Shown piece by piece: positions 1 to 30,947 of a stretch of DNA of 30,947 bases. Both the position numbers and the translations under genes were made by a program. How positions within the stretch are numbered: position 1 is the stretch's first letter; each line of letters starts with the position of its first letter. The notes under the pieces were generated by a model. The model was given only the letters and a program-made list of their open reading frames with translations. It had not been told where the DNA came from and ran no database searches. The stretch lies in IMG/VR virus record IMGVR_UViG_2534682078_000030. The stretch is one strand, 5' to 3'. The stretch is from a virus. Lineage: Duplodnaviria > Heunggongvirae > Uroviricota > Caudoviricetes.

Positions 1-22
1 GTATATTTATCTCATGGCTTGT

Positions 23-1000
23 TGAACCGCCCCGGGTTTCCTGGAGAGTGTTTTATCTGTGAACTCAGGCTGCCAGATCATCGTTTCCGATGGAAGCATA
101 ATAAGCTTTTTCTGCTTCTGCCGGAGGAGTATGGCCCAGCCTTCCCAGCAATCGTCGATTGTTATACCAGTCCACCCACGTTAGTGTGGCCAGTTCCACT
201 TCTGCACGGTTTTTCCAGCTCTTACGGTGTATTACCTCCGCTTTGTAAAGACCATTGATGCTCTCAGCCATCGCGTTGTCATACGAGTCGCCTGTACTCC
301 CTGTTGATGCCAGTAATCCGGCTTCTTTTAGTCGCTCCGTATAGGCCAGTGACACATACTGAGAGCCTTTATCGCTGTGATGGATGGTGCCAGACGGACG
401 ACGGGCCCACAACGCCTGCTCCAGCGCATCCAGCACGAATGTCGTTTCCATAGACGATGAGACCCGCCACCCCACGATGTATCCGGCAAACACATCAATG
501 ATAAACGCCACATAGACGAAGCCCTGCCATGTGCTGACGTAAGTAAAATCAGCCACCCACAGCTGGTCAGGTCGTTCTGCCACGAACTGACGGTTTACGC
601 GGTCGCCTGCGGCAACGGCTTTCCGGCTGATGGTCGTACGGACCTTTTTACCCCGGAGAACACCGGCAAGTCCCATAACCGCCATGTTACTGCGGCGCAG
701 TTCACGATTTTCACGTTCCAGCTCTTTCAGACGCTGACGTTCAGCGCTGGTGAGCCCACCATCACCGCCCCCGGTATCCCGCTCATGCTGGCGAACCCAG
801 ACACGCAGAGTCTCCGGCGTACAGCCAATCTTTGGGGCAATGGAACAAATTGCCGCCCACTGTGAGTCATATTCATCCTGACTTTCCAGAACCATACGAA
901 TCGCCCGCTGACGGACTTCGGGGGAAAAACGAGTATTTTTAGTCATCCTGTTTACCTCTTTCTCAGGGAGTTTAGTCTCCAGGATTTCCGGGGCGGTTCA
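23..1000 (-). mobile_element. IS3-family insertion sequence (IS629/IS1203-like), copy A, 978 bp, internally deleted
   Basis: Termini match copy B: TGAACCGCCCCGGGTTTCC from 23 (right end, reverse orientation) and GGATTTCCGGGGCGGTTCA ending at 1000 (left end). It is 332 bp shorter than the 1310-bp copy B; the junction at 685/686 joins orfA codons ...RRSN to orfB codons MAVMG. Flanking triplets TGT (20-22) and TTC (1001-1003) are not a direct repeat. Confidence 0.85.
65..946 (-). CDS. IS3-family transposase, in-frame OrfA-OrfB fusion created by the internal deletion (293 aa)
   Basis: First 86 aa are identical to OrfA of copy B ([19 protein letters not shown]...RELRRSN) and the remaining 207 aa are identical to the C-terminal part of OrfB of copy B ([14 protein letters not shown]...NDDLAA). 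The programmed-frameshift window and OrfB N-terminus are missing. Confidence 0.8.
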
Positions 1001-2412
1001 TTCAGGAGGACCGCCACGAGCTGGGCGATGACATAACTCCGCGTTTTAAGGCGGAGTATGTCGACGGCTCAAAAGGCACACCAACCAGCTACATCGCCAC
1101 CTACATCGGAAAGAACCTGGACAGCCGCGCCGTGGATGGCATCGACCCGAAAACGGGCAAGCCACGCGTTGACCACGAAACCGGAAAATCAATGGCCGAG
1201 AGCGTGGAGCGCGCCATCGGCTGGGCGCGCCTTCACCGGGTCCGTCAGTTCCAGTTCTTTGGCATCCCCTCCCGTCAGGTGTGGCGTGAACTGCGCCGCC
1301 TTGCCAGCCAGATGGCACGCAATCCGGAAGGCCCGCAACGGCTGAAAGATGATGCAATGGATGCGGTACTCGCTGCCGCCGATGCCGGGTGTTTTGCCAC
1401 CTACATTGAAAAACAGGGCGGCGTACTTGTTCCACGCAAAGACTACCTGATTCGCACCGCCTACGACCTCGCAGATGAGCTGAATGATTACGGCGAACAG
1501 AGCGTACAGATTTACGGGATCTGGTCACCACTCATCGGGGAATCCTCCCGTGTGTGCACGCATCCGGATAACTGGAAACTGGTAAGACGTAAACCGGAAA
1601 CGGAAGACAGCGCCCGCGAAAATGGTTTTGACCTTCAGGGCGGCCCTGCCGCCCCTTGGACTCGTGGCAATAACTGTCCCCGTGTACAGGAAACGGACAA
1701 CAACGGGGCAGAACAGCCGGAAGAACGGCCAGCACCGTGGCCGCAGCTCCCTGACGGCGTTGAAGTGAACGAATGGATGCGCTCACTGAAACGGCACGAA
1801 CGCCGGGCGCTGATGCGTTCGCTTCGTGACAAACAGGCAAAAAACAGCAGTGATGAAATGCAGAGCTGGACACAGAGCCGCAAACAGCAGCGGCCTTTGC
1901 CTGATAACCACGAATTACTCGCTAAAGAATGGCGGGAGTCTGCCGAATCTCTCGGCCTGCATATCGGTGAACAGCAGATGCAGCACCTGCTACGGGGCGG
2001 CAGCCTGTACGTTGACGGCAGCATCATTGCACCGCAGGGATATGAAATTGTACGCAAACCGGATACCCGCCCGGACAGCCGAATCACGCAGCTCTGGCAG
2101 CACCTGAGCCGTAATCACGGCGTAAGCAGCACGGAGATCCGCCATAACCCGGTCGCCAGCTATCTGGCACAGCTGGGGGCATCAGACCCCGAAGCCGCCG
2201 CACGCCTGGCATCCGCACTTCAGCAGGATCAGAACACCATGAAAACACCCGTTACCGTGCTTTCTGACATGCTGCGCGCCATCCGCGACGCAGAGCACGC
2301 ACAGAGAATCAGTGAAACCACTGAACGCGCCAGCCGCAAAGCAGACCTGCTGCAGGGTGGCCTGACCAGTGGAAACAAAAACAGACAGAAACGGGACTCA
2401 CGAATCCCGTAA
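1001..2412 (+). pseudogene. A: Replication initiator gpA-like (rolling-circle Rep with paired catalytic tyrosines), 5'-truncated by IS copy A
   Basis: Open frame starts at the IS boundary with no start codon (QEDRHELGDD...). It contains the Y-x3-Y motif SYIATYIGKN typical of the P2 A / phiX174 A nickase family and sits upstream of the Q-P / O-N-M-L head cluster as in P2-like phages. About 470 codons remain. Confidence 0.7.
2391..2410. repeat. 20-bp palindrome ACGGGACTCACGAATCCCGT, copy 1 of 2, overlapping the gene A stop
   Basis: Inverted arms ACGGGAYT / AATCCCGT read directly in the sequence; repeated 73 bp downstream. Confidence 0.6.
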
Positions 2413-2463
2413 ATGAGCAAAAAACGCGCAGCGATATATGAAGCGCGCACAAAACAGGCAAAA

Positions 2464-2483
2464 ACGGGATTTCAGAATCCCGT
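2464..2483. repeat. 20-bp palindrome ACGGGATTTCAGAATCCCGT, copy 2 of 2, about 35 bp upstream of parM
   Basis: Perfect 8-bp arms with a 4-bp spacer; both copies are followed by TAAA. Position is consistent with an operator or centromere-like site for the parM operon. Confidence 0.6.
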
Positions 2484-2517
2484 AAACGATTAATTAATCA
2501 ACATAAGGAAAAGCGAC

Positions 2518-3477
2518 ATGAAAATTTGTATCGACGACGGCTCCACCAACATCAAGCTGGCATGGACTGAGAACGGCGAACGCCGCAACGCCATCAGCCC
2601 GAACAGCTTCAAGTCGGAATGGTCTGCGCCGTTCGGTGGCACGCAGCCCGCGAACTACATGCTTGATGGCGTGCGCTATGGTTTTGATCCGGTCAGCGAT
2701 CGCTTTGTCCAGACGACCGACACGCAATACCAATACAGTGATGTGAATGTCATTGCCATTCATCACGCGCTGGTCAAATCAGGCATCACGCCACAGGAGG
2801 TGGATGTGGTTGTCACCCTGCCACTGAGCGAGTATTTCGACACAAACGCACAGCCGGACATAGCCAACATCAACCGCAAAAAAGCGAACGTTATGCGCCC
2901 GGTGGAGTACCAGAACGGCGAAGCATTCACTATCCGTAACGTGCGGGTTATGCCTGAATCCATTCCGGCTGGCTTTAAGGCACTGGCTGACATGAGTCCG
3001 TTTGAATCCCTGCTGATTGTGGATTTGGGCGGAACCACGCTGGATGTGGCAAAGGTTCAGGGGCAGCTGGCAGGTATCAGCCAGGTGTTTTGCGATCCAC
3101 ACGTAGGCGTTTCCCTGATGGCTGATGCCGTGCTGTCGGTGATGGCCACTAACGGTATGCGTACCAGTCACCACATCGCCAATACCATTATTGAGCACCG
3201 TCACGATGAAGCCTGGCTGCGCCAGCACATTCACAATGACGCGCATTACAACAGCCTGATGGCGGTTATTCGTGAAAAGGAGGAGACACTGAAACAACGA
3301 GTGATCCGCGCGCTGGCGGGTTTTTCCGGTTACGGGCGGGTGATGGTTGTCGGTGGAGGGGCGGAGATTGTGGCACCCGCTATCCGCGAAGCCTGCGGAG
3401 TTAATGCGACTTTCATCACGGACGGGGTGCCACATTTTGCTCTGGTTAATGGGCTGTACGCAATGAACAAGGAGTAA
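2518..3477 (+). CDS. parM: ParM/StbA-like actin-type plasmid segregation ATPase
   Basis: 319 aa; N-terminus ICIDDGSTNIKLAW...ISPNSFKSEW, then YSDVNVIAIHHAL, VMPESIPAG, LIVDLGGTTLD and VVGGGAEI align closely with my recollection of plasmid R1 ParM. SD AAGGAAAA precedes the ATG at 2518. Confidence 0.85.
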   Translation: MKICIDDGSTNIKLAWTENGERRNAISPNSFKSEWSAPFGGTQPANYMLDGVRYGFDPVSDRFVQTTDTQYQYSDVNVIAIHHALVKSGITPQEVDVVVTLPLSEYFDTNAQPDIANINRKKANVMRPVEYQNGEAFTIRNVRVMPESIPAGFKALADMSPFESLLIVDLGGTTLDVAKVQGQLAGISQVFCDPHVGVSLMADAVLSVMATNGMRTSHHIANTIIEHRHDEAWLRQHIHNDAHYNSLMAVIREKEETLKQRVIRALAGFSGYGRVMVVGGGAEIVAPAIREACGVNATFITDGVPHFALVNGLYAMNKE

Positions 3478-3481
3478 ACCA

Positions 3482-3793
3482 ATGACGACACCAACCAGAA
3501 GAATAAGTTTCTATCTGAAGCCAGCTGCCGTCAAGAACGAAGGAGAAGCATGCGCCTGGCTGGACAGCCTTACACCAGAAGCCCGCAAAAGCGGCCAACG
3601 CGTGGCTTTTCTGGCCGGGCTGGCACTTCTGAAGACGAATCCGGCAGAGGCTTACCGACTGGCCGCATGGGCTGATGATGAGATGTTACCTGTGACACAA
3701 ATCAGCTCAAAAAAGTTTGAAGCACAGTCTGCACCAGTGGCTAAGATAACCAGCCAGATGGCTGGGAATATCCGGGCGTTATTTCCTGAGTAA
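3482..3793 (+). CDS. parR: ParR/StbB-like centromere-binding adaptor
   Basis: 103 aa immediately after parM; RRISFYLKP...LDSLTPEARKSGQRVAFLAGLAL resembles the R1 ParR N-terminal ribbon-helix-helix region (RRTIAFKLNP...LDSIPQGERSRLNRAALTAGLAL). Confidence 0.7.
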   Translation: MTTPTRRISFYLKPAAVKNEGEACAWLDSLTPEARKSGQRVAFLAGLALLKTNPAEAYRLAAWADDEMLPVTQISSKKFEAQSAPVAKITSQMAGNIRALFPE

Positions 3794-3921
3794 AAGCATC
3801 TGCGCGAAAAATGCTCACATTTATAGAAACAGTATCATTCCATTTGGCGCACTTACTTCAATAATCGATCTGTTAAACAAATAGATTGTCTATTATCTAT
3901 CGATTAAAACGATCAATTATC

Positions 3922-3949
3922 TTGACAGTAATGTGCCTTTTTGTAAGAT
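3922..3949 (+). promoter_or_regulatory. Candidate sigma70 promoter TTGACA-16-TAAGAT
   Basis: Perfect -35 hexamer at 3922-3927, 16-bp spacer, -10 TAAGAT at 3944-3949, inside an AT-rich region with nested inverted repeats (TAATCGAT...ATCGATTA at 3861-3906). Sequence-only prediction. Confidence 0.4.
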
Positions 3950-4000
3950 CGTTCGCATTGTGAGCGACAAGATAATTGCGCGGCATTGTCCATGCAAAAC

Positions 4001-4026
4001 GCCCCAATAGCAGCAACTATTGGGGC
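4001..4026 (+). other. Stem-loop GCCCCAATAG-cagcaa-CTATTGGGGC (10-bp perfect stem, no U tract)
   Basis: Perfect inverted repeat read in the sequence, downstream of the candidate promoter. Confidence 0.4.
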
Positions 4027-4055
4027 GTAGAACTCGGTCGGACTCACTTAACCTG

Positions 4056-4140
4056 ATATGCGTGCCTTCCGAAGTAAATCAAAATGTGCGTCGTATATTT
4101 TATTGCTTACACGCACCTCTGTAAAGGCACGCATATTTTT
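4056..4140 (+). other. Long hairpin ATATGCGTGCCTT ... AAGGCACGCATAT with inner GTGCGT/ACGCAC stem, followed by TTTT; terminator/attenuator or structured RNA
   Basis: 13-bp arms at 4056-4068 and 4124-4136 enclose about 55 nt containing a second inverted repeat; the T run at 4137-4140 is directly before the SD and GTG start of the next ORF. Confidence 0.4.
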
Positions 4141-4157
4141 CCTATGAGGTAAATAAA

Positions 4158-4427
4158 GTGCGGGCTAAAACAGGTATTTGCAAGAACCCTCATCGTTATA
4201 ACCCAACATTTCTGTCTCTCCCTGAATATCAAGGACAAGAAGGTCGGCACAAATGCGCTGCCTGTGCTTTTGAGCTAGGCATAAAAGATGCGCTTGAAGG
4301 ACGCGCTATGGCTCAGAATGATTTAGTTTTAGCTAACATTCCGTTTAGCCAGGCTGGAACTGTAAGGCACAGAGATGCTTATGAAGCATATGTTCGTGGT
4401 TGGCGATTAATACACAGCAACAATTGA
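4158..4427 (+). CDS. Hypothetical 89-aa protein (GTG start), Cys-containing (HKCAACAFELG)
   Basis: ORF with SD GAGG 8 nt upstream of GTG and a strong intrinsic terminator directly downstream. I do not recognise a family. Confidence 0.5.
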   Translation: MRAKTGICKNPHRYNPTFLSLPEYQGQEGRHKCAACAFELGIKDALEGRAMAQNDLVLANIPFSQAGTVRHRDAYEAYVRGWRLIHSNN

Positions 4428-4435
4428 TATTTTTG

Positions 4436-4460
4436 AAGCGCCGATAAGGCGCTTTTTTTT
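4436..4460 (+). terminator. Rho-independent terminator AAGCGCC-gataa-GGCGCTT followed by T8
   Basis: GC-rich 7-bp stem and a run of 8 T, 9 bp after the stop codon at 4425-4427. Confidence 0.75.
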
Positions 4461-4989
4461 GTTTGCACGATAGTGCACAAGTTTGCACAATTTTTTTGAA
4501 CGACTTTTTGTACTTCCGGCCCGCGTGGCGGCTGGATCCGTCAAGGATCCGTACGTGCACAAAAAACGCGTTTTTTCTACGCGCAGGTGACGGGGGAACA
4601 GCCCGCGTTTCAGGGGGGTAAACAGCATTCCCTGAACGATGTCGCAGAGACACAACAGAATGGCCATATTTCTCACGCTGAGCATGAAAAAGGCGTGAGG
4701 GCTTTTGATTTGATGGGGTGAAAGGTAAGGCCGTCAAAATCGCACTGAGGCAGCGAGAACATACAGTCAACGCGGTGGGATTGCGTAAGAGTCTGACCGT
4801 CGATGGTGGCGATAAACTGGAAGGCGTCGTGAAATTATCTGATTGATACAGGAGCTGGAGAGCCGGGGCATAAATTTTTTATGCCCCGGCGAAGCAGCAG
4901 ACAAGCGAAGCGCGTCAGTGATGCGGCACCTTGCCGACCACACTTCATAAGTGCAAAATACGAGCAAAGAAATCAATGGAGGCTGTTTT

Positions 4990-5514
4990 ATGGTCATTAA
5001 TTACAAGCAGTTACGAGAAAAACGAGAGCAGGTAAAGGAAAGTTTTCGCCGCAATGAAGATCTGACCCCGCTTGTACACCTTGCTCAGGGAATTGTAGAT
5101 GCTTATGAAATCTCTCTGGAGCTGCCATCACAGACATGGACTGATAGCGACGGTAATCGCCAGCATTACGTTTCATGCGGACTGGAAACAACTGAAGGGT
5201 TTCGCAGAATGCCTTTATCTCAGATTCCTGCCTCTACCCCCAAAGCAAGGGGCGGCAATGATGAGCGAAAACTGATTTTCAGCATTGAGACAGTGGTTGA
5301 CGACACACCTGGCGAAGTCGCCTTCGTGCATACTCCTCTTTCGATCGCAATGTATAACGATGAAATACAGGTTCGCGTTAATAATAATATCGTGCCACTT
5401 AAAGAAGGTAATTCACCCTACACCACCGTTTGTGAAGCCATTCAATATTACGTTCTCTCTGAAATTGATAATCTCAAGCCTGACGGCACCCAGAAAATGG
5501 TTCAACTCTGGTAA
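4990..5514 (+). CDS. Hypothetical protein, about 174 aa, unknown function
   Basis: ATG at 4990 with GGAGG 7 nt upstream (the tracked ORF opens at 4951, but the start at 4990 has the SD). Terminated by a hairpin plus T run. No recognisable motif. Confidence 0.5.
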   Translation: MVINYKQLREKREQVKESFRRNEDLTPLVHLAQGIVDAYEISLELPSQTWTDSDGNRQHYVSCGLETTEGFRRMPLSQIPASTPKARGGNDERKLIFSIETVVDDTPGEVAFVHTPLSIAMYNDEIQVRVNNNIVPLKEGNSPYTTVCEAIQYYVLSEIDNLKPDGTQKMVQLW

Positions 5515-5519
5515 AAAGG

Positions 5520-5545
5520 ACAGCCCCATCACGGGGCTGTTTTTT
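5520..5545. terminator. Bidirectional intrinsic terminator ACAGCCCC-atcac-GGGGCTGT flanked by A5 and T6
   Basis: 8-bp GC-rich stem with a U tract on either strand; lies between the convergent 174-aa ORF and Q. The Q stop codon (5529-5531) is in the loop. Confidence 0.7.
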
Positions 5546-6575
5546 CATCAAGAAGAGCATAAGAATTAAAACGGATCACCTCTTCGCCAAGCCAGTCATT
5601 GATGTGCTTCATGGCCTCCATAACGGGCATCAGCTCGTTAATTGCATAAACCCGCGCGGCCTTCTCCACATCACCAAACGCACTTTTTTCGCCCGGCATC
5701 GCCCCCATCAGTTGCGGCGGAACACGGTGCGCAGCCAGCACATCATCACGGGATGCCGCCTTAACATTCATGAACTCATCTTTTGCGGTGATCTGCTGGA
5801 ACGGCAAAATTTGCACCCCCTCTTTGCCCCCGTTGGGCGCATGAATGAGCACGTTTTTAAATGCACCACTACCACGTGCACCCTGTAATGTTTCTTTCAG
5901 GGAGTCCATGCTTTCGCGGTTTACCTGCGCTGCACCGATGTAGATGATGCACCCGGCGTGGGATCCGTTGTCGTAATACAGTTTTCTGAACATGTCCGCC
6001 GAATGAGACAGGCTGGCCGAGAGTAATGCGCCGAGATATTCCGGCATGCCGTAGATTTCCTGGTTAATATCCGGATTCATCAGGTGGCACACTTTGCCAG
6101 GGCGAAACTGAAACGCGTCCTTGCCATCCTGCACATACCACCATGATTCAAGATCGCTTCCGCGTCGCATGTATTTCGCCAGTGCGTGCCGTAATTTAAG
6201 CGGTTCGCCGAGCATATTGCTTCGAAGCTCAAGGTATGCGTTACCGAACACAAACCAGTCCAGCGCCAGCGCCGAGAAATCCTGCCGGGAAAGCAGCGGG
6301 TGCGGAATATAGCAGCCGAGCAATACATTGCGCTTAAAGTAAAGCGCAGACTGATGCCAGGACGTTTGCCGGGCGGCTCTTGCCAGACCGTACCAGTCCA
6401 CCGGGGTTTCATACCACCGCCCGTTATCAGCACAGTACATATTGTCCAGCAAATCATGCCCGGTCAGGCGATAAGGACCATCAAAAGTGAATGCACTGAG
6501 CGACGATTCTTTCCTGAGCGCATCAGCGAGATCAATGCGTGAACTCATGCGCACTTTTTTATTTTTTCTGCTCAT
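5529..6575 (-). CDS. Q: Portal protein (P2 gpQ family)
   Basis: 348 aa, immediately downstream of and overlapping the terminase large subunit on the same strand, as in P2; length and position fit gpQ. Confidence 0.8.
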   Translation of the reverse strand: MSRKNKKVRMSSRIDLADALRKESSLSAFTFDGPYRLTGHDLLDNMYCADNGRWYETPVDWYGLARAARQTSWHQSALYFKRNVLLGCYIPHPLLSRQDFSALALDWFVFGNAYLELRSNMLGEPLKLRHALAKYMRRGSDLESWWYVQDGKDAFQFRPGKVCHLMNPDINQEIYGMPEYLGALLSASLSHSADMFRKLYYDNGSHAGCIIYIGAAQVNRESMDSLKETLQGARGSGAFKNVLIHAPNGGKEGVQILPFQQITAKDEFMNVKAASRDDVLAAHRVPPQLMGAMPGEKSAFGDVEKAARVYAINELMPVMEAMKHINDWLGEEVIRFNSYALLDEKTAP

Positions 6576-8326
6576 CAGAACTCCATAACCGTGAAACGCT
6601 CGTTTTCTCCTTCGCCGCCAATTGGTTCGTTAATGACAGCAAGCATGGTTGCCCACGCAAGGTCGCCGTGGCTGATCCCCCTCGCGCGGTCCGTTTCGTA
6701 AGTGATAAAACCGCCCGGTGTTTTCACCTTACGCACGGCGTTAAAGGCCGCGACCAGCTCGCGTTCGGCGCGATCGTATTCCCACCGCCCGGCACGCATT
6801 ATTTGCAGCATTTTCAGTACCAGCGACCGTTTTGATGACAGCGTGAAGGTGTACGGAATAGCAGCAGGGAAAAACCGTTTCACTATCTGATAAACAGCCT
6901 CCCCGTTCCCGCCCGTCACATCAATGCCGATGTGTTCCACGTTGTAGCGACACGTGAACTCTTCAATGACTCTGGCCTGTTCTTCAAACTCCAGCCCCTG
7001 AACGCGTCGCGTCTCCACCGTTCGAAAACGGCCACCAGGAACAGCCGGAGGAACCACCACAGACACAGCGCCGCTGTCGCCGTTGCCACTGCTGCCGTTT
7101 GCGTCATACCCAATCCATACCGGACGATTCCCCATCGGGCGGGGAGCAAAAGGTTTCCAGTCTTTCCAGTCGTCGTATCCGTCAACACCGCAGCCAATCA
7201 GGATATTCAGGTTAAATGCCGATTCCCCTTCGCGGACAAACTCACACATATAGAGATTGAGGAACTCGTCTTCGGTGTTTTCATCACGAATTTCGTCGAT
7301 ATCGGTGTGTTTCCAGCCGTGATTAACCACATCTTCCAGCGTGACAATTTGCCGCCACGTCCGGTCAGGGCAGATAAGCCCGTTATGCAGCGTATTCCAG
7401 TCCACAGAAAAACGCCGGCGTTTATGCGTGGCCTTTTTCTCGTTCCAGCGGTCGCCGTTCCAGTAGGCGTATGCTTCGTGCGTTTCGGTGGATGGCGTGG
7501 AGAAGTAGGTGCGCCGCAGTCCGCTGAGGGTTGCCATAGCGCCAGCCACCTTGCGCAGTTCAGCAAAGCGACTGACCCAGAAAAATTCATCAAAATAAAA
7601 ATTGCCCGTATAGGACTGCGCCGACGCAGCAGAAGTGCCGAGAAAATGCAGCTCTGCGCCATTGGAGAGGATGATTTTATCGCCCCCTTTCAGCTCCACA
7701 TCAACTTCAGCCGCAGCCTTCTGAATAATGCTTTTAAACTGGAACGCCTGACGACGCGACGCAGACAAAAAAATCTGGTTACGCTGGTAAGGTTGCGCCA
7801 CATCGTCACGCAGCGCCATCAGCAGAGCTTCCTGTGCAAAATACCAGGTCGCCCCAATCTGTCGGGATTTCAGGATCATCCTGTTACGTATCCCGGCTTC
7901 CCTGCAAAGGGTCAGGGAGTCAAACCAGCCCCGCTGATGCCACTCCAGCCTGCTGATGATTTTTTCCCGCAGTGCGGAAATCTGTTCCGGCGTGAAATGA
8001 TTTTTGAGTTTTTTCGCCCGGCCTTTCTTTCCTGCGGCCATCACATCCGGATGGCCATCATGCAGCTTTTTAAGCTGCCGGGTCAGCAGGTCTATTTCCT
8101 TAAAGTCACCGCCTGTTTTATTCTGTTTTTCAGTAAGCTGGATGAGGCGCGCATCGATGGACTGCGTGACACGCTGCACGGGTGGCGTTTCATCCCACTG
8201 GTCGCGTTTTTTCCACGCATAAATCGTGTTCGGGTTTATTCCCATCAGACGTGATATTTCTGCGGGCGGATAACCCTGCCAGTAAAGTTGCCGCGCACGC
8301 TGGCGCACAAAAGCGTCCTGAATCAT
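6575..8326 (-). CDS. P: Terminase large subunit (P2 gpP family)
   Basis: 583 aa; divergent from the O-N-M-L operon across a 120-bp intergenic region, as in P2. Confidence 0.85.
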   Translation of the reverse strand: MIQDAFVRQRARQLYWQGYPPAEISRLMGINPNTIYAWKKRDQWDETPPVQRVTQSIDARLIQLTEKQNKTGGDFKEIDLLTRQLKKLHDGHPDVMAAGKKGRAKKLKNHFTPEQISALREKIISRLEWHQRGWFDSLTLCREAGIRNRMILKSRQIGATWYFAQEALLMALRDDVAQPYQRNQIFLSASRRQAFQFKSIIQKAAAEVDVELKGGDKIILSNGAELHFLGTSAASAQSYTGNFYFDEFFWVSRFAELRKVAGAMATLSGLRRTYFSTPSTETHEAYAYWNGDRWNEKKATHKRRRFSVDWNTLHNGLICPDRTWRQIVTLEDVVNHGWKHTDIDEIRDENTEDEFLNLYMCEFVREGESAFNLNILIGCGVDGYDDWKDWKPFAPRPMGNRPVWIGYDANGSSGNGDSGAVSVVVPPAVPGGRFRTVETRRVQGLEFEEQARVIEEFTCRYNVEHIGIDVTGGNGEAVYQIVKRFFPAAIPYTFTLSSKRSLVLKMLQIMRAGRWEYDRAERELVAAFNAVRKVKTPGGFITYETDRARGISHGDLAWATMLAVINEPIGGEGENERFTVMEF

Positions 8327-8480
8327 TGCTCCCCCTGAGTAATTACAGGAAGATTACCCGCGCGCGAAACCGTTCTCCTTAACCCCCTGTTCTGGCCGTT
8401 TTCTTACAACAAAAGCCCTTTGTATCAGCCTGTTACGCTTTGCCATCATGACTGAAGAACCAGTCAGAGGGGCAAAAACT

Positions 8481-9317
8481 ATGGCTAATGAAAAAAAGAC
8501 ATCCCGCAAAAAGTTTCGCGTGGCTGTCTCCGGATCAACTGTTGATGGCCGTGAAATCAGTCCGGTGCATCTGCGTGAAGCCGCCGAGAACTTCAACCCG
8601 GATGTTTACGCTGCCCGCGTGAACGTTGAGCACTATCTCTCGCCATGCCCGTCAAGCGAATTTTCCGCAATGGGCGATGTCACCGCACTGAGTACGGAAG
8701 ACATTACGGAAGGTCCGCTGGCCGGACGTACTGCGCTGTATGCAGAAATCGAACCGACCGAGCGCATGAAGCAGCTTGTCGCGGACGGCAAGAAAATCTA
8801 TTCCAGTATCGAACTGCACCCGCAGTTCTCCGTTAACGGGCGTGCCTATCTGGTCGGGCTGGCGATGACCGACACCCCGGCAAGCCTGGGCACTGAGCGC
8901 CTGAAATTCACGGCACAGCAACGTCAGGCGGTAATGACGTTCAACAGTGTCCAGGGTGAAGCGCCGCTTATCTCCGAAGCCATCGAGTCTGAAATCATCG
9001 AAATGGCAGAACAACGCCAGGAAGAAGGCACCCAGTGGTTTAACCGCGTAATGGGGATTATTGGCCGTGGCCGCAAAGCGGATGACGCCAGTTTTTCCCG
9101 TATTCAGGAAGCGGTGGAAGGCGTCGCAACGTCACAGGCCGACATTATCGACCGTTTTAATGTGCTGGAAACCCGCCATCAGCAGGACCGCCAGAAAATT
9201 ACGTCACTGACCACAGAGCTGACAGCACTGAAGGAAAAACTGCGCACGCAGGACGGCGATCCGCAGAACCGGTTCACCGCAACGGGCGCAGCCTCCGACC
9301 AGCTGGCTGACTTCTGA
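8481..9317 (+). CDS. O: Capsid scaffolding protein (P2 gpO family)
   Basis: FRVAVSGSTVDGREISPVHLREAAENFNPDVYAARVNVEHY matches the conserved gpO N-terminus. ATG at 8481 is preceded by GAGGGG; the tracked ORF starts at 8448 without an SD. Confidence 0.85.
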   Translation: MANEKKTSRKKFRVAVSGSTVDGREISPVHLREAAENFNPDVYAARVNVEHYLSPCPSSEFSAMGDVTALSTEDITEGPLAGRTALYAEIEPTERMKQLVADGKKIYSSIELHPQFSVNGRAYLVGLAMTDTPASLGTERLKFTAQQRQAVMTFNSVQGEAPLISEAIESEIIEMAEQRQEEGTQWFNRVMGIIGRGRKADDASFSRIQEAVEGVATSQADIIDRFNVLETRHQQDRQKITSLTTELTALKEKLRTQDGDPQNRFTATGAASDQLADF

Positions 9318-9340
9318 TAAGACAAAGGAGCAAATTTTTT

Positions 9341-10393
9341 ATGAATCTGGTGATGTCAGATATTACCCGCAACAAGCTGGGTTGCTATATGGCGCAGCAG
9401 GCGTCGCTTAATAATATCCCGGTTTCTGCGCTGGTATCGCGATTTACCGTAGAACCCTCGGTGCAGCAGCGTTTTGAAAACGCCTCAAAGGAAAGCACCG
9501 AATTTACAAAAAGAATTAACGTGATCGGCGTGACCGACCAGAAAGGCGAAAAAATCCTCCTGGATACCACAGGACCGATTGCGCGCACGAATACCAGTTA
9601 TGACGGCACAAAACGCCGTAACCCGAATAACGTGGTTGATCTGAAAAACCGCAAATACCAGTGCGAACAGGTGAACTACGACACGTTTATTTCATATCCG
9701 CAGCTTGATGCCTGGGCGGCACATCCTGATTTTCAGTCCCGCATCAGCGCACAGATTGCCCGACAGGTGGCGCTTGACCGCATCATGATCGGTTTCAACG
9801 GCACGTCTCACGCGGATGAGTCCAACTTCAGCACCAACAAGCTGCTTCAGGACGTTAACGTGGGCTGGCTGGAGCACATCAGAACCGACGCCAGCGAACG
9901 CGTTATGAATGACGTGACGCTGACCTCCCGCAACATGGACAACACCGTGGCGCACGCGGGTAAGTATGCGAACGCTGATGCACTGGTACAGGACGCACGC
10001 TCATCCCTGCTGGATGAATGGCACAAGGAAGCTGACGACCTCGTGGTGATTATGGGGCGCAACCTGTTTAACTCGCTGCGTCTGCCCGTGCTGAACAGCA
10101 TCAGCGGCCAGAATCCCAATGCGGAATTACTTGCCGGGCAGCTCATCCTGTCATCGCGCACCATTGGCGGGCTGGGCGTGTTCCTTGCGCCGTTCTTCCC
10201 GGATGCAACGATGCTTATCACCTCGTTCAACAACCTGTCGATTTACTGGCAGAAAGGTTCAATGCGTCGCCTGATGAAAGACGAACCGGAATACAACCGC
10301 ATCGCCACCTACCAGTCCATCAATGACGCTTATGTCGTTGAAGACTATGGCAAGTGCGCGATGGTCACTGGCCTGAAGTTCGCCGACAGCTAA
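9341..10393 (+). CDS. N: Major capsid protein (P2 gpN family)
   Basis: 350 aa; motifs FTVEPSV, MLQDVNVGWL, YFPDAMLIT, DYVVEDY align with P2 gpN. SD AAGGAG precedes the ATG. Confidence 0.9.
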   Translation: MNLVMSDITRNKLGCYMAQQASLNNIPVSALVSRFTVEPSVQQRFENASKESTEFTKRINVIGVTDQKGEKILLDTTGPIARTNTSYDGTKRRNPNNVVDLKNRKYQCEQVNYDTFISYPQLDAWAAHPDFQSRISAQIARQVALDRIMIGFNGTSHADESNFSTNKLLQDVNVGWLEHIRTDASERVMNDVTLTSRNMDNTVAHAGKYANADALVQDARSSLLDEWHKEADDLVVIMGRNLFNSLRLPVLNSISGQNPNAELLAGQLILSSRTIGGLGVFLAPFFPDATMLITSFNNLSIYWQKGSMRRLMKDEPEYNRIATYQSINDAYVVEDYGKCAMVTGLKFADS

Positions 10394-10438
10394 TCAACTC
10401 ACGGCGGGCATCATGCCCGCCTGTAACGGAGAGAAAAA

Positions 10439-11239
10439 ATGATTACTCCTGCACAGCAACACTGGCAGAACGTGATGGCACAGCGCGCAGGCCGGGCGAA
10501 TGAAGGCGTGGACCACGCCGCGCGTACCGCGCATGAAGAGGTGCTGTATCGTCTGCGTCTGGCACAGGCCCGCCTTAAGGGCGTACAGGCCAGAAGCGCG
10601 AAAGCCGCCATCAAAAAAGAGTTATTGCCGGACTTTTCCGGCTGGATTGAGGGAACGCTGGAGGCTGACGGCGGGCAGCAGGATGAAGTGATTGCCACGC
10701 TGATGGTGTGGGCGATTGACTGCGGCGATCTTCCGCTGGCGCTGCGTATTGGTGCGTATGTGGTCCGTCATAACCTCATTATGCCGGATAACTTTGGCCG
10801 TACTGCTGCCACGGTACTGACCGAAGAAATCTGCAACCCGGTACTGACGCAGGCCGGGACGGATGCCGACGCGGATTTATCCGCCTTTATCGAACCACTG
10901 GATACCCTCCGGGAGATTGTCACCGACCAGGACATGCCGGACGAAGTGCGCGCCAAATTATGCAAGGCGTGCGCCTTTGCCCGTCGTGGTCTGACCGATG
11001 CAGACAACATGGCCTTATCACTGAAGCTGCTGCGCGAAGCGATGCACCTGAACCCGAACGCAGGTGTGAAACGCGAGATTGCAACCCTTTCCCGCGCCCT
11101 GAAAAAAGCCGATTCCGCAGCCGAACCAGAAGACGCCAGCGCACAGCAGGCGCAGGACGAAAGCAGCAAAAGTAAAAAGACAACGCGGAAGCCTGCAACA
11201 CGAAAAACCACCGCGACGCAGAAGGCGAAGCGCGGTTAA
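10439..11239 (+). CDS. M: Terminase small subunit (P2 gpM family)
   Basis: 266 aa; DMPDEVRAKL and NAGVKREI motifs and a basic Lys/Arg-rich C-terminus as in gpM. Confidence 0.85.
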   Translation: MITPAQQHWQNVMAQRAGRANEGVDHAARTAHEEVLYRLRLAQARLKGVQARSAKAAIKKELLPDFSGWIEGTLEADGGQQDEVIATLMVWAIDCGDLPLALRIGAYVVRHNLIMPDNFGRTAATVLTEEICNPVLTQAGTDADADLSAFIEPLDTLREIVTDQDMPDEVRAKLCKACAFARRGLTDADNMALSLKLLREAMHLNPNAGVKREIATLSRALKKADSAAEPEDASAQQAQDESSKSKKTTRKPATRKTTATQKAKRG

Positions 11240-11255
11240 CGACTGACCCCGTCAG

Positions 11256-11327
11256 CGGGCGGCGTGCGCGGTGTTCCGGTTTGACTCCGTGACCGTTTAC
11301 ACCGCGCACCCACCGCCCGATTTTTTT
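11256..11327 (+). terminator. Long imperfect hairpin followed by T7 between M and L; candidate intrinsic terminator/attenuator
   Basis: CGGGCGGCGTGCGCGGTG (11256-11273) pairs with CACCGCGCACCCACCGCCCG (11300-11319); T run at 11321-11327. Confidence 0.45.
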
Positions 11328-11341
11328 CAGGAGTGAACCCC

Positions 11342-11836
11342 ATGAGTATGGTTGCCAGAACTGAACCCAGACCCGCAGAGGACGACATCACCGATACCGA
11401 TGATGGCGATACCCGCATTTCAGCGGGTGCATTCTGGCCGGATATTGTGCTGCGCGAGCTGCGTCTGGCGGTACGACTGCCGGGCCGCGTGACCACCTCC
11501 CGCCTGCTGCATACTGCCACCGGGGCTGTGGCACACGTTACCCGCGAGCTGGAAGCATGGCAGCAGGAACAGCAGGCAGCTGGCCATCAGACGCTGGCCG
11601 ATGTTCCGGCCCCTGTAATTAACGGAGAAAGCGTCAATCTCTGGCACTGGCGCAATGCGGTTTATACCGCCACGCGCGCCCTGATTCTGGAGCGTTATCG
11701 TGATGCAGACACAACGGACAAGGGCGACCGCCGGGCGGACGCTCTGGATATACAGACATCGGATTTGTGGCGTGATGTGAGCTGGGCCATCTCTGACATT
11801 CTGTGCCGCCCGCGAATCTTTGCGGAGTTGTGCTGA
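11342..11836 (+). CDS. L: Head completion/stabilisation protein (P2 gpL family)
   Basis: Position after M; ATG at 11342 with SD CAGGAG (the tracked ORF begins at a GTG at 11333). Confidence 0.75.
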   Translation: MSMVARTEPRPAEDDITDTDDGDTRISAGAFWPDIVLRELRLAVRLPGRVTTSRLLHTATGAVAHVTRELEAWQQEQQAAGHQTLADVPAPVINGESVNLWHWRNAVYTATRALILERYRDADTTDKGDRRADALDIQTSDLWRDVSWAISDILCRPRIFAELC

Positions 11837-12036
11837 TGAAAGTGAAGGCACTGGAAGGCGACACCGTGGATTCGCTCTGTTTCCGGTACTACGGCACGAC
11901 GCAGGGCGTCACCGAAAAGGTGCTGGATGCCAACCCCGGACTCTGTCAGCAGGTATTTCTGGACGCCGGGCAGGAAGTTGAGATGCCGGAGCCGGAGAAG
12001 AAGAAACGAGAAATGATTCAGTTGTGGGGGGAGTAG
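11836..12036 (+). CDS. X: Tail protein X (P2 gpX family)
   Basis: 66 aa, MKVKALEGDTVDSLCFRYYG...; the ATG overlaps the L stop (TGATG). Confidence 0.75.
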   Translation: MKVKALEGDTVDSLCFRYYGTTQGVTEKVLDANPGLCQQVFLDAGQEVEMPEPEKKKREMIQLWGE

Positions 12037-12038
12037 CA

Positions 12039-12362
12039 GTGAGCACCATTCAAACAGGGATCACAGAGCAGGTTATTGCGTGGCTCTTTGACCACCTGCC
12101 AACGGTGTATGCAGTAGGCGCGGCGGTCAGCATTTCCGCGCTGATGAGTCTTTATGACGGACGAACACTGGTTCAGACCGTAACGGGATCGCTGGCGTGC
12201 GGCGTTCTTGCCATGGCCGTGGCCGGGTCGTTGCGCTTCTTCGGGTTTCCTGAAGATGCCGTGACGTTTATCGGCGCATCAATCGGTTTTATGGGTGCAG
12301 AGAAAGCACGCGACAAGGTTATTGCGGCCTTTAATCGCAGGGTGAAGGAGAAGGACGAATGA
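12039..12362 (+). CDS. Holin (P2 gpY-like)
   Basis: About 107 aa with three hydrophobic segments and a charged C-terminus; GTG at 12039 preceded by GGGGGAG. Start uncertain (the tracked ORF begins at 12024). Confidence 0.65.
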   Translation: MSTIQTGITEQVIAWLFDHLPTVYAVGAAVSISALMSLYDGRTLVQTVTGSLACGVLAMAVAGSLRFFGFPEDAVTFIGASIGFMGAEKARDKVIAAFNRRVKEKDE

Positions 12363-12751
12363 GCAACACATTTAAATTCAGCAGCCGGAGCGAAAAGAAT
12401 TTGCAGGGCGTAAATCCTGATCTGGTGAAAGTGACCCGACGGGCACTGGAAATCTCGGAAGTGGATTTTGGTATCACCGAAGGGTTGCGCAGCCGTTACC
12501 GCCAGAAGCAACTGGTGGCCACGGGTAAGAGCCAGACCATGAACAGCCGCCACCTTACGGGGCATGCCGTGGATGTTGTGGCTTATATCGGCAGCCAGGT
12601 GTCATGGGAATGGCCGCTGTACGAAAAAATCGCAGCAGCATTCAGACAGGCCAGCCGGGAACTGAATATTCCGGTGGAATGGGGCGGCGACTGGAAGACC
12701 CTGAAAGACGGACCGCATTTTCAGTTACCACACGGAGCCTATCCGGCATGA
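12359..12751 (+). CDS. Endolysin, peptidase M15-like (not a P2 K-type lysozyme)
   Basis: 130 aa with SRHLTGHAVD, the SxHxxGxAxD zinc-binding signature of VanY/M15 peptidases. Confidence 0.7.
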   Translation: MSNTFKFSSRSEKNLQGVNPDLVKVTRRALEISEVDFGITEGLRSRYRQKQLVATGKSQTMNSRHLTGHAVDVVAYIGSQVSWEWPLYEKIAAAFRQASRELNIPVEWGGDWKTLKDGPHFQLPHGAYPA

Positions 12752-13155
12752 AGCTCTGGCCCACGCTTGGCGTCGCTTTCCTTCTGATTGCCGGATGGGG
12801 AACATCCATGCGTCTGTCTTGGTCGCTGGGCCGGGAGAACGCCAGAAACGAAGCACAGGCCAGCACCCTGAAAAGTACCGCCGACACCCTGAATATCATC
12901 AGCGCCGGGGGACAGGATATGCAGCAGGTGCTGGCGCAACTCCGCGTGGAAAATCAGCAACGCAATCAGGACGGAGAGGTAAGACGTGAACAGCTACGCA
13001 ACGATATTGCAAAAGATGAATGCGCCCACGCTTTGCCTGACGCTCGTTTTACTGACAGGCTGCGCAGGCACGCAGAACGCGCCACTGCCAGCGCCGTCAG
13101 TCCGGCTTATACCGCAGACGCTGACCATACCGGTAACGCCTCCCCGCTTCCCTGA
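12748..13155 (+). CDS. i-spanin (Rz/LysB-like)
   Basis: ATG overlaps the endolysin stop; N-terminal membrane anchor MKLWPTLGVAFLLIAGWG followed by a coiled-coil-like charged region. Confidence 0.6.
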   Translation: MKLWPTLGVAFLLIAGWGTSMRLSWSLGRENARNEAQASTLKSTADTLNIISAGGQDMQQVLAQLRVENQQRNQDGEVRREQLRNDIAKDECAHALPDARFTDRLRRHAERATASAVSPAYTADADHTGNASPLP

Positions 13156-13306
13156 TACTCCCACATGGGGAAATCTCGGTATATGGGGCGACCGCCTTCT
13201 GGATGCACTGGAAACCTGTAACGCGGATAAACGGGCCATTGAATTACTGGAACAGCGCAGGCTGCAACGACTGAACAACGAGGATAACAACCATGCTGAA
13301 AACTGA
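12986..13306 (+). CDS. o-spanin lipoprotein (Rz1/LysC-like), overlapping the i-spanin in the +1 frame
   Basis: Lipobox LLTGC after a short hydrophobic signal and a Pro-rich mature region; starts inside the i-spanin gene and extends beyond it. Alternative start at 13016. Confidence 0.6.
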   Translation: MNSYATILQKMNAPTLCLTLVLLTGCAGTQNAPLPAPSVRLIPQTLTIPVTPPRFPDTPTWGNLGIWGDRLLDALETCNADKRAIELLEQRRLQRLNNEDNNHAEN

Positions 13307-13760
13307 TTCCCTGCGTGAAGCCATGACCCGTTCATGCCGATGGTGTCAGGCCAACCCGGAAAAATTCACCATTTTCGTGGAGAGCGGCAACATTGAAACG
13401 ACCGGAGAAACCCCATCGTTTGTTTACCGCTATCAGATGGTGATGTTTGTCATGGATTACGCCGGGGAGCTGGACGACCTCACGCTGCCGCTGCTGGCGT
13501 GGTTATCCGAAAATCAGCCACAGTTGTTGCTCAACCCTGAGCGTAATCAGGACATCAAATTCTCCGCCGTTATCAATGACGATGACAGCGCCGATCTCCT
13601 GTTTACGCTCCCCCTGCGGGAACGCGTTCGCATCACGCGCAGCAGTCAGGGGACACCGCAGGCAGAACACCTGCCGGAGCCAAAACCCCGCCTGCCATCT
13701 CCCGAAGGCGACTGGTCGCATGTATTCCAGGATGTGACGTGGGGTGAAAGCGATGGATAA
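13293..13760 (+). CDS. R: Tail completion protein (P2 gpR family)
   Basis: 155 aa, MLKTDSLREAMT...LLAWLSENQP resembles gpR. Confidence 0.8.
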   Translation: MLKTDSLREAMTRSCRWCQANPEKFTIFVESGNIETTGETPSFVYRYQMVMFVMDYAGELDDLTLPLLAWLSENQPQLLLNPERNQDIKFSAVINDDDSADLLFTLPLRERVRITRSSQGTPQAEHLPEPKPRLPSPEGDWSHVFQDVTWGESDG

Positions 13761-14388
13761 GGCATTCACCCGCGTGGATGAAACCTTTGAGGCCATCCGC
13801 GACAGCCTGAATCAGCAGGCCATCAATAACATCGCCAGAAAGCTGGCACAGGATTTACGCCGCGCCCAGCAGGCGCGTATCCGGTCACAGAAAGCGCCGG
13901 ACGGGACCGCGTGGACACCACGCAGACGCCGCGTAACCCGGATACAGGAACGCATTCGCTTTATCTGGAATAACGAAGCACGCACGCTGAAAAACTGGCA
14001 TCACGACACGGGGAAATACGGGCGAACCATTACCGGGTGGGATGAGGATAAAAACAATATCCGCACGTTTTACCGGGATGACATCGACCGTTTTCTGGAA
14101 ATACGCACCCGGCGCATCAACCAGGACAGCACAAAGCGCGTCCCCATGTTCGTAAAACTGCGCACCGCCCGCTACCTGAAAGCCCGTGCAGATGCTTCCG
14201 GTGTGACGGTGGGTTACAGCGGCGTGGCCGCACGTATTGCCCGCGTTCATCAGTTCGGTGAGCGCGATCAGGTTGCGCCGGGCATTTTCACCGATTACCC
14301 GGTACGTGAGCTGTGGGGTATCAGCCAGGCAGATGAGCGCCTGATTTATAACACGGTGCTGGGCCGGATTGCGGAGGCTGTACGGTGA
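13753..14388 (+). CDS. S: Tail completion / virion morphogenesis protein (P2 gpS family)
   Basis: Position between R and V; ATG at 13753 with SD GGGGTGA. Longer than P2 gpS. Confidence 0.65.
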   Translation: MDKAFTRVDETFEAIRDSLNQQAINNIARKLAQDLRRAQQARIRSQKAPDGTAWTPRRRRVTRIQERIRFIWNNEARTLKNWHHDTGKYGRTITGWDEDKNNIRTFYRDDIDRFLEIRTRRINQDSTKRVPMFVKLRTARYLKARADASGVTVGYSGVAARIARVHQFGERDQVAPGIFTDYPVRELWGISQADERLIYNTVLGRIAEAVR

Positions 14389-14966
14389 GCGCTGAACTCA
14401 TGCGACTGCTGAGCAACATCATCCGTACCGGGATCATCTCTGAAGTTGATGAGGAATCCTGGTGCGTGCGCGTTCGCAGCGGCGAACTGGAAACAGGCTG
14501 GCTGCGCTGGAACACCACGCGCGCGGGTGCCTTCAATGTGTGGTTGCCGCCATCACCCGGCGAACAGGTGGTAATTGCCTGCATCGGCGGCAACCCGGAA
14601 ACCGCCATGATAATTGGCAGTCTGTGGAGTGATGCCATTCCGGCACCCGGCAAAAGCCTGAAAGAAATCGTGGTCAGCGCGCCGGATGGCGCGGTGTTCC
14701 GCTACGACGCGGACGCAGGCGCACTGAGCGCCAGCGGCATGAAAACGGCCACCCTGCAGGCATCCGTCAGTGTGACGCTGGACACACCTGTCGTGGAATG
14801 CACAGACCTTCTGAGAACAGCGACGCTTGACGTCACAAAAGGAGGAAAGATGAGCGGCAATATCACGCACAGCGGCGGCAACTTCACCTCAAACGGCATT
14901 ACCGTGCATACGCATAAACACGGTGGCGTGAAAGGCGGCAGCGATTCGACAGGAGGCCCGCAGTGA
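14385..14966 (+). CDS. V: Baseplate spike protein (P2 gpV family)
   Basis: IRTGIISEVD...GEQVVIAC...HTHKHGGVKGGSDSTGGP matches the gpV pattern including the C-terminal HTHKH motif. Confidence 0.85.
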   Translation: MSAELMRLLSNIIRTGIISEVDEESWCVRVRSGELETGWLRWNTTRAGAFNVWLPPSPGEQVVIACIGGNPETAMIIGSLWSDAIPAPGKSLKEIVVSAPDGAVFRYDADAGALSASGMKTATLQASVSVTLDTPVVECTDLLRTATLDVTKGGKMSGNITHSGGNFTSNGITVHTHKHGGVKGGSDSTGGPQ

Positions 14967-15313
14967 CAACCCGCTACACAGGAATGAATCCGGACGGGAC
15001 GGGAAACCTGAACGATATGGAGCACCTGAAACAGTCAGTCAGGGATATCCTGACCACCCCGCTGGCAAGCCGGGTTATGCGACGGGAATATGGCAGCCTT
15101 GTGCCTGATTTGATTGACGAACCCATGAATAACACCACGCGTCTGCAATGCATGAGTGCTGCCGTGATTGCGCTGACACGATGGGAACCCCGCATTGCCC
15201 TGGATGCCATCGACGTTGTCTGGAAAGCGGGAGGCCGCGCCGGGGTGACGCTGTCGGGCACTGTCATGCAGACCATGCAGAATGTTGAGTTAACCATCAC
15301 GCTGAGGGAGTAA
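14963..15313 (+). CDS. W: Baseplate wedge protein (P2 gpW family)
   Basis: 116 aa, overlaps the V stop; position and size fit gpW. Confidence 0.85.
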   Translation: MTTRYTGMNPDGTGNLNDMEHLKQSVRDILTTPLASRVMRREYGSLVPDLIDEPMNNTTRLQCMSAAVIALTRWEPRIALDAIDVVWKAGGRAGVTLSGTVMQTMQNVELTITLRE

Positions 15314-15316
15314 ATC

Positions 15317-16213
15317 ATGCCCGCCGTTGACCTTTCCCAGTTACCGGAACCCGCCATCATCGCGGAGCCTGACTTTGAGGCAATTCTGGCTGACACAAAG
15401 GCCATGATGATTGCGGCTTATCCCGCCGAACAGCGTGAAGCCGTCTCCGCCGCGCTGGAGCTGGAATCGGAACCCCTGAACGTTATCGCCCAGACAACAG
15501 CGTTTCGTGAAATGCTGTTACGCCAGCGGGTCAATGAGGGGGCACGCGCCTGCATGTTAAGCCACAGCGCCGGGACAGACCTGGACAACCTCGCGGGCAA
15601 TATGAACACAAAGCGCCTGACCATCACTCCGGCAACGGATACCACCGACGCAGTGATGGAAAGTGACACCTCGCTGAGACTGCGGGCGCAGCGGGCGTAC
15701 GATGGCCTGAGTGTTGCTGGCCCGTCAGGTGCATACGAGTATTTTGCCCGCAGCGCCAGCGGTCTGGTGCGTGATGCGCGGGCTATCAGTCCGTCTCCGG
15801 CAAATGTGACGGTTTCCATCCTGTCCACTGAAGGCGACGGCACAGCAACGGAGGCGTTGCTTAATACCGTTCGCGCCGTTCTGAATGCAGAGGATACCCG
15901 CCCGGTGGCCGACCGCCTTACTGTACAGAGCGCCAGAATCGTGACATGGCGGCTGAATGCAAAACTGTACTTTTACCCCGGCCCGGAATCCGAACCTATT
16001 CTGGCGGCGGCTGAATCGTCGTTCAGGAAGTGGCTGGCTGAGCAGGGGCTTATCGGTCAGGACGTGGCGTTGTCCGCCATTGCTGCCGCACTGCATGTGC
16101 ACGGTGTGCAACGCGTGGAGATAATCGAACCCACACAGAATATGGCCATCAGCGACATACAGGCGGCGCGCTGTGAGTCGTTCACCATCAGCGAAGGTGG
16201 GCGCAATGAGTAA
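15317..16213 (+). CDS. J: Baseplate assembly protein (P2 gpJ family)
   Basis: 298 aa between W and I. Confidence 0.85.
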   Translation: MPAVDLSQLPEPAIIAEPDFEAILADTKAMMIAAYPAEQREAVSAALELESEPLNVIAQTTAFREMLLRQRVNEGARACMLSHSAGTDLDNLAGNMNTKRLTITPATDTTDAVMESDTSLRLRAQRAYDGLSVAGPSGAYEYFARSASGLVRDARAISPSPANVTVSILSTEGDGTATEALLNTVRAVLNAEDTRPVADRLTVQSARIVTWRLNAKLYFYPGPESEPILAAAESSFRKWLAEQGLIGQDVALSAIAAALHVHGVQRVEIIEPTQNMAISDIQAARCESFTISEGGRNE

Positions 16214-16736
16214 TTCACTGTTACCACCATCAGCCAGCAGTTTCATGCGTTGTGCCGAAGCTGTCGGAACGCGCATTACAGACATCCCGGTAGACCTCAA
16301 CACGCTGTGGTCGCCGGACACCTGCCCGGTGCACCTGCTGCCTTATCTCGCCTGGGCATTTTCCGTTGACCGCTGGGATCGCAACTGGCCGGAAGAGACA
16401 AAACGACAGGTGATTCGTGATGCATGGCTGATACACCGACACAAAGGGACCATCAGCGCACTGCGCAGGGCCATTGAGCCGCTGGGATACCTCATTCGCG
16501 TGTCTGAGTGGTGGGAGTTCGGCGGAGAACCGGGAACATTTACCGTTGAAGTCGGCACACTGGACAGTGGCGTGACGGAGGAAATGTATCTGGAAATGGA
16601 GCGGTTGATTGCTGATGCCCGTCCGGTCAGCCGCCACATGACAGGGCTGAATATCATTCAGGAAATTCCGGGGGATATTTTTGCAGCGGCGGCAACTTAT
16701 GACGGTGAAGTTATTACCATTTATCCGGACGATTAA
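16206..16736 (+). CDS. I: Baseplate protein (P2 gpI family)
   Basis: ATG at 16206 overlaps the J stop; about 176 aa. Confidence 0.8.
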
Positions 16737-16738
16737 GC

Positions 16739-18871
16739 ATGAGTACCACAACACGAAAATTTAAAACCGTTATCACCGATACAGGTGCCAAAAAATTAGC
16801 TCAGGCAGCCGCGCCAGATGGTAAGCCTGTCCGCCTGACTCATATGGCCGTGGGCGACGGTGGCGGCGCGTTGCCCACACCAGACAGTAAGCAGACCCGT
16901 CTGGTGCATGAGGTGTGGCGACACACTGTTAATCGCGTCATCCTGGACGCAACACATCAGAACCGCATTATTGCGGAGCTGGTTATTCCTCCAGAAACGG
17001 GCGGATTCTGGATCCGGGAAATTGGTGTGTTTGATGAGCACGGCGATTTAATCGCGGTGGGCAATACTGCCGAAAGTTACAAGCCAGCCGTTGCCGAAGG
17101 GTCCGGACGTGCACAAACATTTCGCACCATTCTGACCGTATCCAGCACTGCCACTGTGGCGCTTACCGTGGATAACACCATGGTGATGGCCACAGTGGAT
17201 TACGTGGATAACAAACTGAAAGAGCATGAACAGTCACGACGTCACCCGGATGCCTCGCTGACCGCAAAAGGCTTTGTTCAACTCAGTAGCGCCACTAACA
17301 GCGATTCTGAAACGCTGGCTGCAACGCCGAAAGCGGTTAAGGTCGCGTATGATCTTGCTAACGGAAAATATACAGCGCAGGATGCCACAACAGCGCGAAA
17401 AGGCCTTGTCCAGCTTAGTAGTGCAACCAACAGTACATCTGAAACGCTGGCGGCAACTTCAAATGCAGTAAAAGCTGCCTATGACAATGCTGAAAAACGT
17501 CTGCAGAAAGCTAAGAATGGTGAGGATATCTCTGATAAAGACACCTTTACGAAAAATATCGGTGCCTGCCGTGCATATAGTGCAGAGCTGAATATTGGTG
17601 GAGATAGTGAAGCATGGACAACTGCGCAGTTGATTTTTTGGCTAGAGAGTCAGGGGGCATTTAACCATCCTTACTGGATGTGCAAAGGCTCATGGGCTTA
17701 TGCAAATAATAAGGTCATTACAGATACAGGTTGCGGAAGTATTTGTCTTGCAGGTGCTGTTGTGGAAGTTATTGGCACCCGCGGCGCAATGACCATACGC
17801 ATTACCACACCGAGTACATCCAGCGGTGAAGGCATCCCTAATGCTCAATTTACTTATATTAATCATGGTGATGCTTATGCTCCTGGCTGGCGAAGGGACT
17901 ATAACTCCAGGAATAAGCCAACAGCATCAGAGATCGGGGCGTTACCGTCAGATGGGACAGCAGTATCGTCAGTTAATCTGGCTTCAAAAGGTCGGCTGAC
18001 CGCCCTGACAGATAATATGCAGGGGGCCACAGGTCTGGAGTTATACGAGGCGTATAACAACGGATATCCAACAACGTATGGAAATATCATTCACCTGAAA
18101 GGGATGACAGCCGTTGGCGAAGGCGAATTACTCATCGGCTGGAGTGGTATAAGCGGTGCTCATGCTCCGGCATTTATTCGTTCACGACGGGATACGACCG
18201 ACGCAAACTGGTCGCCGTGGGCGCAGCTTTACACCTCGGCTCATCCTCCTGAAGAGTTTTATCCAGTCGGTGCACCGATTCCGTGGCCATCAGATACCGT
18301 TCCGTCTGGTTATGCCCTGATACAGGGGCAGACTTTTGACAAATCTGCATACCCGAAACTTGCAGTCGCTTATCCGTCAGGCGTTATTCCTGATATGCGT
18401 GGCTGGACTATCAAGGGCAAACCTGCCAGTGGTCGTGCCGTATTGTCTCAGGAACAGGACGGCATTAAATCGCACACCCACAGCGCCAGCGCATCCAGTA
18501 CTGATTTGGGGACGAAAACCACATCGTCGTTTGATTACGGTACTAAAACGACCAGTTCATTTGATTACGGCACAAAAACCACAAATAGCGCAGGAGCTCA
18601 TTCACACAATATACCTGTTGGTCACACTGGCGCGGGGAATGGTGTATCAGCCGGTTATAACGCTGCGTTAGGTACAGGTACCACGTCGAGCGCAGGAGGG
18701 CATGCTCACAATGTATATATCGGTGCCCATAACCACACTATCGGCATTGGTGCTCATGCCCATTCTGTCATTATTGGTCCCCACGGACACACCATCACCG
18801 TTAATGCTACGGGGAACGCAGAAAACACCGTAAAAAACATCGCATTTAACTATATTGTGAGGCTTGCATAA
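16739..18871 (+). CDS. H: Tail fibre protein (P2 gpH family) with divergent His-rich C-terminal receptor-binding region
   Basis: N-terminal 250 aa align with P2 gpH ([15 protein letters not shown]...[10 protein letters not shown]...[17 protein letters not shown]...). C-terminus has tandem [10 protein letters not shown] repeats and HxH motifs. Confidence 0.9.
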
Positions 18872-19447
18872 TGACATTCAGAATGAGTGAACAATCACGG
18901 ACCATAAAAATTTATAATCTACTGACCGGAACCAATGAGTTTATTGGTGAAGGTGATGCATACATTCCACCTCATACAGGTCTGCCTGCAAACAGTACCG
19001 ATATTGCCCCGCCAGATATTCCGGCTGGCTTCGTGGCCGTTTTCAACAGTGATGAGGCATCGTGGAATCTCGTTGAAGACCATCGGGGAAAAACCGTCTA
19101 TGACGTGGCTTCCGGCGACGCGTTATTTATTTCTGAACTCGGTCCATTACCGGAAAATGTTACCTGGTTGTCGCCGTATGGAGAGTATCAGAAGTGGAAC
19201 GGCACATCCTGGGTGAAAGATGCAGAAGCAGAAAAACTGTTTCGGATAAGGGAGGCGGAAGAACAAAAACAGCCTGATGCAGGTAGCCAGCGAGCATATT
19301 GCGCCACTTCAGGATGCCGTAGATTTGGATATTGCAACGGAGGAAGAGGCATCGTTACTGGCTGCATGGAAGACATACCGGGTATTGTTGAATCGTGTTA
19401 ATACAGCGGTAGCAGCGGATGTTGAGTGGCCAGTCGCCCCACAATAA
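18871..19447 (+). pseudogene. G: Tail fibre assembly chaperone (gpG/Tfa family), frameshifted at an A5 run (19265-19269)
   Basis: Frame 1 ends at 19401 with an atypical Cys-rich tail. The -1 frame from the A run encodes the conserved Tfa C-terminus [58 protein letters not shown], ending at about 19447. Confidence 0.6.
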
Positions 19448-19490
19448 AGAGAAAAAGCCATCGATTGAAATATAGATGGCTTTATGTACT

Positions 19491-20063
19491 CTATTTATAC
19501 AATACAACACCGCTCTTTTTAGTTATATATGTGCAGTTCGATGGTATATCTTTATTTATAAAAGACATTGCACCTATTTTTACATTATCCCCAATTTTAC
19601 GTGATAATCCAATGATGCAACAATTAGCTCCGATATCAACGTTACTACCAATTTTTACTCTTGAACCAGGCATGTCACCATCTATCTGTCCAATGGTAGT
19701 ATTCTGTCGTAACACCAGATTTTCACCAGCATCAACAGCAAAATGAACAACAATTCCAGCATGATGGGGAATTGTTAACCCTTTTCCAATATTTGCGCCC
19801 AATCCAATTTCACAACCAAATTTGTTAATTATTTTACTGTTTAACTTTTTGGCTGCTTTCTTATGTAATTTATTACCATTAATATACATTTCGTTAGCCA
19901 ACCGCCACCAGAAAAGGAAATTCCGGTTACGCTGTTTTTTCTCTCTTAAAAGCCTCCAGATATCCATACGTTTCCGCCGAATTACTTCATATTTCCAGAA
20001 GTTTTTTAAATTAGTAGAGTCCCCAAATAAAACAAAGTGAATTGCCATTAAGTAAGACAGCAC
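19491..20063 (-). CDS. Hexapeptide-repeat (left-handed beta-helix) acetyltransferase, cargo gene at the Z/fun position
   Basis: Repeated [LIV]-G-x-x-x-x hexads (IGLGANIGKGLTI, VKIGSNVDIGANCCIIG, KIGDNVKIGAMSF); AT-rich. Likely GTG start at 20063 with SD AAGGAG (the tracked ORF starts at 20096). Confidence 0.7.
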   Translation of the reverse strand: MLSYLMAIHFVLFGDSTNLKNFWKYEVIRRKRMDIWRLLREKKQRNRNFLFWWRLANEMYINGNKLHKKAAKKLNSKIINKFGCEIGLGANIGKGLTIPHHAGIVVHFAVDAGENLVLRQNTTIGQIDGDMPGSRVKIGSNVDIGANCCIIGLSRKIGDNVKIGAMSFINKDIPSNCTYITKKSGVVLYK

Positions 20064-20114
20064 GATAATCTCCTTAATTATTATTTCAGACCACACATAT
20101 TATAAGGTTAAGAG

Positions 20115-20143
20115 ATTATAAAATCCTGTTGTTTGTTATTCAA
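20115..20143 (-). promoter_or_regulatory. Candidate sigma70 promoter TTGAAT-17-TATAAT for the acetyltransferase
   Basis: On the minus strand: -35 TTGAAT (20143-20138), 17-bp spacer, perfect -10 TATAAT (20120-20115), about 50 bp upstream of the start codon. Confidence 0.5.
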
Positions 20144-20219
20144 AAACAATTTTCTGAGAAGGACATACAACAGCAAGTCGCCAGTCACCTTCATCAGGAA
20201 ATTGGCGACATACGTTAAA

Positions 20220-20714
20220 TCAGAGCAGCCCCTTAACTGAGCTGGTCGCGCTATTAAGGGATGATGTCACCTTATCTTTGAAGCCGGACAACATATCGCT
20301 GAACGATGAGGATTGCAGGCGCTCCCGCAAATCCTCATCACAGCGTTCAAGAGTCAGTGAAAATTCTATCTTTTTCGCCTTACCGTAGCGATCAAACTCG
20401 GAGCGGGTCGTATTCGTTCCGGTCAGGACATACATGCCGTAAATCTGCCCGACACCATCAATCAGAGGCCAGGGGCGTCCTGTATATGCCTGCGTGGTCA
20501 GCAGAGACAGCGACACTTCGCCACCTGTAATTTCAGGATAAAGCACGCCGGAAAGCACGATGCGATCATCACCTGCACCGATATACTGCCAGCTTGCTGA
20601 ACGGTTAACACGTTCATTTTTCACATGCCGCCAGCTTTTGTTTTGCTGTAACTGCTGATGCGGCAGTGTGCGCAGCTCAAAAACAAACATGCCGTAGATC
20701 ATCATCATGACCAT
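20220..20714 (-). CDS. U: Tail protein (P2 gpU family)
   Basis: 164 aa; YGMFVFELRTLPHQQLQQNKSWRH resembles the gpU N-terminus; directly downstream of the tape measure gene. Confidence 0.85.
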   Translation of the reverse strand: MVMMMIYGMFVFELRTLPHQQLQQNKSWRHVKNERVNRSASWQYIGAGDDRIVLSGVLYPEITGGEVSLSLLTTQAYTGRPWPLIDGVGQIYGMYVLTGTNTTRSEFDRYGKAKKIEFSLTLERCDEDLRERLQSSSFSDMLSGFKDKVTSSLNSATSSVKGLL

Positions 20715-20720
20715 GACTCC

Positions 20721-23537
20721 TCAATCTTTATCGTAAAAACTGCCACGTCCGGCACGGGCGCGCCGTTCCATCTCTGCCCTGACCATTTCACCGACCAGTT
20801 TCGCCAGTTCGCGGGGATTCTGCGTAACAACGTTATGCAGATGAACATGAATTTCACCGCCAAATCCGGAGGCAACAGGCTCCCGGTTACGGGAAGTTAC
20901 AGGAACTGATGCCACTGGAGATCGTATGGCCTCCGCCACCGGGCGGGAGCTGGCCGCAACAACAGGGACCAGCGCCGGAGGCAGCGGAGCCGGGACCACG
21001 GGTGTGATATTAATTGCGGGGGCAGGCTTACTGACCTGCGCAATCTTCCGCTCCTGCCACTCCCCACGAACAGCAAGTGCGCGGGGCAGGTTCTTAAAGA
21101 CAATATCGCCAGGGCCAATGCGTTTTTTCGTCTCATCAACCAGCTTACCTGTGTTATCAGCAATTTTGCTGAGTCTGCGTAGCGTCCCGGTATTGCTGTC
21201 TGTGAGCGGTTTGTTGTCTTTGGGTTTATCACCTCCGGTGCCATTGCCATTTTCCACAGGCTTCGGCGGATTGATTTTCGCCAGGTCCCCCTGAAGTAAG
21301 GCAACCTTATCCTGAAGAATGGCCGCACGCTGTGCGTCTTCGATTTTCTTGCGCGCCCTTTCCGCTTCATCCGGAAGGACGCCAAGTTTTTCAAGTATCC
21401 ACGCCAGCGTATCCAGTAGCATTTTTGCAGGTGTCAGAACAAGTTGTAACGCACCGCCAAGAACGTTACCGAATATCTCGCCAGCACTGGTACATTTATC
21501 CAGCGTTTCCTTGCTGGACTCCATCGGTGACAGCAGCGATTTAAACCAGTTAAACACCTGGCTGATCCCGCTTCCGATTGCGTCAAAAACAGGGCCAAAC
21601 CGTTCAAAGGTTTCACGCAACGGGTTCAGCCTTTCCATAATCCCGCTGAACACCCCGGCAAAAAATGCCCTGATGGGATCCCAGTATTTCCAGATAAGGA
21701 CGGCAGCTCCGGCAAGCGCAGCCACGATAAGACCAACCGGACTGAACAGCGCCCCGATAGCGCCTCCCAGTAAAGAAACGGAACCCGTCACCATTCCCCA
21801 TAGTGCTGGCAGGACCCTGACAGCATTCATTGATCCGGTCAGGAGAGAAAAACCAAGACGCAGTTTTGCCAGCGGACCAGCAAGCACACCAATAGCCAGC
21901 GACAACGAGCCAACCGTTGCAGTCATTGCCAGCAACGCACCGCCTGCTATCAGTAGCTGGCGCGTCAGTGCCGGATGGGCCTGCGCCAGCGCCGTCACCC
22001 TTGATACCACCCGCGTGAGCCACTGCGTGACAGAACGCAGCGGACCGTCAATCAGATCTGCAATGCGGATGCGCAACCCTTCCCATGCACTGCCGAGTGA
22101 TTTCAGATCGCCGTCAAGGTTGTTGGCCATAACCTTTGCTGTGCGTTCAGCCTCACCGCGCGCGCCTTCAAGTTCTTTTCTCAGTTTGGGTAAGGAACCG
22201 TCACCCGCTGCATCAACGAGCGCCATAAACGATGTGAAAGCCTCTTCTCCGGCAATGTCCTTAAAGAACGATACCCGGTCAACTTCCCCGTATTTGCGGG
22301 TGGCTTTATAAAGGTCGGCCAGCACATCCTCCATCGGGCGCATTTTGCCGTTCGCGTCAGAGACTGCCACACCAAGCTCTTTCAGCGCCTCTGCTGCCGC
22401 CTTTGGCGGTGATGCCAGACGAGCCAGGCTGGCACGCATTGCCGTCCCGGCATCACTTCCCCTGATACCCATATTCGCCAGCACGCCCGCCATCGCTGCG
22501 GCCTGCTCCAGCGATATTCCCAGCTTGCCCGCCACCGGACCTGCATATTTCATGGTTTCGCCCAGTGCGCGAAGGTCAGTGTTGGTACGGGTAAACGCTG
22601 CGGTGAGCGTGTCACCGACCCGGTCCATCTGGTCGGCAGAAAGGCCGAACTGCGTCAGGATGTTTGAGCCAATATCCGCCGTCTCGCCGAGATCCATACC
22701 GCCAGCCGTTGCCATGCTCAGCACACCGGGAAGCGCAGCCTGAATGGCCTGTGGTGTGAAGCCAGCCATTGCAAGAAATGCCTGGCCACTGGCGGCATCG
22801 CCTGCGGTGAACTGCGTTTCAGAGCCAAGTTTTAACGCCTGCTCACGCAGCGCCTTAAACTGTGGGCTGTTCTGGTCGATTCGCGTCAGCGCCTGAACGC
22901 GGGACATCTCTTTCCCGAACCCGATCGCAGGCTGCAAAAAACGCCCGGCAGCATAGCCGCCCGCCGCTGCCGCACCAATTGCCAGCGCACCACCTGTTTT
23001 CAGTTTTCCCGCGGTTTCCTGCGCGCGCGAATACCGCTCACGCGCCCGCGTTACACGCGCAAGCGCCTGCCGTTCGCGTTCAAGCTGGTTGTTGTACTGT
23101 TCGGTGCGTCTGATGGCCTGCTGGATGGTGTTATCGCTGCCTGTCAGGGAAATGCCGTGGCGTTTCAGTTCTCCGCCAAGTTCCCGCATTTTCTGAATTT
23201 CCCGTGTGCGCGATTCATTCAGGCGTTCAAGCCGGGTGCTTAACTGCTGCATCAGCTTTTGTTGTTTTTCGCTGAGCACTGTACCCGTGCGTTGTAACTG
23301 ATTAAGGGCGTTAAGCTGGCGTCGTGCTTTCACGATACCCGCATCCGCTTTACTGACAGCGTCGCGGGCGCGCTCAAATGAACGCGCCTGACGCTCGAGA
23401 TTTTTGATCGCCCCCTGCGTTCGCTGGATGGAGTCACCAAACTGCCCCATCAGGCGGCGGGCGTTTTCGGCAGGCCGGGTCAGCCTGTCAACGGCGCTGA
23501 AAGCGACCCGGATATCAAGAGTCTTCATTATCTGCAT
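20721..23537 (-). CDS. T: Tail tape measure protein (P2 gpT family)
   Basis: 938 aa, coiled-coil N-terminal half and Ala/Gly-rich hydrophobic central region; follows E/E'. Confidence 0.9.
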   Translation of the reverse strand: MQIMKTLDIRVAFSAVDRLTRPAENARRLMGQFGDSIQRTQGAIKNLERQARSFERARDAVSKADAGIVKARRQLNALNQLQRTGTVLSEKQQKLMQQLSTRLERLNESRTREIQKMRELGGELKRHGISLTGSDNTIQQAIRRTEQYNNQLERERQALARVTRARERYSRAQETAGKLKTGGALAIGAAAAGGYAAGRFLQPAIGFGKEMSRVQALTRIDQNSPQFKALREQALKLGSETQFTAGDAASGQAFLAMAGFTPQAIQAALPGVLSMATAGGMDLGETADIGSNILTQFGLSADQMDRVGDTLTAAFTRTNTDLRALGETMKYAGPVAGKLGISLEQAAAMAGVLANMGIRGSDAGTAMRASLARLASPPKAAAEALKELGVAVSDANGKMRPMEDVLADLYKATRKYGEVDRVSFFKDIAGEEAFTSFMALVDAAGDGSLPKLRKELEGARGEAERTAKVMANNLDGDLKSLGSAWEGLRIRIADLIDGPLRSVTQWLTRVVSRVTALAQAHPALTRQLLIAGGALLAMTATVGSLSLAIGVLAGPLAKLRLGFSLLTGSMNAVRVLPALWGMVTGSVSLLGGAIGALFSPVGLIVAALAGAAVLIWKYWDPIRAFFAGVFSGIMERLNPLRETFERFGPVFDAIGSGISQVFNWFKSLLSPMESSKETLDKCTSAGEIFGNVLGGALQLVLTPAKMLLDTLAWILEKLGVLPDEAERARKKIEDAQRAAILQDKVALLQGDLAKINPPKPVENGNGTGGDKPKDNKPLTDSNTGTLRRLSKIADNTGKLVDETKKRIGPGDIVFKNLPRALAVRGEWQERKIAQVSKPAPAINITPVVPAPLPPALVPVVAASSRPVAEAIRSPVASVPVTSRNREPVASGFGGEIHVHLHNVVTQNPRELAKLVGEMVRAEMERRARAGRGSFYDKD

Positions 23538-24053
23538 TCCCGCTGCGAAGTGCCGCCCGCTCGCGCCAGCTAACCACTTCGCCGGGCGTCATCATGAAGA
23601 TTTCGGCGGGCGACCAGTTAAAAATGGCGGCAATATCCGCCACCAGATCTTCGATGTGCTCAAAGCACACCAGGGTGATTACGCTGCCGTCTCCTGCACG
23701 CTCTTCGCGCCAGAGTCTGGCTCGCTCATAAAATTTACAGCCACTGCGCACAACTGAATAAAATCGCGTGACGACATTTTTTTAATCATCACTTCATCCA
23801 GTCGTGGCGAGGTCACGCGAGGCAACAGCGTAAACATGGTATCCGCTTTCAGATTCAGCACATCAGACAGCGACAGACCACGCAGGGATCCAGCCTGCTC
23901 AATAGCCCCGGTGATCTCCACATACGTGATTTTTTCGCCACCACGCTCAATTGGTCGGGTCAGTTTTACGCCACGTTCGACAGCCATATCCTCACCTGCC
24001 GTCACATCACCCGCCACGGTGTTATTCCGGGTTTCAGTATCGATGTCTTTCAT
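23515..24053 (-). CDS. E': Tail assembly chaperone E+E' made by programmed -1 frameshift
   Basis: The -1 frame is open from the A7 run to 23515 and encodes ...FMMTPGEVVSWRERAALRSG, resembling the conserved E' C-terminus; overlaps the start of T as in P2. Confidence 0.6.
23679..24053 (-). CDS. E: Tail assembly chaperone (P2 gpE family)
   Basis: 124-aa ORF upstream of T; contains the A7 slippery run (plus-strand T7 at 23777-23783). Confidence 0.7.
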   Translation of the reverse strand: MKDIDTETRNNTVAGDVTAGEDMAVERGVKLTRPIERGGEKITYVEITGAIEQAGSLRGLSLSDVLNLKADTMFTLLPRVTSPRLDEVMIKKMSSRDFIQLCAVAVNFMSEPDSGAKSVQETAA

Positions 24054-24108
24054 CAGTTGTCTCCTTTTCAGTCAGAGGCGACGCACTGCGCCGCCTGCAT
24101 ATTACTTA

Positions 24109-24621
24109 TCAGCCAAGCCCAAGCGCGGAACGGATACGGTCAGGCACAATGTCCTTGCCGTCCTTCCGGTAAATGAAGTTCAGCAGGTCAATCTCCCACA
24201 ACGGGCGATCGTTAACACTCAGCTTGTAGTAGGTGTTTTTAATGGCGTAAGTGTGTGATGTGGCTTCGCCCTGTTTGGCTTCCCCCATATCAATTTCCGT
24301 CACACGCCCGCGCATCTCGATTTCATACAGATCGCTTTCTGCATCGGTGTAGTATTCACCCACAAAACGCAGCAGCGTGCCGTCAATCGTGCCGCCATAC
24401 TTAAGGAACAGCGCACGAACAGCTCCCCCCATGACAAAACTCGCATCAAGCGCGGAGTCGTCCAGACCGAGATCAATACTTACCGCACCCATCATGCCGC
24501 CCCCCCGGTAGCTGTCGGTTTTGCGCGTCAGTTTGGGCAGAGTGACGGACGTCACCTTACCCACTTCGTTTTCACCATCCACAAACAGCGTAAAAAAGCG
24601 AAGATGTTTTGGTACAGCCAT
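24109..24621 (-). CDS. FII: Tail tube protein (P2 gpFII family)
   Basis: 170 aa; VTLPKLTRK...YRGGGMMGA...DLGLDD matches the gpFII N-terminal pattern. Confidence 0.9.
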   Translation of the reverse strand: MAVPKHLRFFTLFVDGENEVGKVTSVTLPKLTRKTDSYRGGGMMGAVSIDLGLDDSALDASFVMGGAVRALFLKYGGTIDGTLLRFVGEYYTDAESDLYEIEMRGRVTEIDMGEAKQGEATSHTYAIKNTYYKLSVNDRPLWEIDLLNFIYRKDGKDIVPDRIRSALGLG

Positions 24622-24836
24622 CAGGCACCTCCCAGCACCGCAAATGCGGGTTCAAAGTATTCATCAGTAAACGTCTGGTAAAGCTCCATGTCTTCCAGTG
24701 GCGGAACGGGCGTATATTTGTAGCGAATACGCACACGCCCCTGACGTAAATCCGTGGTGCTGTTATCCACCACGTCATACCAGCACTCCGCGCCAATCAG
24801 TTTCCCGGCAGTAACCAGTGAATCCAGTTTTGCCCT

Positions 24837-24839
24837 GAT
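24837..24839. repeat. Target-site duplication GAT, left copy
   Basis: Triplet immediately 5' of the IS terminus TGAACCGCC; identical to 26150-26152. Confidence 0.8.
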
Positions 24840-24893
24840 TGAACCGCCCCGGAAATCCTGGAGACTAAACTCCCTGAGAAAGAGGTAAACAGG

Positions 24894-25220
24894 ATGACTA
24901 AAAATACTCGTTTTTCCCCCGAAGTCCGTCAGCGGGCGATTCGTATGGTTCTGGAAAGTCAGGATGAATATGACTCACAGTGGGCGGCAATTTGTTCCAT
25001 TGCCCCAAAGATTGGCTGTACGCCGGAGACTCTGCGTGTCTGGGTTCGCCAGCATGAGCGGGATACCGGGGGCGGTGATGGTGGGCTCACCAGCGCTGAA
25101 CGTCAGCGTCTGAAAGAGCTGGAACGTGAAAATCGTGAACTGCGCCGCAGTAACGATATCCTTCGCCAGTCTTCCGCTTATTTTGCGAAGGCGGAGTTCG
25201 ACCGCCTCTGGAAAAAATGA
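24894..25220 (+). CDS. IS3-family transposase OrfA (helix-turn-helix, leucine zipper)
   Basis: 108 aa, [41 protein letters not shown]..., which I recognise as IS629/IS1203 OrfA. Confidence 0.9.
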
Positions 25221-26107
25221 TGCCACTGCTGGATAAGCTGCGTGAGCAGTACGGGGTCGGACCGGTATGCAGCGAACTGCATATTGCCCCGTCAACGTAT
25301 TACCATTGTCAGCAACAGCGACATCATCCGGATAAACGCAGTGCCCGTGCGCAGCACGACGACTGGCTGAAGAGAGAGATACAGCGCGTATACGATGAAA
25401 ATCATCAGGTGTACGGTGTGCGTAAAGTCTGGCGTCAGTTGTTACGGGAAGGAATCAGGGTGGCCAGATGTACAGTGGCACGTCTCATGGCGGTTATGGG
25501 ACTTGCCGGTGTTCTCCGGGGTAAAAAGGTCCGTACGACCATCAGCCGGAAAGCCGTTGCCGCAGGCGACCGCGTAAACCGTCAGTTCGTGGCAGAACGA
25601 CCTGACCAGCTGTGGGTGGCTGATTTTACTTACGTCAGCACATGGCAGGGCTTCGTCTATGTGGCGTTTATCATTGATGTGTTTGCCGGATACATCGTGG
25701 GGTGGCGGGTCTCATCGTCTATGGAAACGACATTCGTGCTGGATGCGCTGGAGCAGGCGTTGTGGGCCCGTCGTCCGTCTGGCACCATCCATCACAGCGA
25801 TAAAGGCTCTCAGTATGTGTCACTGGCCTATACGGAGCGACTAAAAGAAGCCGGATTACTGGCATCAACAGGGAGTACAGGCGACTCGTATGACAACGCG
25901 ATGGCTGAGAGCATCAATGGTCTTTACAAAGCGGAGGTAATACACCGTAAGAGCTGGAAAAACCGTGCAGAAGTGGAACTGGCCACACTAACGTGGGTGG
26001 ACTGGTATAACAATCGACGATTGCTGGGAAGGCTGGGCCATACTCCTCCGGCAGAAGCAGAAAAAGCTTATTATGCTTCCATCGGAAACGATGATCTGGC
26101 AGCCTGA
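25217..26107 (+). CDS. IS3-family transposase OrfB (DDE catalytic domain)
   Basis: 296 aa in the -1 frame relative to orfA, normally expressed as an OrfAB fusion by frameshifting at the A run. Confidence 0.9.
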
Positions 26108-26149
26108 GTTCACAGATAAAACACTCTCCAGGAAACCCGGGGCGGTTCA

Positions 26150-26152
26150 GAT
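26150..26152. repeat. Target-site duplication GAT, right copy
   Basis: Triplet immediately 3' of the IS terminus ...GGGCGGTTCA. Confidence 0.8.
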
Positions 26153-27275
26153 GGCACTGATAACATCCTTCACGTTCGCAGGCGTCAGTGGACTGTCGAT
26201 GGTTTCAAACTGCGCTTCCGCAATTGAATCAGCAAGCACCTGTGCGGTTCGGGTATACACCTCAAAGATGTAGGCGTTCGTTTCCGGTGTGCGGTTGCCC
26301 CAGAAGCGGAACCCGTTGCGACGAATAATGGTCGTGATTTCTTTGTTGTTGAGGCTGTTGGCATCGCTGTCTTCGGCCTGCAACGACCAGAACACATGCC
26401 TCGACATCCCCAGCACATTTTTAACCGGAACGTTGGACAGTGATTTGTGCCAGCCCTGCTCATGGTCAATGTACGCACGAAGGCCGCACGCATAGGCAGG
26501 CGCGGGGAACGTTTCGTTTTTGCCACTTTTCGGGTTGTAGGCGATGAAGTCCGGCCATAAGAGCATCACCTCACGTTCGTTGAATTTCTGGCGGTAGGTA
26601 ATCGCCTCAGCCATCGTGTTACAGCCGTGACATGAGGCATACACAAACGCGCGCAGTTTACCCGCAATCACGCACAGGGATTTTGTTACCGCCTCCGTGT
26701 CCAGCTCCGGCGCGGCCAGAATACGCGGACGGTATCCGATGCTTTCATCCTGCTCTGCAACAAGCAGCGCATACATCCCCGTATAGCTGCCGTCAGATTC
26801 AGAACCACCGATAACCAGTTGATCCTGCGTTTTTCCGTCTTCTTCTTTATGTTCAGCCACGCGAACGACGATCACCTTTGTGCTCACCTGGTCTGCGATG
26901 GCCTTAAGCGCACGATAAAGCGTCCCCGTTGTTCCGCATTTTCCCAGCACGTCATTGACGCGGGTCAGCAGTGTGGGCTTGTTCAGCGGGAACAGCTCCG
27001 CGTCCGCATCATCCGCCGTTGCCACGATACCGATAACACTGGAATCAACATCATTAATCGCTGTTACCAGGTCGGTACTTTCCGTAACACGGGCACCATG
27101 AAAACGAGTTTCACTCATAGCTTCAGCCCCTTGTATCCGTTAAATGATTCGGCAACAATCATCACCCACCACGCGCGTAATCTCACCCCTGCGCCGTTCT
27201 CCCGCCCCGGCGACAACAAAAAGCAGTAACCCCCTCCGCACGCACATGCGACCATGCCGCACAGGGAGGGAGCAG

Positions 27276-28384
27276 ATGACCGACACCACCATGCAATTGC
27301 TCAGTCAGGGCACAGACCCCGTGAAAATGCCGGATTTTGATATTCTCGCGGAGGGTAAAACGCTGTCAGGCGTGGCAGAGCGCCTGATGAGCCTGTCACT
27401 GACCGACAACCGGGGATTTGAGGCGGACCAGCTCACCATCACGCTGGATGATGCGGATGGTCAGTTGCAGCTACCGCCACGGGGCGCGCGCCTGACGGTT
27501 CTCATTGGCTGGAAAGGAGAACCGCTGACAGAAAAAGGCACTTACATTGTTGATGAAATCGCTCACGAAGGACCGCCGGACAGGCTGACTGTTTCAGCCA
27601 GAAGCGCAGATTTTCGGGATGAATTTAACGTTAAACGTGAGGTGTCCTGGCATGATGTGACCGTTGAGCGTGTGGTATCCGCCATCGCTCATCGGTATGG
27701 TCTGAAACCGCAAATCAGCGAAATGCTGATGGATATCGAAATCGACCACGCCGACCAGACCGAAGAAAGCGACATGTCCTTCCTTACGCGCATGGCGGAA
27801 ATGCTGGGCGCAATCACCACGGTAAAAAGAGGTAATCTGTTATTCATCATGCCCGGCGGTGGCGTGAACGCACAGGGCCAGCCGTTGCCCTCGTTCGCCA
27901 TCACACGCAGCAGCGGCGATCGCCATCAGTTCCGCATTGCTGACCGCGAAGCGTATACGGGGGTACGCGCTTACTGGCTTGATCTTAATTACGGGAAAAA
28001 GAAAAAGTCAGCGTGAAACGCCGCAAACCGTCAAAACCAAAAAAGGAGAAAAGCAGCAGCCGGGAAGGCGACTATATGGAAGGTGCGGAAGGCAACGTGT
28101 TTGTGTTACGCAAAACTTATCAGAACGAGCAGGCAGCAAGACGTGCAGCGGCGGCAAAGTGGCAGCAGCTACAACGCGGAGCCGCATCATTCTCCATCAC
28201 ACTGGCGCATGGACGTGCAGAACTCTACCCCGAAATGCATGGCACGGTAACAGGATTTAAAAGCGAGATTGATAATCAGGACTGGATTATTGCAAAAGCC
28301 GAGCACACCATTGATAACAGCGGCTTTACCACGCAGCTTGAGCTTGAGGCAAAAATCCCGGAATGGATAGCAGAAACAGAGTGA
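27276..28384 (+). pseudogene. D: Tail protein D (P2 gpD family), split by a -1 frameshift in GGGAAAAAGAAAAAG (27993-28007)
   Basis: N part (to 28016) has SLSLTDNRGFEADQLTITLDDADGQL and SARSADFR; C part (from 28013) has REGDYMEGAEGNVF and GFTTQLELE; both are collinear with P2 gpD. ATG at 27276 is preceded by GGGAGGGA. Could equally be a homopolymer sequencing error. Confidence 0.6.
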
Positions 28385-28546
28385 GCAACTTAAATGTATT
28401 AACTCAGAACGGATCAACACACTCACAACATAGAGTCAATATAGCTGCTCGCTTTGTTCCAGCAAGGATGCCTATTTCTAAGGAAAAACAGAGCAGAAAC
28501 ATATGGTGTTTTCCTACCTGACATCAGGGGTGGTAAGAATCATGCT

Positions 28547-28574
28547 TTGATAACCAATTGATAACTATTATTAT
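28547..28574 (+). promoter_or_regulatory. Candidate sigma70 promoter TTGATA-16-TATTAT for the 500-aa cargo gene
   Basis: -35 at 28547-28552 and -10 at 28569-28574, about 35 bp upstream of the ATG at 28610; AT-rich context. Sequence-only prediction. Confidence 0.4.
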
Positions 28575-28609
28575 ATTAATCTAACACCATTGACATAGTT
28601 GAGGTTTGA

Positions 28610-30112
28610 ATGAACAAAAAGCTGTATTTATTCCCAGACTCAAACATTTTTCTACAATGCAAGGACTTGACGCAGGTAAATTTTTCCGAGATTACTGCTT
28701 GTGATGAAGTATGTATCATTATTACAAGGCCCATTCAGCAAGAGATTGACCGCCAGAAAGGGCAAGGTAATTCCCGCCTATCCAAAAAAGCAAGGAAGGC
28801 TGCTAGCCTATTTAATCAAGTAGTTGATTCAACTGACATGACTCTTGTTATTCGTGAACGCTCGCCGCGAGTTTTTCTTACCATGGATCTAAGCCTGAAA
28901 CCATGTGAACAGTTATCTGAACAATTGGATTATCAGGAGGCCGACGATCGTTTTGTTGGTATTGCGGCAGGGTATTGCGCTGACGATCCAGATTCGGAGG
29001 TGGCAATCATTACCAATGATAGCGGTCCACGTTTTTCAGCAATAAAACATAATATAATCTGCTATAAAGTGCCTTCTTCATGGTTGCTTCCTGCTGAGCC
29101 AGATGAAAAGGATAAACAAATTAAATTGCTGGAAGCTAAGCTGAAGCAATTCACTCAGTCTATGCCCGATTTCAGCATTAAAGTAGCCGATGACGAGCAA
29201 TTAAATATTGTACTTCCTTATTATACAGCTTTATCTGAATATGAAGTTGATAATTTGCTTTGTCAACTAACGGATGCATTCCCATTGGTTACAAACTTTG
29301 ACAATGAACAAACTACCCCACAATCACTAGAAAAAATCATCAAGTCATTTAGTCAACAGGAGTATTTCCCTGTATCAGCAGATGATATTTCTCTTTATAA
29401 AGAAAAACATTATCCACTTTGGAAAAAGCAGTGTGAAGAAATACTGAAAAACTGTCATACTCATATTAATCCGAAGGCAATAAAATACCCGCTGTCGTTT
29501 TTATTACAAAACACAGGTTATACTATCGCTGAACGTGCTGTGGTAACATTTACAGCAAAAGGAGATTTTCGTCTGTGTGGATTTAATTGGGAGATAATGG
29601 AAGAGCTGACTGAAAGCAAAAGGATTGACCTACCTTCAGCCCCTACCGCCCCCAAAGGAAAATGGCGTAGTGTATGTGGCGTAACAGAAAGAATGCCTTA
29701 CGCTGGGGGAGCTTTGGAAACACCGCTATCCAGTATAATTTCAAAAGAAATTGGTCCTTTGTTATCTCTTACTCCAACAGAAAGGGATAAAAACGATTTT
29801 TATTATAAAGAAAAGAGAAATGAGCCAGTTCAAGTTGTATCGCTGGAATGCGAAGAGTGGCGTCATCAAGTCAAAGAAGAAATATTCCCGTTGTTCGTAT
29901 ATACAGCCAACAAACCAAAGAAAGTGAATGGTGCAATTGAGGTGAGAGTTGATGCAAATAACCTTACCAATCCGGTCATTAAAACATTTAAATTAAAAAT
30001 AACTATAGAAGAACATAGTGCATTTTCAACCATAACAGAAATGGTGCAGACATACATTCAAGAGCAGAAGAAAAGACAGAAAAGTTCTATTAGCGCACAA
30101 ATCAAAACATGA
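28610..30112 (+). CDS. 500-aa protein with N-terminal PIN-like nuclease domain and uncharacterised C-terminal region; candidate phage-defence effector
   Basis: Long ORF with SD GAGG 9 nt upstream; AT-rich codon usage unlike the flanking phage genes. N-terminus LYLFPDSNIFLQ...IIITRPIQQEIDRQ...KKARKAASLF...VAIITNDSGP has PIN-like spacing of acidic residues. No Walker A or HEPN motif seen. Confidence 0.6.
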   Translation: MNKKLYLFPDSNIFLQCKDLTQVNFSEITACDEVCIIITRPIQQEIDRQKGQGNSRLSKKARKAASLFNQVVDSTDMTLVIRERSPRVFLTMDLSLKPCEQLSEQLDYQEADDRFVGIAAGYCADDPDSEVAIITNDSGPRFSAIKHNIICYKVPSSWLLPAEPDEKDKQIKLLEAKLKQFTQSMPDFSIKVADDEQLNIVLPYYTALSEYEVDNLLCQLTDAFPLVTNFDNEQTTPQSLEKIIKSFSQQEYFPVSADDISLYKEKHYPLWKKQCEEILKNCHTHINPKAIKYPLSFLLQNTGYTIAERAVVTFTAKGDFRLCGFNWEIMEELTESKRIDLPSAPTAPKGKWRSVCGVTERMPYAGGALETPLSSIISKEIGPLLSLTPTERDKNDFYYKEKRNEPVQVVSLECEEWRHQVKEEIFPLFVYTANKPKKVNGAIEVRVDANNLTNPVIKTFKLKITIEEHSAFSTITEMVQTYIQEQKKRQKSSISAQIKT

Positions 30113-30355
30113 GGGTGTACTCAAATAATACAATGCTATAGTAAATCTATAAGTGCATAACTATTTCCTGATCTTTTCCCAAAATAGATGACAGGATAAA
30201 AAACATTCCAATCTTTTACAGGCTTTGGATAAATCGTATCAAAGCCTATTTCTTCAAGAGTTAAATCACCGCTTTTCGCTCGAAACGGACTGGCTGTTGG
30301 AGTATGAGCCAGAACAACTTAGAATAGCCCCTGCACTACGTTAAGGGAGGTCGCT

Positions 30356-30616
30356 ATGTTCCGTTGTCCGCTTTGTGGCGCATCTGCCCGTATCCGCACC
30401 AGTCGTCCGGAAAATGATTCAAACACCGTGCGGCAAAAGTATTACCAGTGTAACAATCTGGAATGCGGCGTATGCTTCTCAACACTGGAAGCTTTCCATA
30501 AATTCACATCAAAACACGCCTCCGGCGTTCACTCTTCAGAAGATATCCCGTGGCATGATCTGCCAGCTTCACACAGGGGAAACAATCAGATGAGCTTGCC
30601 TTTACCTCAGAATTAA
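30356..30616 (+). CDS. ogr: Late gene transcriptional activator, Ogr/Delta zinc-finger family
   Basis: MFRCPLCGASARIRTSR...YYQCNNLECGVCF matches the C-x2-C...C-x4-C pattern and N-terminus of P2 Ogr (MFHCPLCQHAAHARTSR...YHQCQNVNCSATF); SD GGGAGG upstream. Confidence 0.85.
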   Translation: MFRCPLCGASARIRTSRPENDSNTVRQKYYQCNNLECGVCFSTLEAFHKFTSKHASGVHSSEDIPWHDLPASHRGNNQMSLPLPQN

Positions 30617-30676
30617 CAGGCAGAATTGCCGGAGTAACAAAAAAGCGATAGATTACGCGCGGGTGCCTTTCGGCTG

Positions 30677-30889
30677 ATGGTCGGAGGGAATACCCGAAGG
30701 CCAGATGTGGAAAGGCCCCGGAAAACATCTCTGTTTAACCGAGGCCCTAACCGCATTACCTTGACAAGTGAAAGGTTAGCGCCTCTCCGGAAAAGGAGCA
30801 AGTGCTATGTCGCAAAAATCGCTTACGACCATCACGTTCTGCGTGACGGCAATCCTCATCATCTGGATGTTGCACGGTTCGCTGTGTGA
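30677..30889 (+). CDS. Possible mok-like overlapping reading frame of the hok locus
   Basis: 70-aa ORF overlapping the hok-like gene in another frame, as mok does in hok/sok loci. No independent support. Confidence 0.3.
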   Translation: MVGGNTRRPDVERPRKTSLFNRGPNRITLTSERLAPLRKRSKCYVAKIAYDHHVLRDGNPHHLDVARFAV

Positions 30890-30947
30890 AATACGGATGA
30901 GCTTCTGGGGAGCGGAGTTTGCGGCGTTCTTACAGTGTAAGCAGTAA
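30807..30947 (+). CDS. Hok/Gef-family type I toxin (small membrane peptide)
   Basis: 46 aa MSQKSLTTITFCVTAILIIWMLHGSLCEIRMSFWGAEFAAFLQCKQ: one transmembrane segment followed by SLCEIR and EFAAF, the Hok/PndA family signature. SD AAGGAG 8 nt before the ATG. The stop codon is the last triplet of the window. Confidence 0.7.
   Translation: MSQKSLTTITFCVTAILIIWMLHGSLCEIRMSFWGAEFAAFLQCKQ

What the first reader, a model, noticed from the sequence alone, without database searches (positions are those of the whole stretch)
1..30947. Defective prophage with intact, separately promoted cargo genes
Core functions are hit repeatedly: replication gene A and sheath gene FI by IS insertions, with Tfa and D possibly frameshifted. 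Meanwhile the three AT-rich cargo loci (parMR and orphans; acetyltransferase; PIN-like protein) and the hok-like toxin have intact ORFs with their own promoters and terminators. This pattern is typical of a prophage retained for the benefit of its accessory genes, and it is where uncharacterised defence or conversion functions are most likely to be found.
Basis: inference. Interest (0 to 1): 0.4.

Follow-up and report, generated by a model that had tools for sequence, protein, structure and literature searches.

The report
Crippled P2-type prophage keeping cargo genes
This is a P88/P2-type prophage of enterohaemorrhagic E. coli O111 that can no longer replicate or excise but still has its add-on genes intact; that pattern is already well described, and the only possibly new part is an uncharacterised 500-residue PIN-nuclease gene that looks like an anti-phage defence gene.

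Summary
The window is a P88-like (Xuanwuvirus, P2-family) prophage at the btuC–ihfA site of EHEC O111. It is identical to more than 50 complete genomes apart from one IS, four missing A's and one silent SNP.

Confirmed:
- An IS629 copy replaces 2.5 kb, including the first 460 codons of replication gene A.
- A full IS629 with a 3-bp duplication splits sheath gene FI.
- The cargo ORFs are intact, and four cargo blocks are AT-rich.

Not as described:
- The A lesion is an IS-linked deletion, not a simple insertion.
- The FI insertion was not seen in any of the complete genomes carrying this prophage.
- The frameshifts in Tfa and D, plus one in A, are one- or two-base shortenings of poly-A runs. 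Every relative except one frameshift-riddled phage record has the longer runs, so they are probably sequencing errors.
- parMR is not AT-rich, and functional relatives carry it too.

The prophage is still defective, because int, repressor and cox are also deleted just outside the window. An apparently intact O26 relative carries the same cargo, so the cargo predates the decay.

Selective retention is plausible but unproven. One remnant keeps only PIN–ogr–hok, which fits selection, but hok/sok linkage or chance explains it equally well.

The PIN protein belongs to an uncharacterised family found in P2 hotspots, an ICE and type I R-M operons, which makes it a credible defence candidate.

The parts
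23..1000 (-). IS629/IS1203 copy 1. It is 978 bp long because of a 331-bp internal deletion that removes the ALIL frameshift signal and fuses orfA to orfB (293-aa ORF at 65-946). No target-site duplication. It marks the deletion of the early genes and the 5' half of A.
   Evidence: full-length in strain 11128
1001..2440 (+). Remnant of replication endonuclease gene A (residues 461-940 of 940). In this window the frame is also broken at 2377 (A6 shortened to A5).
2518..3793 (+). parM (2518-3477) and parR (3482-3793), a type II actin-like partition pair. GC is core-like. Also present in the functional phages P88 and 520873.
4158..4427 (+). 89-aa orphan ORF (phrog_3941, function unknown). A promoter-like site lies at 3922-3949 and a strong terminator hairpin at 4435-4455. 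The surrounding block 3794-4450 has GC 0.417.
4990..5514 (+). 174-aa orphan ORF (phrog_5091). The block 4927-5553 is an insertion relative to P88, next to the portal gene. The family is confined to the gpA-gpQ hotspot of P2-like prophages. No fold match.
5529..18871 (.). Intact late genes: Q and P on the minus strand; O, N, M, L, X, holin, endolysin, lysB/lysC, R, S, V, W, J, I and H on the plus strand. Identity to P88 proteins is 97-100% for Q to I; H matches P88 only over its N-terminal 254 residues (94%).
18871..19449 (+). Tail-fibre assembly gene (192 aa in relatives). In this window it is frameshifted by the loss of two A at 19264-5.
19491..20063 (-). 190-aa hexapeptide-repeat (CysE/WcaB/EpsC-like) acetyltransferase moron (phrog_2154). 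The block 19450-20213 has GC 0.342. A promoter-like site lies at 20143-20115 and a hairpin at 19451-19478.
20223..24621 (-). Intact tail genes U, T (tape measure), E', E and FII.
24624..27118 (-). Sheath gene FI, split into residues 322-394 (24624-24842) and residues 1-323 (26150-27118) by IS629.
24840..26149 (+). IS629/IS1203 copy 2. Complete at 1310 bp, with orfA 24894-25220, orfB 25217-26107, the ALIL pseudoknot at 25175-25291, and a 3-bp target duplication GAT.
27276..28384 (+). Tail gene D (369 aa in relatives). In this window it is frameshifted at 28002 (A6 shortened to A5).
28393..30315 (+). PIN cassette, a clean 1.9-kb insertion at the D|ogr junction of P88, GC 0.379. The ORF 28610-30112 encodes a 500-aa protein with an N-terminal PIN_4 domain. 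A promoter-like site lies at 28547-28574. There is no partner ORF.
30356..30616 (+). ogr, the late-gene activator (Ogr/Delta zinc finger). Intact.
30661..30947 (+). hok/sok type I toxin-antitoxin locus. A sok-like region lies at about 30661-30820. hok is at 30807-30947 (46 aa), and the window ends at its stop codon.

Best explanation
The window is most of a P88-like (Xuanwuvirus, P2-family) prophage integrated between btuC and ihfA in an EHEC O111 strain.

When it was functional, the phage carried several add-on genes (morons) at the usual variable sites of P2-like genomes:
- parMR plus two small orphan ORFs between A and the portal gene;
- a hexapeptide acetyltransferase after the tail-fibre genes;
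- a 500-aa PIN protein between D and ogr;
- hok/sok at the right end.

In the O111 lineage two deletions stranded the element. One, 1.1 kb and just outside the window, removed the int N-terminus, the repressor and the cox-like gene. The other, 2.5 kb and bordered by IS629, removed small early genes and the first 460 codons of A. The element can therefore neither replicate nor excise (inferred from gene content).

In this particular strain a second IS629 then jumped into sheath gene FI. The three frameshifts are most probably homopolymer sequencing errors.

The cargo genes are intact because the decay is recent and consists of only two or three real events, none of which happened to hit the 15% of the DNA that is cargo. 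Selection for the cargo, and protection of the right end by hok/sok, may contribute but are not needed to explain the window.

The likeliest roles of the cargo genes are inferred, not shown:
- The PIN protein is a stand-alone, abortive-infection-type nuclease. Its C-terminal beta-sandwich region would sense an invader and release the N-terminal PIN nuclease.
- The acetyltransferase O-acetylates a surface polysaccharide that serves as a phage receptor (lysogenic conversion).
- hok/sok stabilises the locus.
For: IDENTITY AND SYNTENY
- Similarity to P88-like phages and to O111 genomes.

LESIONS
- IS boundaries, the target duplication in FI and the lack of one next to A.
- Deletion end-points measured against the intact O26 RM8426 relative.
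- The IS/A junction is present in at least 39 complete genomes.
- The FI insertion was not seen in any complete genome; the best-ranked matches all lack it.
- The frameshifts are A-run shortenings. They are absent from E2863, 11128, FWSEC0005, 95JB1, O26, O157 and P88; apart from the window, only the frameshift-riddled record 520873 has one of them, the D allele.

CARGO PREDATES THE DECAY
- The same cargo is present in the apparently intact O26 prophage.
- The PIN cassette is a clean insertion at the D|ogr junction of P88.

STATISTICS
- Cargo ORFs are 14.9% of the non-IS DNA. The chance that five hits all miss them is 0.45.

PIN PROTEIN
- PIN_4 domain with conserved D10, E45, D47, D112/D113 and D137.
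- Confident model (pLDDT 84) of a PIN domain, a helix, an alpha/beta domain and a beta-sandwich.
- No partner ORF in the cassette.
- Homologues sit as single genes in three different P2 variable sites and in an ICE.
- In 12 of about 53 genomic loci, across at least 5 phyla, homologues sit between hsdS and hsdR of type I R-M operons.
- Other neighbours include AbiE and Fic genes.

ACETYLTRANSFERASE
- Homologues lie at prophage ends, next to tail-fibre genes or hok.

LITERATURE
- P2 hotspots, and defective P2 elements that keep conserved defence genes: PMC9122126, PMC13586616.
Against: - The SW071610 remnant, which keeps PIN-ogr-hok intact while nearly everything else is gone, hints at selection or addiction rather than pure chance.
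- No expression or phenotype data exist for any cargo gene.
- The homopolymer changes could be real slipped-strand mutations.
- The O26 prophage is called 'intact' from annotation only.
- The PIN protein matches no PADLOC, PHROG or NCBIfam model. Its defence role rests on gene neighbourhood alone.
- PIN domains also occur in toxin-antitoxin systems and in RNA-processing proteins.
Confidence: 0.8

Rival explanations
1. One reading: the prophage persists because its accessory genes (PIN, acetyltransferase, orphan ORFs, hok) benefit the host. Purifying selection keeps them intact while the mobility and virion genes are free to decay.
For: - At least 39-59 genomes from cattle and humans on several continents keep the element.
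- The SW071610 remnant retains PIN-ogr-hok intact while the structural genes are deleted.
- The literature reports defective P2 elements with pseudogenised mobility genes next to conserved defence genes (PMC13586616).
- The PIN family has defence-type neighbourhoods.
Against: - In O111 the roughly 30 structural and lysis genes are as intact as the cargo.
- Copies are at least 99.8% identical, so there is no divergence with which to measure selection.
- Missing the cargo by chance is likely (P = 0.45-0.72).
- Only one strongly decayed remnant was examined.
Confidence: 0.35
2. Retention of the right end (PIN-ogr-hok) is a by-product of the hok/sok addiction module. Deletions that remove hok/sok kill the cell, so neighbouring DNA hitch-hikes whatever its function.
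For: - hok is intact (Pfam HOK_GEF 29 bits), with a sok-like upstream region (Rfam 48 bits, E = 1e-9).
- The retained block in SW071610 is exactly the 2.8 kb adjoining hok.
- In other E. coli prophages an acetyltransferase homologue also sits right next to a hok gene.
Against: - The sok match is below Rfam's gathering score, and activity is untested.
- Many chromosomal hok loci in E. coli are inactive (established knowledge of K-12 hok homologues).
- It does not explain persistence of the left 25 kb in O111.
Confidence: 0.25
3. The element is not really dead: the frameshifts are artefacts, and with IS-free FI it could still make particles, or serve as a tailocin or helper for satellites.
For: - In IS-free O111 relatives all head, tail and lysis genes and ogr are intact.
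- The frameshifts are probably artefacts.
Against: - Half of A, the int N-terminus, the repressor and the cox-like gene are deleted in every O111 copy examined.
- In this window the sheath gene is physically split by a bona fide transposition with a target duplication.
Confidence: 0.05
4. The PIN protein is not a defence gene. It could instead be the toxin of an unrecognised toxin-antitoxin or addiction module, or a phage-benefit factor (host RNA turnover or anti-defence) used during lytic growth.
For: - PIN domains are the commonest toxin fold in type II TA systems (established knowledge).
- The gene came in with a functional phage.
- It matches no known defence model.
Against: - There is no adjacent small ORF that could be an antitoxin.
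- The protein is 500 aa with large conserved extra domains, unlike VapC.
- It is embedded between hsdS and hsdR in one deep clade.
- tblastn found no homologue in 50,697 phage records.
Confidence: 0.3

Closest known systems
Phage P88 and Citrobacter phage PhiSM (functional Xuanwuvirus, P2 family)
   Same: - Gene order is the same, with 96-98% nucleotide identity over the A 3' half, parMR, Q to I, U to FI, D, ogr and hok.
- Both relatives are inducible or plaque-forming phages (PMC6456863).
   Different: - The window lacks the early genes and A residues 1-460. Just outside the window, int, C and cox are also affected.
- It has IS629 in FI.
- It has a different tail-fibre tip with an acetyltransferase in place of the invertible segment.
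- It carries two extra insertions, the 174-aa ORF and the PIN cassette.
Defective P2-like elements with conserved defence genes, and P2 hotspots (Rousset 2022, PMC9122126; Moura de Sousa 2026, PMC13586616)
   Same: [quoted passage not shown]
- Cargo sits between gpA and gpQ, within the tail genes, and near the att sites.
   Different: - None of the cargo genes here matches a known or candidate defence model (PADLOC).
- The text I read of those two papers does not list the D-ogr junction as a hotspot.
PrrC / RloC anticodon nucleases (latent RNases, PrrC embedded in a type Ic R-M operon)
   Same: - The genomic logic is alike. One deep clade of the PIN family sits between hsdS and hsdR of type I R-M operons.
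- Other members are stand-alone genes on mobile elements.
- The predicted architecture is a nuclease plus a large non-catalytic region.
   Different: - There is no sequence or fold relationship: PIN_4 here, not the PrrC ABC-ATPase plus HEPN-like nuclease.
- Neither activity nor trigger has been tested.
- The comparison draws on my own knowledge of PrrC.
NeuO of prophage CUS-3 (hexapeptide O-acetyltransferase encoded next to the tailspike gene; modifies K1 capsule)
   Same: - Both are small left-handed beta-helix acetyltransferases.
- Both are AT-rich morons beside the receptor-binding genes of a temperate phage.
   Different: - No specific sequence relationship was tested.
- The nearest curated families (EpsC, CysE, WcaB) score far below their cut-offs.
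- The substrate is unknown.
- NeuO is recalled from memory, not tested here.
hok/sok of plasmid R1 and chromosomal hok loci
   Same: - A 46-aa Hok/Gef protein.
- A sok-like region overlapping the hok start.
- 96% identity to the P88 hok.
   Different: - The sok match is below Rfam's gathering score.
- The window is cut at the hok stop codon, so the 3' fold-back element was seen only in relatives.

Membership tests
P2-family (Peduoviridae, Xuanwuvirus/P88-like) prophage | Conserved late-gene set and order: Q, P / O, N, M, L, X, lysis genes, R, S, V, W, J, I, H, G / tail genes / D, ogr. | tested here: met
   tblastn of all P88 proteins; megablast to P88-like phages; RefSeq annotation of identical loci
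P2-family (Peduoviridae, Xuanwuvirus/P88-like) prophage | A functional element needs a complete integrase, an immunity repressor/cox switch and the replication endonuclease A. | tested here: not met
   Only A residues 461-940 remain. Only int residues 64-324 remain, and repressor and cox are absent in O111. So it is a defective member.
IS629/IS1203 (IS3 family) | About 1310 bp with terminal inverted repeats, orfA/orfB with a -1 frameshift signal, and a 3-bp target duplication. | tested here: met
   Copy 2: 1310 bp, ends TGAACCGCCCCGG.../...CCGGGGCGGTTCA, target duplication GAT, ALIL pseudoknot 121 bits. Copy 1 has the same ends but a 331-bp internal deletion and no duplication.
PIN-domain nuclease | PIN fold with the conserved acidic active-site residues. 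| tested here: met
   Pfam PIN_4 at 33.9 bits against a cut-off of 21.9. D10, E45, D47, D112/D113 and D137 are invariant or nearly invariant in 38 sequences. Foldseek matches the PIN domains of Dis3, Nmd4 and AF0591.
PIN-domain nuclease | Metal-dependent nuclease activity. | not testable with these tools
   Needs biochemistry.
Known anti-phage defence systems (PADLOC-DB v2) | A match of any cargo protein to a model of a known or candidate defence protein. | tested here: not met
   No family at E <= 0.01 for 10 cargo and neighbouring ORFs. PIN also has no PHROG or NCBIfam match.
Defence gene by genomic association | Recurrent placement in defence islands, mobile-element hotspots or R-M operons, with patchy phyletic distribution. 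| tested here: met
   PIN homologues occupy three different P2 variable sites and an ICE. 12 of about 53 loci lie between hsdS and hsdR. About 60 of 185,579 species genomes carry one, across many phyla.
Type II toxin-antitoxin (VapBC-like) | A small PIN toxin (about 130-150 aa) with an adjacent small antitoxin gene. | tested here: not met
   The protein is 500 aa. No conserved small ORF lies within the 1.9-kb cassette, and no conserved partner is seen across loci.
Type II (ParMR) partition system | Actin-like ParM plus the ParR adaptor. | tested here: met
   Pfam StbA_N 274 bits and ParM C-terminal 226 bits; Plasmid_stab_B 83 bits.
Type II (ParMR) partition system | A parC centromere made of iterated repeats. 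| tested here: inconclusive
   Only two 37-nt hairpin-containing repeats upstream of parM, and some short dyads downstream of parR.
hok/sok type I toxin-antitoxin | A Hok/Gef toxin ORF. | tested here: met
   HOK_GEF at 29 bits against a cut-off of 22.
hok/sok type I toxin-antitoxin | A Sok antisense RNA / mok regulatory region. | tested here: inconclusive
   Rfam sok at 48.4 bits, E = 1e-9, below the gathering score of 59.
Serine O-acetyltransferase CysE / WcaB / EpsC equivalogs | A score above the curated NCBIfam cut-off. | tested here: not met
   EpsC 75 against 150, CysE 62 against 211, WcaB 55 against 196. It is a hexapeptide acyltransferase of that superfamily, but the substrate is undefined.

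The most novel reading that the evidence does not exclude
The 500-residue PIN protein (window 28610-30112) represents an uncharacterised, widespread family of single-gene anti-phage nucleases: 1259 representative sequences (one per 50%-identity cluster) at E <= 1e-30. The N-terminal PIN_4 nuclease would be held inactive by a conserved C-terminal beta-sandwich region with a C-E-x-W-R-H motif, and released by a phage cue. One clade would act as a back-up inside type I R-M operons, in the way PrrC does. Another clade would move between the variable sites of P2-like prophages and ICEs. If so, the O111 prophage remnant would be kept in part as a defence locus.
Probability: 0.4. Interest if true: 0.55.

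Novelty: already known. Interest (0 to 1): 0.3.

Why it matters
As a whole the finding is ordinary. EHEC genomes are full of IS629-damaged prophages. P2-like prophages are known to carry cargo at a few hotspots, and defective copies are known to keep that cargo.

Three practical points follow:
The 'repeatedly hit core, spared cargo' argument should therefore not be made from one assembly.
- A ready-made decay series at one chromosomal site allows a real test of whether cargo is selectively retained. The series runs from the intact O26 copy, to O111, to this strain, to the SW071610 remnant.
- The PIN gene is a cheap and specific candidate for a new defence family. Its independent associations with P2 hotspots, an ICE and type I R-M operons justify a plaque-assay test.

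Tried and rejected
- **P2 cos site.** Searching for the sequence as I recalled it found nothing, even with 3 mismatches. P88-like phages presumably use a different cos, and I did not pursue it.
- **Family searches for the PIN protein.** PADLOC, PHROGs and NCBIfam gave nothing. A sequence search of the PDB gave nothing. tblastn against 50,697 phage records gave nothing.
- **The 174-aa ORF.** Its family is shallow. The model has pLDDT 76, and no PDB fold matches at E < 0.7.
- **Promoter and terminator scans.** Counts were not above shuffled expectation for promoters, so the sites I cite are positional candidates only.
- **Literature.** Searches found no paper on this PIN family or on the function of the prophage 'serine acetyltransferase'. 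The Ogura 2009 description of the O111 prophages is not in the searchable library, so I cite it from memory only.
- **Tailocin or helper reading.** I considered and rejected a still-functional element of this kind for this strain, because FI is physically split.
- **VapBC-type reading of PIN.** Rejected because of the protein's size and the lack of a partner gene.

Full report
**What the window is**

Megablast places bases 999-24839 at 96-97% identity on P88-like phages (genus Xuanwuvirus, P2 family). Bases 1-24839 and 26150-30947 match a chromosomal locus in enterohaemorrhagic E. coli O111 genomes at essentially 100% identity. In strain E2863 that locus lies between btuC and ihfA.

The window begins immediately after the DUF4754 early gene and ends at the stop codon of hok. 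It is therefore most of the prophage but not all of it; the left 2 kb is missing.

tblastn with every P88 protein shows that the late genes from Q to I, and from U to FII, are full-length and 75-100% identical; H matches P88 only over its N-terminal 254 residues, its tip being different.

**The lesions**

- **Gene A.** An IS629/IS1203 copy lies at 23-1000 on the minus strand. It has the normal ends but a 331-bp internal deletion, which fuses orfA to orfB in a 293-aa ORF. It has no target duplication. To its right, gene A starts at residue 461 of 940. Measured against the closest complete relative, in O26 RM8426, 2.5 kb is missing: small early genes plus A residues 1-460. This is an IS-associated deletion rather than a simple insertion. 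The IS/A junction is present in at least 39 complete genomes. That is a lower bound, because the search hit its per-record limit.
- **Sheath gene FI.** A complete 1310-bp IS629 at 24840-26149 splits FI after residue 322. It has a 3-bp duplication (GAT) and a recognisable ALIL frameshift pseudoknot. The transposition is real, but I did not see it in any complete E. coli genome carrying this region: the best-ranked of the 57 matching genomes all align in two pieces at 82% coverage, i.e. without the IS.
- **Outside the window.** The O111 copies also lack 1.08 kb covering the int N-terminus, the repressor, the cox-like gene and the start of DUF4761.

The element is therefore truly defective, but because of two lineage-wide deletions, not because of five scattered hits.

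**The cargo**

Comparison with P88 and 520873 defines four AT-rich blocks that P88 lacks or carries in a different form:

| Block | GC | Content |
|---|---|---|
| 3794-4450 | 0.417 | 89-aa ORF |
| 4927-5553 | 0.451 | 174-aa ORF |
| 19450-20213 | 0.342 | acetyltransferase |
| 28393-30315 | 0.379 | PIN protein |

parMR (2518-3793) has core-like GC (0.544) and is present in the functional relatives. Hok is a bona fide HOK_GEF protein, with a sub-threshold sok-like region upstream.

Well-placed promoter-like hexamers precede the PIN gene (28547-28574), the acetyltransferase gene (20143-20115) and the 89-aa ORF (3922-3949). However, such matches are no more common than in shuffled sequence. The scan found clear terminators only at 4435-4455 and 5520-5540. 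A hairpin followed by a T-run after the acetyltransferase gene (19451-19478, found by eye) and a weak one after the PIN gene are candidates.

**Is the cargo selectively retained?**

The window alone cannot say.
- Cargo ORFs are 14.9% of the non-IS DNA. Five independent hits would all miss them 45% of the time, and two hits 72% of the time.
- In O111 the structural genes are as intact as the cargo.
- The PIN cassette is at least 99.8% identical in all 59 genomes that carry it, so there is no divergence to analyse.
- The O26 RM8426 prophage at the same site has a full int, repressor and early genes, a 940-aa A, and the same 174-aa ORF, tail fibre, acetyltransferase, PIN, ogr and hok. The cargo therefore arrived with a working phage.

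One observation points the other way. Strain SW071610 keeps only a remnant: fragments of int, O and N, followed by the last 250 bp of D and intact PIN, ogr and hok. That fits selection for PIN. It fits equally well with hitch-hiking on hok/sok.

Published surveys describe exactly this situation for defective P2 elements, and they name the gpA-gpQ interval and the tail region as hotspots (PMC13586616; PMC9122126).

**The PIN protein**

Domains and model:
- It has an N-terminal PIN_4 domain (residues 10-151) and about 350 further residues that match no family.
- It has no hit in PADLOC, PHROGs, NCBIfam, PDB sequences or 50,697 phage records.
- Homologues are all about 490-520 aa. D10, E45, D47, D112/D113 and D137 are invariant or nearly invariant, as is a C-terminal C-E-x-W-R-H motif.
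- A profile search finds 1259 cluster representatives at E <= 1e-30.
- The AlphaFold model (pLDDT 84) shows a PIN domain, a long helix, an alpha/beta domain and a beta-sandwich. Foldseek matches only the individual domains.

Genomic context:
- It is a lone gene. The cassette contains no plausible partner ORF, and no partner is conserved across loci.
- Homologues sit between S and V in a Rahnella P2-like prophage, between the portal gene and parMR in an Enterobacter one, and in a Pectobacterium integrative element with a type IV secretion system.
- Among about 53 loci from a scan of one genome per species, 12 have the gene between hsdS and hsdR of a type I restriction-modification operon. These 12 fall within one deep clade spanning at least five phyla.
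- Other neighbours include AbiE, Fic and integrase genes.

This is the standard signature of a defence gene. The R-M embedding recalls the anticodon nuclease PrrC (my own knowledge). I therefore propose a stand-alone abortive-infection nuclease, at about 40% confidence. A toxin/addiction role or a phage-benefit role are the alternatives.

**The other cargo**

- **Acetyltransferase.** It is a hexapeptide-repeat enzyme of the CysE/WcaB/EpsC superfamily but scores far below every curated cut-off. Its family (647 clusters, phrog_2154) recurs at prophage ends, beside tail-fibre genes or hok, and in P1-like phages at 91% identity. By analogy with NeuO of prophage CUS-3 (from memory), the best guess is O-acetylation of a surface polysaccharide used as a receptor. 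The only paper I found lists a homologue simply as 'fitness' cargo (PMC6456863).
- **The 174-aa ORF.** It belongs to a small enterobacterial family that is always found in the gpA-gpQ hotspot. It has no fold match.
- **The 89-aa ORF.** It matches only a PHROG of unknown function.

**Verdict**

The overall phenomenon, and this very prophage, are already in public genomes and in the literature, so the finding ranks low. The useful outputs are:
- the correction of the 'repeated hits' picture;
- a natural decay series at one att site;
- a concrete, testable defence candidate in the PIN gene.

Noticed in passing
window 23-1000 (compare 25155-25485 of the full copy): The IS629 copy next to A carries a 331-bp internal deletion. 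It removes the ALIL frameshift pseudoknot and fuses orfA in frame to orfB (293-aa ORF with HTH_Tnp_1 and rve domains). Strain 11128 has the full-length IS at the same place, so the deletion happened after insertion.
   Followed up: partly
L001 (NC_049344.1, 'phage 520873') 31638-34782: A different P88-like prophage has its sheath gene split by a different element, IS100 of the IS21 family. FI has therefore been hit independently twice. This could be coincidence or a preferred or tolerated target. That record also has many split genes, which suggests homopolymer errors.
   Followed up: no
L076 (SW071610, NZ_CM129858.1) 18132-22555: A 4.5-kb remnant of the same prophage at the same btuC-ihfA site keeps only gene fragments plus intact PIN, ogr and hok, and a 131-aa hypothetical gene at the left end.
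   Followed up: partly
L012, L014, L015, L016, L026, L028, L034, L038, L045, L049, L050, L051 (about 8.3-14.7 kb in each locus): In these genomes the PIN homologue lies between hsdS and hsdR of a type I R-M operon. The ORF called upstream of it combines a Pol-beta-type nucleotidyltransferase domain with the HsdS specificity domain. This is either a fusion or a small MNT gene merged in by my ORF caller.
   Followed up: partly
L002 38275-39075 and 38222-38314 (= window about 27585-28384): RefSeq annotates tail gene D as a 266-aa protein with a late start, plus a pseudo 'hypothetical protein' on the opposite strand. The ORF actually reads through 369 aa and aligns end to end with P88 D. This is an annotation quirk that could be mistaken for damage.
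   Followed up: yes
window 19214-19410: Rfam family IS009 (a candidate intergenic sRNA from E. coli screens) matches at 182 bits inside the 3' part of the tail-fibre assembly gene. It probably reflects tfa-derived sequence in the seed rather than an RNA gene here.
   Followed up: no
window 2380-2416 and 2453-2489: Two 37-nt direct repeats (81% identical), each containing an ACGGGA...TCCCGT hairpin, straddle the end of gene A, just upstream of parM. They could be terminators or part of a parC-like site.
   Followed up: no
[not shown]
   Followed up: partly
L070-L072 5662-6573: In other E. coli prophages a 57%-identical acetyltransferase lies directly downstream of a hok gene at the prophage end next to a heavy-metal ATPase gene. 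The hok-acetyltransferase pairing recurs.
   Followed up: no

Follow-up and report, generated by a model that had tools for sequence, protein, structure and literature searches.

Two IS629/IS1203 copies in a P88-like prophage

The window, by which we mean the whole 30,947-nucleotide stretch of DNA analysed here, comes from Shiga-toxin-producing E. coli O111 and is a prophage of the P2 family and P88 type (Xuanwuvirus), located beside btuC. Between gpA and the hok-like end it is collinear with phage P88, and it contains two copies of an insertion sequence (IS) in inverted orientation: copy A, which lies beside a truncated gpA, and copy B, which interrupts the tail sheath gene. Features of the two copies and their surroundings, in window coordinates:

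1-22, plus strand: left flank, 22 nt at the start of the window that belong to a small membrane-protein gene resembling P88 gp07, which follows the DUF4754 gene
23-1000, minus strand: copy A, an IS629/IS1203 element of 978 bp with a 332-bp internal deletion, both terminal inverted repeats intact and the sequence 100% identical to copy B
23-47, minus strand: IRR of copy A, its orfB-side terminus (an imperfect inverted repeat of about 25 bp), adjoining the truncated early region; this is the end at which flanking DNA is lost
65-946, minus strand: in-frame orfA-orfB fusion ORF of copy A, 293 aa, OrfA residues 1-87 followed by OrfB residues 91-296
685-687: internal deletion junction of copy A, GTAAC/ATGGCG in IS orientation, position 686 being a single C present in both arms
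976-1000, minus strand: IRL of copy A, its orfA-side terminus, adjoining gpA nt 1400
1001-2412, plus strand: remnant of gpA (replication endonuclease), the 3' ~1.4 kb of the gene, its first 1381-1399 nt missing
24837-24839 and 26150-26152: left and right copies of the target-site duplication of copy B, GAT
24840-26149, plus strand: copy B, a full-length IS629/IS1203 of 1310 bp, the reference for the deletion in copy A
24894-25220, plus strand: orfA of copy B, 108 aa, phase 0
25155-25486, plus strand: the 332-bp segment of copy B that is missing from copy A
25175-25291, plus strand: ALIL programmed-frameshift pseudoknot (Rfam RF01497), in copy B only
25217-26107, plus strand: orfB of copy B, 296 aa, phase -1

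A repeat finder reported two arms that are 100% complementary between the copies, 23-686 with 25486-26149 and 686-1006 with 24834-25154, and a base-by-base comparison resolved them into a 315-nt prefix and a 664-nt suffix whose overlap is one ambiguous C. Copy A is copy B minus IS nt 316-647; the other 978 nt are 100% identical, an agreement far beyond chance. The original prediction placed a 332-bp deletion at 25155-25486, and base-by-base alignment puts it exactly there. It also held that the end of orfA, the frameshift window and the start of orfB had been lost, and all three fall inside this segment: it takes in the 3' end of orfA, both candidate slippery sites and orfB codons 1-90, and contains the ALIL pseudoknot as well.

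The tips of copy A read TGAACCGCCCCGG...TCCTGGAGA, the same as the ends of copy B. IRL and IRR match at 22 of 25 positions, and the terminal inverted repeats are imperfect with 5'-TG...CA-3' tips, as is characteristic of the IS3 family. The flanks TGT and TTC share no 3- or 4-bp duplication of the kind that IS3-family insertions carry; these flanks, and the GAT/GAT flanks of copy B, read in the sequence as had been claimed.

We looked for direct repeats at the endpoints of the internal deletion, and the sequence comparison found only one shared C. Slippage between repeats is unsupported as the origin of the deletion, the microhomology being 1 nt only. The 332 bp were probably removed by illegitimate recombination, and a microhomology of this length points to no particular pathway.

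Identity of the element

We assign copy A to IS629/IS1203 (IS3 family, IS51 group) by descent and sequence. The full-length IS that occupies the copy A locus in strain 11128 is annotated by PGAP as 'IS3-like element IS1203 family transposase' with a programmed frameshift; the N-terminus of the copy A product, its OrfA part, matches PDB 2RN7 ('IS629 orfA', E = 3e-50); and the NCBIfam IS3 equivalog model NF033516 scores 258 bits, above its curated cut-off of 160. The Rfam ALIL pseudoknot model RF01497 scores 121.5 bits in copy B and has no match in copy A. Instead of the two overlapping ORFs typical of the IS3 family, copy A has one ORF of 293 aa and no frameshift signal. Its departures from the family in this respect and in the target duplication come solely from secondary deletions.

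The 293-aa fused ORF

An in-frame OrfA-OrfB chimera of 293 aa had been predicted for copy A, and the ORF at 65-946 indeed reads directly from OrfA into OrfB at the deletion junction, where the protein sequence is RRSN/MAVMG. It corresponds to the PGAP-annotated 404-aa OrfAB without residues 88-198 (111 aa), and the same residues are missing for either candidate slip site of the full-length element, UUUUG near 25181, just upstream of the pseudoknot, or A6 at 25212; both sites are deleted in copy A. The chimera keeps the native IS promoter and start codon. That the fusion is in frame is unremarkable and needs no selective explanation, since about one third of random orfA-orfB joins would be in frame.

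Pfam places HTH_Tnp_1 at residues 1-87 of the chimera and rve/rve_3 at 124-275 (rve, E = 1.3e-27; rve_3, E = 1.7e-11), and the putative DDE motifs ADFTY, HSDKG and MAESIN stand at positions 132, 190 and 226. HTH_21, which Pfam finds at residues 47-104 of full-length OrfB (E = 3.7e-18), is absent from the Pfam matches of the chimera. On the NCBIfam IS3 model, which has 369 positions, OrfA accounts for 1-86 and OrfB for 93-369, and the C-terminal block of the chimera starts only at 175, leaving conserved family-profile positions ~87-174 of 369 missing. The leucine zipper heptads, which we assigned by inspection, are L76, L83, L90 and F97; the deletion begins after N87, and the chimera loses L90 and F97, the distal half of the zipper. 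The original prediction was right that the DNA-binding N-terminus and the catalytic core are kept, but the loss is not limited to the OrfA/OrfAB balance, as half of the zipper and HTH_21 are also gone.

In RefSeq the 293-aa ORF is labelled only 'IS3 family transposase'. A protein search for recurrent short OrfA-OrfB fusions found none among the 120 matches listed, which are saturated by near-identical IS1203 proteins of 383-436 aa. The homologues collected are all more than 88% identical.

Two alleles at one locus in O111 genomes

We searched 5,426 complete RefSeq E. coli genomes with junction-spanning queries. The left IS/flank junction was found in 38 genomes and the right IS/gpA junction in 39, and the internal deletion junction occurs in 31 of these 39, once in each and always on the chromosome, with matching accession lists. 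The remaining eight have a full-length IS at the same site. Spacing between the outer junctions is 978 bp in all 31 deleted genomes and 1310 bp in seven others (11128, 2015C-3101, FWSEC0005, 99.1145, TW05614, 8234 and SF4-1), and the eighth full-length strain, SF26 102-1, has the same right junction. Serotypes, where recorded, are O111:H8, O111:NM/H- or O111:H2, the remaining records giving a strain name only. A wider apparent adjacency of IS and gpA, in 271 genomes at 80% coverage or more, came from joining separate matches, and a tighter query gave only the 39. We could also rule out an assembly artefact as the source of copy A, the deletion junction being present in 31 independently assembled complete genomes.

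The IS in strain 11128 is flanked by sequence that is base-for-base that of the window, and the ~4 kb on each side of the IS are 99.9-100% identical in all strains compared, too similar for a tree. Because an IS1203 of the full 1310 bp occupies the very same site in eight sister O111 genomes, copy A is an in-situ deletion derivative of a full-length IS, as the original prediction proposed in preference to a shorter kind of IS. The simplest order of events, by parsimony, is that the full-length element came first and that the deletion followed and was inherited by a sublineage.

It is scarcely credible that copy A is instead a distinct, naturally shorter IS species, or that the full-length allele is secondary, made by gene conversion of a deleted ancestor. 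Nothing speaks for a separate species, which is effectively refuted: copy A matches copy B at every one of 978 nt and is interrupted by a single clean junction, full-length elements with identical flanks exist in eight genomes, and the short form occurs at one locus only. Gene conversion is mechanistically possible in genomes with at least 34 IS copies to act as donors, but a private SNP, located in the segment lost from copy A and not present in copy B, unites the full-length elements at this locus in 11128 and SF26 102-1, which argues against it.

Loss of phage DNA and of the target duplication

The sequences that flank copy A are 3756 bp apart in vB_EcoM-569R5 and 4381 bp apart in P88, both intact relatives. 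The stretch lost from the window comprises the first 1381 nt of the 2823-nt gpA and, between gpA and the DUF4754 gene, several small early genes. A further comparison is provided by the O111:H- strain 95NR1, where this prophage occupies the same position in the chromosome with 99.95-99.98% identity in the flanks, and where gpA is IS-free and intact (2841 nt); the site there reads GATATTGCCA/TTCAGGAGG, so that gpA nt 1399 is the last base before the junction with the IS. Collinearity with 569R5, P88 and 95NR1 ends at the last base before each IS end, on the left exactly at window position 22. Copy A lacks a target duplication because the IS stands in place of 3.8-4.4 kb of phage DNA, of which ~1.4 kb is the beginning of gpA; the earlier reading of the missing duplication as the mark of an IS-associated deletion is borne out by the 3756 or 4381 bp replaced and by the intact gpA of 95NR1. 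Such a state is unremarkable for this element, since in O157 a target duplication accompanies only 21 of 47 IS629 sites (PMC3271280).

We also considered an inversion between copies A and B as the cause of the missing duplication. The P88 tail operon is natively on the minus strand and nothing is inverted between the two IS copies, so this collinearity with P88 rules an inversion out; it is further ruled out by copy B having a duplication of its own and by the junction spacing of 978 or 1310 bp in all 38 genomes.

The right junction, between IRL and gpA, is invariant in all 39 genomes, and in SF26 102-1 a further 706 bp have been lost at the IRR end, where the IS adjoins a truncated integrase gene. 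Because the IRL side is invariant and the IRR side has lost 706 bp more, an adjacent deletion proceeding from the IRR end is the most likely mechanism. IEE is present in O111:H8, and IEE-dependent deletions adjoining IS629 range from a few nt to more than 40 kb (PMC9943667); the iee gene is absent from the window.

The same outcome, one IS with two unrelated flanks, could have been produced if two IS629 copies in direct repeat, the first close to the DUF4754 gene and the second within gpA, had recombined homologously, deleting the intervening 3.8-4.4 kb and leaving a hybrid IS. The setting is a suitable one, as these genomes are crowded with IS629 and prophages are its preferred targets, accounting for 62% of O157 sites (PMC3271280). 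We nevertheless regard this route as unlikely, though worth keeping in view: the two-copy intermediate was seen in 0 of 5,426 genomes, adjacency of the IS to gpA is confined to the 39, and the same IS end lost its further 706 bp in SF26 102-1 with no second IS seen. An adjacent deletion from the IRR end is the route that we prefer.

The prophage is decayed and dead, and the effects of copy A would be chiefly structural, in that it helps to lock the prophage in that state.

Mobility of IS629 and of the deleted element

The P88 alignments on either side of copy B overlap by exactly 3 bp, which are the GAT duplication. This exact overlap, together with an intact empty site in O111 relatives, means that the duplication is no chance match. 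The junction between copy B and the sheath gene was found in 0 of 5,426 complete RefSeq E. coli genomes, and in the O111 relatives the reconstructed empty site is intact at the expected distance of 23.84 kb from the copy A junction. By these sequence comparisons, copy B is a private, recent and simple insertion in the window's strain, which already carried the chimera. IS629 therefore still transposes alongside the chimera, and it is reported to gain copies (as IS1203) even inside one O111 outbreak clone (PMC6602927). The O111 chromosomes with an IS at the copy A locus carry from 34 to at least 40 IS629-type left ends.

The deleted element gives a different picture. Across the 5,426 complete genomes its junction was never found twice in a genome and never outside the copy A locus, and all 24 of the 24 contigs that we read encoding the exact 293-aa protein have the same neighbours. 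Daughter copies of the deleted element, whether self-mobilised or mobilised in trans, were detected neither in the 31 genomes nor on the 24 contigs. Their absence argues for immobility, with a strength that is moderate at best, as the clade is young and IS3-family transposases prefer to act in cis. Nor does copy A resemble a MITE-like non-autonomous derivative mobilised in trans, which would be dispersed in several copies: its ends are intact, but in the complete genomes and on the 24 contigs it is a single copy at a single locus.

Function of the chimera

With HTH_21 entirely gone and the zipper cut down to its proximal half, the chimera is unlikely to be active and most probably makes no working transposase; by analogy with IS911, it would not assemble on IS ends. 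According to PMC2909936 and PMC1636345, the N-terminal DNA-binding module of IS911 consists of the HTH, the leucine zipper and a multimerisation region, M, and loss of the zipper or of M destroys specific end binding (Haren et al., 1998, 2000). The argument is carried over to IS629 from another IS3 subgroup, and the IS629 HTH_21 region would be the equivalent of the IS911 M region by position.

It is very improbable that the in-frame fusion is, on the contrary, a constitutively active transposase. The idea has an obvious attraction, as a single ORF joins the DNA-binding N-terminus to an intact DDE core and engineered OrfAB fusions of IS911 and IS629, which bypass frameshifting, are active transposases. 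Those fusions keep every residue, however, while the chimera lacks 111, equivalent to the conserved family-profile positions ~87-174; no daughter copies exist in the 31 genomes or on the 24 contigs encoding the exact protein, and there is no inversion or rearrangement at the locus.

Another role would be that of an inhibitor, in which the expressed chimera acts in trans on IS629 transposition or excision much as OrfA or OrfB may, its HTH occupying IS ends or its presence poisoning OrfAB multimers. OrfA alone depressed IS629 excision (3.8e-9 vs 7.8e-7; bioRxiv 10.1101/2023.06.07.543989), IS629 OrfB is reported to lower transposition (Chen & Hu 2006, as cited in PMC5771124), the chimera has the HTH of OrfA and a complete catalytic core from OrfB, preceded by the IS's own promoter and start codon, and the deleted allele is in the majority (31 of 39 genomes). 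We consider inhibition improbable all the same. The missing half zipper and M/HTH_21 region are, in IS911, what is needed for end binding and for OrfA-OrfAB interaction; counts of IS629-type ends, which stop at 40 per record, do not visibly differ between the deleted allele (35 to at least 40) and the full-length one (34 to at least 40); and the 31:8 allele ratio is explicable by clonal sampling. A strong dominant-negative role in particular is disfavoured, because IS629 inserted anew, as copy B, when the chimera was already present in the strain.

More speculative again is the notion that the expressed chimera is a natural trans-modulator of IS629, for example a partial inhibitor combining the OrfA HTH with the OrfB core, and that it spread by selection. 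We think this a long shot; if true, its spread to most of the sampled O111:H8 genomes would reflect selection for damping IS- and IEE-driven instability and not drift.

A three-step history

Copy A is very probably an IS629/IS1203 relic, defective and immobile, within a P88-like prophage that has itself decayed, and its history has three steps. First, an IS629 ended up in gpA in the ancestor of the clade represented by the 39 complete O111 genomes, a step recorded in the right junction that they share. Second, the ~3.8-4.4 kb adjoining IRR was lost and one copy of the target duplication with it; the loss itself is evident from the intact relatives, and its mechanism was most likely a transposase/IEE-type adjacent deletion, the alternative being recombination of two directly repeated IS629 copies. 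Third, and by parsimony later, a single illegitimate recombination with 1 nt of microhomology removed the 332 bp in a sublineage now represented by 31 of the 39 genomes, where the junction can be read directly, and chance restoration of the frame left one 293-aa protein encoded from the IS's own promoter.

The general importance of this is small, as EHEC genomes routinely contain defective IS copies and deletions next to an IS. Defective IS629 copies have already been described, and copy A is an ordinary one, a dead IS in a dead prophage, although our literature search found no paper describing this allele. Its uses are more local. The 332-bp deletion is a clean and irreversible lineage marker that divides 31 deleted from 8 full-length O111 genomes, and the natural pair of alleles at one locus is suited to testing the need for the zipper and HTH_21 in IS629. 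For annotation, the label 'IS3 family transposase' hides the fact that the 293-aa ORF is the product of a deletion. The locus also illustrates the stepwise killing of a prophage by IS elements, with clade-wide loss of the gpA 5' part and of early genes, a further 706-bp loss in one strain, and a new IS in the tail sheath gene of the window's strain.

Comparison with known systems

Copy B is a canonical IS629/IS1203, with orfA and orfB in phases 0 and -1, the ALIL pseudoknot and a 3-bp target duplication. Relative to the 1310-bp element, copy A is identical in its ends, the orfA start, the DDE core and all other retained sequence, and differs in having no frameshift signal, no separate OrfA or OrfB, no HTH_21 and no target duplication.

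The loss of flanking DNA resembles the IS629-adjacent deletions produced by transposase and IEE in EHEC, which start at an IS terminus and retain the IS (Kusumoto et al., 2011; PMC9943667). Copy A likewise has no target duplication, and the size of its flank loss falls within the reported range; IEE may have played a part here.

Truncated IS629 copies are known from O55 and O157, among them a chromosomal copy with a 'unique internal deletion' in O55:H7 CB9615 (PMC3271280). Like copy A, they are defective and lie in mobile or prophage regions of EHEC-lineage genomes; as described, they are set apart by different deletions, another serotype and the lack of any reported in-frame fusion.

At the level of the protein, the nearest parallels are OrfAB truncations and LZ-M mutants of IS911, which also lose part of the zipper and the multimerisation region that lies between the HTH and the core; these are laboratory constructs of another IS3 subgroup. 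Engineered OrfAB fusions of IS911 and IS629/IS1203v share with the chimera a single ORF that is read without frameshifting, but they were made by adding one base, keep the full amino acid sequence and are active, while the natural chimera drops 111 residues.

Copy B and the IS629 target sequence

The full-length IS629/IS1203 element, copy B, interrupts the tail sheath gene:

24840-26149: copy B insertion in the tail sheath gene

Because this insertion was found in none of 5,426 complete RefSeq E. coli genomes (0/5,426) and the empty tail sheath site is unbroken in O111 relatives, copy B is a very recent IS629 transposition, private to the window's strain. Its flank at the IRL (orfA-side) end resembles that of copy A, the internally deleted element, with 5 of 6 positions matching between window positions 1001-1006 and 24834-24839 (CCTGAA|TGAACC at copy A, CCTGAT|TGAACC at copy B), and at both copies the IRL-side flank closes on a sequence that nearly repeats TGAA, the tip of the IS. 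A 5/6 match is expected by chance about 0.5% of the time for a hexamer specified beforehand. Sequence specificity of the IS629 target is not reported in the literature, and the likeness of the two flanks may reflect chance or a weak target preference.

The copy A locus and its flanks in other O111 strains

Two O111 strains carry different arrangements of this region, SF26 102-1 with a full-length IS at the copy A locus:

L005 (NZ_CP077447.1) 4771-6080: full-length IS at the copy A locus, SF26 102-1
L011 (NZ_CP021339.1) 12413-16192: btuC prophage of O111:H- 95NR1, compared with sequence L002 at about 8096-8268

An additional 706 bp of flank is gone from the IRR (orfB) side of the IS in SF26 102-1, removing the DUF4761, hypothetical and DUF4754 genes and leaving the truncated integrase gene directly beside the IS. 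The same btuC prophage in 95NR1, whose gpA (replication endonuclease) gene is complete and carries no IS, is missing the DUF4761-DUF4754 genes as well. In both 95NR1 and the IS-carrying O111 lineage, repressor C and cox are absent and int is truncated; the two part at the identical nucleotide within the integrase gene (L002:8096), and this common breakpoint is joined to different partners. An earlier IS that has since excised may have left the breakpoint, or it may stem from exchange with a second prophage of the P88 type.

Close to the 3' end of the window's gpA remnant, positions 2377-2381 form an A5 run, against A6 in all seven other O111 genomes compared (7/7). The shorter run is an indel private to the window's strain or else an error in sequencing the homopolymer.

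Divergence from phage P88

No alignment to P88 was possible across window positions 17906-20213. Three features lie in or near this stretch:

17266-17491: 94-nt direct repeat, 73% identity, 132-nt spacing
19214-19410 (+): match to the Rfam sRNA-candidate family IS009, 182 bits (gathering score 117)
19491-20096 (-): 201-aa ORF with weak, sub-threshold hexapeptide-repeat Pfam matches

The direct repeat, encoding the repeated protein motif [12 protein letters not shown]..ETLAAT, lies within the 710-aa tail-fibre ORF and is an ordinary tail-fibre repeat. The tail-fibre assembly ORF (18871-19401) shares its 3' end with the IS009 match. The below-threshold matches of the 201-aa ORF are acyltransferase-like, and in P88 this position holds a DNA invertase together with alternative tail-fibre genes.

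The window also carries an insertion relative to P88, with a single ORF:

28396-30315: insertion of about 1.9 kb, flanked by the gpD-like tail gene on one side and ogr on the other
28610-30112 (+): sole ORF of the insertion, 500 aa

PADLOC returned no matches for this ORF, which has an N-terminal PIN_4 domain (E = 4.5e-8). The gpD-like/ogr interval in which it lies is a hotspot for defence cargo in the P2 family, which makes the ORF a candidate for an uncharacterised gene of defence or toxin function.

What the first reader, a model, noticed from the sequence alone, without database searches (positions are those of the whole stretch)
2391..2483. Two copies of a 20-bp palindrome bracketing the A-parM junction
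ACGGGACTCACGAATCCCGT (2391-2410, overlapping the last codons of A) and ACGGGATTTCAGAATCCCGT (2464-2483) have 8-bp inverted arms and are spaced 73 bp (about seven helical turns) apart; each is followed by TAAA. Between them is a GCGC-rich quasi-palindrome around TATATG. This is the layout expected of a paired operator for a dimeric regulator, or an unconventional centromere for the adjacent ParR. R1 parC uses direct 11-bp iterons instead, so this is not a textbook parC.
Basis: seen in the sequence. Interest (0 to 1): 0.45.

Follow-up and report, generated by a model that had tools for sequence, protein, structure and literature searches.

The report
Probable ParR-binding centromere of a prophage
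Two copies of a 20-bp palindrome just upstream of an actin-like DNA-segregation operon (parM-parR), in a P2-like prophage found in about a quarter of complete E. coli genomes, are conserved and travel with that operon, so they are most likely its undescribed, unusually compact centromere/operator; no binding has been shown.

Summary
The palindromes lie at 2391-2410 and 2464-2483, 73 bp apart. They are the cores of a longer 39-nt direct repeat (2378-2416 / 2451-2489, 82% identical). The motif occurs nowhere else in the window or in a complete related phage genome.

The window is a defective P88-like (Xuanwuvirus, P2-like) prophage. parM is a clear R1-ParM homologue, and the next gene belongs to the R1 ParR/StbB family.

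One correction: in intact relatives gene A reads through palindrome 1 and stops at 2439-2441. Here a 1-bp deletion makes A stop right after the palindrome.

Three lines of comparative evidence favour a cis-element of the parMR module:
- The repeats are more conserved than synonymous sites.
- The 72-74 bp spacing holds even in a Plesiomonas phage with 63%-identical ParM.
- The shared CGGGA box stays next to parM when other genes separate it from A, and is absent from P2-like phages that lack parMR.

Best reading (about 0.55): a compact, dyad-type parC bound by ParR. Rivals are minus-strand intrinsic terminators, a plus-strand RNA hairpin, and an operator without centromere function. ParR binding, the promoter and stabilisation are all untested. 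I rate it a new variant of a known kind, of moderate interest.

The parts
2378..2416 (.). Repeat copy 1 (39 nt): A-rich left flank, palindrome 1 and TAAATGA
   Evidence: Direct repeat family D1, 82% identical to copy 2, spacing 73. It is 79% identical to the Hafnia-type relative, against 65% at 4-fold sites of parM. Homology with L099 begins at 2377, the start of this copy.
2391..2410 (.). Palindrome 1, ACGGGACTCACGAATCCCGT (7 of 8 arm pairs here; perfect in the commonest variant among relatives)
   Evidence: In intact relatives it lies inside the gene A reading frame.
2417..2450 (.). GC-rich spacer between the repeats; in intact relatives it holds the last codons and the stop of A (2439-2441)
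   Evidence: Least conserved segment: mean diversity 0.099, and about 50% identity to the Hafnia type. Its length is nevertheless kept, with spacing 73 in 67 of 69 unique sequences.
2451..2489 (.). Repeat copy 2 (39 nt): A-rich left flank, palindrome 2 and TAAACGA
   Evidence: It is 87% identical to the Hafnia type (binomial P = 0.0018 against 65% neutral). Its left 22 nt, AAAACAGGCAAAAACGGGATTT, are 22/22 identical (P = 8e-5). The same CAGGCAAAAACGGGA occurs upstream of parM in a Serratia prophage with 58%-identical ParM.
2464..2483 (.). Palindrome 2, ACGGGATTTCAGAATCCCGT (perfect 8-bp arms, 4-nt centre), 34 nt before the parM ATG
   Evidence: It also scores as a terminator-like hairpin with a T5 tail on the minus strand.
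2490..2517 (+). Conserved leader TTAATTAATCAACATAAGGAAAAGCGAC containing the parM ribosome-binding site
   Evidence: Low diversity of 0.032. The motif ATTAATCAA..TAAGGA recurs in Plesiomonas and Hafnia relatives.
2518..3477 (+). parM, actin-like segregation ATPase
   Evidence: Pfam StbA_N 3.5e-82 and ParM_N 2.5e-67. R1 ParM structure 1mwk 3.5e-92. PHROG 691 'partition protein'.
3482..3793 (+). parR-like adaptor, the presumed DNA-binding protein for the repeats
   Evidence: PF10784 Plasmid_stab_B 9.8e-24; an R1-type ParR hits the same family at 5e-30. It is 34% identical to R1-type ParR over residues 6-61. Residues R6-P14 (RRISFYLKP) are invariant in 15 homologues.
1132..2412 (+). 3' remnant of replication gene A (P2 gpA family): cut by an IS at about 1000 and frameshifted at 2377-2381

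Best explanation
The two 39-nt repeats, each built around a 20-bp palindrome with core CGGGAT..ATCCCG, are the cis-acting site of the prophage's type II partition module. They would be the equivalent of parC, bound by the ribbon-helix-helix adaptor ParR encoded just after parM.

Inferred mechanism: ParR dimers bind the four inverted CGGGAT boxes, two per palindrome and about 12 bp apart. The two palindromes lie 73 bp (about seven helical turns) apart and so present the bound ParR on one face of the DNA. The resulting ParR-DNA complex would capture the growing ends of ParM filaments through the conserved ParR C-terminus (NIRALFPE), and so move or position circular phage DNA. The same complex may also control parMR expression.

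Shown here: the repeats, their uniqueness, their conservation and spacing, their linkage to parMR, and the family membership of ParM and ParR.

Inferred only: ParR binding, stoichiometry, filament capture, and any regulatory effect.
For: 1. Position. The site lies immediately upstream of parM, where parC lies in type II systems (review PMC5016525). ParM and ParR are true family members.

2. Uniqueness. There are two copies and no others, in the window and in a complete phage genome.

3. Selection. Against a Hafnia-type relative with 35% divergence at 4-fold sites of parM, the repeats are 83% identical overall (65/78, P = 3e-4). The spacer between them is about 50% identical. Within 54 unique sequences, the centres of the palindromes and the spacer are more diverse than the arms and left flanks.

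4. Architecture kept at greater distance. A Plesiomonas P2-like prophage (ParM 63%) has two copies of GCGGGACAAC..CCCG, 72 bp apart, the first overlapping the end of A. Spacing is 73 bp in 67 of 69 unique P88-type sequences.

5. The box follows parM, not A. In Enterobacter-type prophages a methylase and a further ORF separate A from parM, and inverted AAAACGGGAAC arms still lie directly upstream of parM. In L099 the 3' part of A is replaced and homology resumes exactly at the start of repeat 1. P2-like phages without parMR (186, a Klebsiella Dagavirus) have no such palindrome after A.

6. The presumed DNA-reading strand of ParR (RRISFYLKP) is invariant wherever the core boxes are kept, although the rest of ParR falls to 54% identity.

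7. Precedent. [quoted passage not shown]
Against: - No binding data exist, and the tools cannot model protein-DNA recognition.
- The layout is far from the 10 direct iterons of R1. A weight matrix built from R1 iterons picks A-rich flanks here, not the palindrome arms.
- Four boxes seem too few for the roughly 12-dimer ParR ring described for plasmids.
- No sigma-70 promoter was found, so autoregulation has no identified target. The scan also misses the R1 promoter, so this is uninformative.
- On the minus strand both palindromes look like hairpin plus T-run terminators, and the conserved A-run next to CGGGA is exactly that T-run.
- One E. coli element keeps parMR without either palindrome.
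- The ParR model was of low confidence (pLDDT 56), so the ribbon-helix-helix fold is not confirmed here.
- A-tract phasing at 10.5 bp is only marginal when tested at the tract level.
Confidence: 0.55

Rival explanations
1. Tandem intrinsic (Rho-independent) terminators for leftward (minus-strand) transcription. They would stop antisense transcripts coming from the variable cargo or late region before these enter replication gene A.
For: - The scan calls both palindromes terminator-like on the minus strand: ACGGGATTCTGAAATCCCGT+TTTTTGCC and ACGGGATTCGTGAGTCCCGT+TTCTGTCTGT.
- The conserved A-run 5' of CGGGA on the plus strand is the T-run of such a terminator.
- In Serratia-type relatives, hairpins followed by T-runs on the minus strand also lie upstream of parM.
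- Palindrome 1 stays fully paired as minus-strand RNA in 51 of 54 unique sequences.
Against: - No minus-strand gene or promoter lies between the palindromes and about 3900. parM and parR are on the plus strand, so a terminator here would act only after 1.3 kb of antisense transcription.
- Palindrome 2, the better terminator, is not fully paired as minus RNA in 26 of 54 unique sequences. Thirteen of these carry the C2481T change, which gives an internal A.C mismatch.
- The Plesiomonas and second Hafnia types keep the CGGG..CCCG dyad but have no T-run on either strand.
- A terminator needs neither two copies with identical arm sequence nor a fixed 72-74 bp spacing.
Confidence: 0.12
2. ParR (or another repressor) binds the palindromes purely as an operator that sets parMR expression, with no centromere function. 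The parMR genes would then serve a role other than moving this DNA.
For: - The sequence evidence is the same as for the best explanation: a dyad site directly upstream of the operon, as is typical of repressor operators.
- R1 ParR is itself an autorepressor.
- Four boxes are enough for an operator but few for a segrosome.
Against: - No promoter could be located in 2413-2517, though the test is uninformative.
- Palindrome 1 lies inside the upstream coding sequence, 127 nt from the parM start, which is odd for a simple operator.
- The ParR C-terminal tip, which in R1 contacts ParM, is invariant or nearly so, and ParM is under strong conservation. This argues for a working filament-adaptor pair, which needs a DNA cargo site.
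Confidence: 0.1
3. A plus-strand RNA element in the early A-parM-parR transcript. The hairpins would act as processing or stability signals, or would tune translation of parM relative to A.
For: - Both palindromes fold as hairpins. The 161-nt plus-strand RNA folds better than all 200 shuffles (z = -4.1).
- Palindrome 2 stays fully paired, counting G.U, as plus RNA in 47 of 54 unique sequences.
- No separate promoter for parM was found.
Against: - The z-score follows trivially from a repeated palindrome, and the minus strand scores the same.
- There are no compensatory double changes in 54 unique sequences. The one-sided changes are two or three inherited polymorphisms with no consistent strand bias by event.
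- Palindrome 1 is not fully paired as plus RNA in 25 of 54.
- In Plesiomonas the stem shrinks to 3-4 pairs with a 10-nt loop while the DNA boxes and the spacing persist.
- No Rfam family matches.
Confidence: 0.08
4. Binding sites for some other protein (the A replication protein, a phage regulator, or a host factor), or a functionless relic of a local duplication of the 3' end of A.
For: - Palindrome 1 lies inside A in intact phages.
- The two repeats, read in the same frame, give similar peptides (KQTETGLTNPVNE / KQAKTGFQNPVND), as a duplication would.
Against: - The replication origin of phage 186 maps by homology to about window 1627, 750 bp upstream.
- The box follows parM when A is separated from it, and is absent from P2-like phages without parMR.
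- Conservation above the synonymous rate argues against a neutral relic.
- The peptide similarity follows from 82% DNA identity: the 7 DNA differences give 5 amino-acid changes, so the second copy shows no sign of coding constraint (inference from the sequences).
- The dyad does not fit the P2 late-activator site TGT-N12-ACA (stated from my own knowledge, checked against the sequence).
Confidence: 0.08

Closest known systems
parC of plasmid R1 (ParMRC, type II partition)
   Same: Both lie directly upstream of parM-parR. The proteins are homologous (ParM E = 3.5e-92 to 1mwk; ParR in the same Pfam family). The site is split into two blocks around a central stretch. It is A-rich with a C/G triplet core: R1 AAACCC, here AATCCC.
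   Different: R1 has ten 11-bp direct iterons over about 150 bp, with the promoter in the middle. This locus has two 39-nt units over 112 bp, each containing an inverted pair of boxes, and half of the site lies inside the upstream coding sequence. No promoter was identified. The R1 iteron matrix does not pick the palindrome arms.
srpC of SXT/R391 integrative conjugative elements (SrpMRC)
   Same: It is a type II-like partition module on an element that is normally integrated. Its centromere is made of four short repeats in direct and inverted orientation, and fragments carrying pairs of them are bound by the adaptor. The module stabilises a test plasmid (PMC4489591).
   Different: The paper states that SrpR has no recognisable similarity to ParR proteins. 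The repeats are 13 bp long, within a 251-bp region. The host element is conjugative, not a phage.
AlpAC/alpS of Corynebacterium prophage CGP3
   Same: It is a prophage-encoded actin-like protein with a DNA-binding adaptor that recognises sites near its own operon, and it is needed for efficient phage DNA replication or transport (abstracts of PMC4446434 and PMC5539076). This gives a precedent for why an integrating phage would carry such a system.
   Different: The proteins belong to different families, and the host and phage type differ. I did not compare the site sequences.
Operators of ribbon-helix-helix proteins with inverted or mixed subsites (Arc, omega, ParG/parH)
   Same: [quoted passage not shown]
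   Different: Those proteins belong to other families. Here the fold of ParR is inferred from family membership only.
Bidirectional or leftward intrinsic terminators
   Same: An A-run, a GC-based hairpin and, on the other strand, a T-run.
   Different: Two copies share an identical arm sequence at fixed spacing. No leftward transcription unit ends here. The hairpin is not maintained in a large fraction of relatives.

Membership tests
Type II (ParMRC) partition locus, R1 family | Actin-like ATPase ParM | tested here: met
   Pfam StbA_N 3.5e-82 and ParM_N 2.5e-67. phmmer to R1 ParM structures gives 3.5e-92. It is 46-52% identical to plasmid ParMs.
Type II (ParMRC) partition locus, R1 family | Small adaptor ParR encoded directly downstream of parM, in the R1 ParR/StbB family | tested here: met
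   PF10784 at 9.8e-24, with an R1-type ParR hitting the same family at 5e-30. BLASTP gives 34% identity over 56 residues, E = 2e-8. The gene starts 4 nt after the parM stop.
Type II (ParMRC) partition locus, R1 family | ParR N-terminal ribbon-helix-helix fold, dimeric | tested here: inconclusive
   The AlphaFold2 monomer model has mean pLDDT 56. Helices at 20-29 and 32-52 fit helix 1 and helix 2, but the N-terminal strand is not modelled. There is no sequence-level PDB hit.
Type II (ParMRC) partition locus, R1 family | Repeated cis-site (parC) in a single locus directly upstream of the operon | tested here: met
   Two 39-nt repeats lie at 2378-2489 and end 28 nt before the parM ATG. They are unique in the phage genome.
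Type II (ParMRC) partition locus, R1 family | parC made of an array of tandem direct iterons (R1: 10 x 11 bp; pSK41: 4 x 20 bp) | tested here: not met
   There are only two repeat units, each a dyad. The R1-iteron matrix does not match the arms. Plasmid relatives L005-L009 do show iteron arrays.
Type II (ParMRC) partition locus, R1 family | Operon promoter within or next to parC, repressed by ParR | tested here: inconclusive
   No sigma-70 consensus was found in 2200-3900 on the plus strand. The same scan fails on the R1-type parC region.
Type II (ParMRC) partition locus, R1 family | ParR binds parC specifically; the cassette stabilises a replicon in cis | not testable with these tools
   This needs EMSA or footprinting and plasmid-loss assays.
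Intrinsic transcription terminator | GC-rich hairpin immediately followed by a U-run on the transcribed strand | tested here: met
   Both palindromes meet this on the minus strand only. On the plus strand the tails are TAAATG and TAAACG.
Intrinsic transcription terminator | Lies at the end of a transcription unit on that strand, with the hairpin maintained in relatives | tested here: not met
   No minus-strand ORF or promoter-like site lies between 2484 and about 3900. Palindrome 2 is not fully paired as minus RNA in 26 of 54 unique sequences. The Plesiomonas type has no T-run.
P2-type replication origin (nick site of the A protein) | Located within gene A at the position homologous to the P2/186 ori | tested here: not met
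   The annotated ori of phage 186 maps by protein alignment to about window 1627. The palindromes are 750 bp downstream, and their central bases vary.
Known structured RNA families (Rfam 15) | Match to a covariance model | tested here: not met
   There are no hits at 2000-3900 at E <= 1.
Known anti-phage defence systems (the locus sits in the variable A-to-portal region) | Match of ParM, ParR or neighbours to PADLOC models | tested here: not met
   There are no PADLOC hits for four proteins.

The most novel reading that the evidence does not exclude
P2-like temperate phages carry a minimal, dyad-type centromere: four inverted CGGGAT boxes in two palindromes seven helical turns apart, partly embedded in the coding sequence of the replication gene. 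Through it an R1-type ParM/ParR pair would actively move or position circular phage DNA during infection or after induction. This would mean a functional type II segrosome can be built from far fewer, differently oriented sites than the 10-12 direct iterons thought necessary. It would also mean that about a quarter of complete E. coli genomes carry a phage-borne DNA-segregation machine of unknown role.
Probability: 0.3. Interest if true: 0.65.

Novelty: new variant of a known kind. Interest (0 to 1): 0.45.

Why it matters
Type II partition is a textbook model built on R1, pB171 and pSK41, whose centromeres are arrays of direct repeats that wrap a ring of about 12 ParR dimers. A working site made of two palindromes would show how small and how differently arranged such a centromere can be, and it would give a defined 112-bp fragment to test.

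It also raises an open biological question: why does an integrating, rolling-circle-replicating P2-like phage keep a highly conserved plasmid-segregation motor? This junction is present in 1304 of 5426 complete E. coli genomes. Precedents from an integrative conjugative element and from a Corynebacterium prophage suggest a role for the excised or replicating circular form.

If the palindromes turn out to be terminators, the finding is ordinary.

Tried and rejected
- Replication-origin reading: rejected. The 186/P2 ori maps about 750 bp upstream by homology.
- R1-iteron similarity of the palindrome arms: a weight matrix from the ten iterons of an R1-type plasmid ranks A-rich flanks (2373, 2377, 2419) highly but not the arms, so no claim is made.
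- Helical phasing of A-tracts: overlapping AAA triplets gave a strong 10.5-bp signal (0 of 2000 shuffles). At the level of eight separate tracts the signal is marginal: Rayleigh P about 0.02 at 10.5 bp, and 18% of random placements reach it when periods are scanned. I treat it as suggestive only.
- Promoter search: nothing in the junction, but the scan also misses the R1 promoter, so the result is uninformative. Reading the minus strand of 2440-2740 by eye gave no convincing antisense promoter.
- RNA covariation: there are no double compensatory changes, and the strand bias of one-sided changes rests on two or three inherited polymorphisms.
- ParR structure: the model was of low confidence and was not used for a fold search.
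- Searches for closer plasmid relatives of ParR by tblastn found only prophage-type copies.
- The genome-contig scan returned only near-identical loci.
- Literature searches found no description of this phage's parMR or its site.
- Defence-system reading of the locus: no PADLOC hits.
- A 26-codon ORF (2413-2493) that starts right after the window's A stop is a by-product of the repeat and shows no sign of coding constraint.
Full report
**What is in the sequence.** They are 73 bp apart. Each is followed by TAAA, and a GC-rich stretch lies between them. The repeat finder shows that the repeated unit is longer than the palindrome. It is a 39-nt direct repeat, 2378-2416 / 2451-2489, 82% identical. 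The unit consists of an A-rich left flank (AAAACAGRCARAAA), the palindrome, and TAAAYGA. Copy 2 has perfect 8-bp arms around a 4-nt centre. Copy 1 has one mismatch in this window. The degenerate motif occurs nowhere else in the 30.9-kb window, with 0.00 expected by shuffling. In a complete 34.5-kb relative the palindrome is also confined to these two places.

**Context.** The window is a prophage of the P88 type (Xuanwuvirus, Peduoviridae, P2-like). Fourteen phage records match 1900-3900 at 94.7-96.9% identity. The junction itself is found in 1304 of 5426 complete E. coli genomes, almost always on the chromosome. The genes run as follows:
- replication endonuclease A;
- parM (2518-3477);
- a parR-like gene (3482-3793);
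- variable cargo;
- portal and terminase, on the other strand.

ParM is an unambiguous R1-type ParM: Pfam StbA_N 3.5e-82, R1 ParM structure 1mwk 3.5e-92, and 46-52% identity to plasmid ParMs. The small protein belongs to PF10784 (9.8e-24), the family that also holds an R1-type ParR (5e-30). It is 34% identical to that ParR over its N-terminal 56 residues. No PADLOC defence model matches these proteins.

**A correction to the gene A overlap.** This prophage is defective. Gene A is cut by an IS3-family element near position 1000. The A-run at 2377-2381 has five A, where 58 of the 61 relatives in the alignment have six. In phage P88 itself, A reads through palindrome 1 (...KKQTETGLTNPANEQKTRSDI*) and stops at the TGA equivalent to 2439-2441. 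So in intact phages palindrome 1 lies inside the coding sequence and only palindrome 2 is intergenic. In a Hafnia-type relative A ends inside palindrome 1, in yet another frame arrangement. The element is therefore kept whatever the reading frame over it, which points to a function at the DNA or RNA level.

**Conservation.**
- Among 54 unique P88-type junction sequences, the palindrome centres (mean diversity 0.09 and 0.27) and the spacer (0.10) vary more than the arms (0.05-0.07) and the A-rich left flanks (0.02-0.03).
- A Hafnia-type relative differs at 35% of the 4-fold sites of parM. Against it, repeat 1 is 79% identical, repeat 2 is 87% identical, and the spacer about 50%. The two repeats together give 65 of 78 matches (P = 3e-4 against 65% neutral identity). 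The left 22 nt of repeat 2 are unchanged (P = 8e-5).
- The spacing is 73 bp in 67 of 69 unique sequences, and 72 or 74 in the other two.

**Linkage to parMR rather than to A.**
- In locus L099 the 3' part of A is replaced by unrelated sequence and an extra ORF. Homology with the window resumes at 2377, one base before repeat 1.
- More distant P2-like prophages also carry parM-parR after A. The Plesiomonas one (ParM 63% identical) has two copies of GCGGGACAACAAAAACCCG, 72 bp apart, the first overlapping the end of A. That is the same layout with a changed inner sequence.
- Serratia- and Enterobacter-type prophages (54-58%) have CAAAAACGGGAAC at the outer end of 20-24-nt inverted arms around a GC-rich centre, again directly upstream of parM. 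In the Enterobacter type this holds even though a methylase gene and another ORF separate parM from A.
- P2-like phages without parMR (186, a Klebsiella Dagavirus) have LexA-type and other repeats after A, but no such dyad.
- The replication origin annotated in 186 maps by protein homology to about window 1627, 750 bp upstream, so an origin function is unlikely.

**ParR.** Across 15 homologues that fall to 54% identity, residues R6-P14 (RRISFYLKP) are invariant. By analogy with ParR structures this is the DNA-reading beta-strand. N96, I97, F101 and P102 of the C-terminal tip NIRALFPE are also invariant, while residues of about 64-95 are hypervariable. ParM stays above 93%. All these loci keep both palindromes. 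This is consistent with ParR reading the boxes, but it does not discriminate between models. An AlphaFold2 monomer model was of low confidence (pLDDT 56), so the ribbon-helix-helix fold rests on family membership only.

**Comparison with known centromeres.** A review of segrosomes describes type II parC as tandem repeats in one locus upstream of the operon. They are either continuous (pSK41) or split in two with the promoter in the middle (R1). One ParR dimer binds per iteron, and about 12 dimers make one turn (PMC5016525). The plasmid and phage-plasmid relatives I fetched do show such arrays: R1-type AAACAAAACCC repeats, TTTTTCT-type repeats, and TCTCA repeats in phage D6.

The prophage site shares three features with these: its position, the split into two blocks, and an A-rich core with a C-triplet (AATCCC against R1's AAACCC). 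It differs in three ways: it has only two units, it uses inverted pairs, and it lies partly inside a gene. A weight matrix built from R1 iterons does not pick the arms, so I do not claim iteron homology.

A closer formal precedent is srpC of SXT/R391 elements. [quoted passage not shown] That cassette stabilises a test plasmid (PMC4489591). A prophage-encoded actin-like system with a DNA-binding adaptor is also known from Corynebacterium phage CGP3. I found no paper describing the parMR of P88-type phages or its site.

**Most likely mechanism.** I think the two repeats are the ParR-binding site of this module. Two ParR dimers would bind each palindrome, on boxes about 12 bp apart. The two palindromes lie seven helical turns apart, on the same face of the helix. 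The complex would present the conserved ParR C-termini to ParM filament ends. It may also regulate the operon. The steps shown here are the anatomy, the conservation, the linkage to parMR and the protein families. Binding, stoichiometry and filament capture are inferred.

**Rivals.** The strongest rival is a pair of minus-strand intrinsic terminators. Both palindromes score as such, and the conserved A-run next to CGGGA is the matching T-run. Hairpin plus T-run structures also lie upstream of parM in Serratia-type relatives. Four points count against this reading:
- No leftward gene or promoter-like site lies within 1.4 kb to the right.
- Palindrome 2 is not fully paired as minus-strand RNA in 26 of 54 unique sequences.
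- The Plesiomonas and second Hafnia types have the dyad without a T-run.
- A terminator explains neither the identical arm sequences nor the fixed spacing.

A plus-strand RNA hairpin role is weakened by the absence of compensatory changes and by the near loss of the stem in Plesiomonas. The folding z-scores of about -4 on both strands follow simply from a repeated palindrome. No Rfam family matches. An operator-only role cannot be separated from the centromere role by sequence alone. The promoter scan is negative, but it also misses the known R1 promoter. One E. coli element keeps parMR without either palindrome and without A. It may simply be a decayed remnant.

**Verdict.** The element is best filed as a new variant of a known kind: a dyad-type, two-block parC candidate of a phage-borne R1-family ParMR module. 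Confidence is about 0.55 and interest is moderate. It becomes more interesting if binding and segregation are demonstrated, because the site is so small and the prophage so common.

Noticed in passing
window 65-1010 and 2377-2381: The prophage is defective. An IS3-family element (transposase ORF 65-946, minus strand) truncates replication gene A near 1000. A 1-bp deletion in an A-run then shifts the frame of the last codons of A (5 A here, 6 A in 58 of the 61 relatives in the alignment).
   Followed up: yes
window 3482-3793 (ParR), residues about 64-95: ParR is mosaic. The N-terminal 63 residues and the last 8 (NIRALFPE) are conserved, but the segment between them is hypervariable (overall identity falls to 54%). 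The adjacent ParM stays above 93% identical. This suggests recombination or diversifying selection on the linker.
   Followed up: partly
L111 (NZ_CP148288.1, 1-34461): A complete P88-like phage genome, with integrase, is deposited as a circular 34,461-bp 'plasmid' in a complete E. coli assembly. Among complete E. coli genomes, 1441 junction copies are chromosomal and 2 are on plasmids.
   Followed up: partly
L102 2990-3040 (E. coli EC7518): A small integrase-bearing element keeps parM-parR but lacks gene A and both palindromes. The junction with a DUF4761 gene falls at the equivalent of window 2482, right at the end of palindrome 2.
   Followed up: partly
L099 1992-2453 and the breakpoint equivalent to window 2377: In one E. 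coli relative the 3' part of A is replaced by unrelated sequence with a separate 153-codon ORF. Homology to the window resumes exactly at the start of repeat copy 1. Both this breakpoint and the one in EC7518 coincide with repeat edges.
   Followed up: partly
window 3999-4028 (minus) and 4097-4125 (minus): Downstream of parR there are weak Rfam hits to plasmid antisense RNAs (ctRNA_pGA1 and sar, E about 0.2, well below the gathering score) and a 10-of-12 promoter-like site on the same strand. This may be a small leftward transcription unit.
   Followed up: no
L106 3380-3480, L107, L113, L114 (upstream of parM): Serratia- and Enterobacter-type P2-like prophages have a different upstream layout: 20-24-nt inverted arms (AAAACGGGAACGATATAGAAAAAT / ATTTTTCTGTTTCGTTCCC) around a GC-rich hairpin, followed by a GCCGTTTAAACGGC palindrome.
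   Followed up: partly
window 3800-5528 and the same interval in L090-L107: The interval between parR and the portal gene carries different cargo in different relatives: a zf-ClpX-like gene, Ead/Ea22, HicAB, a KAP NTPase, Rrf2, HTH with a PIN domain, and ogr/delta. It behaves as a variable hotspot. The two window ORFs there (4158-4427, 4951-5514) match only PHROGs of unknown function.
   Followed up: partly
window 2413-2493: A 26-codon ORF (MSKKRAAIYEARTKQAKTGFQNPVND) starts immediately after the window's A stop codon and ends in repeat copy 2. Its C-terminus mimics the A C-terminus of intact phages only because of the DNA repeat. Nothing suggests it is a gene.
   Followed up: yes

Follow-up and report, generated by a model that had tools for sequence, protein, structure and literature searches.

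Three described systems are the closest to the locus reported here. One is phage P88 with the other members of Xuanwuvirus (Peduoviridae). Another is the replication protein A (gpA) of phage P2, a rolling-circle initiator of the HUH endonuclease superfamily; according to PMC3986222, which cites Odegrip and Haggard-Ljungquist (2001), the two tyrosines of motif C belong to its active site and the P2 origin (ori) is situated within gene A. The third is the IS629/IEE system of enterohaemorrhagic Escherichia coli (EHEC): IS629/IS1203-associated deletions and IEE-promoted excision are attributed to Kusumoto et al. (2011) in PMC9943667, which also reports that IEE is found in O111:H8.

The DNA analysed here (the window) is a stretch of 30,947 nucleotides from IMG/VR record IMGVR_UViG_2534682078_000030. 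It is 99.99% identical to E. coli E2863, in the O111 EHEC lineage, and it contains a P88-like Xuanwuvirus prophage (Peduoviridae), which in the O111 relatives examined occupies a site between btuC and ihfA. A tblastn search with 43 P88 proteins gave collinear matches, most of them with 92–100% identity, and the segment A'-ParM-ParR is 96% identical to P88 in DNA, so both synteny and identity place the prophage in Xuanwuvirus. We read positions 1001–2412 (A') as the non-functional 3' remnant of a P2 gpA-type initiator gene in this defective prophage of O111 strains, codons 1–466 having been removed by an IS-adjacent deletion from the IRL end of an IS629 copy; we give this reading a probability of about 85%. 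The features involved are listed here with their evidence in brackets.

1..22, plus strand: left flank, codons 2–9 (partial) of a membrane ORF (37 aa) in the early region of the phage, homologous to P88 gp07 (identical to positions 7669–7690 of record L001 and 6734–6755 of record L002, the latter from strain UTAK-12)
23..1000, minus strand: IS629/IS1203 copy 1 (IS3 family), 978 bp (25-bp terminal inverted repeats, IRR at 23–47 and IRL at 976–1000)
1001..2412, plus strand: A', a 5'-truncated replication endonuclease gene homologous to P2 gpA (translation; alignments to intact A of UTAK-12, 95JB1 and 8E and to P2 gpA)
1087..1116, plus strand: motif 3 of a rolling-circle initiator, SYIATYIGKN (alignment with the intact homologue and P2 gpA)
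about 1640..1680, plus strand: putative homologue of the P2 origin, whose nick site is inside gene A, kept in A' (alignment only)
2377, plus strand: loss of one base from an A6 run that all O111 relatives have in full (sequence comparison)

The first phage base after IS copy 1 is position 1001. A' begins there with the last two bases of codon 467 of a 946-codon gene, its first complete codon being 1003–1005. The reading frame has a TAG inside the IS (973–975) and is then open until the TAA at 2410–2412, with 470 open codons in A'. No ATG, GTG or TTG is found between 976 and 1131; the first canonical start is the GTG at 1132, which is 3' of the tyrosine pair. With no start codon between the stop at 973–975 and this GTG, A' is not a translatable gene, though a shortened product might be made from the GTG at a low level, and an earlier note on this DNA, according to which the A frame opens at the IS boundary (the IS ends at 1000) without a start codon, is confirmed. 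That note also took SYIATYIGKN for the Y-x3-Y active site. Here we agree: the catalytic pair is present, its tyrosine codons (1090–1092 and 1102–1104, equivalent to Y497 and Y501 of the intact protein) sharing alignment columns with Y450 and Y454 of P2 gpA (GYIAKYISKN). But the motif is not 20 codons into the frame, as had been stated; 28 codons precede its serine. Residues 1–42 of A' match positions 278–321 of the Pfam family Phage_GPA (PF05840; model length 321) with an E-value of 5e-10 and 39.3 bits (cut-off 31.4), and SYIATYIGKN is therefore not a chance motif. The intact 946-aa homologue at the same chromosomal site in UTAK-12 matches the whole model (1–321) with its residues 185–509, at 434.5 bits. 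A' and P2 gpA (from AF063097) share 33% identity over the retained region.

Both motif 1 (PSKYH region, aa 381) and the HUH motif (H443-W-H445) are in the lost codons 1–466 and so are missing from A'; the HUH motif ends only 22 codons before the break. Judged by its sequence, A' is a fragment of a member of the P2 gpA family and not a functional member. Relative to UTAK-12, the left flank stops at position 6755 of L002 and the right flank restarts at position 9243, inside codon 467 of A; 2,487 bp are absent, including codons 1–466 and one base of codon 467. On the left side, IS copy 1 breaks the 37-aa membrane ORF (which reads MSIFISWLV... in UTAK-12 and belongs to the early operon of the phage, where it follows the DUF4754 gene) in codon 9. 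The flanks of copy 1 are TGT and TTC, i.e. the target duplication is absent, which is a signature of deletion or recombination after insertion. At the junction, 2 bp (CA) are common to the end of the IS and the sequence of gene A; microhomology of this length is expected in about 1 of 16 cases by chance and is weak evidence. The same junction is present in 38 complete O111 genomes and is thus not an assembly artefact.

The earlier note was right that A is truncated next to the IS, upstream of the tyrosine pair. It was mistaken in describing a gene simply severed by insertion, as the break is accompanied by an IS-adjacent deletion, which measures 1.7 kb against O111 strain 8E and 2.5 kb against UTAK-12. 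Of the two fates it had proposed for the N-terminal part, a position beyond the IS or deletion, the second can be settled upon: left of the IS are codons of the membrane ORF, not of A, and neither an in-frame A N-terminus nor a matching duplication is found there. Moreover, the 5' half of this A allele is, at an identity of at least 99.9%, confined to four O111 genomes and is found in neither 11128 nor E2863 at an identity of at least 99%, which argues that it was deleted rather than relocated.

Within A', the P2 origin appears to have a counterpart: the P2 record puts the nick at 29892, and P2 reads GCCGCGCCTCGGAGTCCTGTCAATAACTGT where the window reads GCCGCCCCTTGGACTCGTGGCAATAACTGT. At the other end of A', the one-base deletion at 2377 shifts the last ∼33 codons and makes the early stop at 2410–2412, and it may be a homopolymer sequencing error. 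Besides the IS in gene FI (see below), the sole indels relative to E2863 are four one-base losses in poly-A runs (2377, 19264–19265 and 28002). They shift the frame in three places, namely the 3' end of A' (2377), gene G for tail fibre assembly (19264–19265) and gene D for the baseplate hub (28002); their uniform homopolymer context suggests sequencing error, and we do not count them as biology. Two 39-bp direct repeats (2378–2416 and 2451–2489; 82% identical), each with a short GGGA..TCCC hairpin, overlap the end of gene A just upstream of parM (2518–3477) and a ParR-like gene (3482–3793). These repeats may be the centromere (parC) of a phage ParMR partition cassette.

We searched 5426 complete E. 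coli genomes with a 2-kb query in which the left flank is joined to A'. The gene A deletion is found in 41 of them, with the IS between the flanks in 38 genomes and without it in three (110512, UTAK-8 and SD134209; near position 1195 of records L005, L006 and L007). The three IS-less junctions have lost 4–7 bases and read ...ATGGC/AGGAGG, ...ATGGCTT/CAGGAGG and ...ATGGCTT/CAGGACC; such different footprints point to independent imprecise excisions of the IS. In SF26 102-1 there is an extra leftward IS-adjacent deletion, which extends up to the integrase gene. The element at the A' junction is the 978-bp form in 31 O111 genomes and a full IS of 1310 bp in seven (both at this one locus), which indicates that the internal deletion arose in place.

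The 5' half of the A allele is found at an identity of at least 99.9% only in four O111 genomes (95NR1, 95JB1, 8B and 8E), each with an annotated replication endonuclease; at an identity of at least 99% it is found in 20 records, neither 11128 nor E2863 among them. For 95JB1 and 8E, we confirmed an intact 946-aa A at the same locus, with a 3' half essentially identical to the window. In 8E, the left flank ends in ...CATGGCTT, at a point two bases before the window's IS boundary, and is followed directly by CTCCAAGG...; 95JB1 has exactly this CTCCAAGG... boundary too, but preceded by another left sequence, which is inside int. As 8E and 95JB1 share the right boundary, and the left junction of 8E is within 2 bp of the IS boundary, it is likely that an IS formerly lay between these points. 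The common right breakpoint, with CTCCAAGGATTATTTG on its right side, and the different left partners can be seen in L012 (8E, reverse complement of 5042–5392) and L010 (95JB1, 8627–9004), and the breakpoints create chimeric ORFs of 116 and 125 aa upstream of A. Several O111 genomes (e.g. 2015C-3108, UTAK-22 and 08-4377) have a second Xuanwuvirus prophage ∼240 kb away, with an intact A whose 5' half is 99.3% identical.

The following history would account for the locus. IS629 would have been inserted into the small membrane ORF that follows the DUF4754 gene, at a site that the present left junction would still mark. One-sided IS-adjacent deletions would then have extended rightward from the IRL end; these would be transposase-dependent, probably with the involvement of IEE, and the last of them would have ended inside A, at the junction with the two shared bases (CA). 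The internal loss of 332 bp from the IS would have come later. The ancestral IS629 would have lain between the points that are now the breakpoints of 8E and 95JB1: it would have been excised in 8E, and excised along with leftward DNA in 95JB1. In the branch of 11128, E2863 and the window, the IS would have stayed, and ∼1.7 kb would have been deleted rightward from its IRL end into A. The anatomy of the locus, the lost catalytic motifs, the missing target duplication and the distribution among genomes are observed, whereas we infer the succession of events and a role of IEE; the succession is a reconstruction, none of the 5426 genomes keeping a precursor.

An alternative history, the one that survives best, starts with two IS629 copies in direct orientation, one in the small membrane ORF and one at codon 467 of A, which recombined homologously and deleted the DNA between them, leaving one hybrid IS. 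This would yield the same end product (a single IS with the non-matching flanks TGT/TTC), and these genomes do contain multiple copies of IS629, a single record giving as many as 40 or more matching pieces. However, at a coverage of at least 80%, we found no genome (0/5426) with the IS in gene A and an intact upstream part of A, and none (0/5426) with the IS in the small membrane ORF and intact downstream sequence; the boundaries shared by 8E and 95JB1 point instead to stepwise one-sided deletions from a single IS. Recombination between two copies is thus unlikely. An IS abutting the right boundary of 8E and 95JB1 (CTCCAAGG) was likewise found in none of the 5426 genomes at this coverage.

The element at A' was also compared with the other IS in the window. 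Two further features are needed here.

65..946, minus strand: 293-aa in-frame OrfA'-OrfB' fusion resulting from the internal deletion in IS copy 1 (ORF list; Pfam)
24840..26149, plus strand: IS629/IS1203 copy 2, full length, 1310 bp (orfA at 24894–25220 and orfB at 25217–26107)

The two copies had been described as inverted and 23.8 kb apart. The distance that we measured is 23,839 bp (1001..24839), and the copies are inverted, though unequal, the left one being an internally deleted element of 978 bp. Both have 25-bp imperfect inverted repeats beginning with TGAACCGCCCCGG (23–47 and 976–1000 in copy 1; 24840–24864 and 26125–26149 in copy 2). Copy 1 is without 332 bp that are present in copy 2 (25155–25485), and its two arms (23–686 and 686–1000) are 100% complementary to 25486–26149 and 24840–25154. 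Copy 2 has the orfA/orfB frameshift organization and the DDE (rve) domain of IS629, with a 108-aa ORF (HTH_Tnp_1), a 296-aa ORF (HTH_21 and rve) and an ALIL frameshift pseudoknot (25175–25291), which is found in copy 2 only. Copy 1 has lost the frameshift region, and its two ORFs run into one; the fusion protein retains HTH_Tnp_1 and the rve catalytic core, without HTH_21, and PGAP calls it an IS3 family transposase (WP_000165075.1). An in-frame OrfA-OrfB fusion in a shortened IS is mildly unusual. It is very unlikely that the 978-bp derivative is a frameshift-independent transposase or a trans-acting modulator of IS629 activity; if it were, the short IS would affect the unusually active excision and deletion history at this locus.

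Copy 2 sits in the tail sheath gene FI (minus strand; halves at 24624–24842 and 26150–27118) and has the 3-bp target duplication that copy 1 does not have (GAT, at 24837–24839 and 26150–26152). None of the 5426 complete E. coli genomes has the FI insertion, which is therefore private to the source strain. The six bases outside IRL match at five of six positions between the copies (1001–1006 and 24834–24839; CCTGAA and CCTGAT in IS orientation), and intact phages, too, have CCTGAT immediately to the right of the left breakpoint. Copying of the flank was considered as the cause of this likeness and rejected, as the similarity stops there and copy 2 has a normal duplication; the likeness may be due to chance or to a weak target preference.

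It can also be asked whether what is left of A still serves a purpose. A truncated protein could start at GTG 1132 (426 aa, C-terminal, with no catalytic motif) and be kept, together with ori and ParM/ParR, because it serves the host or acts against phages; the frame stays open over 470 codons, and ParM and ParR are intact. But the O111 copies are essentially identical recent clones, which makes the open frame uninformative on selection, the 3' end of A' is frameshifted in the window, and PADLOC gave no hits among the neighbouring genes. We regard a retained function of this kind as highly improbable.

The inversion between the two IS copies that was suggested in the earlier note is geometrically possible: the copies are inverted and share perfect homology over 664 and 314 bp, which would allow a RecA-dependent event. 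The segment 1001..24839 and the sequence beyond are collinear with E2863 and P88, and the inter-IS segment is also collinear with UTAK-12; together with the intact GAT duplication, this collinearity indicates that the window is in the un-inverted state. A chimeric 2-kb query (the left flank joined to the reverse complement of the FI side) found the two halves of an inverted junction adjacent in none of the 5426 complete genomes, and copy 2 itself is in none of them (0/5426); all that this search shows, copy 2 being in no searched genome, is that the present arrangement is the parental one. That the 5' half of A was moved elsewhere by IS629-mediated inversion or translocation, e.g. between these two copies with their long perfect homology, is hardly credible, as the window keeps the order of E2863 and P88 throughout 1001–24839 and further on, copy 2 keeps its GAT duplication inside one continuous sheath gene, the sequence left of copy 1 is the small ORF and not A, the inverted junction is in no genome searched, the 5' half is absent from 11128 and E2863 at an identity of at least 99%, and three genomes join the left flank straight to A'.

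The P2 A protein is described as acting in cis. As the initiator cannot be made here, the prophage cannot start replication at the retained putative ori; the previous conclusion that it is unable to initiate its own replication was sound, given the loss of motif 1 and HUH. The prophage is replication-dead, and the source strain is also without an intact tail sheath gene, so the prophage should not be counted as an inducible phage. A' itself is already known: in RefSeq it carries the annotation 'replication endonuclease, incomplete, missing N-terminus', next to an IS3-family transposase. It is an ordinary IS-associated pseudogene of a decaying prophage, with no new mechanism or family, and matters little beyond bookkeeping. 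The locus as a whole is a compact natural record of prophage erosion by IS629, with an insertion, one-sided deletions, an internal IS deletion and repeated imprecise excision. Such a dense record is mildly unusual, and it could act as a lineage marker within O111 EHEC.

Compared with P88 and Xuanwuvirus in general, the prophage has the same gene order and orientation: A-ParM-ParR, Q/P, O-N-M-L, the tail genes, FI-FII-E-T-U on the opposite strand, and then D. We considered whether the minus-strand block FI-FII-E-T-U is an inversion relative to P2, but UTAK-12 and P88 are arranged alike and the block is native to Xuanwuvirus. The differences from P88 are the truncated A, the IS629 in FI, and the frameshifts of D and G in poly-A runs (possible sequencing errors); in addition, the region immediately left of the window has, in the closest genomes, a truncated int and no C/cox, and the phage early promoter region is lost there as well. 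A 500-aa PIN-domain protein is encoded between D and ogr (28610–30112), and UTAK-12 has a HxsABCD radical-SAM system at this position, which marks it as a variable cargo slot; a PADLOC scan of the variable-region proteins, including the PIN-domain protein, gave no hits. A hexapeptide-repeat (serine) acetyltransferase gene (19491–20096, minus strand) is found between G and U, at a position where P88 has an invertase and alternative tail fibre genes, and Rfam IS009 matches 19214–19410 (182 bits), overlapping the end of G.

Compared with P2 gpA, the retained part aligns over its full length at 33% identity, including Y450/Y454 and the ori nick region inside the gene, but of the catalytic domain A' retains no more than the final 44 positions, and it has neither the N-terminal 466 residues nor a start codon. 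The parental A protein is also longer than P2 gpA (946 versus 761 aa), with a longer C-terminal region. Compared with the IS629/IEE system of EHEC, the locus shows the same one-sided adjacent deletion with no target duplication at an IS3-family IS629, sister strains show recurrent imprecise excision (4–7 flanking bases lost), and the serogroup carries IEE. It differs from that system in that copy 1 has also lost 332 bp internally, and in that IEE is here only a probable participant.

Follow-up and report, generated by a model that had tools for sequence, protein, structure and literature searches.

Why should a P2-like prophage carry, directly after its replication gene A, a partition module of the kind found on plasmids, and what might such a module do for a phage that integrates? 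The question arises from a stretch of 30,947 nt (hereafter the window), which holds a defective P2-like prophage of Escherichia coli with an intact ParM/ParR pair and matches annotated RefSeq loci with 100% identity. A previous interpretation made from the letters alone (the sequence-only reading) had placed a ParM-like ATPase and a ParR-like adaptor, in the order of the plasmid R1 par operon, immediately after gene A and at the position of tin and old in P2. Both statements hold: the coordinates are exact, Pfam and structure matches identify a real ParM/ParR pair, and the position is the gpA–gpQ interval that holds tin and old in P2 (PMC9122126). On the + strand the gene A remnant is followed by a 105-nt spacer, parM and parR, with parM preceding parR as in R1 and 4 nt between the two genes (Table 1). 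The presence of parMR in P2-like prophages is already known, since RefSeq annotates both proteins, PHROGs holds families for both and Rousset et al. (2022) remarked on it. What is added here is the backbone status of the module, its synteny across four genera, dN/dS estimates, the integrase and chromosomal context, the absence of a recognisable promoter and a candidate centromere of two boxes.

The prophage itself is damaged. One IS3-family element cuts gene A, a second IS interrupts the tail sheath gene and gpD is split. What remains of gene A matches phrog_6857 (6.9e-230) and phrog_91, 'nicking at origin of replication' (2e-96), but covers only profile positions about 434–837, and for the identical O111 locus RefSeq gives the label 'replication endonuclease, incomplete, missing N-terminus'. 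Given the truncated gene A and the defective prophage, the module is probably idle in this window.

Table 1. Features of the parMR locus and its surroundings (window coordinates)
Feature	Position	Strand	Remarks
Gene A 3′ remnant (replication endonuclease, 426 codons)	1132..2412	+	5′ part removed by IS3-family element; TAA stop at 2410-2412
39-nt direct repeat, copy 1	2378..2416	+	Overlaps last codons and stop codon of gene A
Palindrome in copy 1	2391-2410		ACGGGACT-CACG-AATCCCGT
Box 1 (GGG-N10-CCC)	2393-2408		Within copy 1
Spacer	2413-2517		105 nt
39-nt direct repeat, copy 2	2451..2489	+	82% identical to copy 1; candidate ParR-binding site (centromere/operator)
Palindrome in copy 2	2464-2483		Perfect: ACGGGATT-TCAG-AATCCCGT
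Box 2 (GGG-N10-CCC)	2466-2481		Within copy 2
Leader TTAATTAATCAACATAAGGAAAAGCGAC	2490..2517	+	Nearly invariant among 50 distinct upstream variants; Shine-Dalgarno-like AAGGA
parM (actin-like segregation ATPase, 319 aa)	2518..3477	+	Pfam, R1 ParM structures, motifs
parR (centromere-binding-type adaptor, predicted, 103 aa)	3482..3793	+	Pfam, profile match to 2jd3
Start of variable hotspot, outside module	3794..5528	.	Cargo ORFs 4158-4427 and 4951-5514, function unassigned
Promoter-like site of downstream cargo	3922-3949		TTGACA-16-TAAGAT
Portal and terminase genes	5529-8326	-	3′ of module

The identity of ParM is well supported. The protein matches the Pfam families StbA_N (3.5e-82) and ParM C-terminal domain (2.5e-67), and phmmer against the PDB aligned residues 2–316 with R1 ParM (1mwk) at an E value of 3.5e-92. 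For the module, a search of NCBIfam returned sub-threshold matches only. Global identity with plasmid R1 ParM is 46.2%. The actin-fold motifs are all intact in the alignment: phosphate-1 (IDDGSTNIKL) and phosphate-2 (DLGGTTLD) are identical to those of R1 ParM, E147 and D169 correspond to R1 E148 and D170, and the adenosine motif GGGAE is present. Full-length ParM of 319 aa is encoded in 86 of 87 related loci, and the parM dN/dS of 0.06 across related loci shows that the gene is under strong purifying selection.

ParR scores 83 bits with Pfam Plasmid_stab_B (9.8e-24), the cut-off being 25 bits. A PDB search with the single ParR sequence gave no match, and a profile search was needed: a profile built from ten ParRs, that of the window included, matched the pB171 ParR/StbB structure 2jd3 at E 1.6e-15. 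At its N-terminus the strand R-R-I-S-F-Y-L-K-P aligns with R1, IncI and IncF ParRs, and at its C-terminus the tip NIRALFPE, of the pattern N-x-x-x-L-F-P, aligns with KKNAMKLIN of R1 and NNIKNLFPDDE of IncF. The motif N-(I/A)-x-x-(L/M/F)-(F/I) is found in all ten ParRs compared, with N96 invariant. By these alignments, ParR is predicted to begin with a DNA-binding domain of the ribbon-helix-helix family, to continue in a variable linker and to end in a tip of the ParM-binding type. Selection on parR follows the same division: dN/dS is 0.12–0.15 in codons 1–60 and 0.4–0.5 in the linker, and the tip has a dN/dS of 0.04 in allele A and a pN/pS of 0.18 in allele B. This is the pattern predicted for a working adaptor.

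The sequence-only reading placed the pair where P2 has dispensable accessory genes, but the pair does not behave as such cargo. Among the 87 related loci, homology to the window typically extends as far as the final base of the parR stop and no further. Directly 3′ of it 33 different sequences were found; the variable region thus begins after parR, where GC falls to 0.445. A query spanning the 3′ end of gene A and the start of parM matched 1372 E. coli genomes, and the A–parM junction is kept in 1287 of them (94%). The order gpA, zero to two small ORFs, parM, parR, cargo, portal recurs in P2-like prophages of four other genera, with ParM identities of 63% in Plesiomonas, 61% in Hafnia, 58% in Serratia and 54% in Enterobacter; two ParM homologues at 48–50% identity whose context was checked lie in plasmid-like and ICE settings. 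Taken together, linkage and synteny indicate that parMR is part of the P88-like (Xuanwuvirus) backbone and not variable cargo.

This bears on the idea that parMR is a moron which occupies the tin/old defence hotspot, is expressed by the prophage and either acts against incoming plasmids and related phages through centromere or ParR incompatibility or aids the host. The gpA–gpQ interval is indeed rich in anti-phage systems (PMC9122126), and the module has been named a 'fitness' factor in Citrobacter PhiSM (PMC6456863). Yet parMR shows none of the marks of hotspot cargo, namely variable presence, a promoter of its own or a match to a defence model: it is fixed together with the gene A allele, PADLOC gave no match for the module, and no promoter was detected for it whereas the neighbouring cargo has a promoter-like site. 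Prophage-carrying records excepted, no plasmid-borne ParM in PLSDB exceeds 52% identity with that of the window, and the ParR is likewise unlike those of plasmids, which makes cross-reaction with plasmid centromeres unlikely. It might still be argued that the module has remained intact in a defective prophage; however, the module sequence is 100% identical in at least 25 genomes among the matches listed, most of them O111, which points to very recent decay. We therefore regard a role as hotspot cargo as quite improbable.

The distribution of the module is wide. It was found in 1304 of 5426 complete E. coli genomes, about a quarter, carriers including O157, O111, O26, O104 and ST131 strains, and also in the SopE-carrying Salmonella prophage. 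A scan of GTDB species representatives with strict peptide patterns returned three loci only, one of which is labelled Vagococcus and is probably contamination; the wider distribution across genera comes from a protein search and context look-ups. The E. coli copies occupy 1452 places, 148 more than there are genomes, so many genomes hold two or three copies without apparent incompatibility. Such coexistence fits silence of the module in lysogeny.

Could parMR be a neutral relic of an old recombination between plasmid and phage, now without function? In a rough neighbour-joining tree of ParMs, which leaves the monophyly of phage ParMs undecided, the plasmid IncI/IncF clade joins two phage clades (bootstrap 82 for the joint clade), and this grouping implies that plasmid–phage exchange of ParM did occur. 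The selection on parM and the domain pattern of parR described above, the full-length ORFs in nearly all related loci and a synteny retained down to 54% identity nevertheless speak against loss of function. In addition, phage genomes are limited in size and useless DNA gets shed. Accordingly, the relic reading is strongly disfavoured and, in our estimate, hardly credible.

Upstream of parM lie two imperfect copies of a 39-nt repeat, each with a palindrome and a box of the form GGG-N10-CCC; the palindrome pattern has only two occurrences in the window and likewise two in P88. The boxes lie at −125 and −52 from the parM ATG in the window, 73 bp apart, at −131 and −59 in Plesiomonas and at −128 and −55 in Hafnia, so that a spacing of 72–73 bp is kept across three lineages. 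In the 30.9-kb window they are the sole GGG-N8-12-CCC pair spaced 71–74 bp, and the same is true of the P88, Plesiomonas and Hafnia loci. The boxes persist in Plesiomonas and Hafnia although the upstream proteins there end in different residues; the leader in these two is also similar (ATTAATCAA...ATAAGG). In the Serratia and Enterobacter relatives the GGG-N10-CCC pair is absent and a different inverted repeat is found. A repeat search and Tandem Repeats Finder, run over positions 2000–5600, detected no R1-like array of about ten iterons. The two conserved boxes are a candidate centromere for ParR; alternatively, they might serve as an operator alone, or act at the RNA level. The two ParR alleles showed no covariation with the boxes, the N-terminal strand and the boxes being common to both alleles.

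Other roles were considered for the palindromes. A terminator was dropped because the Plesiomonas and Hafnia boxes keep GGG-N10-CCC with arms of just 3–4 bp, the Plesiomonas versions forming no good hairpin; in the window the terminator-like score was on the − strand only. The spacer also gave a structured-RNA signal (folding z = −4.8), which merely reflects the repeated palindromes pairing together, and Rfam had no match in the module region. A common upstream variant replaces a stem C by T, a change that would leave a G-U pair in RNA and is in keeping with an RNA element.

Scans revealed neither a sigma-70 consensus promoter upstream of parM nor a + strand terminator between gene A and parM; the 105-nt spacer may contain a weak or non-consensus promoter. 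With regard to an early operon, parM follows gene A on the same strand after this short gap, whereas the downstream cargo has a promoter-like site.

The sequence-only reading had suggested, as one of two possibilities, a phage-plasmid lifestyle, in which parMR would keep present-day members of the group, or a recent ancestor, as low-copy plasmid prophages in the manner of R1. Rousset et al. (2022) put forward the same reading (PMC9122126), and there is something to be said for it: the module is a complete plasmid-type system, a ParM homologue with 47% identity is encoded by the phage-plasmid D6, the Plesiomonas relative sits on a phage-sized 32-kb contig, and NZ_CP148288.1, a 34,461-bp circular 'plasmid', comprises the complete phage, int included, its attP junction being closed. 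Phage-plasmids of the P1, N15, D6 and SSU5 kinds are, however, extrachromosomal, replicate in plasmid fashion and usually lack an integrase, and the parMR carriers differ in each respect. No fewer than 1450 of the 1452 E. coli copies (>99%) are chromosomal. An integrase check on complete relatives found int in P88, the Plesiomonas prophage and NZ_CP148288; it accompanies parMR in every complete relative checked, unlike the either/or pattern of true plasmid-switching phages. The module is thus housed in P2-like prophages with an integrase and not on an autonomously replicating low-copy plasmid. A plasmid-type initiator is absent, the only annotated replication gene being that of the rolling-circle-type endonuclease A.

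The apparent plasmid records do not alter this picture. PLSDB 'plasmid' matches are mostly records of 0.2–1.4 Mb, and one that was inspected has chromosomal genes. A near-identical counterpart of the cargo–portal segment of NZ_CP148288.1 is integrated in the chromosome of another, similarly designated strain (99.9% over 1.95 kb). Moreover, P2-type replication yields monomeric circles, and the circular record is therefore equally well explained by induction, including spontaneous induction. The phage-plasmid suggestion accordingly proved weak: a stable lifestyle of this kind is unlikely for parMR-carrying P2-like phages, and low-copy plasmid maintenance, present or recent, is an improbable account of the module. 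The second of the two possibilities, that a segregation machine was taken over for some other task of the phage, would fit better.

Our preferred explanation is that parMR is a complete type II (ParMRC-type) module that is part of the conserved replication/early region in P88-like and related P2-like temperate phages; we consider the chances of this explanation evenly balanced. We infer the timing of expression, the binding of ParR to the boxes, the transport of phage DNA by filaments and the gain for the phage as follows. parM and parR are probably transcribed together with gene A from the early operon; with this mode of transcription and no recognisable promoter of their own, the proteins would be made after infection or induction, and the module would be silent in the repressed prophage. 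ParR dimers would bind both GGG-N10-CCC boxes just 5′ of parM, the conserved C-terminal tip of ParR would capture ParM-ATP filaments, and the growing filaments would push or position the circular phage genomes arising from A-dependent replication. The benefit might lie in spreading the circles as they replicate, so that replication and packaging are efficient, as AlpAC does for CGP3, or in ensuring that unintegrated genomes reach both daughter cells before integration. Against this explanation, the lytic cycle is short, so that segregation to daughter cells would rarely matter. It also tells against it that ParMRC pushes pairs of replicated centromeres, an action of doubtful use to a rolling-circle phage.

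A more specific formulation is tentative, and we lean slightly against it: that several integrating P2-like lineages possess in ParMRC an ancient core accessory of their replication module, with a minimal two-box centromere overlapping the end of gene A and expression from the early operon only, and that this accessory positions or separates rolling-circle monomers and forms a Gram-negative counterpart of AlpAC. A literature search found no experimental study of the parMR module in P2-like phages. Should phage genomes indeed be moved in this way on infection or induction, actin-assisted positioning of viral genomes would extend from CGP3 to well-studied enterobacterial phages, and a bacterial actin would be serving a virus instead of a plasmid. 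The module would also offer a very small, genetically tractable variant of ParMRC with a two-site centromere. If, on the other hand, it permitted maintenance as a plasmid, a third lifestyle would be open to P2-like phages, which is of relevance to how virulence cargo spreads.

How does the module compare with known systems? It resembles R1 parMRC (stbA/stbB, with its pB171, IncI and IncF kin) in the order of cis site, parM and parR, in a ParM with all nucleotide-binding motifs and in a ParR of the same Pfam family. R1 parC comprises ten 11-bp iterons and contains an autoregulated promoter; the phage locus, in contrast, has two 16-bp boxes, box 1 being located within the 3′ end of gene A, with neither an iteron array nor a recognisable promoter, and it belongs to an integrating rolling-circle phage found almost exclusively in the chromosome. 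Its ParR, with 103 aa as against 116 aa in the R1 type and 138–140 aa in IncI/IncF, is shorter owing to a reduced middle region.

The same module is present in the set of Rousset et al. and in phages P88, 520873 and PhiSM as well as the Salmonella prophage mentioned above. ParM is 97–99% identical in 12 of 14 P88-like phage records and 94% identical to a fragmented copy in 503458, a relative of phage 520873. Rousset et al. (2022) reported that around a fourth of E. coli P2-like phages have a putative partition system at gpA–gpQ, "perhaps" for plasmid maintenance (PMC9122126), and the frequency among complete genomes given above is in line with this figure. They treated it as one arrangement of the hotspot, serving plasmid maintenance; our analysis points instead to a backbone element linked to gene A that more probably operates on the phage circle after excision or during infection. 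The P1-like D6 also encodes a StbA-type ParM homologue, but is annotated as a 91-kb phage, whereas P88-like phages are integrating phages of 31–40 kb. We take D6 to be a P1-like plasmid prophage in which partition has its ordinary plasmid role.

The best functional precedent for P2-like parMR appears to be AlpC/AlpA of the Corynebacterium glutamicum prophage CGP3, by analogy and not by membership. There, the genes are induced early, the adaptor attaches to DNA upstream of the operon that encodes it (PMC4446434), and phage DNA replicates efficiently only with both AlpC and AlpA (Donovan et al. 2015, PMC4446434). The two systems differ in host phylum and phage type; the likeness is one of architecture, the P2-like module lying next to the replication gene, and consists in the combination of an actin-like ATPase and a DNA-binding adaptor, predicted in our case, within an integrated prophage.

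The two genes that follow replication gene A form a complete ParM/ParR pair that is under selection and linked, both physically and in its evolution, to the phage replication gene. The sequence-only reading had named them so, with coordinates that prove exact. The 319-aa protein is ParM: it matches Pfam StbA_N (3.5e-82) and the ParM C-terminal domain (2.5e-67), PHROG 691 'partition protein' (1.3e-89) and, over its whole length, the sequences of R1 ParM crystal structures (E 3.5e-92), with a global identity to R1 ParM of 46.2%. The objection that the actin-fold motifs might be missing fails, since both phosphate motifs, identical to those of R1 ParM, the adenosine motif and equivalents of E148 and D170 are all found. 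The 103-aa protein is ParR/StbB, scoring 83 bits against a cut-off of 25 for Pfam Plasmid_stab_B and matching PHROG 2515. It can be aligned with the R1, IncI and IncF ParRs over the strand and helices of the N-terminus and again at the very C-terminal end, where its tip, NIRALFPE, corresponds to KKNAMKLIN, RRNAENMFGDD and NNIKNLFPDDE of the plasmid proteins. A single-sequence search of the PDB with ParR gave no match; a profile of ten ParRs, that of the window included, matches the pB171 ParR 2jd3 ('StbB protein') with an E-value of 1.6e-15.

The P2-like prophage itself is multiply defective. An IS3-family element has removed the remainder of gene A, a second one interrupts the tail-sheath gene, gpD is split, and the O111 reference genome has a truncated integrase immediately to the left of the window start. 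The parMR segment is 100% identical in many E. coli chromosomes, O111 in the majority (e.g. NC_013364). With its truncated gene A and broken structural genes the prophage is dead, and parMR is therefore a still-intact passenger in it. The IS1203-like copy in gene A seems to carry an internal deletion, since, unlike the copy annotated in NC_013364, it has its transposase fused into a single ORF and shows no match to the ALIL frameshift pseudoknot in Rfam. The PIN-domain gene, which in the O111 reference lies between gpD and ogr, has no PADLOC match; possibly the prophage has a second variable site here, with this gene as its accessory or defence cargo.

Features of the prophage, with positions in the window
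Feature	Position	Strand	Remarks
IS3-family (IS1203-like) element truncating gene A	1-1000		transposase ORF 65-946 (293 aa), - strand
Gene A (replication endonuclease)	1132-2412		3' 426 codons only; stop codon 2410-2412
39-nt direct repeat	2378-2416 and 2451-2489		in gene A end and spacer; copies 82% identical
Spacer	between gene A stop and parM		105 nt
parM	2518-3477		319 codons
parR	3482-3793	same as parM	103 codons; 4 nt after parM
Cargo, low GC	3794-5528		~1.7 kb 3' of parR; two ORFs without known function
Promoter-like site	3922-3949		TTGACA-16-TAAGAT; flanked by inverted repeats
Perfect 13-bp inverted repeat	4056-4068/4124-4136		in cargo
Cargo ORF	4158-4427		89 aa; phrog_3941
Non-coding gap	4428-4950		520 nt; in cargo
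Cargo ORF	4951-5514		187 aa; phrog_5091
Portal and terminase genes	beyond low-GC stretch	opposite to parMR	
Rfam IS009 RNA family match	19214-19410	+	182 bits; adjoins next ORF
Hexapeptide acetyltransferase-like ORF, low GC	19491-20096	-	between tail-fibre assembly gene and tail genes
Second IS3-family element, in tail-sheath gene	orfA 24894-25220, orfB 25217-26107		ALIL pseudoknot 25175-25291
Tail-sheath remnant	26147-27118	-	after second IS
gpD, two ORFs	27144-28016 and 28013-28384		
PIN-domain protein	28610-30112		500 aa; low-GC DNA (0.37-0.40), downstream of gpD remnant

The comparison set comprised 87 related loci taken from IMG/VR, phage records and genomes. Most are homologous to the window over the end of gene A, the spacer and both par genes as far as 3793, where the parR stop codon ends; beyond it, 33 different sequences occur. 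Of the 1372 E. coli genomes matched by a junction query, which ran from the last 400 nt of gene A into the first 400 of parM, 1287 (94%) have a contiguous junction. From the end of homology, the variety of followers and the contiguity of the junction, it follows that the true variable hotspot begins 3' of parR and that parMR belongs to the backbone rather than to the cargo. The hotspot DNA has its own promoter-like site, and no consensus promoter was found upstream of parM. That parMR is itself hotspot cargo acting on other replicons, the second in rank of three rival explanations, is improbable, as the pair has no PADLOC match, no consensus promoter and no variability.

ParM is 319 aa long in 86 of the 87 loci, and the pairwise Nei-Gojobori dN/dS of parM is 0.06. 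For parR the ratio is 0.12-0.15 over codons 1-60 and 0.4-0.5 in the linker; in the last 11 codons dN/dS is 0.04 in allele A and pN/pS is 0.18 in allele B. A functioning adaptor in which the head binds DNA, the linker is flexible and the tip binds the motor should show just such values. Such selection contradicts the view of parMR as a neutral relic, the last of the three rivals and a very remote one. The two ParR alleles (103 and 104 aa) have their first 17 residues and the upstream boxes in common. The linker is hypervariable among related loci (L010-L089), and there are recombination breakpoints inside parR, window homology ending near 3628, 3670 or 3678 in some loci.

Each copy of the 39-nt repeat upstream of parM contains an 8-4-8 palindrome, ACGGGAyT-N4-AATCCCGT, with no further occurrence in the window or in P88. 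The palindromes can be shortened to two GGG-N10-CCC boxes, which lie, relative to the parM ATG, at -125/-52 in E. coli, -131/-59 in Plesiomonas and -128/-55 in Hafnia; their spacing is always 72-73 bp, about seven helical turns, and a pair so spaced is unique in each locus (15-36 kb). Box 1 falls inside the final codons of the upstream gene; these encode RDSRIP in E. coli but AGQQKPEIA in Plesiomonas, so it is the DNA rather than the protein that is conserved there. The complementary arms of the Plesiomonas boxes are only 3-4 bp long, which speaks for a protein site and not for a hairpin or terminator. In Serratia and Enterobacter, a 14-20-nt inverted repeat with a GGGAAC core takes the place of the boxes. 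The two boxes are likely to be the ParR site and might serve as centromere, operator or both. An array of about ten iterons in the style of plasmid R1 was not found.

In a large protein collection, ParM homologues occur at 54-63% identity, above the bulk of plasmid ParMs (at most 52%), and all four that were examined lie in P2-like prophages at the same position. The Plesiomonas locus (ParM 63%) reads gpA-ParM-ParR-(cargo)-ogr-portal-terminase; the same order is seen in Hafnia (61%), with one ORF between A and parM, in Serratia (58%), with HicAB cargo 3' of parR, and in Enterobacter (54%), where two small ORFs precede parM and a KAP NTPase lies 3' of parR. Two further homologues, at 48-50%, belong to a plasmid-like region and an ICE. 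In a rough NJ tree, two phage ParM groups and the IncI/IncF plasmid group form one clade (bootstrap 82) of unresolved internal order. ParM exchange between phages and plasmids did happen, long ago.

Of 5426 complete E. coli genomes, 1304 contain the 1.38-kb parMR segment at no less than 90% identity, and 1450 of its 1452 places are chromosomal. The segment is also found in 14 phage records of Xuanwuvirus, including P88, 520873, 503458, PhiSM and Chuche. In RefSeq the products are called 'plasmid segregation protein ParM' and 'plasmid partitioning/stability family protein'. Rousset et al. 2022 (PMC9122126), who analysed what lies between gpA and gpQ in the P2-like phages of E. coli, the place of tin and old in P2, credit around one such phage in four with a putative partition system there, perhaps for plasmid maintenance. 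The PhiSM gene was entered as a 'fitness' factor in a Citrobacter study (PMC6456863). The observation and its main, plasmid-type interpretation are thus already in print, and novelty is low since the feature has been annotated and discussed before; we found no functional study of the module in the literature. In a 226-kb contig labelled 'Vagococcus sp.' (NZ_JBQPOM010000071.1), a ParM with 97% identity to that of the E. coli phage most likely reflects enterobacterial contamination of the assembly.

A facultative plasmid state is the likeliest of the three rivals, though still an unlikely one. Integrase and parMR occur together in the complete relatives P88, the Plesiomonas prophage and NZ_CP148288.1, and the sole annotated replication gene (P88) is the rolling-circle endonuclease A. 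Matches in PLSDB are mostly very large records. One of them, a 272-kb Salmonella 'plasmid' (NZ_CP110658.1), contains the chromosomal genes rplS, pheA and tyrA and is probably chimeric or misassembled; inside it is a P2-like prophage with parMR and sopE, so that the SopE-carrying prophage has the module. The exception is NZ_CP148288.1, a 'plasmid' entry for an E. coli strain that came from a cat: this circle of 34,461 bp is a whole P88-like phage, closed at attP and complete with int, parMR and the full set of structural genes. It is an episome produced by induction or else a genuine plasmid state. In the chromosome of a similarly designated other strain, which has the phage integrated, a 1.95-kb cargo-portal segment is 99.9% identical to that of NZ_CP148288.1. 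Since P2-type phages replicate into monomeric circles, a contig of this kind would be expected from an induced subpopulation. Two or three parMR copies are present in many E. coli genomes, which would be awkward for active identical partition systems and unproblematic if these are silent in lysogeny.

The conserved two-box element and the backbone linkage sharpen the question, real and easily tested, of what makes integrating P2-like phages retain a plasmid motor beside their replication gene. We propose that parMR would be transcribed as part of the early operon, that ParR may bind the two boxes, and that ParM filaments, captured by the ParR tip, could move the circular genomes of the phage once it has infected a cell or been induced. 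The nearest functional precedent is AlpC/AlpA of CGP3, an integrated prophage of Corynebacterium glutamicum; this is a system whose genes are induced early, whose AlpA binds upstream of its own operon, and in which both proteins are needed for efficient phage DNA replication (PMC4446434).

Follow-up and report, generated by a model that had tools for sequence, protein, structure and literature searches.

What is encoded between parR and a short open reading frame, where a near-consensus promoter, nested inverted repeats and two hairpins are crowded together? The window, that is, the whole stretch of 30,947 nucleotides analysed here, is a P2-like (Xuanwuvirus) Escherichia coli prophage, and its initial annotation took this region for a regulatory RNA or attenuator controlling an 89-aa protein, or for an independent small RNA gene. 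The features described there all exist, apart from minor adjustments of coordinates, and go far beyond what chance would produce. The view of a regulatory-RNA region tied to the 89-aa ORF holds, but the strand and the role assigned to the individual elements do not, as comparison of homologous loci favours a small RNA gene on the opposite strand. We therefore consider it probable that the locus is a cassette with an embedded, predicted small RNA gene whose antisense transcript would repress the 89-aa gene.

A moron cassette in the parR-cos slot

The interval from about 3852 to 4462 is a single self-contained 'moron' cargo cassette, and the variable slot that it occupies is bounded by parR and cos. 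It is composed of a sense promoter, a structured 5'UTR of ~200 nt, the 89-aa gene and its own terminator, and the features discussed below are arranged as follows.

3861–3920, no strand assigned: block of nested inverted repeats immediately 5' of the sense promoter, with GATC at 3866–3869 and 3911–3914
3922–3949, plus strand: sense sigma-70 promoter TTGACA-16-TAAGAT, predicted transcription start site (TSS) ~3956
3956–4157, plus strand: predicted ~200-nt structured 5'UTR of the 89-aa gene mRNA, placed from the promoter position
3994–4091, minus strand: predicted cis-antisense small RNA of ~95–98 nt, placed from promoter and terminator, TSS ~4089–4092
3996–4028, minus strand: putative antisense RNA terminator, 12-bp stem 4028–4017 / 4010–3999 followed by U3999–U3996, from fold and covariation
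4056–4140, plus strand: composite hairpin in the mRNA leader, with the antisense promoter inside its distal part
4097–4125, minus strand: antisense promoter, TTTACA 4125→4120, 17-nt spacer, TAAAAT 4102→4097
4146–4427, plus strand: Shine-Dalgarno (SD) sequence GAGGT and 89-aa ORF, GTG start at 4158, end at 4427
4435–4463, plus strand: intrinsic terminator of the cassette, GAAGCGCC-GATAA-GGCGCTT and a T-run, from a terminator scan

The flanking genes are gpA, ParM, ParR and portal/terminase; a 187-aa ORF with no Pfam match lies 3' of the 89-aa ORF and is followed by the portal and terminase genes. In the sister phages P88 and PhiR44_2, other genes occupy the parR-cos slot. Homology to other Xuanwuviruses restarts at ~4456–4464, and the genome end of a related phage maps to ~4509. 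An exact copy of the region (100% identity) is present in E. coli O111:H- 11128, around locus ECO111_RS31365, as well as in similar prophages, and the cassette was matched in 166 of 5,426 complete E. coli genomes, O111 and O157 EHEC strains among them. The SNPs among 36 near-identical copies were few and uninformative, and both the promoter hexamers and the 13-bp arms of the composite hairpin were free of them.

The comparison set consisted of 41 distinct Enterobacterales loci from ~14 sequence lineages, all with homologues of the 89-aa protein. The cassette lies downstream of cI in three loci (L004, L060 and L072), between Q and the lysis genes in two (L003 and L094), and elsewhere beside an O-acetyltransferase or a tail-fibre gene; it also occurs in phages without ParMR. 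Judged by this recurrence of the same unit at unrelated phage positions, the cassette is mobile. Both predicted promoters, the terminator hairpin and a hairpin predicted to sequester the SD are conserved across diverged loci, and the homologous cassettes likewise end with a hairpin and a T-run.

Phage morons are lysogenic-conversion or defence cargo in temperate-phage hotspots (PMC3594210). The cassette carries its own promoter and terminator, and its presence and position differ among related phages, as expected of a moron. Like the cargo of the P2 tin/old slot and of the lambdoid rex slot downstream of cI, it is an autonomous promoter-gene-terminator unit, and it likewise sits at several classic cargo positions of unrelated temperate phages. 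In this case, however, the cargo gene and the predicted antisense RNA are uncharacterised, and none of the PADLOC 2.0 HMMs matched the 89-aa protein, ParM, ParR or the 187-aa ORF. We found no description of the cassette or locus in the literature on antisense, Dam, morons and ParMR of P2-like phages.

Symmetric DNA upstream of the sense promoter

The nested inverted repeats noted in the initial annotation are real. The 8-bp arms TAATCGAT (3862–3869) and ATCGATTA (3899–3906) are perfect, the inner pair is formed by ATAGAT (3881–3886) and ATCTAT (3895–3900), and the extended arms, 3861–3886 and 3895–3920, are 73% complementary. It was an error to count them as part of a structured leader: the repeats are located upstream of the sense −35 and are thus DNA-level elements outside the leader RNA. 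A further perfect inverted repeat of 11 bp (3914–3924 / 3968–3978), overlooked at first, brackets the sense promoter.

In the diverged P2-type locus L005 the 3861–3920 block is 83% identical, as compared to 65% for the flanking parR DNA and 57% for the promoter region. The block is absent from P88 and PhiR44_2, both of which retain ParM/ParR. A quite plausible role for 3861–3920 is that of an operator or other regulatory DNA site within the cassette.

The position after parR had hinted at a link with the partition genes, but none was found, and related phages with the same ParM/ParR lack the whole block. The ParR centromere, parC, was rejected as a candidate: P88 and PhiR44_2 have ParM/ParR (ParR 83% identical) and none of the elements, and the ParR of L005 is 55% identical, yet the repeat block does not co-vary with it. 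Unlike the repeat block, a palindrome upstream of parM changes symmetrically in L005, from GATTAATTAATC to GGTTAATTAACC.

These findings bear on the idea that the symmetric sequences in general are protein-binding sites acting at the DNA level, either parC or operators, rather than RNA elements. The region lies directly 3' of parR, the nested repeats cannot be in the sense RNA and are more conserved than their surroundings (83% versus 57–65%), and the 11-bp repeat surrounds the promoter, all of which would suit such sites. Nevertheless, both hairpins covary like RNA stems, the cassette is present without ParMR, and parC is ruled out by the two sister phages and by the lack of covariation in L005; as an account of the whole region, this idea is thus very improbable.

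GATC sites recur at fixed positions in the cassette. A GATC precedes the sense TSS by ~46 nt in 22 of the 23 representative loci, and another (3947–3950) overlaps the sense −10; GAGATCTC is an example of a GATC palindrome. The constant placement of GATC at both promoters suggests that expression of the cargo gene is linked to the methylation state of the DNA.

A predicted antisense RNA within the mRNA leader

The sense promoter is as originally described, with TTGACA at 3922–3927, a 16-nt spacer and TAAGAT at 3944–3949, and agrees with the consensus at 10 of 12 positions. In the representative loci examined, TTGAnn-16..18-TAnnAT is found at a conserved distance, the −35 being placed between −200 and −223 relative to the start codon; the corresponding value is −236 in the window and −269 in L072. 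The SD and ORF were likewise correctly annotated (GAGG(T) at 4146–4150, GTG at 4158, ORF 4158–4427, 89 aa). The leader segment 3956–4165 folds with z = −3.3 relative to dinucleotide shuffles, and the predicted UTRs of homologous loci are ~170 nt long. RNAalifold analysis of 11 leaders revealed an SD-containing hairpin, with compensatory changes in four sequences each at two adjacent pairs.

On the minus strand lies a promoter that the initial annotation overlooked, TTTACA-17-TAAAAT, running from 4125 to 4097. It is the sole match to TTTACA-N17-TANNNT on both strands of the 31-kb window, where 0.09 would be expected. The promoter is present in all 41 distinct Enterobacterales-type loci, 34–47 nt upstream of the start codon and with a spacer of exactly 17 nt; one lineage has TTTACT. 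Across 14 lineages, conservation was 0.99 for the −35 and 1.0 for −10 positions 1, 2 and 6, falling to 0.55 in the spacer and 0.49 in the flanking sequence; conservation of this predicted promoter is thus confined to the sigma-70-critical positions. The antisense promoter is missing next to plasmid-borne homologues of the protein that are more distant (~40% identity).

Downstream of this promoter on the minus strand is the stem-loop originally described as perfect and of 10 bp. It is indeed perfect, but consists of 12 bp (3999–4010 / 4017–4028). Its folding energy is −23.2 kcal/mol (z = −7.0) for the minus strand and −21.6 kcal/mol (z = −6.4) for the plus strand. A U-tract follows the stem only on the minus strand, the plus strand having no T-run, and the stem-loop is therefore best read as the terminator of an antisense RNA. 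The minus-strand fold is the more stable one in 15 of 23 loci, a modest bias (p = 0.04) in samples that are not independent. In most loci, the equivalent hairpin ends 63–71 nt from the predicted minus-strand TSS. The tract itself is short or interrupted, with UUUUG in the window and UUUCCCUU in many other loci.

The initial annotation had proposed covariance analysis across homologous loci as a check. Among 21 distinct versions of the terminator stem, 94% of the positions were paired, versus 62% in partner shuffles, and compensatory changes numbered 852 versus 148. These values were obtained by a loop-anchored comparison; MAFFT with RNAalifold left the all-lineage stems out of register.

Promoter and terminator together define a predicted small RNA with complete complementarity to the centre of the mRNA leader; the stretch covered takes in the 5' arm of the composite hairpin. 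Its fold (−34.3 kcal/mol, z = −3.4) is alike in most lineages, starting with a single-stranded 5' segment that is followed by an AU-rich stem-loop and then by the terminator, although in the window the first stem-loop is less clear than in most lineages.

The composite hairpin and its T-run were also confirmed. The outer stem is a perfect 13-bp helix (4056–4068 / 4124–4136) followed by T5 (4136–4140), the inner stem is formed by GUGCGU (4086–4091) and ACGCAC (4110–4115), and the whole structure folds with −29.1 kcal/mol (z = −5.4). This is the element on which the plus-strand interpretation of the initial annotation turns: transcripts from 3922–3949 would stop at 4056–4140, yielding an independent RNA of ~185 nt, or read-through into the ORF would be gated. 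A perfect 13-bp stem immediately before T5 fits an attenuator, and L005 has at the same place a long stem of different sequence, GAGGTGTCATC / GATGAACACCTC, and then ATTTTATT before the SD. The arrangement of hairpin and T-run before the SD thus exists in two P2-type lineages, the window and L005, but the equivalent hairpin of the other lineages has no T-run. Moreover, the terminator scan did not call the composite hairpin, because its stem encloses 55 nt, and Rfam gave no match. The conserved TGTAAAG in the 3' part of the hairpin is better explained as the minus-strand −35, since a matching −10 is conserved at exactly 17 nt. We consider a plus-strand attenuator or small RNA unlikely as the main function; an attenuator could nonetheless exist alongside the antisense RNA, whose role would then be that of an anti-terminator. 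In the window, pairing of the small RNA would open the terminator-like composite hairpin and could raise, not lower, read-through.

Another explanation is that the minus-strand RNA mainly acts in trans on targets in the host or the phage, and that it overlaps the leader only incidentally. In lambdoid-type lineages, the 5' segment GAGAUCUCAAGAAAACAUUC is nearly invariant while the inner stem of the terminator varies freely; conservation of this kind resembles that of a seed and would be superfluous for an RNA acting purely in cis. However, GAGAUCUCAAGAAAACAUUC is not conserved in the window, L005 or the Providencia lineages, and it can also be explained by the mRNA helix GAAUGUUUU / AAAGCAUUC or by the GATC palindrome. 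Furthermore, ORF and RNA gene always occur physically linked, with a constant distance between them. Such a trans-acting role has, in our judgement, a very low probability.

In the preferred reading of cis-antisense repression, the small RNA would pair with the leader to form a long duplex open to RNase III-type cleavage, and the pairing may also refold the leader. The convergent promoters, ~135 bp apart, could interfere with each other. Pairing and promoter interference together would hold protein synthesis at a low level, much as in type I toxin-antitoxin loci, IS10 RNA-OUT and plasmid CopA control. That both RNAs are made, and that their effect is repression, we infer from the comparative data. 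Thermodynamic modelling of the bound versus the free leader shifted SD accessibility only slightly and inconsistently, and conserved pairing of the small RNA with the SD/start region gave no signal above shuffles.

The 89-aa protein and related control systems

The 89-aa protein belongs to PHROG 3941, a family of unknown function. It is basic and hydrophilic (pI 9.2, GRAVY −0.54) and has no transmembrane segment, the maximum 19-residue hydropathy being 0.58. It contains an internal duplication, and its conserved residues Cys8, His12, Cys33 and Cys36 are presumed to form a zinc site; the protein is probably zinc-binding. The AlphaFold2 model has a pLDDT of 92.7, and the structure had no match among the solved structures of the PDB or the predicted viral structures of BFVD; Pfam and NCBIfam also gave no match to the protein. 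A word-indexed protein search returned near-identical proteins only, and a single-protein scan of genome contigs found 4 loci. Homologues amounted to 172 cluster representatives at E <= 1e-3. In longer proteins, the domain is fused to NOV_C, HNH, DndB and other domains, the partners thus including nucleases of the HNH or PD-(D/E)XK type (NOV_C).

Two known classes were correctly dismissed from the start. The locus is not a type III toxin-antitoxin repeat RNA, as 3794–4157 contains no tandem repeat and the sole TRF match is at 4474–4494. Nor is it a retron, as the 89-aa ORF, the 187-aa ORF, portal and terminase follow and no Pfam reverse-transcriptase match was found. The Rfam search that the initial annotation had suggested matched no family to the region: at the gathering score, Rfam 15 gave nothing in the window region or the homologous region of 10 related loci, and the E-value mode on 3700–4600 gave only sub-threshold, terminator-like matches on the minus strand.

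The antisense control design is familiar from type I toxin-antitoxin systems, and no description of this family was found. Type I loci with antisense RNAs overlapping the 5'UTR include hok/sok, zorO-orzO and symE-symR, and ralR-ralA has a soluble toxin (PMC3919570, PMC4041452). As in these systems, a small protein gene has a long structured leader with a 5'-terminal mRNA stem and an SD sequestered in a hairpin, it resides on a prophage or plasmid, and an antisense RNA of ~70–100 nt is predicted from a convergent promoter. There are also differences: the typical, though not universal, type I toxin is a small hydrophobic membrane protein, whereas the product here is basic, hydrophilic and probably binds zinc, and the predicted small RNA covers the middle of the UTR, outside the region of translation initiation. 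No relationship to these loci emerged at the level of sequence or in Rfam. The 89-aa gene appears to be tightly controlled and is possibly toxic or defence-related. Retention of the predicted antisense promoter in all loci compared may be an indirect hint of toxicity.

The pIN promoter of the IS10 RNA-IN/RNA-OUT system is reportedly Dam-sensitive. IS10 resembles the prediction in its convergent sense and antisense promoters, its stem-loop antisense RNA of ~70 nt and a GATC over the sense −10, which reads TAAGATC in the window and TAGGATC or TATGATC at other loci, with further GATCs at fixed positions. Unlike RNA-OUT, which covers the transposase start codon, the predicted small RNA does not cover the start, and the cassette has no transposase and no terminal repeats. 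The GATC placement points to a possible Dam dependence of the cassette.

In CopA/CopT of plasmid R1 and in pT181/pIP501-type plasmids, antisense RNAs control rep leaders. The antisense RNA targets the leader upstream of the SD of the regulated gene, as predicted here, and the two-stem-loop RNA architecture is shared; the window also has a terminator-like hairpin between target and SD. In contrast to these systems, no conserved leader peptide was found and the regulated gene is not a replication gene. Pairing of the pT181 type creates a terminator, whereas here it would dissolve one.

A further interpretation, which we regard as doubtful, is that the cassette is an undescribed type I toxin-antitoxin-like or abortive-infection module. 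A labile antisense RNA would restrain a stable mRNA protected by its 5' hairpin, the soluble zinc-binding protein would be a new kind of effector or sensor, and Dam methylation of the positionally conserved GATC sites would gate both promoters. If so, the protein would be made only with hemi- or unmethylated DNA or upon collapse of host transcription during phage infection, and its domain would be the one that elsewhere forms the N-terminal module of HNH and PD-(D/E)XK (NOV_C) nucleases and DndB-like proteins.

If the antisense RNA is not made, the region is merely a promoter and leader with unusually strong symmetry. The slots that the cassette uses (P2 tin/old, lambdoid rex and Q-lysis) are sites of anti-phage and lysogenic-conversion genes. 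If the prediction is true, a conserved, unannotated small RNA/mRNA pair would be added to temperate-phage cargo across the Enterobacterales, and it would provide an experimental handle on an uncharacterised domain that is the N-terminal module of many predicted nucleases.

Control region of the cassette in the window

Inverted-repeat, promoter and folding analysis recovered in the window all of the elements that the initial annotation had described upstream of the 89-aa ORF. Its "perfect 10-bp" stem-loop is present, with a stem of 12 bp instead of 10 (stem-loop 1 below). A promoter scan gave both the sense promoter and a second, antisense promoter that had gone unmentioned.

3862-3869 / 3899-3906: nested inverted repeats TAATCGAT / ATCGATTA, enclosing ATAGAT (3881-3886) / ATCTAT (3895-3900)
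3922 and 3949, plus strand: sense promoter, TTGACA (3922), 16-nt spacer, TAAGAT (3949)
3999-4010 / 4017-4028: stem-loop 1, 12 bp
4056-4068 / 4124-4136: perfect 13-bp outer stem of the composite hairpin, with a T5 run at 4136-4140
4125 to 4097, minus strand: antisense promoter, TTTACA, 17-nt spacer, TAAAAT
about 4091 to 3994, minus strand: predicted sRNA, fold of -34.3 kcal/mol, z = -3.4
4146-4150, plus strand: SD sequence GAGGT, followed by the GTG start of the 89-aa ORF at 4158

The structures of the control region far exceed chance: on folding, stem-loop 1 has z-scores of -6.4 to -7.0, the composite hairpin scores -5.4 and the leader as a whole -3.3. The composite hairpin contains the antisense promoter, and the pattern TTTACA-N17-TANNNT matches only once on both strands of the 31-kb window, as compared to 0.09 matches expected. 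A mini-ORF, ATG-AGG-TAA (4144-4152), overlaps the SD of the 89-aa gene; other lineages lack it, and it is probably fortuitous.

Predicted antisense RNA and leader across homologous loci

Homologous loci were recovered by tblastn and locus scans, and the 360 nt upstream of the start codon were compared in 43 distinct loci. The Enterobacterales-type loci share one architecture, with sequences that are mostly unalignable between lineages. The -35 element of the sense promoter (TTGAnn-16..18-TAnnAT) lies 200-223 nt upstream of the start codon (236 nt in the window and 269 nt in L072, a locus downstream of cI), which predicts a 5'UTR of about 170 nt in the loci and 201 nt in the window. The antisense promoter, with TTTACA (in one lineage TTTACT) and TAnnnT separated by exactly 17 nt, was found in 41/41 distinct Enterobacterales-type loci, 34-47 nt upstream of the start codon. 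Across 14 lineages, conservation was 99% in the -35 element and 100% at positions 1, 2 and 6 of the -10 element, with values of 0.55 for the spacer and 0.49 for the flanks. Such a pattern is the signature expected of a working sigma-70 promoter and not of shared ancestry.

Downstream of the predicted minus-strand TSS, a GC-rich hairpin ends after 63-71 nt in most loci (91 nt in the window and 133 nt in L072). It is followed by U's on the minus strand (UUUUG, UUUCCCUU) and by A-rich or neutral sequence on the plus strand. When 21 distinct versions of this hairpin were compared by anchoring them at the loop, stem pairing was 94%, as compared to 62% (maximum 73%) with shuffled partners, and compensatory double changes numbered 852 against a shuffled mean of 148 (maximum 333). 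The fold was more stable on the minus strand in 15/23 cases (p = 0.04, for samples that are not independent). The GC-rich hairpin is the predicted terminator of the antisense RNA, and in the window it corresponds to stem-loop 1.

In most lineages, the predicted sRNAs have a common fold, in which a single-stranded 5' segment precedes an AU-rich stem-loop and the terminator; the first stem-loop is less clear in the window. On the mRNA side, inspection revealed a recurrent 5'-terminal stem-loop of differing sequence, and the SD of most lineages forms part of a local hairpin, on its 3' arm. In 11 alignable leaders, RNAalifold supported this SD hairpin, with compensatory GC<->AU and CG<->UA changes at two adjacent pairs, in four sequences each. 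At the level of sequence, the comparison showed that selection acts on the two predicted convergent promoters, the terminator, the leader structures and the ORF as a unit.

We propose that the ~95-nt antisense RNA would pair with the centre of the leader (3994-4091 in the window, including the 5' arm of the composite hairpin), and that pairing would lower protein synthesis via duplex-dependent cleavage or refolding, in addition to promoter interference. In modelling, constraining the sRNA site changed SD accessibility only slightly, and a pairing search found no extra complementarity of the sRNA to the start region. In two lineages, those of the window and of L005 (a locus in a diverged P2-like prophage of E. 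coli), the composite hairpin with its T run resembles a terminator. Pairing could open it there and thus might instead have an activating, anti-termination effect. Distant plasmid homologues (~40% identity) lack the antisense promoter, implying that the proposed RNA control is a trait of one clade of the protein family.

The 23 representative leaders contain 81 GATC sites against about 20 expected, an approximately 4-fold enrichment, at constant distances from the sense TSS: about -46 (22/23 loci), at or adjoining the -10 element, about +96 (sRNA start) and about +125 (sRNA promoter spacer). The window retains the first two (3911-3914 and 3947-3950) and has a further GATC at 3866. In many lineages (loci L045-L088), the site at the sRNA start forms the middle of a palindrome of 8-12 bp (GAGATCTC or GTGATCAC). 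The enrichment at fixed promoter positions suggests that Dam- or SeqA-dependent control, or a GATC-binding protein, may participate in the circuit. Dam-dependent control is known at IS10 pIN.

The design of the cassette resembles that of known antisense-controlled genes, namely type I toxin-antitoxin loci, IS10 RNA-IN/OUT and plasmid CopA/CopT. The protein is not a hydrophobic peptide of the kind typical of type I toxin-antitoxin loci, and the cassette is at most a candidate member of that group.

Prophage setting and the nested repeats

The window, a P2-like prophage, belongs to the genus Xuanwuvirus (Peduoviridae) and has the following gene order.

1-1130: IS1203, an IS3-family element
1132-2412: truncated P2-type replication gene A
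parM (Pfam StbA_N and ParM C-terminal domains), then parR (Plasmid_stab_B)
about 3852-4462: cassette region
4435-4455: intrinsic terminator
4456-4560: cos-proximal region common to other Xuanwuviruses, with repeats GTTTGCACGAT / GTTTGCACAAT at 4461-4491
4951-5514: 187-aa ORF
minus strand: portal and terminase genes

The cassette region is 100% identical in E. coli O111:H- 11128 and many further strains, and was matched in 166/5,426 complete E. coli genomes, chromosomal in every case. Near-identical elements from E. coli strains of India (CP025923 / NC_049344 and CP025874 / NC_049341) were deposited as "phage" records of their own, not as parts of chromosomes, and the conservation of the ParM/ParR genes raises the possibility that Xuanwuviruses can also live on as plasmids. 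Since IS1203 interrupts replication gene A, a RefSeq pseudogene with its N-terminus missing, this prophage copy is probably replication-defective. Gathering-score Rfam matches to the IS009 RNA (19214-19410, 182 bits) and to the ALIL pseudoknot (25175-25291, 121 bits), an IS3-type frameshift element, indicate further IS elements within the prophage.

Two sister phages, P88 and PhiR44_2, share ParM/ParR with the window, as well as the sequence from ~4456-4464 on, with different genes in between. The cassette thus occupies a variable cargo slot at the right genome end, where P2 has tin/old. The genome end of Xuanwuvirus P884B11 maps at ~4509, and CGCGTGGCGG in the cos-proximal region presumably resembles the P2/186 cohesive-end sequence. 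In the sister phages, the slot (L095 3793-4460 in P88; L096 3046-4448 in PhiR44_2) holds small ORFs annotated as ClpX-like zinc-finger or hypothetical proteins. The comparison confirms a cargo hotspot with nearly all of its contents uncharacterised. Between cos and the portal gene, the 187-aa ORF (PHROG 5091, unknown function; no match in Pfam, NCBIfam or PADLOC) occurs in PhiR44_2 but not in P88, and so marks a second variable cargo position.

The nested repeats lie upstream of the sense -35 element and therefore outside the sense RNA. Their identification as parC was rejected: P88 and PhiR44_2 encode ParM/ParR (ParR 83% identical) without any repeat block, and in L005 the block does not co-vary with a ParR that is only 55% identical. 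The block is kept only in P2-type lineages, where it is 83% identical to that of L005, as compared to 65% for the parR DNA and 57% for the promoter region. It is most simply a putative regulatory site of the sense promoter of the cassette. On the other hand, the palindrome GATTAATTAATC (2488-2499), just upstream of parM, is kept in P88 and PhiR44_2 and is changed symmetrically to GGTTAATTAACC in L005, and may therefore be an operator for ParR or a half-site of the centromere. On either side of the gpA stop and the parM start lie two near-identical hairpins, at 2391-2410 and 2464-2483 (AACGGGA...TCCCGTAAA).

Mobility of the cassette and the 89-aa protein

At E <= 1e-3, an exhaustive HMMER search for the 89-aa protein retrieved 172 cluster representatives. 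The homologous locus lies downstream of cI in a Salmonella P22-like phage, between the Q antiterminator and lysis genes in Providencia and Arsenophonus lambdoid elements, and after parR in L005 too, where the ORF is unannotated. PHROG scans of neighbours placed more copies downstream of CI-like repressors, beside an O-antigen acetyltransferase and beside tail-fibre genes, and IMG/VR contigs and plasmids also carry homologous loci. Since each copy has its own promoter and terminator, the cassette, which travels as a unit, is a phage "moron".

The protein has a hydrophilic, basic composition (GRAVY -0.54, pI 9.2), and hydropathy analysis gave no transmembrane segment. In the alignment, C8, H12, Q25, R30, H31, Q65 and R70 never vary, and C33, C36, S64 and H71 almost never do; the Cys-His-Cys-Cys set is presumed to form a zinc site. 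An AlphaFold2 model from a 51-sequence alignment reached a pLDDT of 92.7. Residues ~22-46 resemble residues ~63-87, so that a unit of ~25 residues (LPxSQxGxxRHKxAxxAYxxG) is duplicated within the protein. The protein had no match in Pfam, NCBIfam or PADLOC, and its PHROG, 3941, is of unknown function.

In longer homologues (P0003-P0152), the domain, which has no Pfam model, is often duplicated or in tandem and usually N-terminal, ahead of partner domains. Among 53 of them, the fusions were to NOV_C/DUF3883 (25), HNH or HNH_2 (14), DndB (3), HEPN (1) and WYL (1). Such fusions would suit a module that binds nucleic acids, or acts as a sensor, in restriction-like or defence nucleases. No description of the locus was found in the RNA families, protein families, defence-system models and literature searched. 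It is chiefly of value as a predicted prophage sRNA/mRNA pair that is widespread and open to testing, and as a way into an uncharacterised domain associated with nucleases.

Follow-up and report, generated by a model that had tools for sequence, protein, structure and literature searches.

A probable cos site between the cargo genes and the portal-terminase operon of a P88-type, P2-family prophage

We propose that positions 4464-4622 of the window, that is, of the whole 30,947-nucleotide stretch analysed here (IMG/VR record IMGVR_UViG_2534682078_000030), are the cos (DNA-packaging) site of a P88-type, P2-family prophage, and we put the probability of this reading at roughly 0.9. Read in this way, the site is a diverged but ordinary relative of the cos of phages P2, 186 and P4, and an expected part of a P2-family prophage. 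The location of the block, its homology, its conserved architecture, its invariance and its sharing with a satellite were observed directly in the present analysis. A first-pass annotation, made from the letters alone, had singled out a palindrome-dense non-coding interval at 4462-4950 and had hesitated between a packaging site, an operator cluster and a non-coding RNA. For 4464-4622, the first of these options was strongly supported by homology to the Salmonella phage SEN5, by repeat spacing, by invariance and by the satellite. The interval did not hold together as one unit, however: 4623-4950, about half of it, lies outside cos.

Judged by DNA similarity, on which the group assignment was made, the window is a P2-family prophage of P88 type (genus Xuanwuvirus, Peduoviridae). 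P88-type phages are 91-96% identical to it over the studied region, and the match of the more distant Enterobacter phage phiT5282H, at 76%, is limited to 4458-4607. The portal gene Q (5529-6575, minus strand), the large-terminase gene P (6575-8326, minus strand) and the small-terminase gene M (10439-11239) are all intact. Q was recognised by Pfam, the gpP-like protein by Pfam Terminase_5, Terminase_6N and Terminase_6C, with an N-terminal helix-turn-helix, and the gpM-like protein by Pfam Phage_term_smal; by Pfam, then, the same element as the candidate cos encodes a cognate gpM/gpP-type terminase. The capsid-scaffold gene (8448-9317) and the major-capsid gene (9341-10393) match P2 O and N, respectively. 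Identity to the P2 proteins is 47% for the portal, 44% for gpP and 36% for gpM.

The studied region is bordered on one side by variable cargo genes and on the other by the 3' end of the Q-P (portal-terminase) operon, which is transcribed towards it. In P2-like phages, cos lies between gpA and gpQ, adjoining a hotspot of variable genes (PMC9122126), and the first-pass remark that P2 holds cos at the equivalent position is consistent with this layout. On the left, the promoter/terminator scan placed the terminator of the upstream cargo gene at 4435-4455, and a ParM/StbA-StbB gene pair (2518-3793) stands 0.7 kb upstream of the region. The flanking ORFs match the PHROG families phrog_3941 and phrog_5091 in a run of Pfam, PHROGs and PADLOC, in which they matched no known defence system.

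All the motifs listed in the first-pass annotation are present in the sequence; the coordinates of the 16-bp palindrome were exact, and two ranges were one base off. The motifs comprise TGCAC (4464-4468), GTGCAC (4473-4478) and TTTGCACAA (4482-4490), two copies of GGATCCGT at 4534-4541 and 4545-4552 (previously given as 4535-4553), the palindrome AAAAAACGCGTTTTTT, that is, A6CGCGT6 (4561-4576), the GC-rich block GTGACGGGGGAACAGCCCGCG (4587-4607) and an inverted repeat of 13 + 13 nt at 4862-4874 and 4878-4890 (12-nt arms of which lie at 4863-4889). The left end of the region carries three direct TGCAC repeats with an exact 10-bp period (4464, 4474 and 4484), a pattern found once in the window (chance expectation, 0.01), and a fourth TGCAC stands at 4556. 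Three of the four copies of TGCACAA in the whole window fall within 4474-4562. The perfect 13-bp stem was seen in none of 1000 dinucleotide shuffles of the region. Stems of 8 bp, such as that of the 16-bp palindrome, appeared in ~7% of the shuffles and are in themselves unremarkable. As many stems of at least 6 bp as in the studied region were counted in only 1 of 125 tiles of the window.

The claim that the region has no credible ORF was borne out, coding tests showing no signature. Mechanical ORFs exist there, and the GenBank entries for P88 and P88_4B11 have small hypothetical proteins in it. One such annotated ORF, of 42 aa at 4718-4846, has variable sites that fall 20/20/16 by codon position, is broken by stops or frameshifts in several of 64 distinct relatives and has no PHROG match; the minus-strand ORFs of the region show no third-position excess. 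Since the downstream ORF matches its PHROG only from residue 14 onwards (ATG at 4991), the non-coding stretch extends to about 4990.

As reference cos we took P2, 186 and P4, which carry annotated 19-nt ends; a "55-bp" conserved core of their cos is attributed to Ziermann & Calendar 1990 in a passage of PMC9594776. Compared directly with these experimentally defined sites, including the 19-mer GGCG(A/T)GGCGGGGAAAGCA(C/T), the window showed no significant match. The P2, 186 and SEN5 19-mers reached 13-14/19 at best, a level as common in shuffles, and neither a P2-only nor a P2+186+P4 cos profile matched the window significantly. The first-pass statement that no P2/186-type 19-nt cohesive end could be found was, in this sense, literally fair (13/19, chance level). 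Yet the GC-rich block that it listed appears, by way of SEN5 and of the repeat spacing, to be the diverged counterpart of the P2 19-mer.

We used SEN5 as a homology bridge. Of the records sampled whose sequence begins at cos, SEN5 has the portal most similar to that of the window (53%). Its sticky ends are reported as ggcgaggcgggggaacgag in a passage of PMC5261728 that does not give the basis of their determination, and the chain from the window to a cos rests on these reported ends. With nhmmer, the SEN5 cos region matched the window uniquely at 4457-4621 (E 5.6e-7), the next match having an E of 0.85. With Smith-Waterman on both strands of the window, the best local alignment of the SEN5 junction was at 4556-4616, with a score of 46 as compared with 26.9 +/- 2.4 for shuffled SEN5 queries (z about 8). 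On its other side, SEN5 scored 24.0 bits against the P2+186+P4 profile, the best of 100 shuffled windows reaching 16.3 bits. The cos regions of P2, 186, P4 and SEN5 align gaplessly over 210 nt. The profile built from all four phages gave a single match in the window, at 4471-4610 with 23.3 bits (best of 100 shuffled windows, 11.8), and this alignment places the left cut of the references between 4585 and 4586.

The four reference phages also share a spacing of YGCAY elements (TGCAT or TGCAC), a feature that we derived here from P2, 186, P4 and SEN5 and not from the literature. Counted from the left cut, the elements lie at -123/-124 (-121 in SEN5), -111, -101 and -29, and an A-tract follows the proximal element in each phage compared, the window included. 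We then searched both strands of the window for the spacing -123, -111, -101 and -29, defined from the annotated P2/186/P4 cut with a tolerance of +/-2 nt and independent of SEN5. It was found only at anchors 4585, 4586 and 4587, either strand considered, and 19 of 300 shuffled windows had any anchor at all. With the cut at 4585|4586, the TGCAC elements of the window take positions -122, -112, -102 and -30.

The block was then followed through a collection scan, which returned 120 related loci. The search pattern covered 4473-4496, and these positions carry no weight as regards conservation. In nearly all 120 loci, a portal gene lies downstream of the block, at a distance of 455 nt in the P88 layout, about 1060 nt in the layout of the window and 357-476 nt in lineages with 67.5-77.6% portal identity. 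Homology among about 100 distinct relatives starts exactly at the first TGCAC (4464), and leftward of it the sequence differs, each lineage carrying different, unrelated cargo, in agreement with the published hotspot next to cos (PMC9122126). Three blocks stay conserved across distant lineages: the TGCAC array, TGCACAAAAAA and, as far as 4604, CGCGCAGGTGACGGGGGAACAGCCC. As regards the comparison with related prophages that the first-pass annotation had called for, these three are kept widely, whereas the sequences of the GGATCCGT tandem, the 16-bp palindrome and the 13-bp hairpin are found only in the P88 lineage.

The module as a whole (4464-4622, plus strand, as are all its parts) is common to P88-type phages, more distant relatives and a satellite island. 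It opens with the three direct TGCAC repeats (4464-4488), which may, by analogy, form the recognition array of the terminase. The first repeat is kept in lineages with 68-77% portal identity and in satellites; the second and third lie inside the search pattern, and their conservation is by construction. The A/T-rich run AATTTTTTTGA that follows (4489-4499) is kept in all lineages, again partly by construction. Then comes a GC-rich spacer (4500-4555) that includes the GGATCCGT-CAA-GGATCCGT tandem, itself also a dyad (4534-4552). The tandem has a diversity of 0.017 within the P88 lineage and gives way to unrelated GC-rich sequence in distant phages and satellites; P4 and 186, too, have GC-rich dyads at its place. 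To judge from these alignments, it is the length of this spacer that is conserved, not its sequence. The fourth TGCAC, at -30, follows with its A6 tract and the A6CGCGT6 palindrome (4556-4576). Here TGCACAAAAAA is kept in all lineages, and P2, 186 and P4 carry TGCATTAAAAC at -29. Outside the P88 lineage, the palindrome reads AAAAAACGGTGAGTTTTT in the satellite and AAAAAACGAAGCAAATGT in phiT5282H; more generally, different GC-rich or A/T-tract sequences of similar length replace both tandem and palindrome there.

Operators and centromeres typically show dyads and direct repeats of 10-bp period, and with a ParM/StbA-StbB pair 0.7 kb upstream, the repeats and palindromes might be operators for the cargo genes or a parC-like centromere for the ParM/StbB pair, with no packaging role. 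We consider this very improbable. The block is unchanged whatever cargo stands leftward, and whether Q or an inserted ORF stands rightward; a satellite island with no annotated ParM gene carries it as well. The same repeat spacing stands beside the known cut sites of P2, 186 and P4, near whose cos we saw no partition genes annotated. Moreover, the promoter scan found no sigma-70-like site inside the region, its other calls being weak, and the operator cluster envisaged in the first-pass annotation gains no support.

Within the cos module, the predicted cohesive-end segment (cosN) is 5'-GGTGACGGGGGAACAGCCC at 4586-4604, as placed by profile alignment, spacing and invariance; the exact cuts would be fixed to about 2 nt. 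The segment is bracketed by the dyad ACGCG (4579-4583) / CGCGT (4604-4608). In 72 distinct sequences of the P88 lineage, the nucleotide diversity of the 19-mer is 0.0000, and that of the adjacent spacers is 0.065-0.077. Lineages with as little as 68-77% portal-protein identity still have CGCGCAGGTGACGGGGGAACAGCCC, and deep conservation in distant lineages stops at 4604. The 19-mer is identical in a satellite (L123) and differs by one base in L012. A related E. coli prophage (L011) has GGTGACGGGGGGAAAGCCC at this position, which is 15/19 identical to the P2 end and 17/19 to that of the window, and which reads as an intermediate between the two. To the right, the flank GCGTTTCAGGGGGGTAAA (4605-4622) is common to satellites, has a diversity of 0.008 in the P88 lineage and resembles CGCGCGCTGAGGGG, the sequence that comes after the SEN5 end.

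A different cut within the same cos can be read from the one linear GenBank record of the lineage, LR595891.1 (P88_4B11), which ends with GAACGAATTTT and begins with TGCCCTTCCAGCCCGCGTGGCGGC, that is, at 4508|4509 of the window, ~75 bp leftward of our prediction. The cohesive end would then be CCGGCCCGCGTGGCGGC, which is GC-rich and loosely like the reverse complement of the P2 19-mer. However, the authors of this record set its nucleotide 1 "relative to reference genomes" once contig-end repeats had been trimmed (PMC6969025), and we rejected it as a physical end. In addition, the segment at 4509 varies within the lineage (diversity 0.077), and distant relatives and satellites have other sequence in its place; the SEN5 alignment points to a cut at 4585-4587, as does the repeat spacing of P2, 186 and P4. 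We regard the leftward cut as a scarcely credible placement. Two scans of IMG/VR for virion-derived contig ends gave none at the predicted cuts. One contig (L139) breaks exactly at C|AGGTGAC; we take this break, from its sequence, to be an IS1 insertion and rejected it as a virion end. In the literature searched, we found no published mapped physical ends for P88-type phages and no published description of a P88 or Xuanwuvirus cos.

Rightward of cos lies a spacer (4623-4861, unstranded) that is specific to the P88 lineage. With a diversity of 0.065-0.069, it is, as far as these alignments tell, a weakly constrained, fast-evolving, non-coding segment, and it is absent from the satellites and from the lineages with 68-72% portal identity. 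It ends at a perfect 13-bp-stem hairpin (4862-4890, likewise unstranded; diversity 0.014) at the position of the terminator of the P88 portal gene Q. In P88, this hairpin ends 24 nt past the Q stop codon, as tQ does in P2. It has no U-tract, and for this reason the terminator scan did not call it. Its sequence was seen only in the P88 lineage, phiT5282H having unrelated sequence there. The hairpin is the old terminator hairpin of the portal gene, still at its ancestral position. Next to it stands a remnant of the ancestral 3' end of Q (4891-4926, minus strand), P88 homology stopping at 4926, just past whose counterpart the portal gene of P88 ends, and 4927-4950 is the start of an inserted cargo cassette. 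This cassette of 0.6 kb (about 4927-5540), between hairpin and Q, holds the phrog_5091 ORF and its own canonical terminator (5520-5540) and substitutes the last three codons of Q.

We wondered whether part of the region might encode a small non-coding RNA, most plausibly the spacer with the hairpin as its terminator, which could coexist with cos. The plus strand of 4610-4900 does fold better than shuffles (z = -4.1), and the spacer keeps its length in the lineage with few indels and has a strong hairpin at its end. The 13-bp hairpin, however, accounts for most of this folding signal, and the diversity of the segment is as high as that of an unconstrained spacer, besides its absence from related lineages. 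Rfam gave no match in 4380-5020 at E values up to 1 and, with the whole window scanned, none in the region at gathering score. RNAalifold on 4620-4900, with 64 distinct sequences, found no compensatory pair on the plus strand; on the minus strand, it found three weakly supported pairs, each in 2-8 of the 64 sequences and marginal at most. As no promoter-like site was seen either, the RNA option of the first-pass annotation did not gain from these results, and we rate it as improbable.

The window also bears marks of decay. Homology to the P88 replication gene A starts only at window 999, beside an IS3-family transposase gene (65-946), and a second IS-type element lies near 24.9-26.1 kb. Gene A is cut by the IS element and, because of this interruption, the prophage is probably defective, so that the copy of cos in the window may be idle. 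The site could accordingly be a cos by descent that is functionally dead here, an inert relic. This we judge unlikely: as far as the records can be read, the 19-mer and all conserved blocks are identical to those of the plaque-forming P88 and P88_4B11, and cleavage in trans by a P88-type phage, whether co-resident or superinfecting, would still be possible. In any event, such a reading concerns the present state of the site and not its identity as cos.

P2 and P4 share only cos (PMC9594776; PMC9122126), and the P88-type block, too, is the only DNA in common with a satellite. When a 12.7-kb stretch spanning a satellite-like island was compared by blastn with the whole 30.9-kb window, a single segment matched, 4450-4622, at 77% identity. 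The island was met as an E. coli match of 78% identity; it is roughly 12.5 kb long and lies between gcd and hpt. It contains two integrases, an HTH regulator, an Icd-like protein, an 889-aa toprim primase, GGTTACA iterons, an Ogr/Delta zinc finger, a 236-aa protein, a P2-family major capsid protein, 36% identical to that of the helper, and MazEF. Its annotation has no portal, terminase or tail gene, nor one for Sid or Psu, and Pfam found no Sid or Psu gene either. The satellite L123 is a second copy of the island in IMG/VR, and the Ogr/Delta-to-capsid module is present in 57 of 5426 complete E. coli genomes. A satellite with the cos block hints at a helper-satellite pair parallel to P2/P4. We found no published description of such a satellite family, and it is a more novel lead than cos itself.

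As to how the site would work, we reason by analogy with P2, 186 and P4. The phage terminase would recognise 4464-4622 and cut replicated DNA there for packaging; P2-type terminase is reported to prefer circular monomers. The gpM-like and gpP-like subunits would dock on the TGCAC elements, of which three (-122, -112 and -102) share one face of the helix and the fourth lies at -30; the A-tract/T-tract segment after this fourth element is a candidate intrinsic bend. The large subunit would nick both strands about 19 nt apart within the invariant GC-rich segment 4586-4604, and the resulting 5' overhangs would re-anneal after injection. The identity of the protein that binds the repeats, the bend, the precise nick positions and the length and polarity of the overhangs are inferred from this analogy. 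In outline, the working proposed here is similar to that of lambda cos (cosQ-cosN-cosB), with a nicking site of partial dyad symmetry, flanking repeated recognition elements and a candidate bend. Unlike lambda cos, to which it has no sequence relationship, the site predicted here would have an overhang of about 19 nt, against 12 nt, and has its repeated elements on the side facing away from the terminase genes.

The nearer comparisons are closer in detail. Like the cos of P2, 186 and P4, the site lies just past the 3' end of the portal gene, adjoining the variable-gene hotspot, and has four TGCAY elements (-122/-112/-102/-30, against -123/-111/-101/-29), an A-rich tract after the proximal one and a GC-rich overhang segment within a CGCG-type dyad. 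It differs from them in having TGCAC instead of TGCAT repeats, and from P2 in the distance from cos to the portal-terminator hairpin (about 260 bp, against about 140 bp). The 19-mers GGCGAGGCGGGGAAAGCAC of P2 and GGTGACGGGGGAACAGCCC of the window differ at 6 of 19 positions, and the ends of the window would therefore not anneal with P2 ends. With SEN4 and SEN5 (Salmonella phages, Senquatrovirus), the site is colinear over about 165 bp at a significant score and has in common with them a CGGGGGAAC core, TGCAC-type repeats and, ahead of the end, TGCACAAAAAA with TTTCT-CG-GCG after it. Unlike the window, which has GGTGACGGGGG, SEN5 has P2-like first 12 nt, GGCGAGGCGGGG; the spacers between the blocks are unrelated, and the portal is only 53% identical.

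The change from TGCAT to TGCAC, together with the six differences in the 19-mer, suggests a packaging specificity distinct from that of P2. A bolder proposal is that the P88-type cos, with its TGCAC repeats and GGTGACGGGGGAACAGCCC end, defines a second packaging-specificity group of E. coli P2-family phages, incompatible with P2/186/P4 ends and exploited by its own satellite family; we advance it tentatively, at somewhat less than even odds. If it were true, capsid assembly would be redirected by the satellite's own capsid protein, and terminase, portal and tail would be borrowed from the helper. Furthermore, if packaging specificity really differs, the 160-bp cos could give a second, orthogonal cosmid or transducing-particle system beside P2/P4.

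Of 5426 complete E. coli genomes, 1148 (about a fifth) contain the cos block, which was unannotated in 59 of 60 sampled records. Naming it as cos fixes the natural genome start for the genus and removes spurious hypothetical-protein genes, and the block marks the exact right-hand edge of the defence/cargo hotspot of P2-like phages.

In a related prophage (L139, about positions 1-70; IMGVR_UViG_2681813261_000011), an inverted-repeat end, which we take from its sequence to be that of IS1, adjoins ...C|AGGTGACGGGGG, and the insertion point of this IS is exactly the predicted left cut of cos. A possibility was that the L139 break marked a physical end at the cut, which was rejected since an IS is inserted there; the position of the IS is probably a coincidence. 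In addition, three independent IMG/VR loci end or begin inside the GGATCC-N5-GGATCC dyad, at the equivalent of window 4540-4542, with two of them having their 3' ends there (L063 and L113) and the third its 5' start (L140). Either the contigs truly end there, for instance because assembly broke off at the palindrome, or the breaks are storage boundaries.

The cos core and the spacer are overlaid by genes annotated as "hypothetical protein" in the GenBank records of both P88 (KP063541.1, 10994..11137 and 11157..11285) and P88_4B11 (LR595891.1, 205..333). The first of these genes begins at the GTG of GTGCACAAAAAA and crosses the predicted cohesive end. All of them look like spurious gene calls.

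To the left of the cos cut, P2, 186 and P4 (3/3) carry a triple TGCAT array at a distance of 101-124 bp (loci L006, about 1450-1490; L008, about 690-730; L134, about 300-335), that is, well beyond the commonly quoted "55-bp" conserved core. In P2, the array lies immediately upstream of the old-tin transcript starts.

To the right of cos, we noticed a 0.6-kb insert (window 4927-5540) that separates the ancestral Q terminator hairpin from the portal gene Q, the last three codons of which are replaced. This cassette, which is cargo, contains a phrog_5091 ORF of unassigned function that ends at 5514, with a probable start at 4991, and a terminator of its own at 5520-5540. Among the 120 IMG/VR relatives, about 15 share this layout.

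The window is homologous to the P88 replication gene only from position 999 onwards, and this point adjoins the gene of an IS3-family transposase on the minus strand (65-946). A further IS-type element, which includes an ALIL frameshift pseudoknot, is located at about 24894-26107. The window's prophage is probably defective. Incidentally, the tail-fibre region holds a full-length Rfam IS009 match (19214-19410, + strand, 182 bits). Window 2518-3793, situated between the replication gene and the cargo genes, encodes an actin ATPase resembling ParM/StbA (319 aa) and a plasmid stability protein resembling StbB (103 aa). The two form a partition pair of the plasmid type, which this P2-family prophage shares with P88.

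Last, a P88-type cos is present on a satellite-like island of roughly 12.5 kb between gcd and hpt in E. coli (NZ_CM132658.1, about 4411300-4423900, equal to L135 5345-9001 plus L012 1-9640), a further copy of which is found in IMG/VR (L123). We did not find this island described in the satellite literature checked. No Sid/Psu gene was annotated in it or detected by Pfam. Its gene content includes an Ogr/Delta activator, two integrases, MazEF and a toprim primase with GGTTACA iterons, together with a P2-family major capsid protein of its own (423 aa), which shares 36% identity with the gpN of the window. The Ogr/Delta-to-capsid module was found in 57 of 5426 complete E. coli genomes.

Follow-up and report, generated by a model that had tools for sequence, protein, structure and literature searches.

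A horizontally acquired single-gene cassette beside portal gene Q of a P88-like prophage

The cos-proximal hotspot of P2-like prophages is among the richest known sources of anti-phage systems, and in about one fifth of these prophages the main defence loci contain nothing but unknown genes. The stretch of viral DNA analysed here (IMG/VR record IMGVR_UViG_2534682078_000030, 30,947 nt, hereafter the window) contains such a case, i.e. an ORF of 174 codons that lies in a P2-like prophage, with replication gene A on one side and portal gene Q on the other, and for which the original prediction suggested an accessory, defence or superinfection-exclusion function. This raises the questions of how the gene came to this position, whether it is functional, and what its product may do. 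The relevant features are collected in Table 1.

Table 1. Features of the cassette and its surroundings (positions in the window; "both", either strand)
Feature	Position	Strand	Remarks
89-aa ORF, phrog_3941, WP_001390707	4158..4427	+	E 6e-49; gpA side of cos
Conserved non-coding cos-proximal region of P88-like phages	4464..4918		present in 1142/5426 complete E. coli genomes
Conserved hairpin with 13-bp stem, no U-tract	4866..4895		-27.1 kcal/mol, z -6.5
Relic of ancestral Q stop codon (TCA on + strand)	4915..4917	-	left junction of the cassette
660-bp accessory cassette (very probable moron)	4919..5578	+	putative promoter, Shine-Dalgarno sequence, ORF, bidirectional terminator, replacement Q 3' end
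Putative sigma-70-like promoter, TTGCCG-17 nt-CAAAAT	4931..4959	+	parts of the hexamers and spacing conserved
Shine-Dalgarno sequence GGAGG	4978..4982	+	read directly; 7 nt 5' of ATG 4990
174-aa ORF, phrog_5091, WP_000236489	4990..5514	+	soluble, acidic (pI 5.0), alpha+beta product
Bidirectional intrinsic terminator, common to the 174-aa ORF and the P-Q operon	5515..5546	both	Q stop codon in the loop
Portal gene Q, 348 aa	5529..6575	-	convergent with the 174-aa ORF

Anatomy and origin of the cassette

The ORF had been described as well signalled, and the Shine-Dalgarno sequence, the 174-aa reading and a hairpin followed by a T-run are indeed all present. The longest reading of the frame (4951-5514) starts with GTG and comprises 187 aa, the 174-aa reading runs from ATG 4990 to the TAA at 5512-5514. 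Every homologue begins with MVINY, and five diverged homologues all have a GGAG motif upstream of the start, which identifies ATG 4990 as the true start. The gene is under strong purifying selection, judged by a dN/dS of 0.08 against the allele of PhiR44_2 (22 synonymous and 7 non-synonymous changes), and exactly the same protein is encoded on at least 1000 contigs.

Downstream, fold and coordinates agree with the prediction that the ORF and Q converge on a common bidirectional terminator that has the Q stop codon in its loop. The hairpin is formed by two stems (5520-5527 and 5533-5540) and a loop (5528-5532) that contains the stop codon (TCA on the + strand, 5529-5531), and it is preceded by an A-run and followed by a T-run. 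It folds with -22.2 kcal/mol (z -5.6) on the + strand and -19.4 kcal/mol (z -4.7) on the - strand, and a terminator scan calls the same hairpin on the - strand, too. Different but equivalent hairpins are located 3' of the gene in three other P2-like lineages (L006, L017 and L016, i.e. two Salmonella or Salmonella-type loci and one E. coli locus), and a terminator is also found 3' of the gene in four lambdoid or HK97-like contexts (L064, L008, L011 and L009). The Trabulsiella locus L004, where no terminator hairpin was seen after the gene, is the sole exception among the contexts examined.

Upstream, the putative promoter matches 8 of 12 consensus positions when the hexamers are counted by hand and is therefore not called by the scan, which needs 9 of 12. 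In every allele with a promoter-like element the TTG of the first hexamer, the whole -10 hexamer and the 17-nt spacing are unchanged, with TTGCCG or TTGTCT as first hexamer and a spacer of varying sequence. The element is kept down to 60% protein identity and is absent upstream of the L016 allele. Inspection by eye of the region 5' of the ORF revealed no P2 late-promoter dyad (TGT-N12-ACA), and a search with Rfam gave no match to an RNA family within the cassette or close to it. With its putative promoter and its own terminator the gene thus appears to be an autonomous transcription unit and, as the promoter is of the housekeeping type and a recognisable P2 late-promoter element is missing, its transcription probably takes place both in the repressed prophage and in the lytic cycle.

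The borders of the cassette are revealed by comparison with phages P88 and 520873, where it is replaced by 46 bp: homology is lost at 4918/4919 and regained at 5579, within Q. The Q stop codon of P88 is the TCA of GCGCGTCAG, and the homology of the window to P88 and 520873 ends one base past the equivalent TCA, which has been left as a relic at the left junction. Of the residues encoded by the last 16 codons of Q, the final five and one other differ (NSYALLDEKTAP in the window versus NPYALLDTQPTS in P88). The base composition also deviates, with a GC content of 44.8% in the cassette versus 52-54% in its flanks and a GC3 of 43% in the 174-aa gene versus 59-60% in its neighbours. Thus, the ORF is the payload of a horizontally acquired cassette inserted just past the Q stop codon of a P88-like (Xuanwuvirus, P2-related) E. 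coli prophage. The cassette brings along a strong ribosome-binding site, and with its bidirectional terminator it has also taken over termination of the P-Q operon.

Relative to the presumed cos site, the cassette has been inserted towards Q. Placement of cos by homology to P2 cos was rejected as there is no significant similarity, and its exact position, presumably near 4509-4545, is thus only inferred, from the linear record of P88_4B11, which is opened at the equivalent of 4508/4509, and from the conserved non-coding cos-proximal block, which shows 91-100% identity in 39 IMG/VR loci. The hairpin with the 13-bp stem within this block is also found in P88, 520873 and PhiR44_2 and is located about 20 nt past the Q stop codon in cassette-free phages. 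The 89-aa ORF on the gpA side is a separate unit outside the 660-bp cassette: it has its own promoter-like site (3922-3949) and terminator (4435-4455) and varies independently of the 174-aa gene in the IMG/VR loci.

The accessory nature of the gene, as predicted, is borne out by its variable occurrence. It is present in 397 of 5,426 complete E. coli genomes (7%), pathogenic and commensal, and these 397 are among the 1142 genomes with the cos region, about 65% of which lack the gene. Among collinear P88-like phages, four carry it, whereas P88, 520873 and 503458 lack it and have clean junctions; comparison across related prophages shows at the same time that the gene itself is conserved in relatives. 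The order cos-cassette-Q is constant in 39 of 39 P88-like IMG/VR loci, whereas the cargo on the gpA side varies. In lambdoid phages, a promoter-gene-terminator unit inserted between phage genes is known as a moron, a concept of Hendrix and Juhala. The cassette has a moron's anatomy, as it brings a conserved promoter-like element and its own terminator and, like lambdoid morons, comprises a single gene of foreign composition that is present or absent in collinear genomes and has its own terminator (except in L004). The likeness extends to the promoter-like element, which is conserved in P2-like contexts and whose activity in the lysogen is putative. In summary of presence/absence, deviant base composition and own terminator, we regard the gene, very probably, as a moron, i.e. 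accessory cargo.

In P2 itself the cos-Q interval contains nothing but the terminator tQ, so that the statement that nothing occupies this position in P2 is correct for this interval, but not for the wider A-Q interval, which contains orf91, tin and old. Like tin and old the 174-aa gene is non-essential cargo of the gpA-gpQ locus next to cos that is, judging from its sequence signals, transcribed independently of the phage operons; unlike tin and old, which are located on the gpA side of cos, it lies on the Q side.

The family phrog_5091 and the predicted protein

The ORF had been regarded as an orphan, a label that has to be dropped. Its product matches the phrog_5091 profile (E 6.8e-67, 225 bits, residues 1-168 on profile positions 1-164 of 164), as do 48 of 48 aligned relatives, and the family comprises about 89 cluster representatives in Enterobacterales prophages of several phage types. 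Conservation across genera extends over the full length, down to 21% identity, and the near-invariant residues belong to the hydrophobic/aromatic core only, apart from S42, T101 and a Lys or Gln at position 152.

Every locus examined is a prophage context. In P2-like phages the phrog_5091 gene abuts the portal gene. In lambdoid relatives it is positioned between antiterminator Q and holin, mostly as first gene after Q, or beside terminase genes; most of them adjoin antiterminator Q and holin, with several genes separating them from the terminase genes downstream, and in Edwardsiella and Lelliottia prophages the gene is close to the terminase genes. A scan of species-representative genomes gave matches in Salmonella and Trabulsiella only, and a search for related loci with single distant members of the family as queries found nothing. 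Taken together, phrog_5091 moves as a single-gene unit, terminator included, from one moron slot to another in enterobacterial prophages of the P2-like, lambdoid and HK97-like types. In lambdoid prophages, the moron slot of the late operon is the position where Stx phages carry stx.

For the 174-aa protein a confident fold is predicted (pLDDT 90.2, pTM 0.80), consisting of two N-terminal helices, one C-terminal helix and an antiparallel sheet. The protein has no match in Pfam or NCBIfam, nor in PADLOC-DB v2.0.0 at E values up to 1, and it contains no signal peptide, membrane segment, DNA-binding or enzyme signature. None of the structural families in PHROG or Pfam resembles the protein, and structure searches gave no informative relative, so that profile and structure searches alike agree with the prediction in showing no homology to a phage structural or housekeeping protein. 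Sequence searches of the PDB revealed no solved structure for phrog_5091. Designed helical-repeat proteins, which had been matched in the PDB with a shallow alignment (E 2e-10), were rejected as a composition artefact since these matches are lost with a diverse alignment. The predicted fold resembles, in non-significant matches, only adaptor, inhibitor and immunity domains that bind proteins, e.g. small alpha+beta domains such as the FP domain of PI31/Fbxo7, the C-terminal domain of TnsE, actin-capping protein, Imm52, TriTu, AcrIIA11 and DarA. The product would thus be a cytoplasmic protein without enzyme-like conserved residues, and its most likely mode of action is stoichiometric binding of a partner protein.

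Possible roles of the gene product

The gpA-gpQ locus of P2 is a documented defence hotspot (PMC9122126, Rousset et al. 2022; PMC13586616), and an antiviral function is predicted for 15-32% of the unknown P2 proteins (PMC13586616). Table S5 of PMC9122126 includes WP_000236489 and WP_000236495 with the label 'hypothetical', whereas the sequence of the 174-aa protein is absent from the tables of tested systems of the same paper, and sequence and accessions are absent from the supplements of PMC9519451 and PMC13092281 (Vassallo et al. 2022 and the DefensePredictor paper). A literature search on phrog_5091 and on the UniProt and WP accessions yielded no paper, the gene appearing only in the locus table of PMC9122126. 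The P2 hotspot locus also carries partition genes and toxins (cytolethal distending toxin), and many hotspot genes are not defensive.

Because of the location of the gene, a conflict between phages or between phage and host is the most likely role: lying in a hotspot known for anti-phage cargo, the gene is a reasonable candidate for a conflict gene, and we cautiously lean towards a role of this kind, be it in defence or in counter-defence. It is possible that phrog_5091 constitutes a new single-protein player in such conflicts, i.e. an exclusion factor or an inhibitor of an immune system, with a fold that has no counterpart among solved structures, which spreads as a promoter-gene-terminator cassette among P2-like, lambdoid and HK97-like prophages of Enterobacterales and is found in about 7% of the complete E. 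coli genomes. More specifically, exclusion by binding is our first, if tentative, choice. An exclusion factor expressed from the prophage would bind and disable a component of a competing phage, a mechanism that would resemble the action of P2 Tin, although there is no homology to Tin (alignment of Tin with the family profile by hhalign gave a probability of 0.3% over 10 aligned columns, i.e. no relationship). The cassette is common, well delimited and contains a single gene whose product has no recognisable domain or structural relative. A phenotype, if found, would show what this recurrent family of the moron slots of lambdoid late operons does and could reveal a new inhibitor-type fold; otherwise the gene would be an ordinary prophage moron.

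Alternatively, the product may be a counter-defence protein that binds and neutralises an immune protein of the host or of a rival, e.g. a sensor that responds to portal, terminase or capsid proteins. In lambdoid relatives the gene is located downstream of the late promoter/tR' region, a placement that would fit late lytic expression and with which counter-defence or a virion-associated function would agree no less well than exclusion. Its position there, between antiterminator Q and holin or beside terminase genes, means that the product would be made together with late proteins; the adjacency to the portal gene in P2-like phages and the properties of the protein, which shares its small size, acidity (pI 5.0) and non-enzymatic nature with many inhibitors, point in the same direction. 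In the P2-like phages, however, the gene stands outside the early and late operons, alone with a sigma-70-type promoter and with no obvious late-promoter element. Operon boundaries and cos-proximal sites are, moreover, generic insertion points, so that the proximity of packaging genes may be without meaning. None of the structural matches reaches significance and no known anti-defence family was matched, in searches run without a dedicated anti-defence library, and overall we consider counter-defence unlikely.

Just as doubtful is a function in lysogenic conversion or host physiology, in which the product would be a regulator or a modulator of stress or virulence that acts on a host protein and is unrelated to phage conflict. 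The moron architecture and the wide distribution in pathogenic and commensal E. coli are consistent with such a factor, and so is the company the gene keeps, as non-defensive morons, i.e. TerB-like and TciB-like genes, occupy the same slots, and the partition genes and the cytolethal distending toxin reside in the P2 locus. Nevertheless, signatures of secretion, membrane insertion, DNA binding or catalysis are missing from the protein, only prophage contexts were encountered in all loci examined, and defence systems dominate the hotspot.

The location of the gene, with the presumed cos site and the portal gene as direct neighbours, together with the proximity to terminase genes in Edwardsiella and Lelliottia prophages, might rather suggest an accessory to morphogenesis or packaging that works with portal, terminase or cos, or a factor directed against P4-like or PICI satellites that hijack these, all the more as cos is common to P2 and P4 and both have cos-proximal hotspots (PMC9122126). 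This is very unlikely, though, as the gene is dispensable, being absent from P88, 520873, 503458 and about 65% of the E. coli prophages with the cos region. Besides, most lambdoid relatives are found beside antiterminator Q and holin, several genes away from terminase, and the protein resembles no structural family in PHROG or Pfam.

Finally, that the ORF is spurious or decaying, as might be suspected from the IS elements that degrade the prophage in the window and from a frameshift in one IMG/VR copy (L059), is effectively refuted by the low dN/dS, the full-length conservation across genera, the confident fold prediction and the conservation of Shine-Dalgarno sequence, promoter-like element and terminator.

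Anatomy of the cassette at the 3' end of portal gene Q

The 174-aa ORF that faces portal gene Q lies in a conserved, selected and horizontally acquired single-gene cassette, which has its own terminator and probably its own promoter. Its insertion point is immediately beyond the stop codon of Q, in a known hotspot for cargo genes. The borders come from an alignment of the window with one phage that has the gene, PhiR44_2, and two that do not, P88 and 520873. Homology to the gene-free phages breaks at 4918/4919 and restarts at 5579, so that a cassette of 660 bp in the window stands in place of 46 bp in P88. The Q stop in P88 is the TCA of GCGCGTCAG, and as this ancestral TCA is still present at 4915-4917 the left junction is located one base past it. 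The right junction is inside Q, the final Q codons being cassette-derived (NSYALLDEKTAP in the window vs NPYALLDTQPTS in P88). The base composition of the cassette is foreign (GC 45% vs 52-54%; GC3 43% vs 59-60%). The gpA-gpQ, cos-proximal locus has been defined as a hotspot of anti-phage systems (Rousset et al. 2022, PMC9122126) and confirmed as the main P2 defence hotspot in a 2026 study, according to which 19% of P2-like elements carry only unknown genes at the main defence loci and an antiviral function is predicted for 15-32% of the unknown P2 proteins (PMC13586616). The original prediction of accessory cargo in the A-Q hotspot is supported.

The ORF, too, has the start, Shine-Dalgarno and terminator features that had been described. 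In its longest reading it starts with GTG 4951 and encodes 187 aa; the 174-aa reading starts with ATG 4990, 7 nt downstream of GGAGG (4978-4982). As the N-terminus MVINY is common to all homologues and the upstream GGAG is conserved, ATG 4990 is the true start. The stop codon (TAA, 5512-5514) is followed by a hairpin at 5520-5540 with an 8-bp G+C-rich stem that continues into flanking A and U runs; its 5-nt loop includes the stop codon of Q (5529-5531; TCA on the + strand). The folding energy of the hairpin is -22.2 kcal/mol (+ strand) or -19.4 kcal/mol (- strand), none of 200 shuffles folds as well, and a consensus scan also calls it a terminator. Comparison with the PhiR44_2 allele yields a dN/dS of 0.08 (22 synonymous and 7 non-synonymous differences), and at least 1000 contigs encode the identical protein. 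The ORF is a real gene.

Upstream of the ORF, the cassette contains TTGCCG-17 nt-CAAAAT (4931-4959), which agrees with the consensus at 8 of 12 positions and falls below the call of a strict scan. The TTG of the first hexamer, the full second hexamer and the 17-nt spacing are identical in all alleles having the element, including Salmonella-type alleles with ~60% protein identity, while the first hexamer reads TTGCCG or TTGTCT and the spacer differs at many positions. This footprint-type evidence points to a putative promoter at this site that may be active, and the gene may well be expressed independently of the phage operons. Left of the cassette, ~20 nt past the Q stop of cassette-free phages, lies a conserved, very stable hairpin (4866-4895, -27 kcal/mol) with no U-tract on either strand, which is a candidate weak terminator, RNA stabiliser or cos element.

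Left end of the prophage and presumed cos region

The window is a P88-like prophage of E. coli (Xuanwuvirus, Peduoviridae, P2-related), and strains E2863 and O111:H8 TW05614 are 100% identical to it over the queried region 4430-5600.

Layout of the left end of the window
Feature	Position	Strand	Remark
IS3-family transposase	65-946	-	
Replication gene A	1132-2412	+	remaining C-terminal 426 aa
ParM	2518-3477		
ParR/StbB	3482-3793		
89-aa ORF	4158-4427	+	phrog_3941, WP_001390707
Conserved non-coding block	between 89-aa and 174-aa ORFs		~460 bp
Cassette	4919-5578		
174-aa ORF	4990-5514	+	phrog_5091, WP_000236489
Portal gene Q	5529-6575	-	
Terminase gene P	6575-8326	-	
Scaffold gene O	from 8448 onward		

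The gpA remnant matches positions 434-837 of the phrog_6857 profile and lies directly downstream of the IS3-family transposase. As its N-terminal half is missing and PGAP annotates gpA as a pseudogene in E2863, the prophage should be replication-defective, though the cassette is intact. The 89-aa ORF, which PGAP leaves unannotated in E2863, has a promoter-like site (TTGACA-16-TAAGAT, 3922-3949) and a terminator (4435-4455) of its own, and its presence varies independently of that of the 174-aa gene across IMG/VR loci.

The conserved block 4464-4918 is found in 1142 of 5426 complete E. coli genomes; 397 genomes carry the cassette, i.e. 7.3% of all and 35% of those with the block. The record of P88_4B11, which is linear, opens precisely at the equivalent of window 4508/4509. 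Since this cos-proximal region has no similarity to P2 cos, we can only infer the position of cos, presumably near 4509-4545, which would place the 174-aa gene between cos and Q. If so, the gene occupies an interval that contains only the terminator tQ in P2, whereas P2 tin and old are on the other side of cos. All 39 P88-like IMG/VR loci have the fixed order cos block, cassette, Q, while the gpA-side cargo varies or is missing. In a further E. coli prophage this junction is occupied by a 55%-identical allele.

Within 4464-4600, the presumed cohesive-end site is flanked by GTGCAC/TGCAC repeats and a palindrome containing GGATCC (GGATCCGTCAAGGATCC); these elements are conserved among P88-like phages and may serve in recognition by the terminase. 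In the E. coli Ecol_542 locus, a leftward pair (4424-5803) on the gpA side of cos encodes a DUF4760 protein (165 aa) and a 280-aa hypothetical protein. It is the commonest gpA-side partner of the WP_000236495 allele, looks like a candidate two-gene system and has >160 occurrences in the part of the Rousset et al. 2022 table that was covered.

The phrog_5091 family and its possible function

Contrary to its designation as an orphan, the 174-aa protein matches phrog_5091 end to end (E 6.8e-67) and has relatives in other phage types. A word-indexed search returned close relatives only (E. coli, Salmonella, Yersinia, Trabulsiella), whereas an exhaustive profile search yielded 89 cluster representatives, many of them full-length (~155-175 aa) with 21-33% identity; all 48 aligned relatives match phrog_5091 and none has a Pfam match. 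In P2-like prophages of the Salmonella type and of another E. coli lineage, the gene likewise points towards the Q 3' end, and a different strong, A/U-flanked hairpin lies 3' of it. In Trabulsiella it directly follows gpA and precedes HicB and Phd/Fic modules. In Serratia prophages and one metagenomic contig the family member comes first after antiterminator Q, before the holin, and in E. coli phage CharmingMan it is located between the same two genes, with an HNH gene ahead; this interval is the site where Stx phages carry stx. In Edwardsiella it lies between lysis and terminase genes, in Lelliottia just upstream of HNH and small-terminase genes. A terminator-like hairpin is found 3' of the gene in all four scanned loci of other phage types. 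A single gene that brings its own terminator along as it moves among permissive slots in unrelated temperate phages corresponds to the definition of a moron. In one Lelliottia prophage, the block after the small-terminase gene is exchanged for genes of an integrase, two AlpA proteins and a D5-type primase (~10385-15784 of that locus), apparently a satellite inserted beside both the family member and the small-terminase gene.

The protein is hydrophilic (GRAVY -0.51) and acidic (pI 5.0) and has no match in Pfam, NCBIfam or PADLOC, nor did PADLOC reveal relatedness to any described defence protein. AlphaFold2 with a 48-sequence alignment gave a confident model (pLDDT 90.2, pTM 0.80) with helices 5-22 and 26-42, an antiparallel sheet (~49-135) and a helix 145-159, for which Foldseek found nothing in BFVD. 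Designed repeat proteins, suggested as relatives by a PDB sequence match, disappeared with a deeper profile. Apart from S42, T101 and a K/Q at 152, the near-invariant positions are largely occupied by aromatic or aliphatic core residues, and a TV.DD.P turn is moderately conserved. As the conserved residues are mostly of core type and form no catalytic-looking constellation, and as no domain matches, the protein is probably non-enzymatic and would act by binding a protein.

A role in phage conflict appears plausible. Our tentative first choice is that the prophage would express the protein as an exclusion factor, which would bind and disable a component of a competing phage. This mode resembles that of Tin, to which comparison revealed no sequence relatedness. 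A counter-defence protein, favoured by the late-operon location of lambdoid relatives and by the protein's inhibitor-like features, is an alternative that we regard as unlikely; host-directed lysogenic conversion is likewise improbable, and a packaging or anti-satellite accessory would be quite surprising. That the ORF has no function is refuted by its conservation and hardly conceivable.

The protein is not among the evaluated systems in the table of Rousset et al. 2022 (PMC9122126), where the commoner allele WP_000236495 has at least 167 occurrences in the covered part of the locus table. Neither sequence nor accessions appear in the covered parts of the supplements of Vassallo et al. 2022 (PMC9519451) and the DefensePredictor paper (PMC13092281), and a literature search found no paper naming phrog_5091 or its accessions. 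Large surveys already catalogue the gene as hypothetical; it is an uncharacterised example of prophage morons and hotspot cargo, and a cheap, sensible candidate for a phage-challenge assay.

Other features of the window

In the region ~24900-27118, a second IS3-family element with an ALIL frameshift pseudoknot (25175-25291) and orfB (25217-26107) adjoins an apparently truncated tail-sheath ORF (26147-27118, -). A gpD-like fragment (27144-28016) lies on the opposite strand, suggesting a rearranged tail module. The Rfam family 'IS009' strongly matches 19214-19410 (+; 182 bits, E 6e-44), a segment that overlaps the tail-fibre assembly gene (18871-19401) at its 3' end. Just after this gene, in what we regard as P2's second cargo hotspot (Z/fun position), lies a 201-aa ORF (19491-20096, -) with weak similarity to hexapeptide-repeat (acyltransferase-like) proteins. 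Beyond the gpD fragment, 28610-30112 (+) encodes a protein of 500 aa that has a PIN_4 domain at its N-terminus; this gene could be further conflict-related cargo or part of the flanking host DNA.
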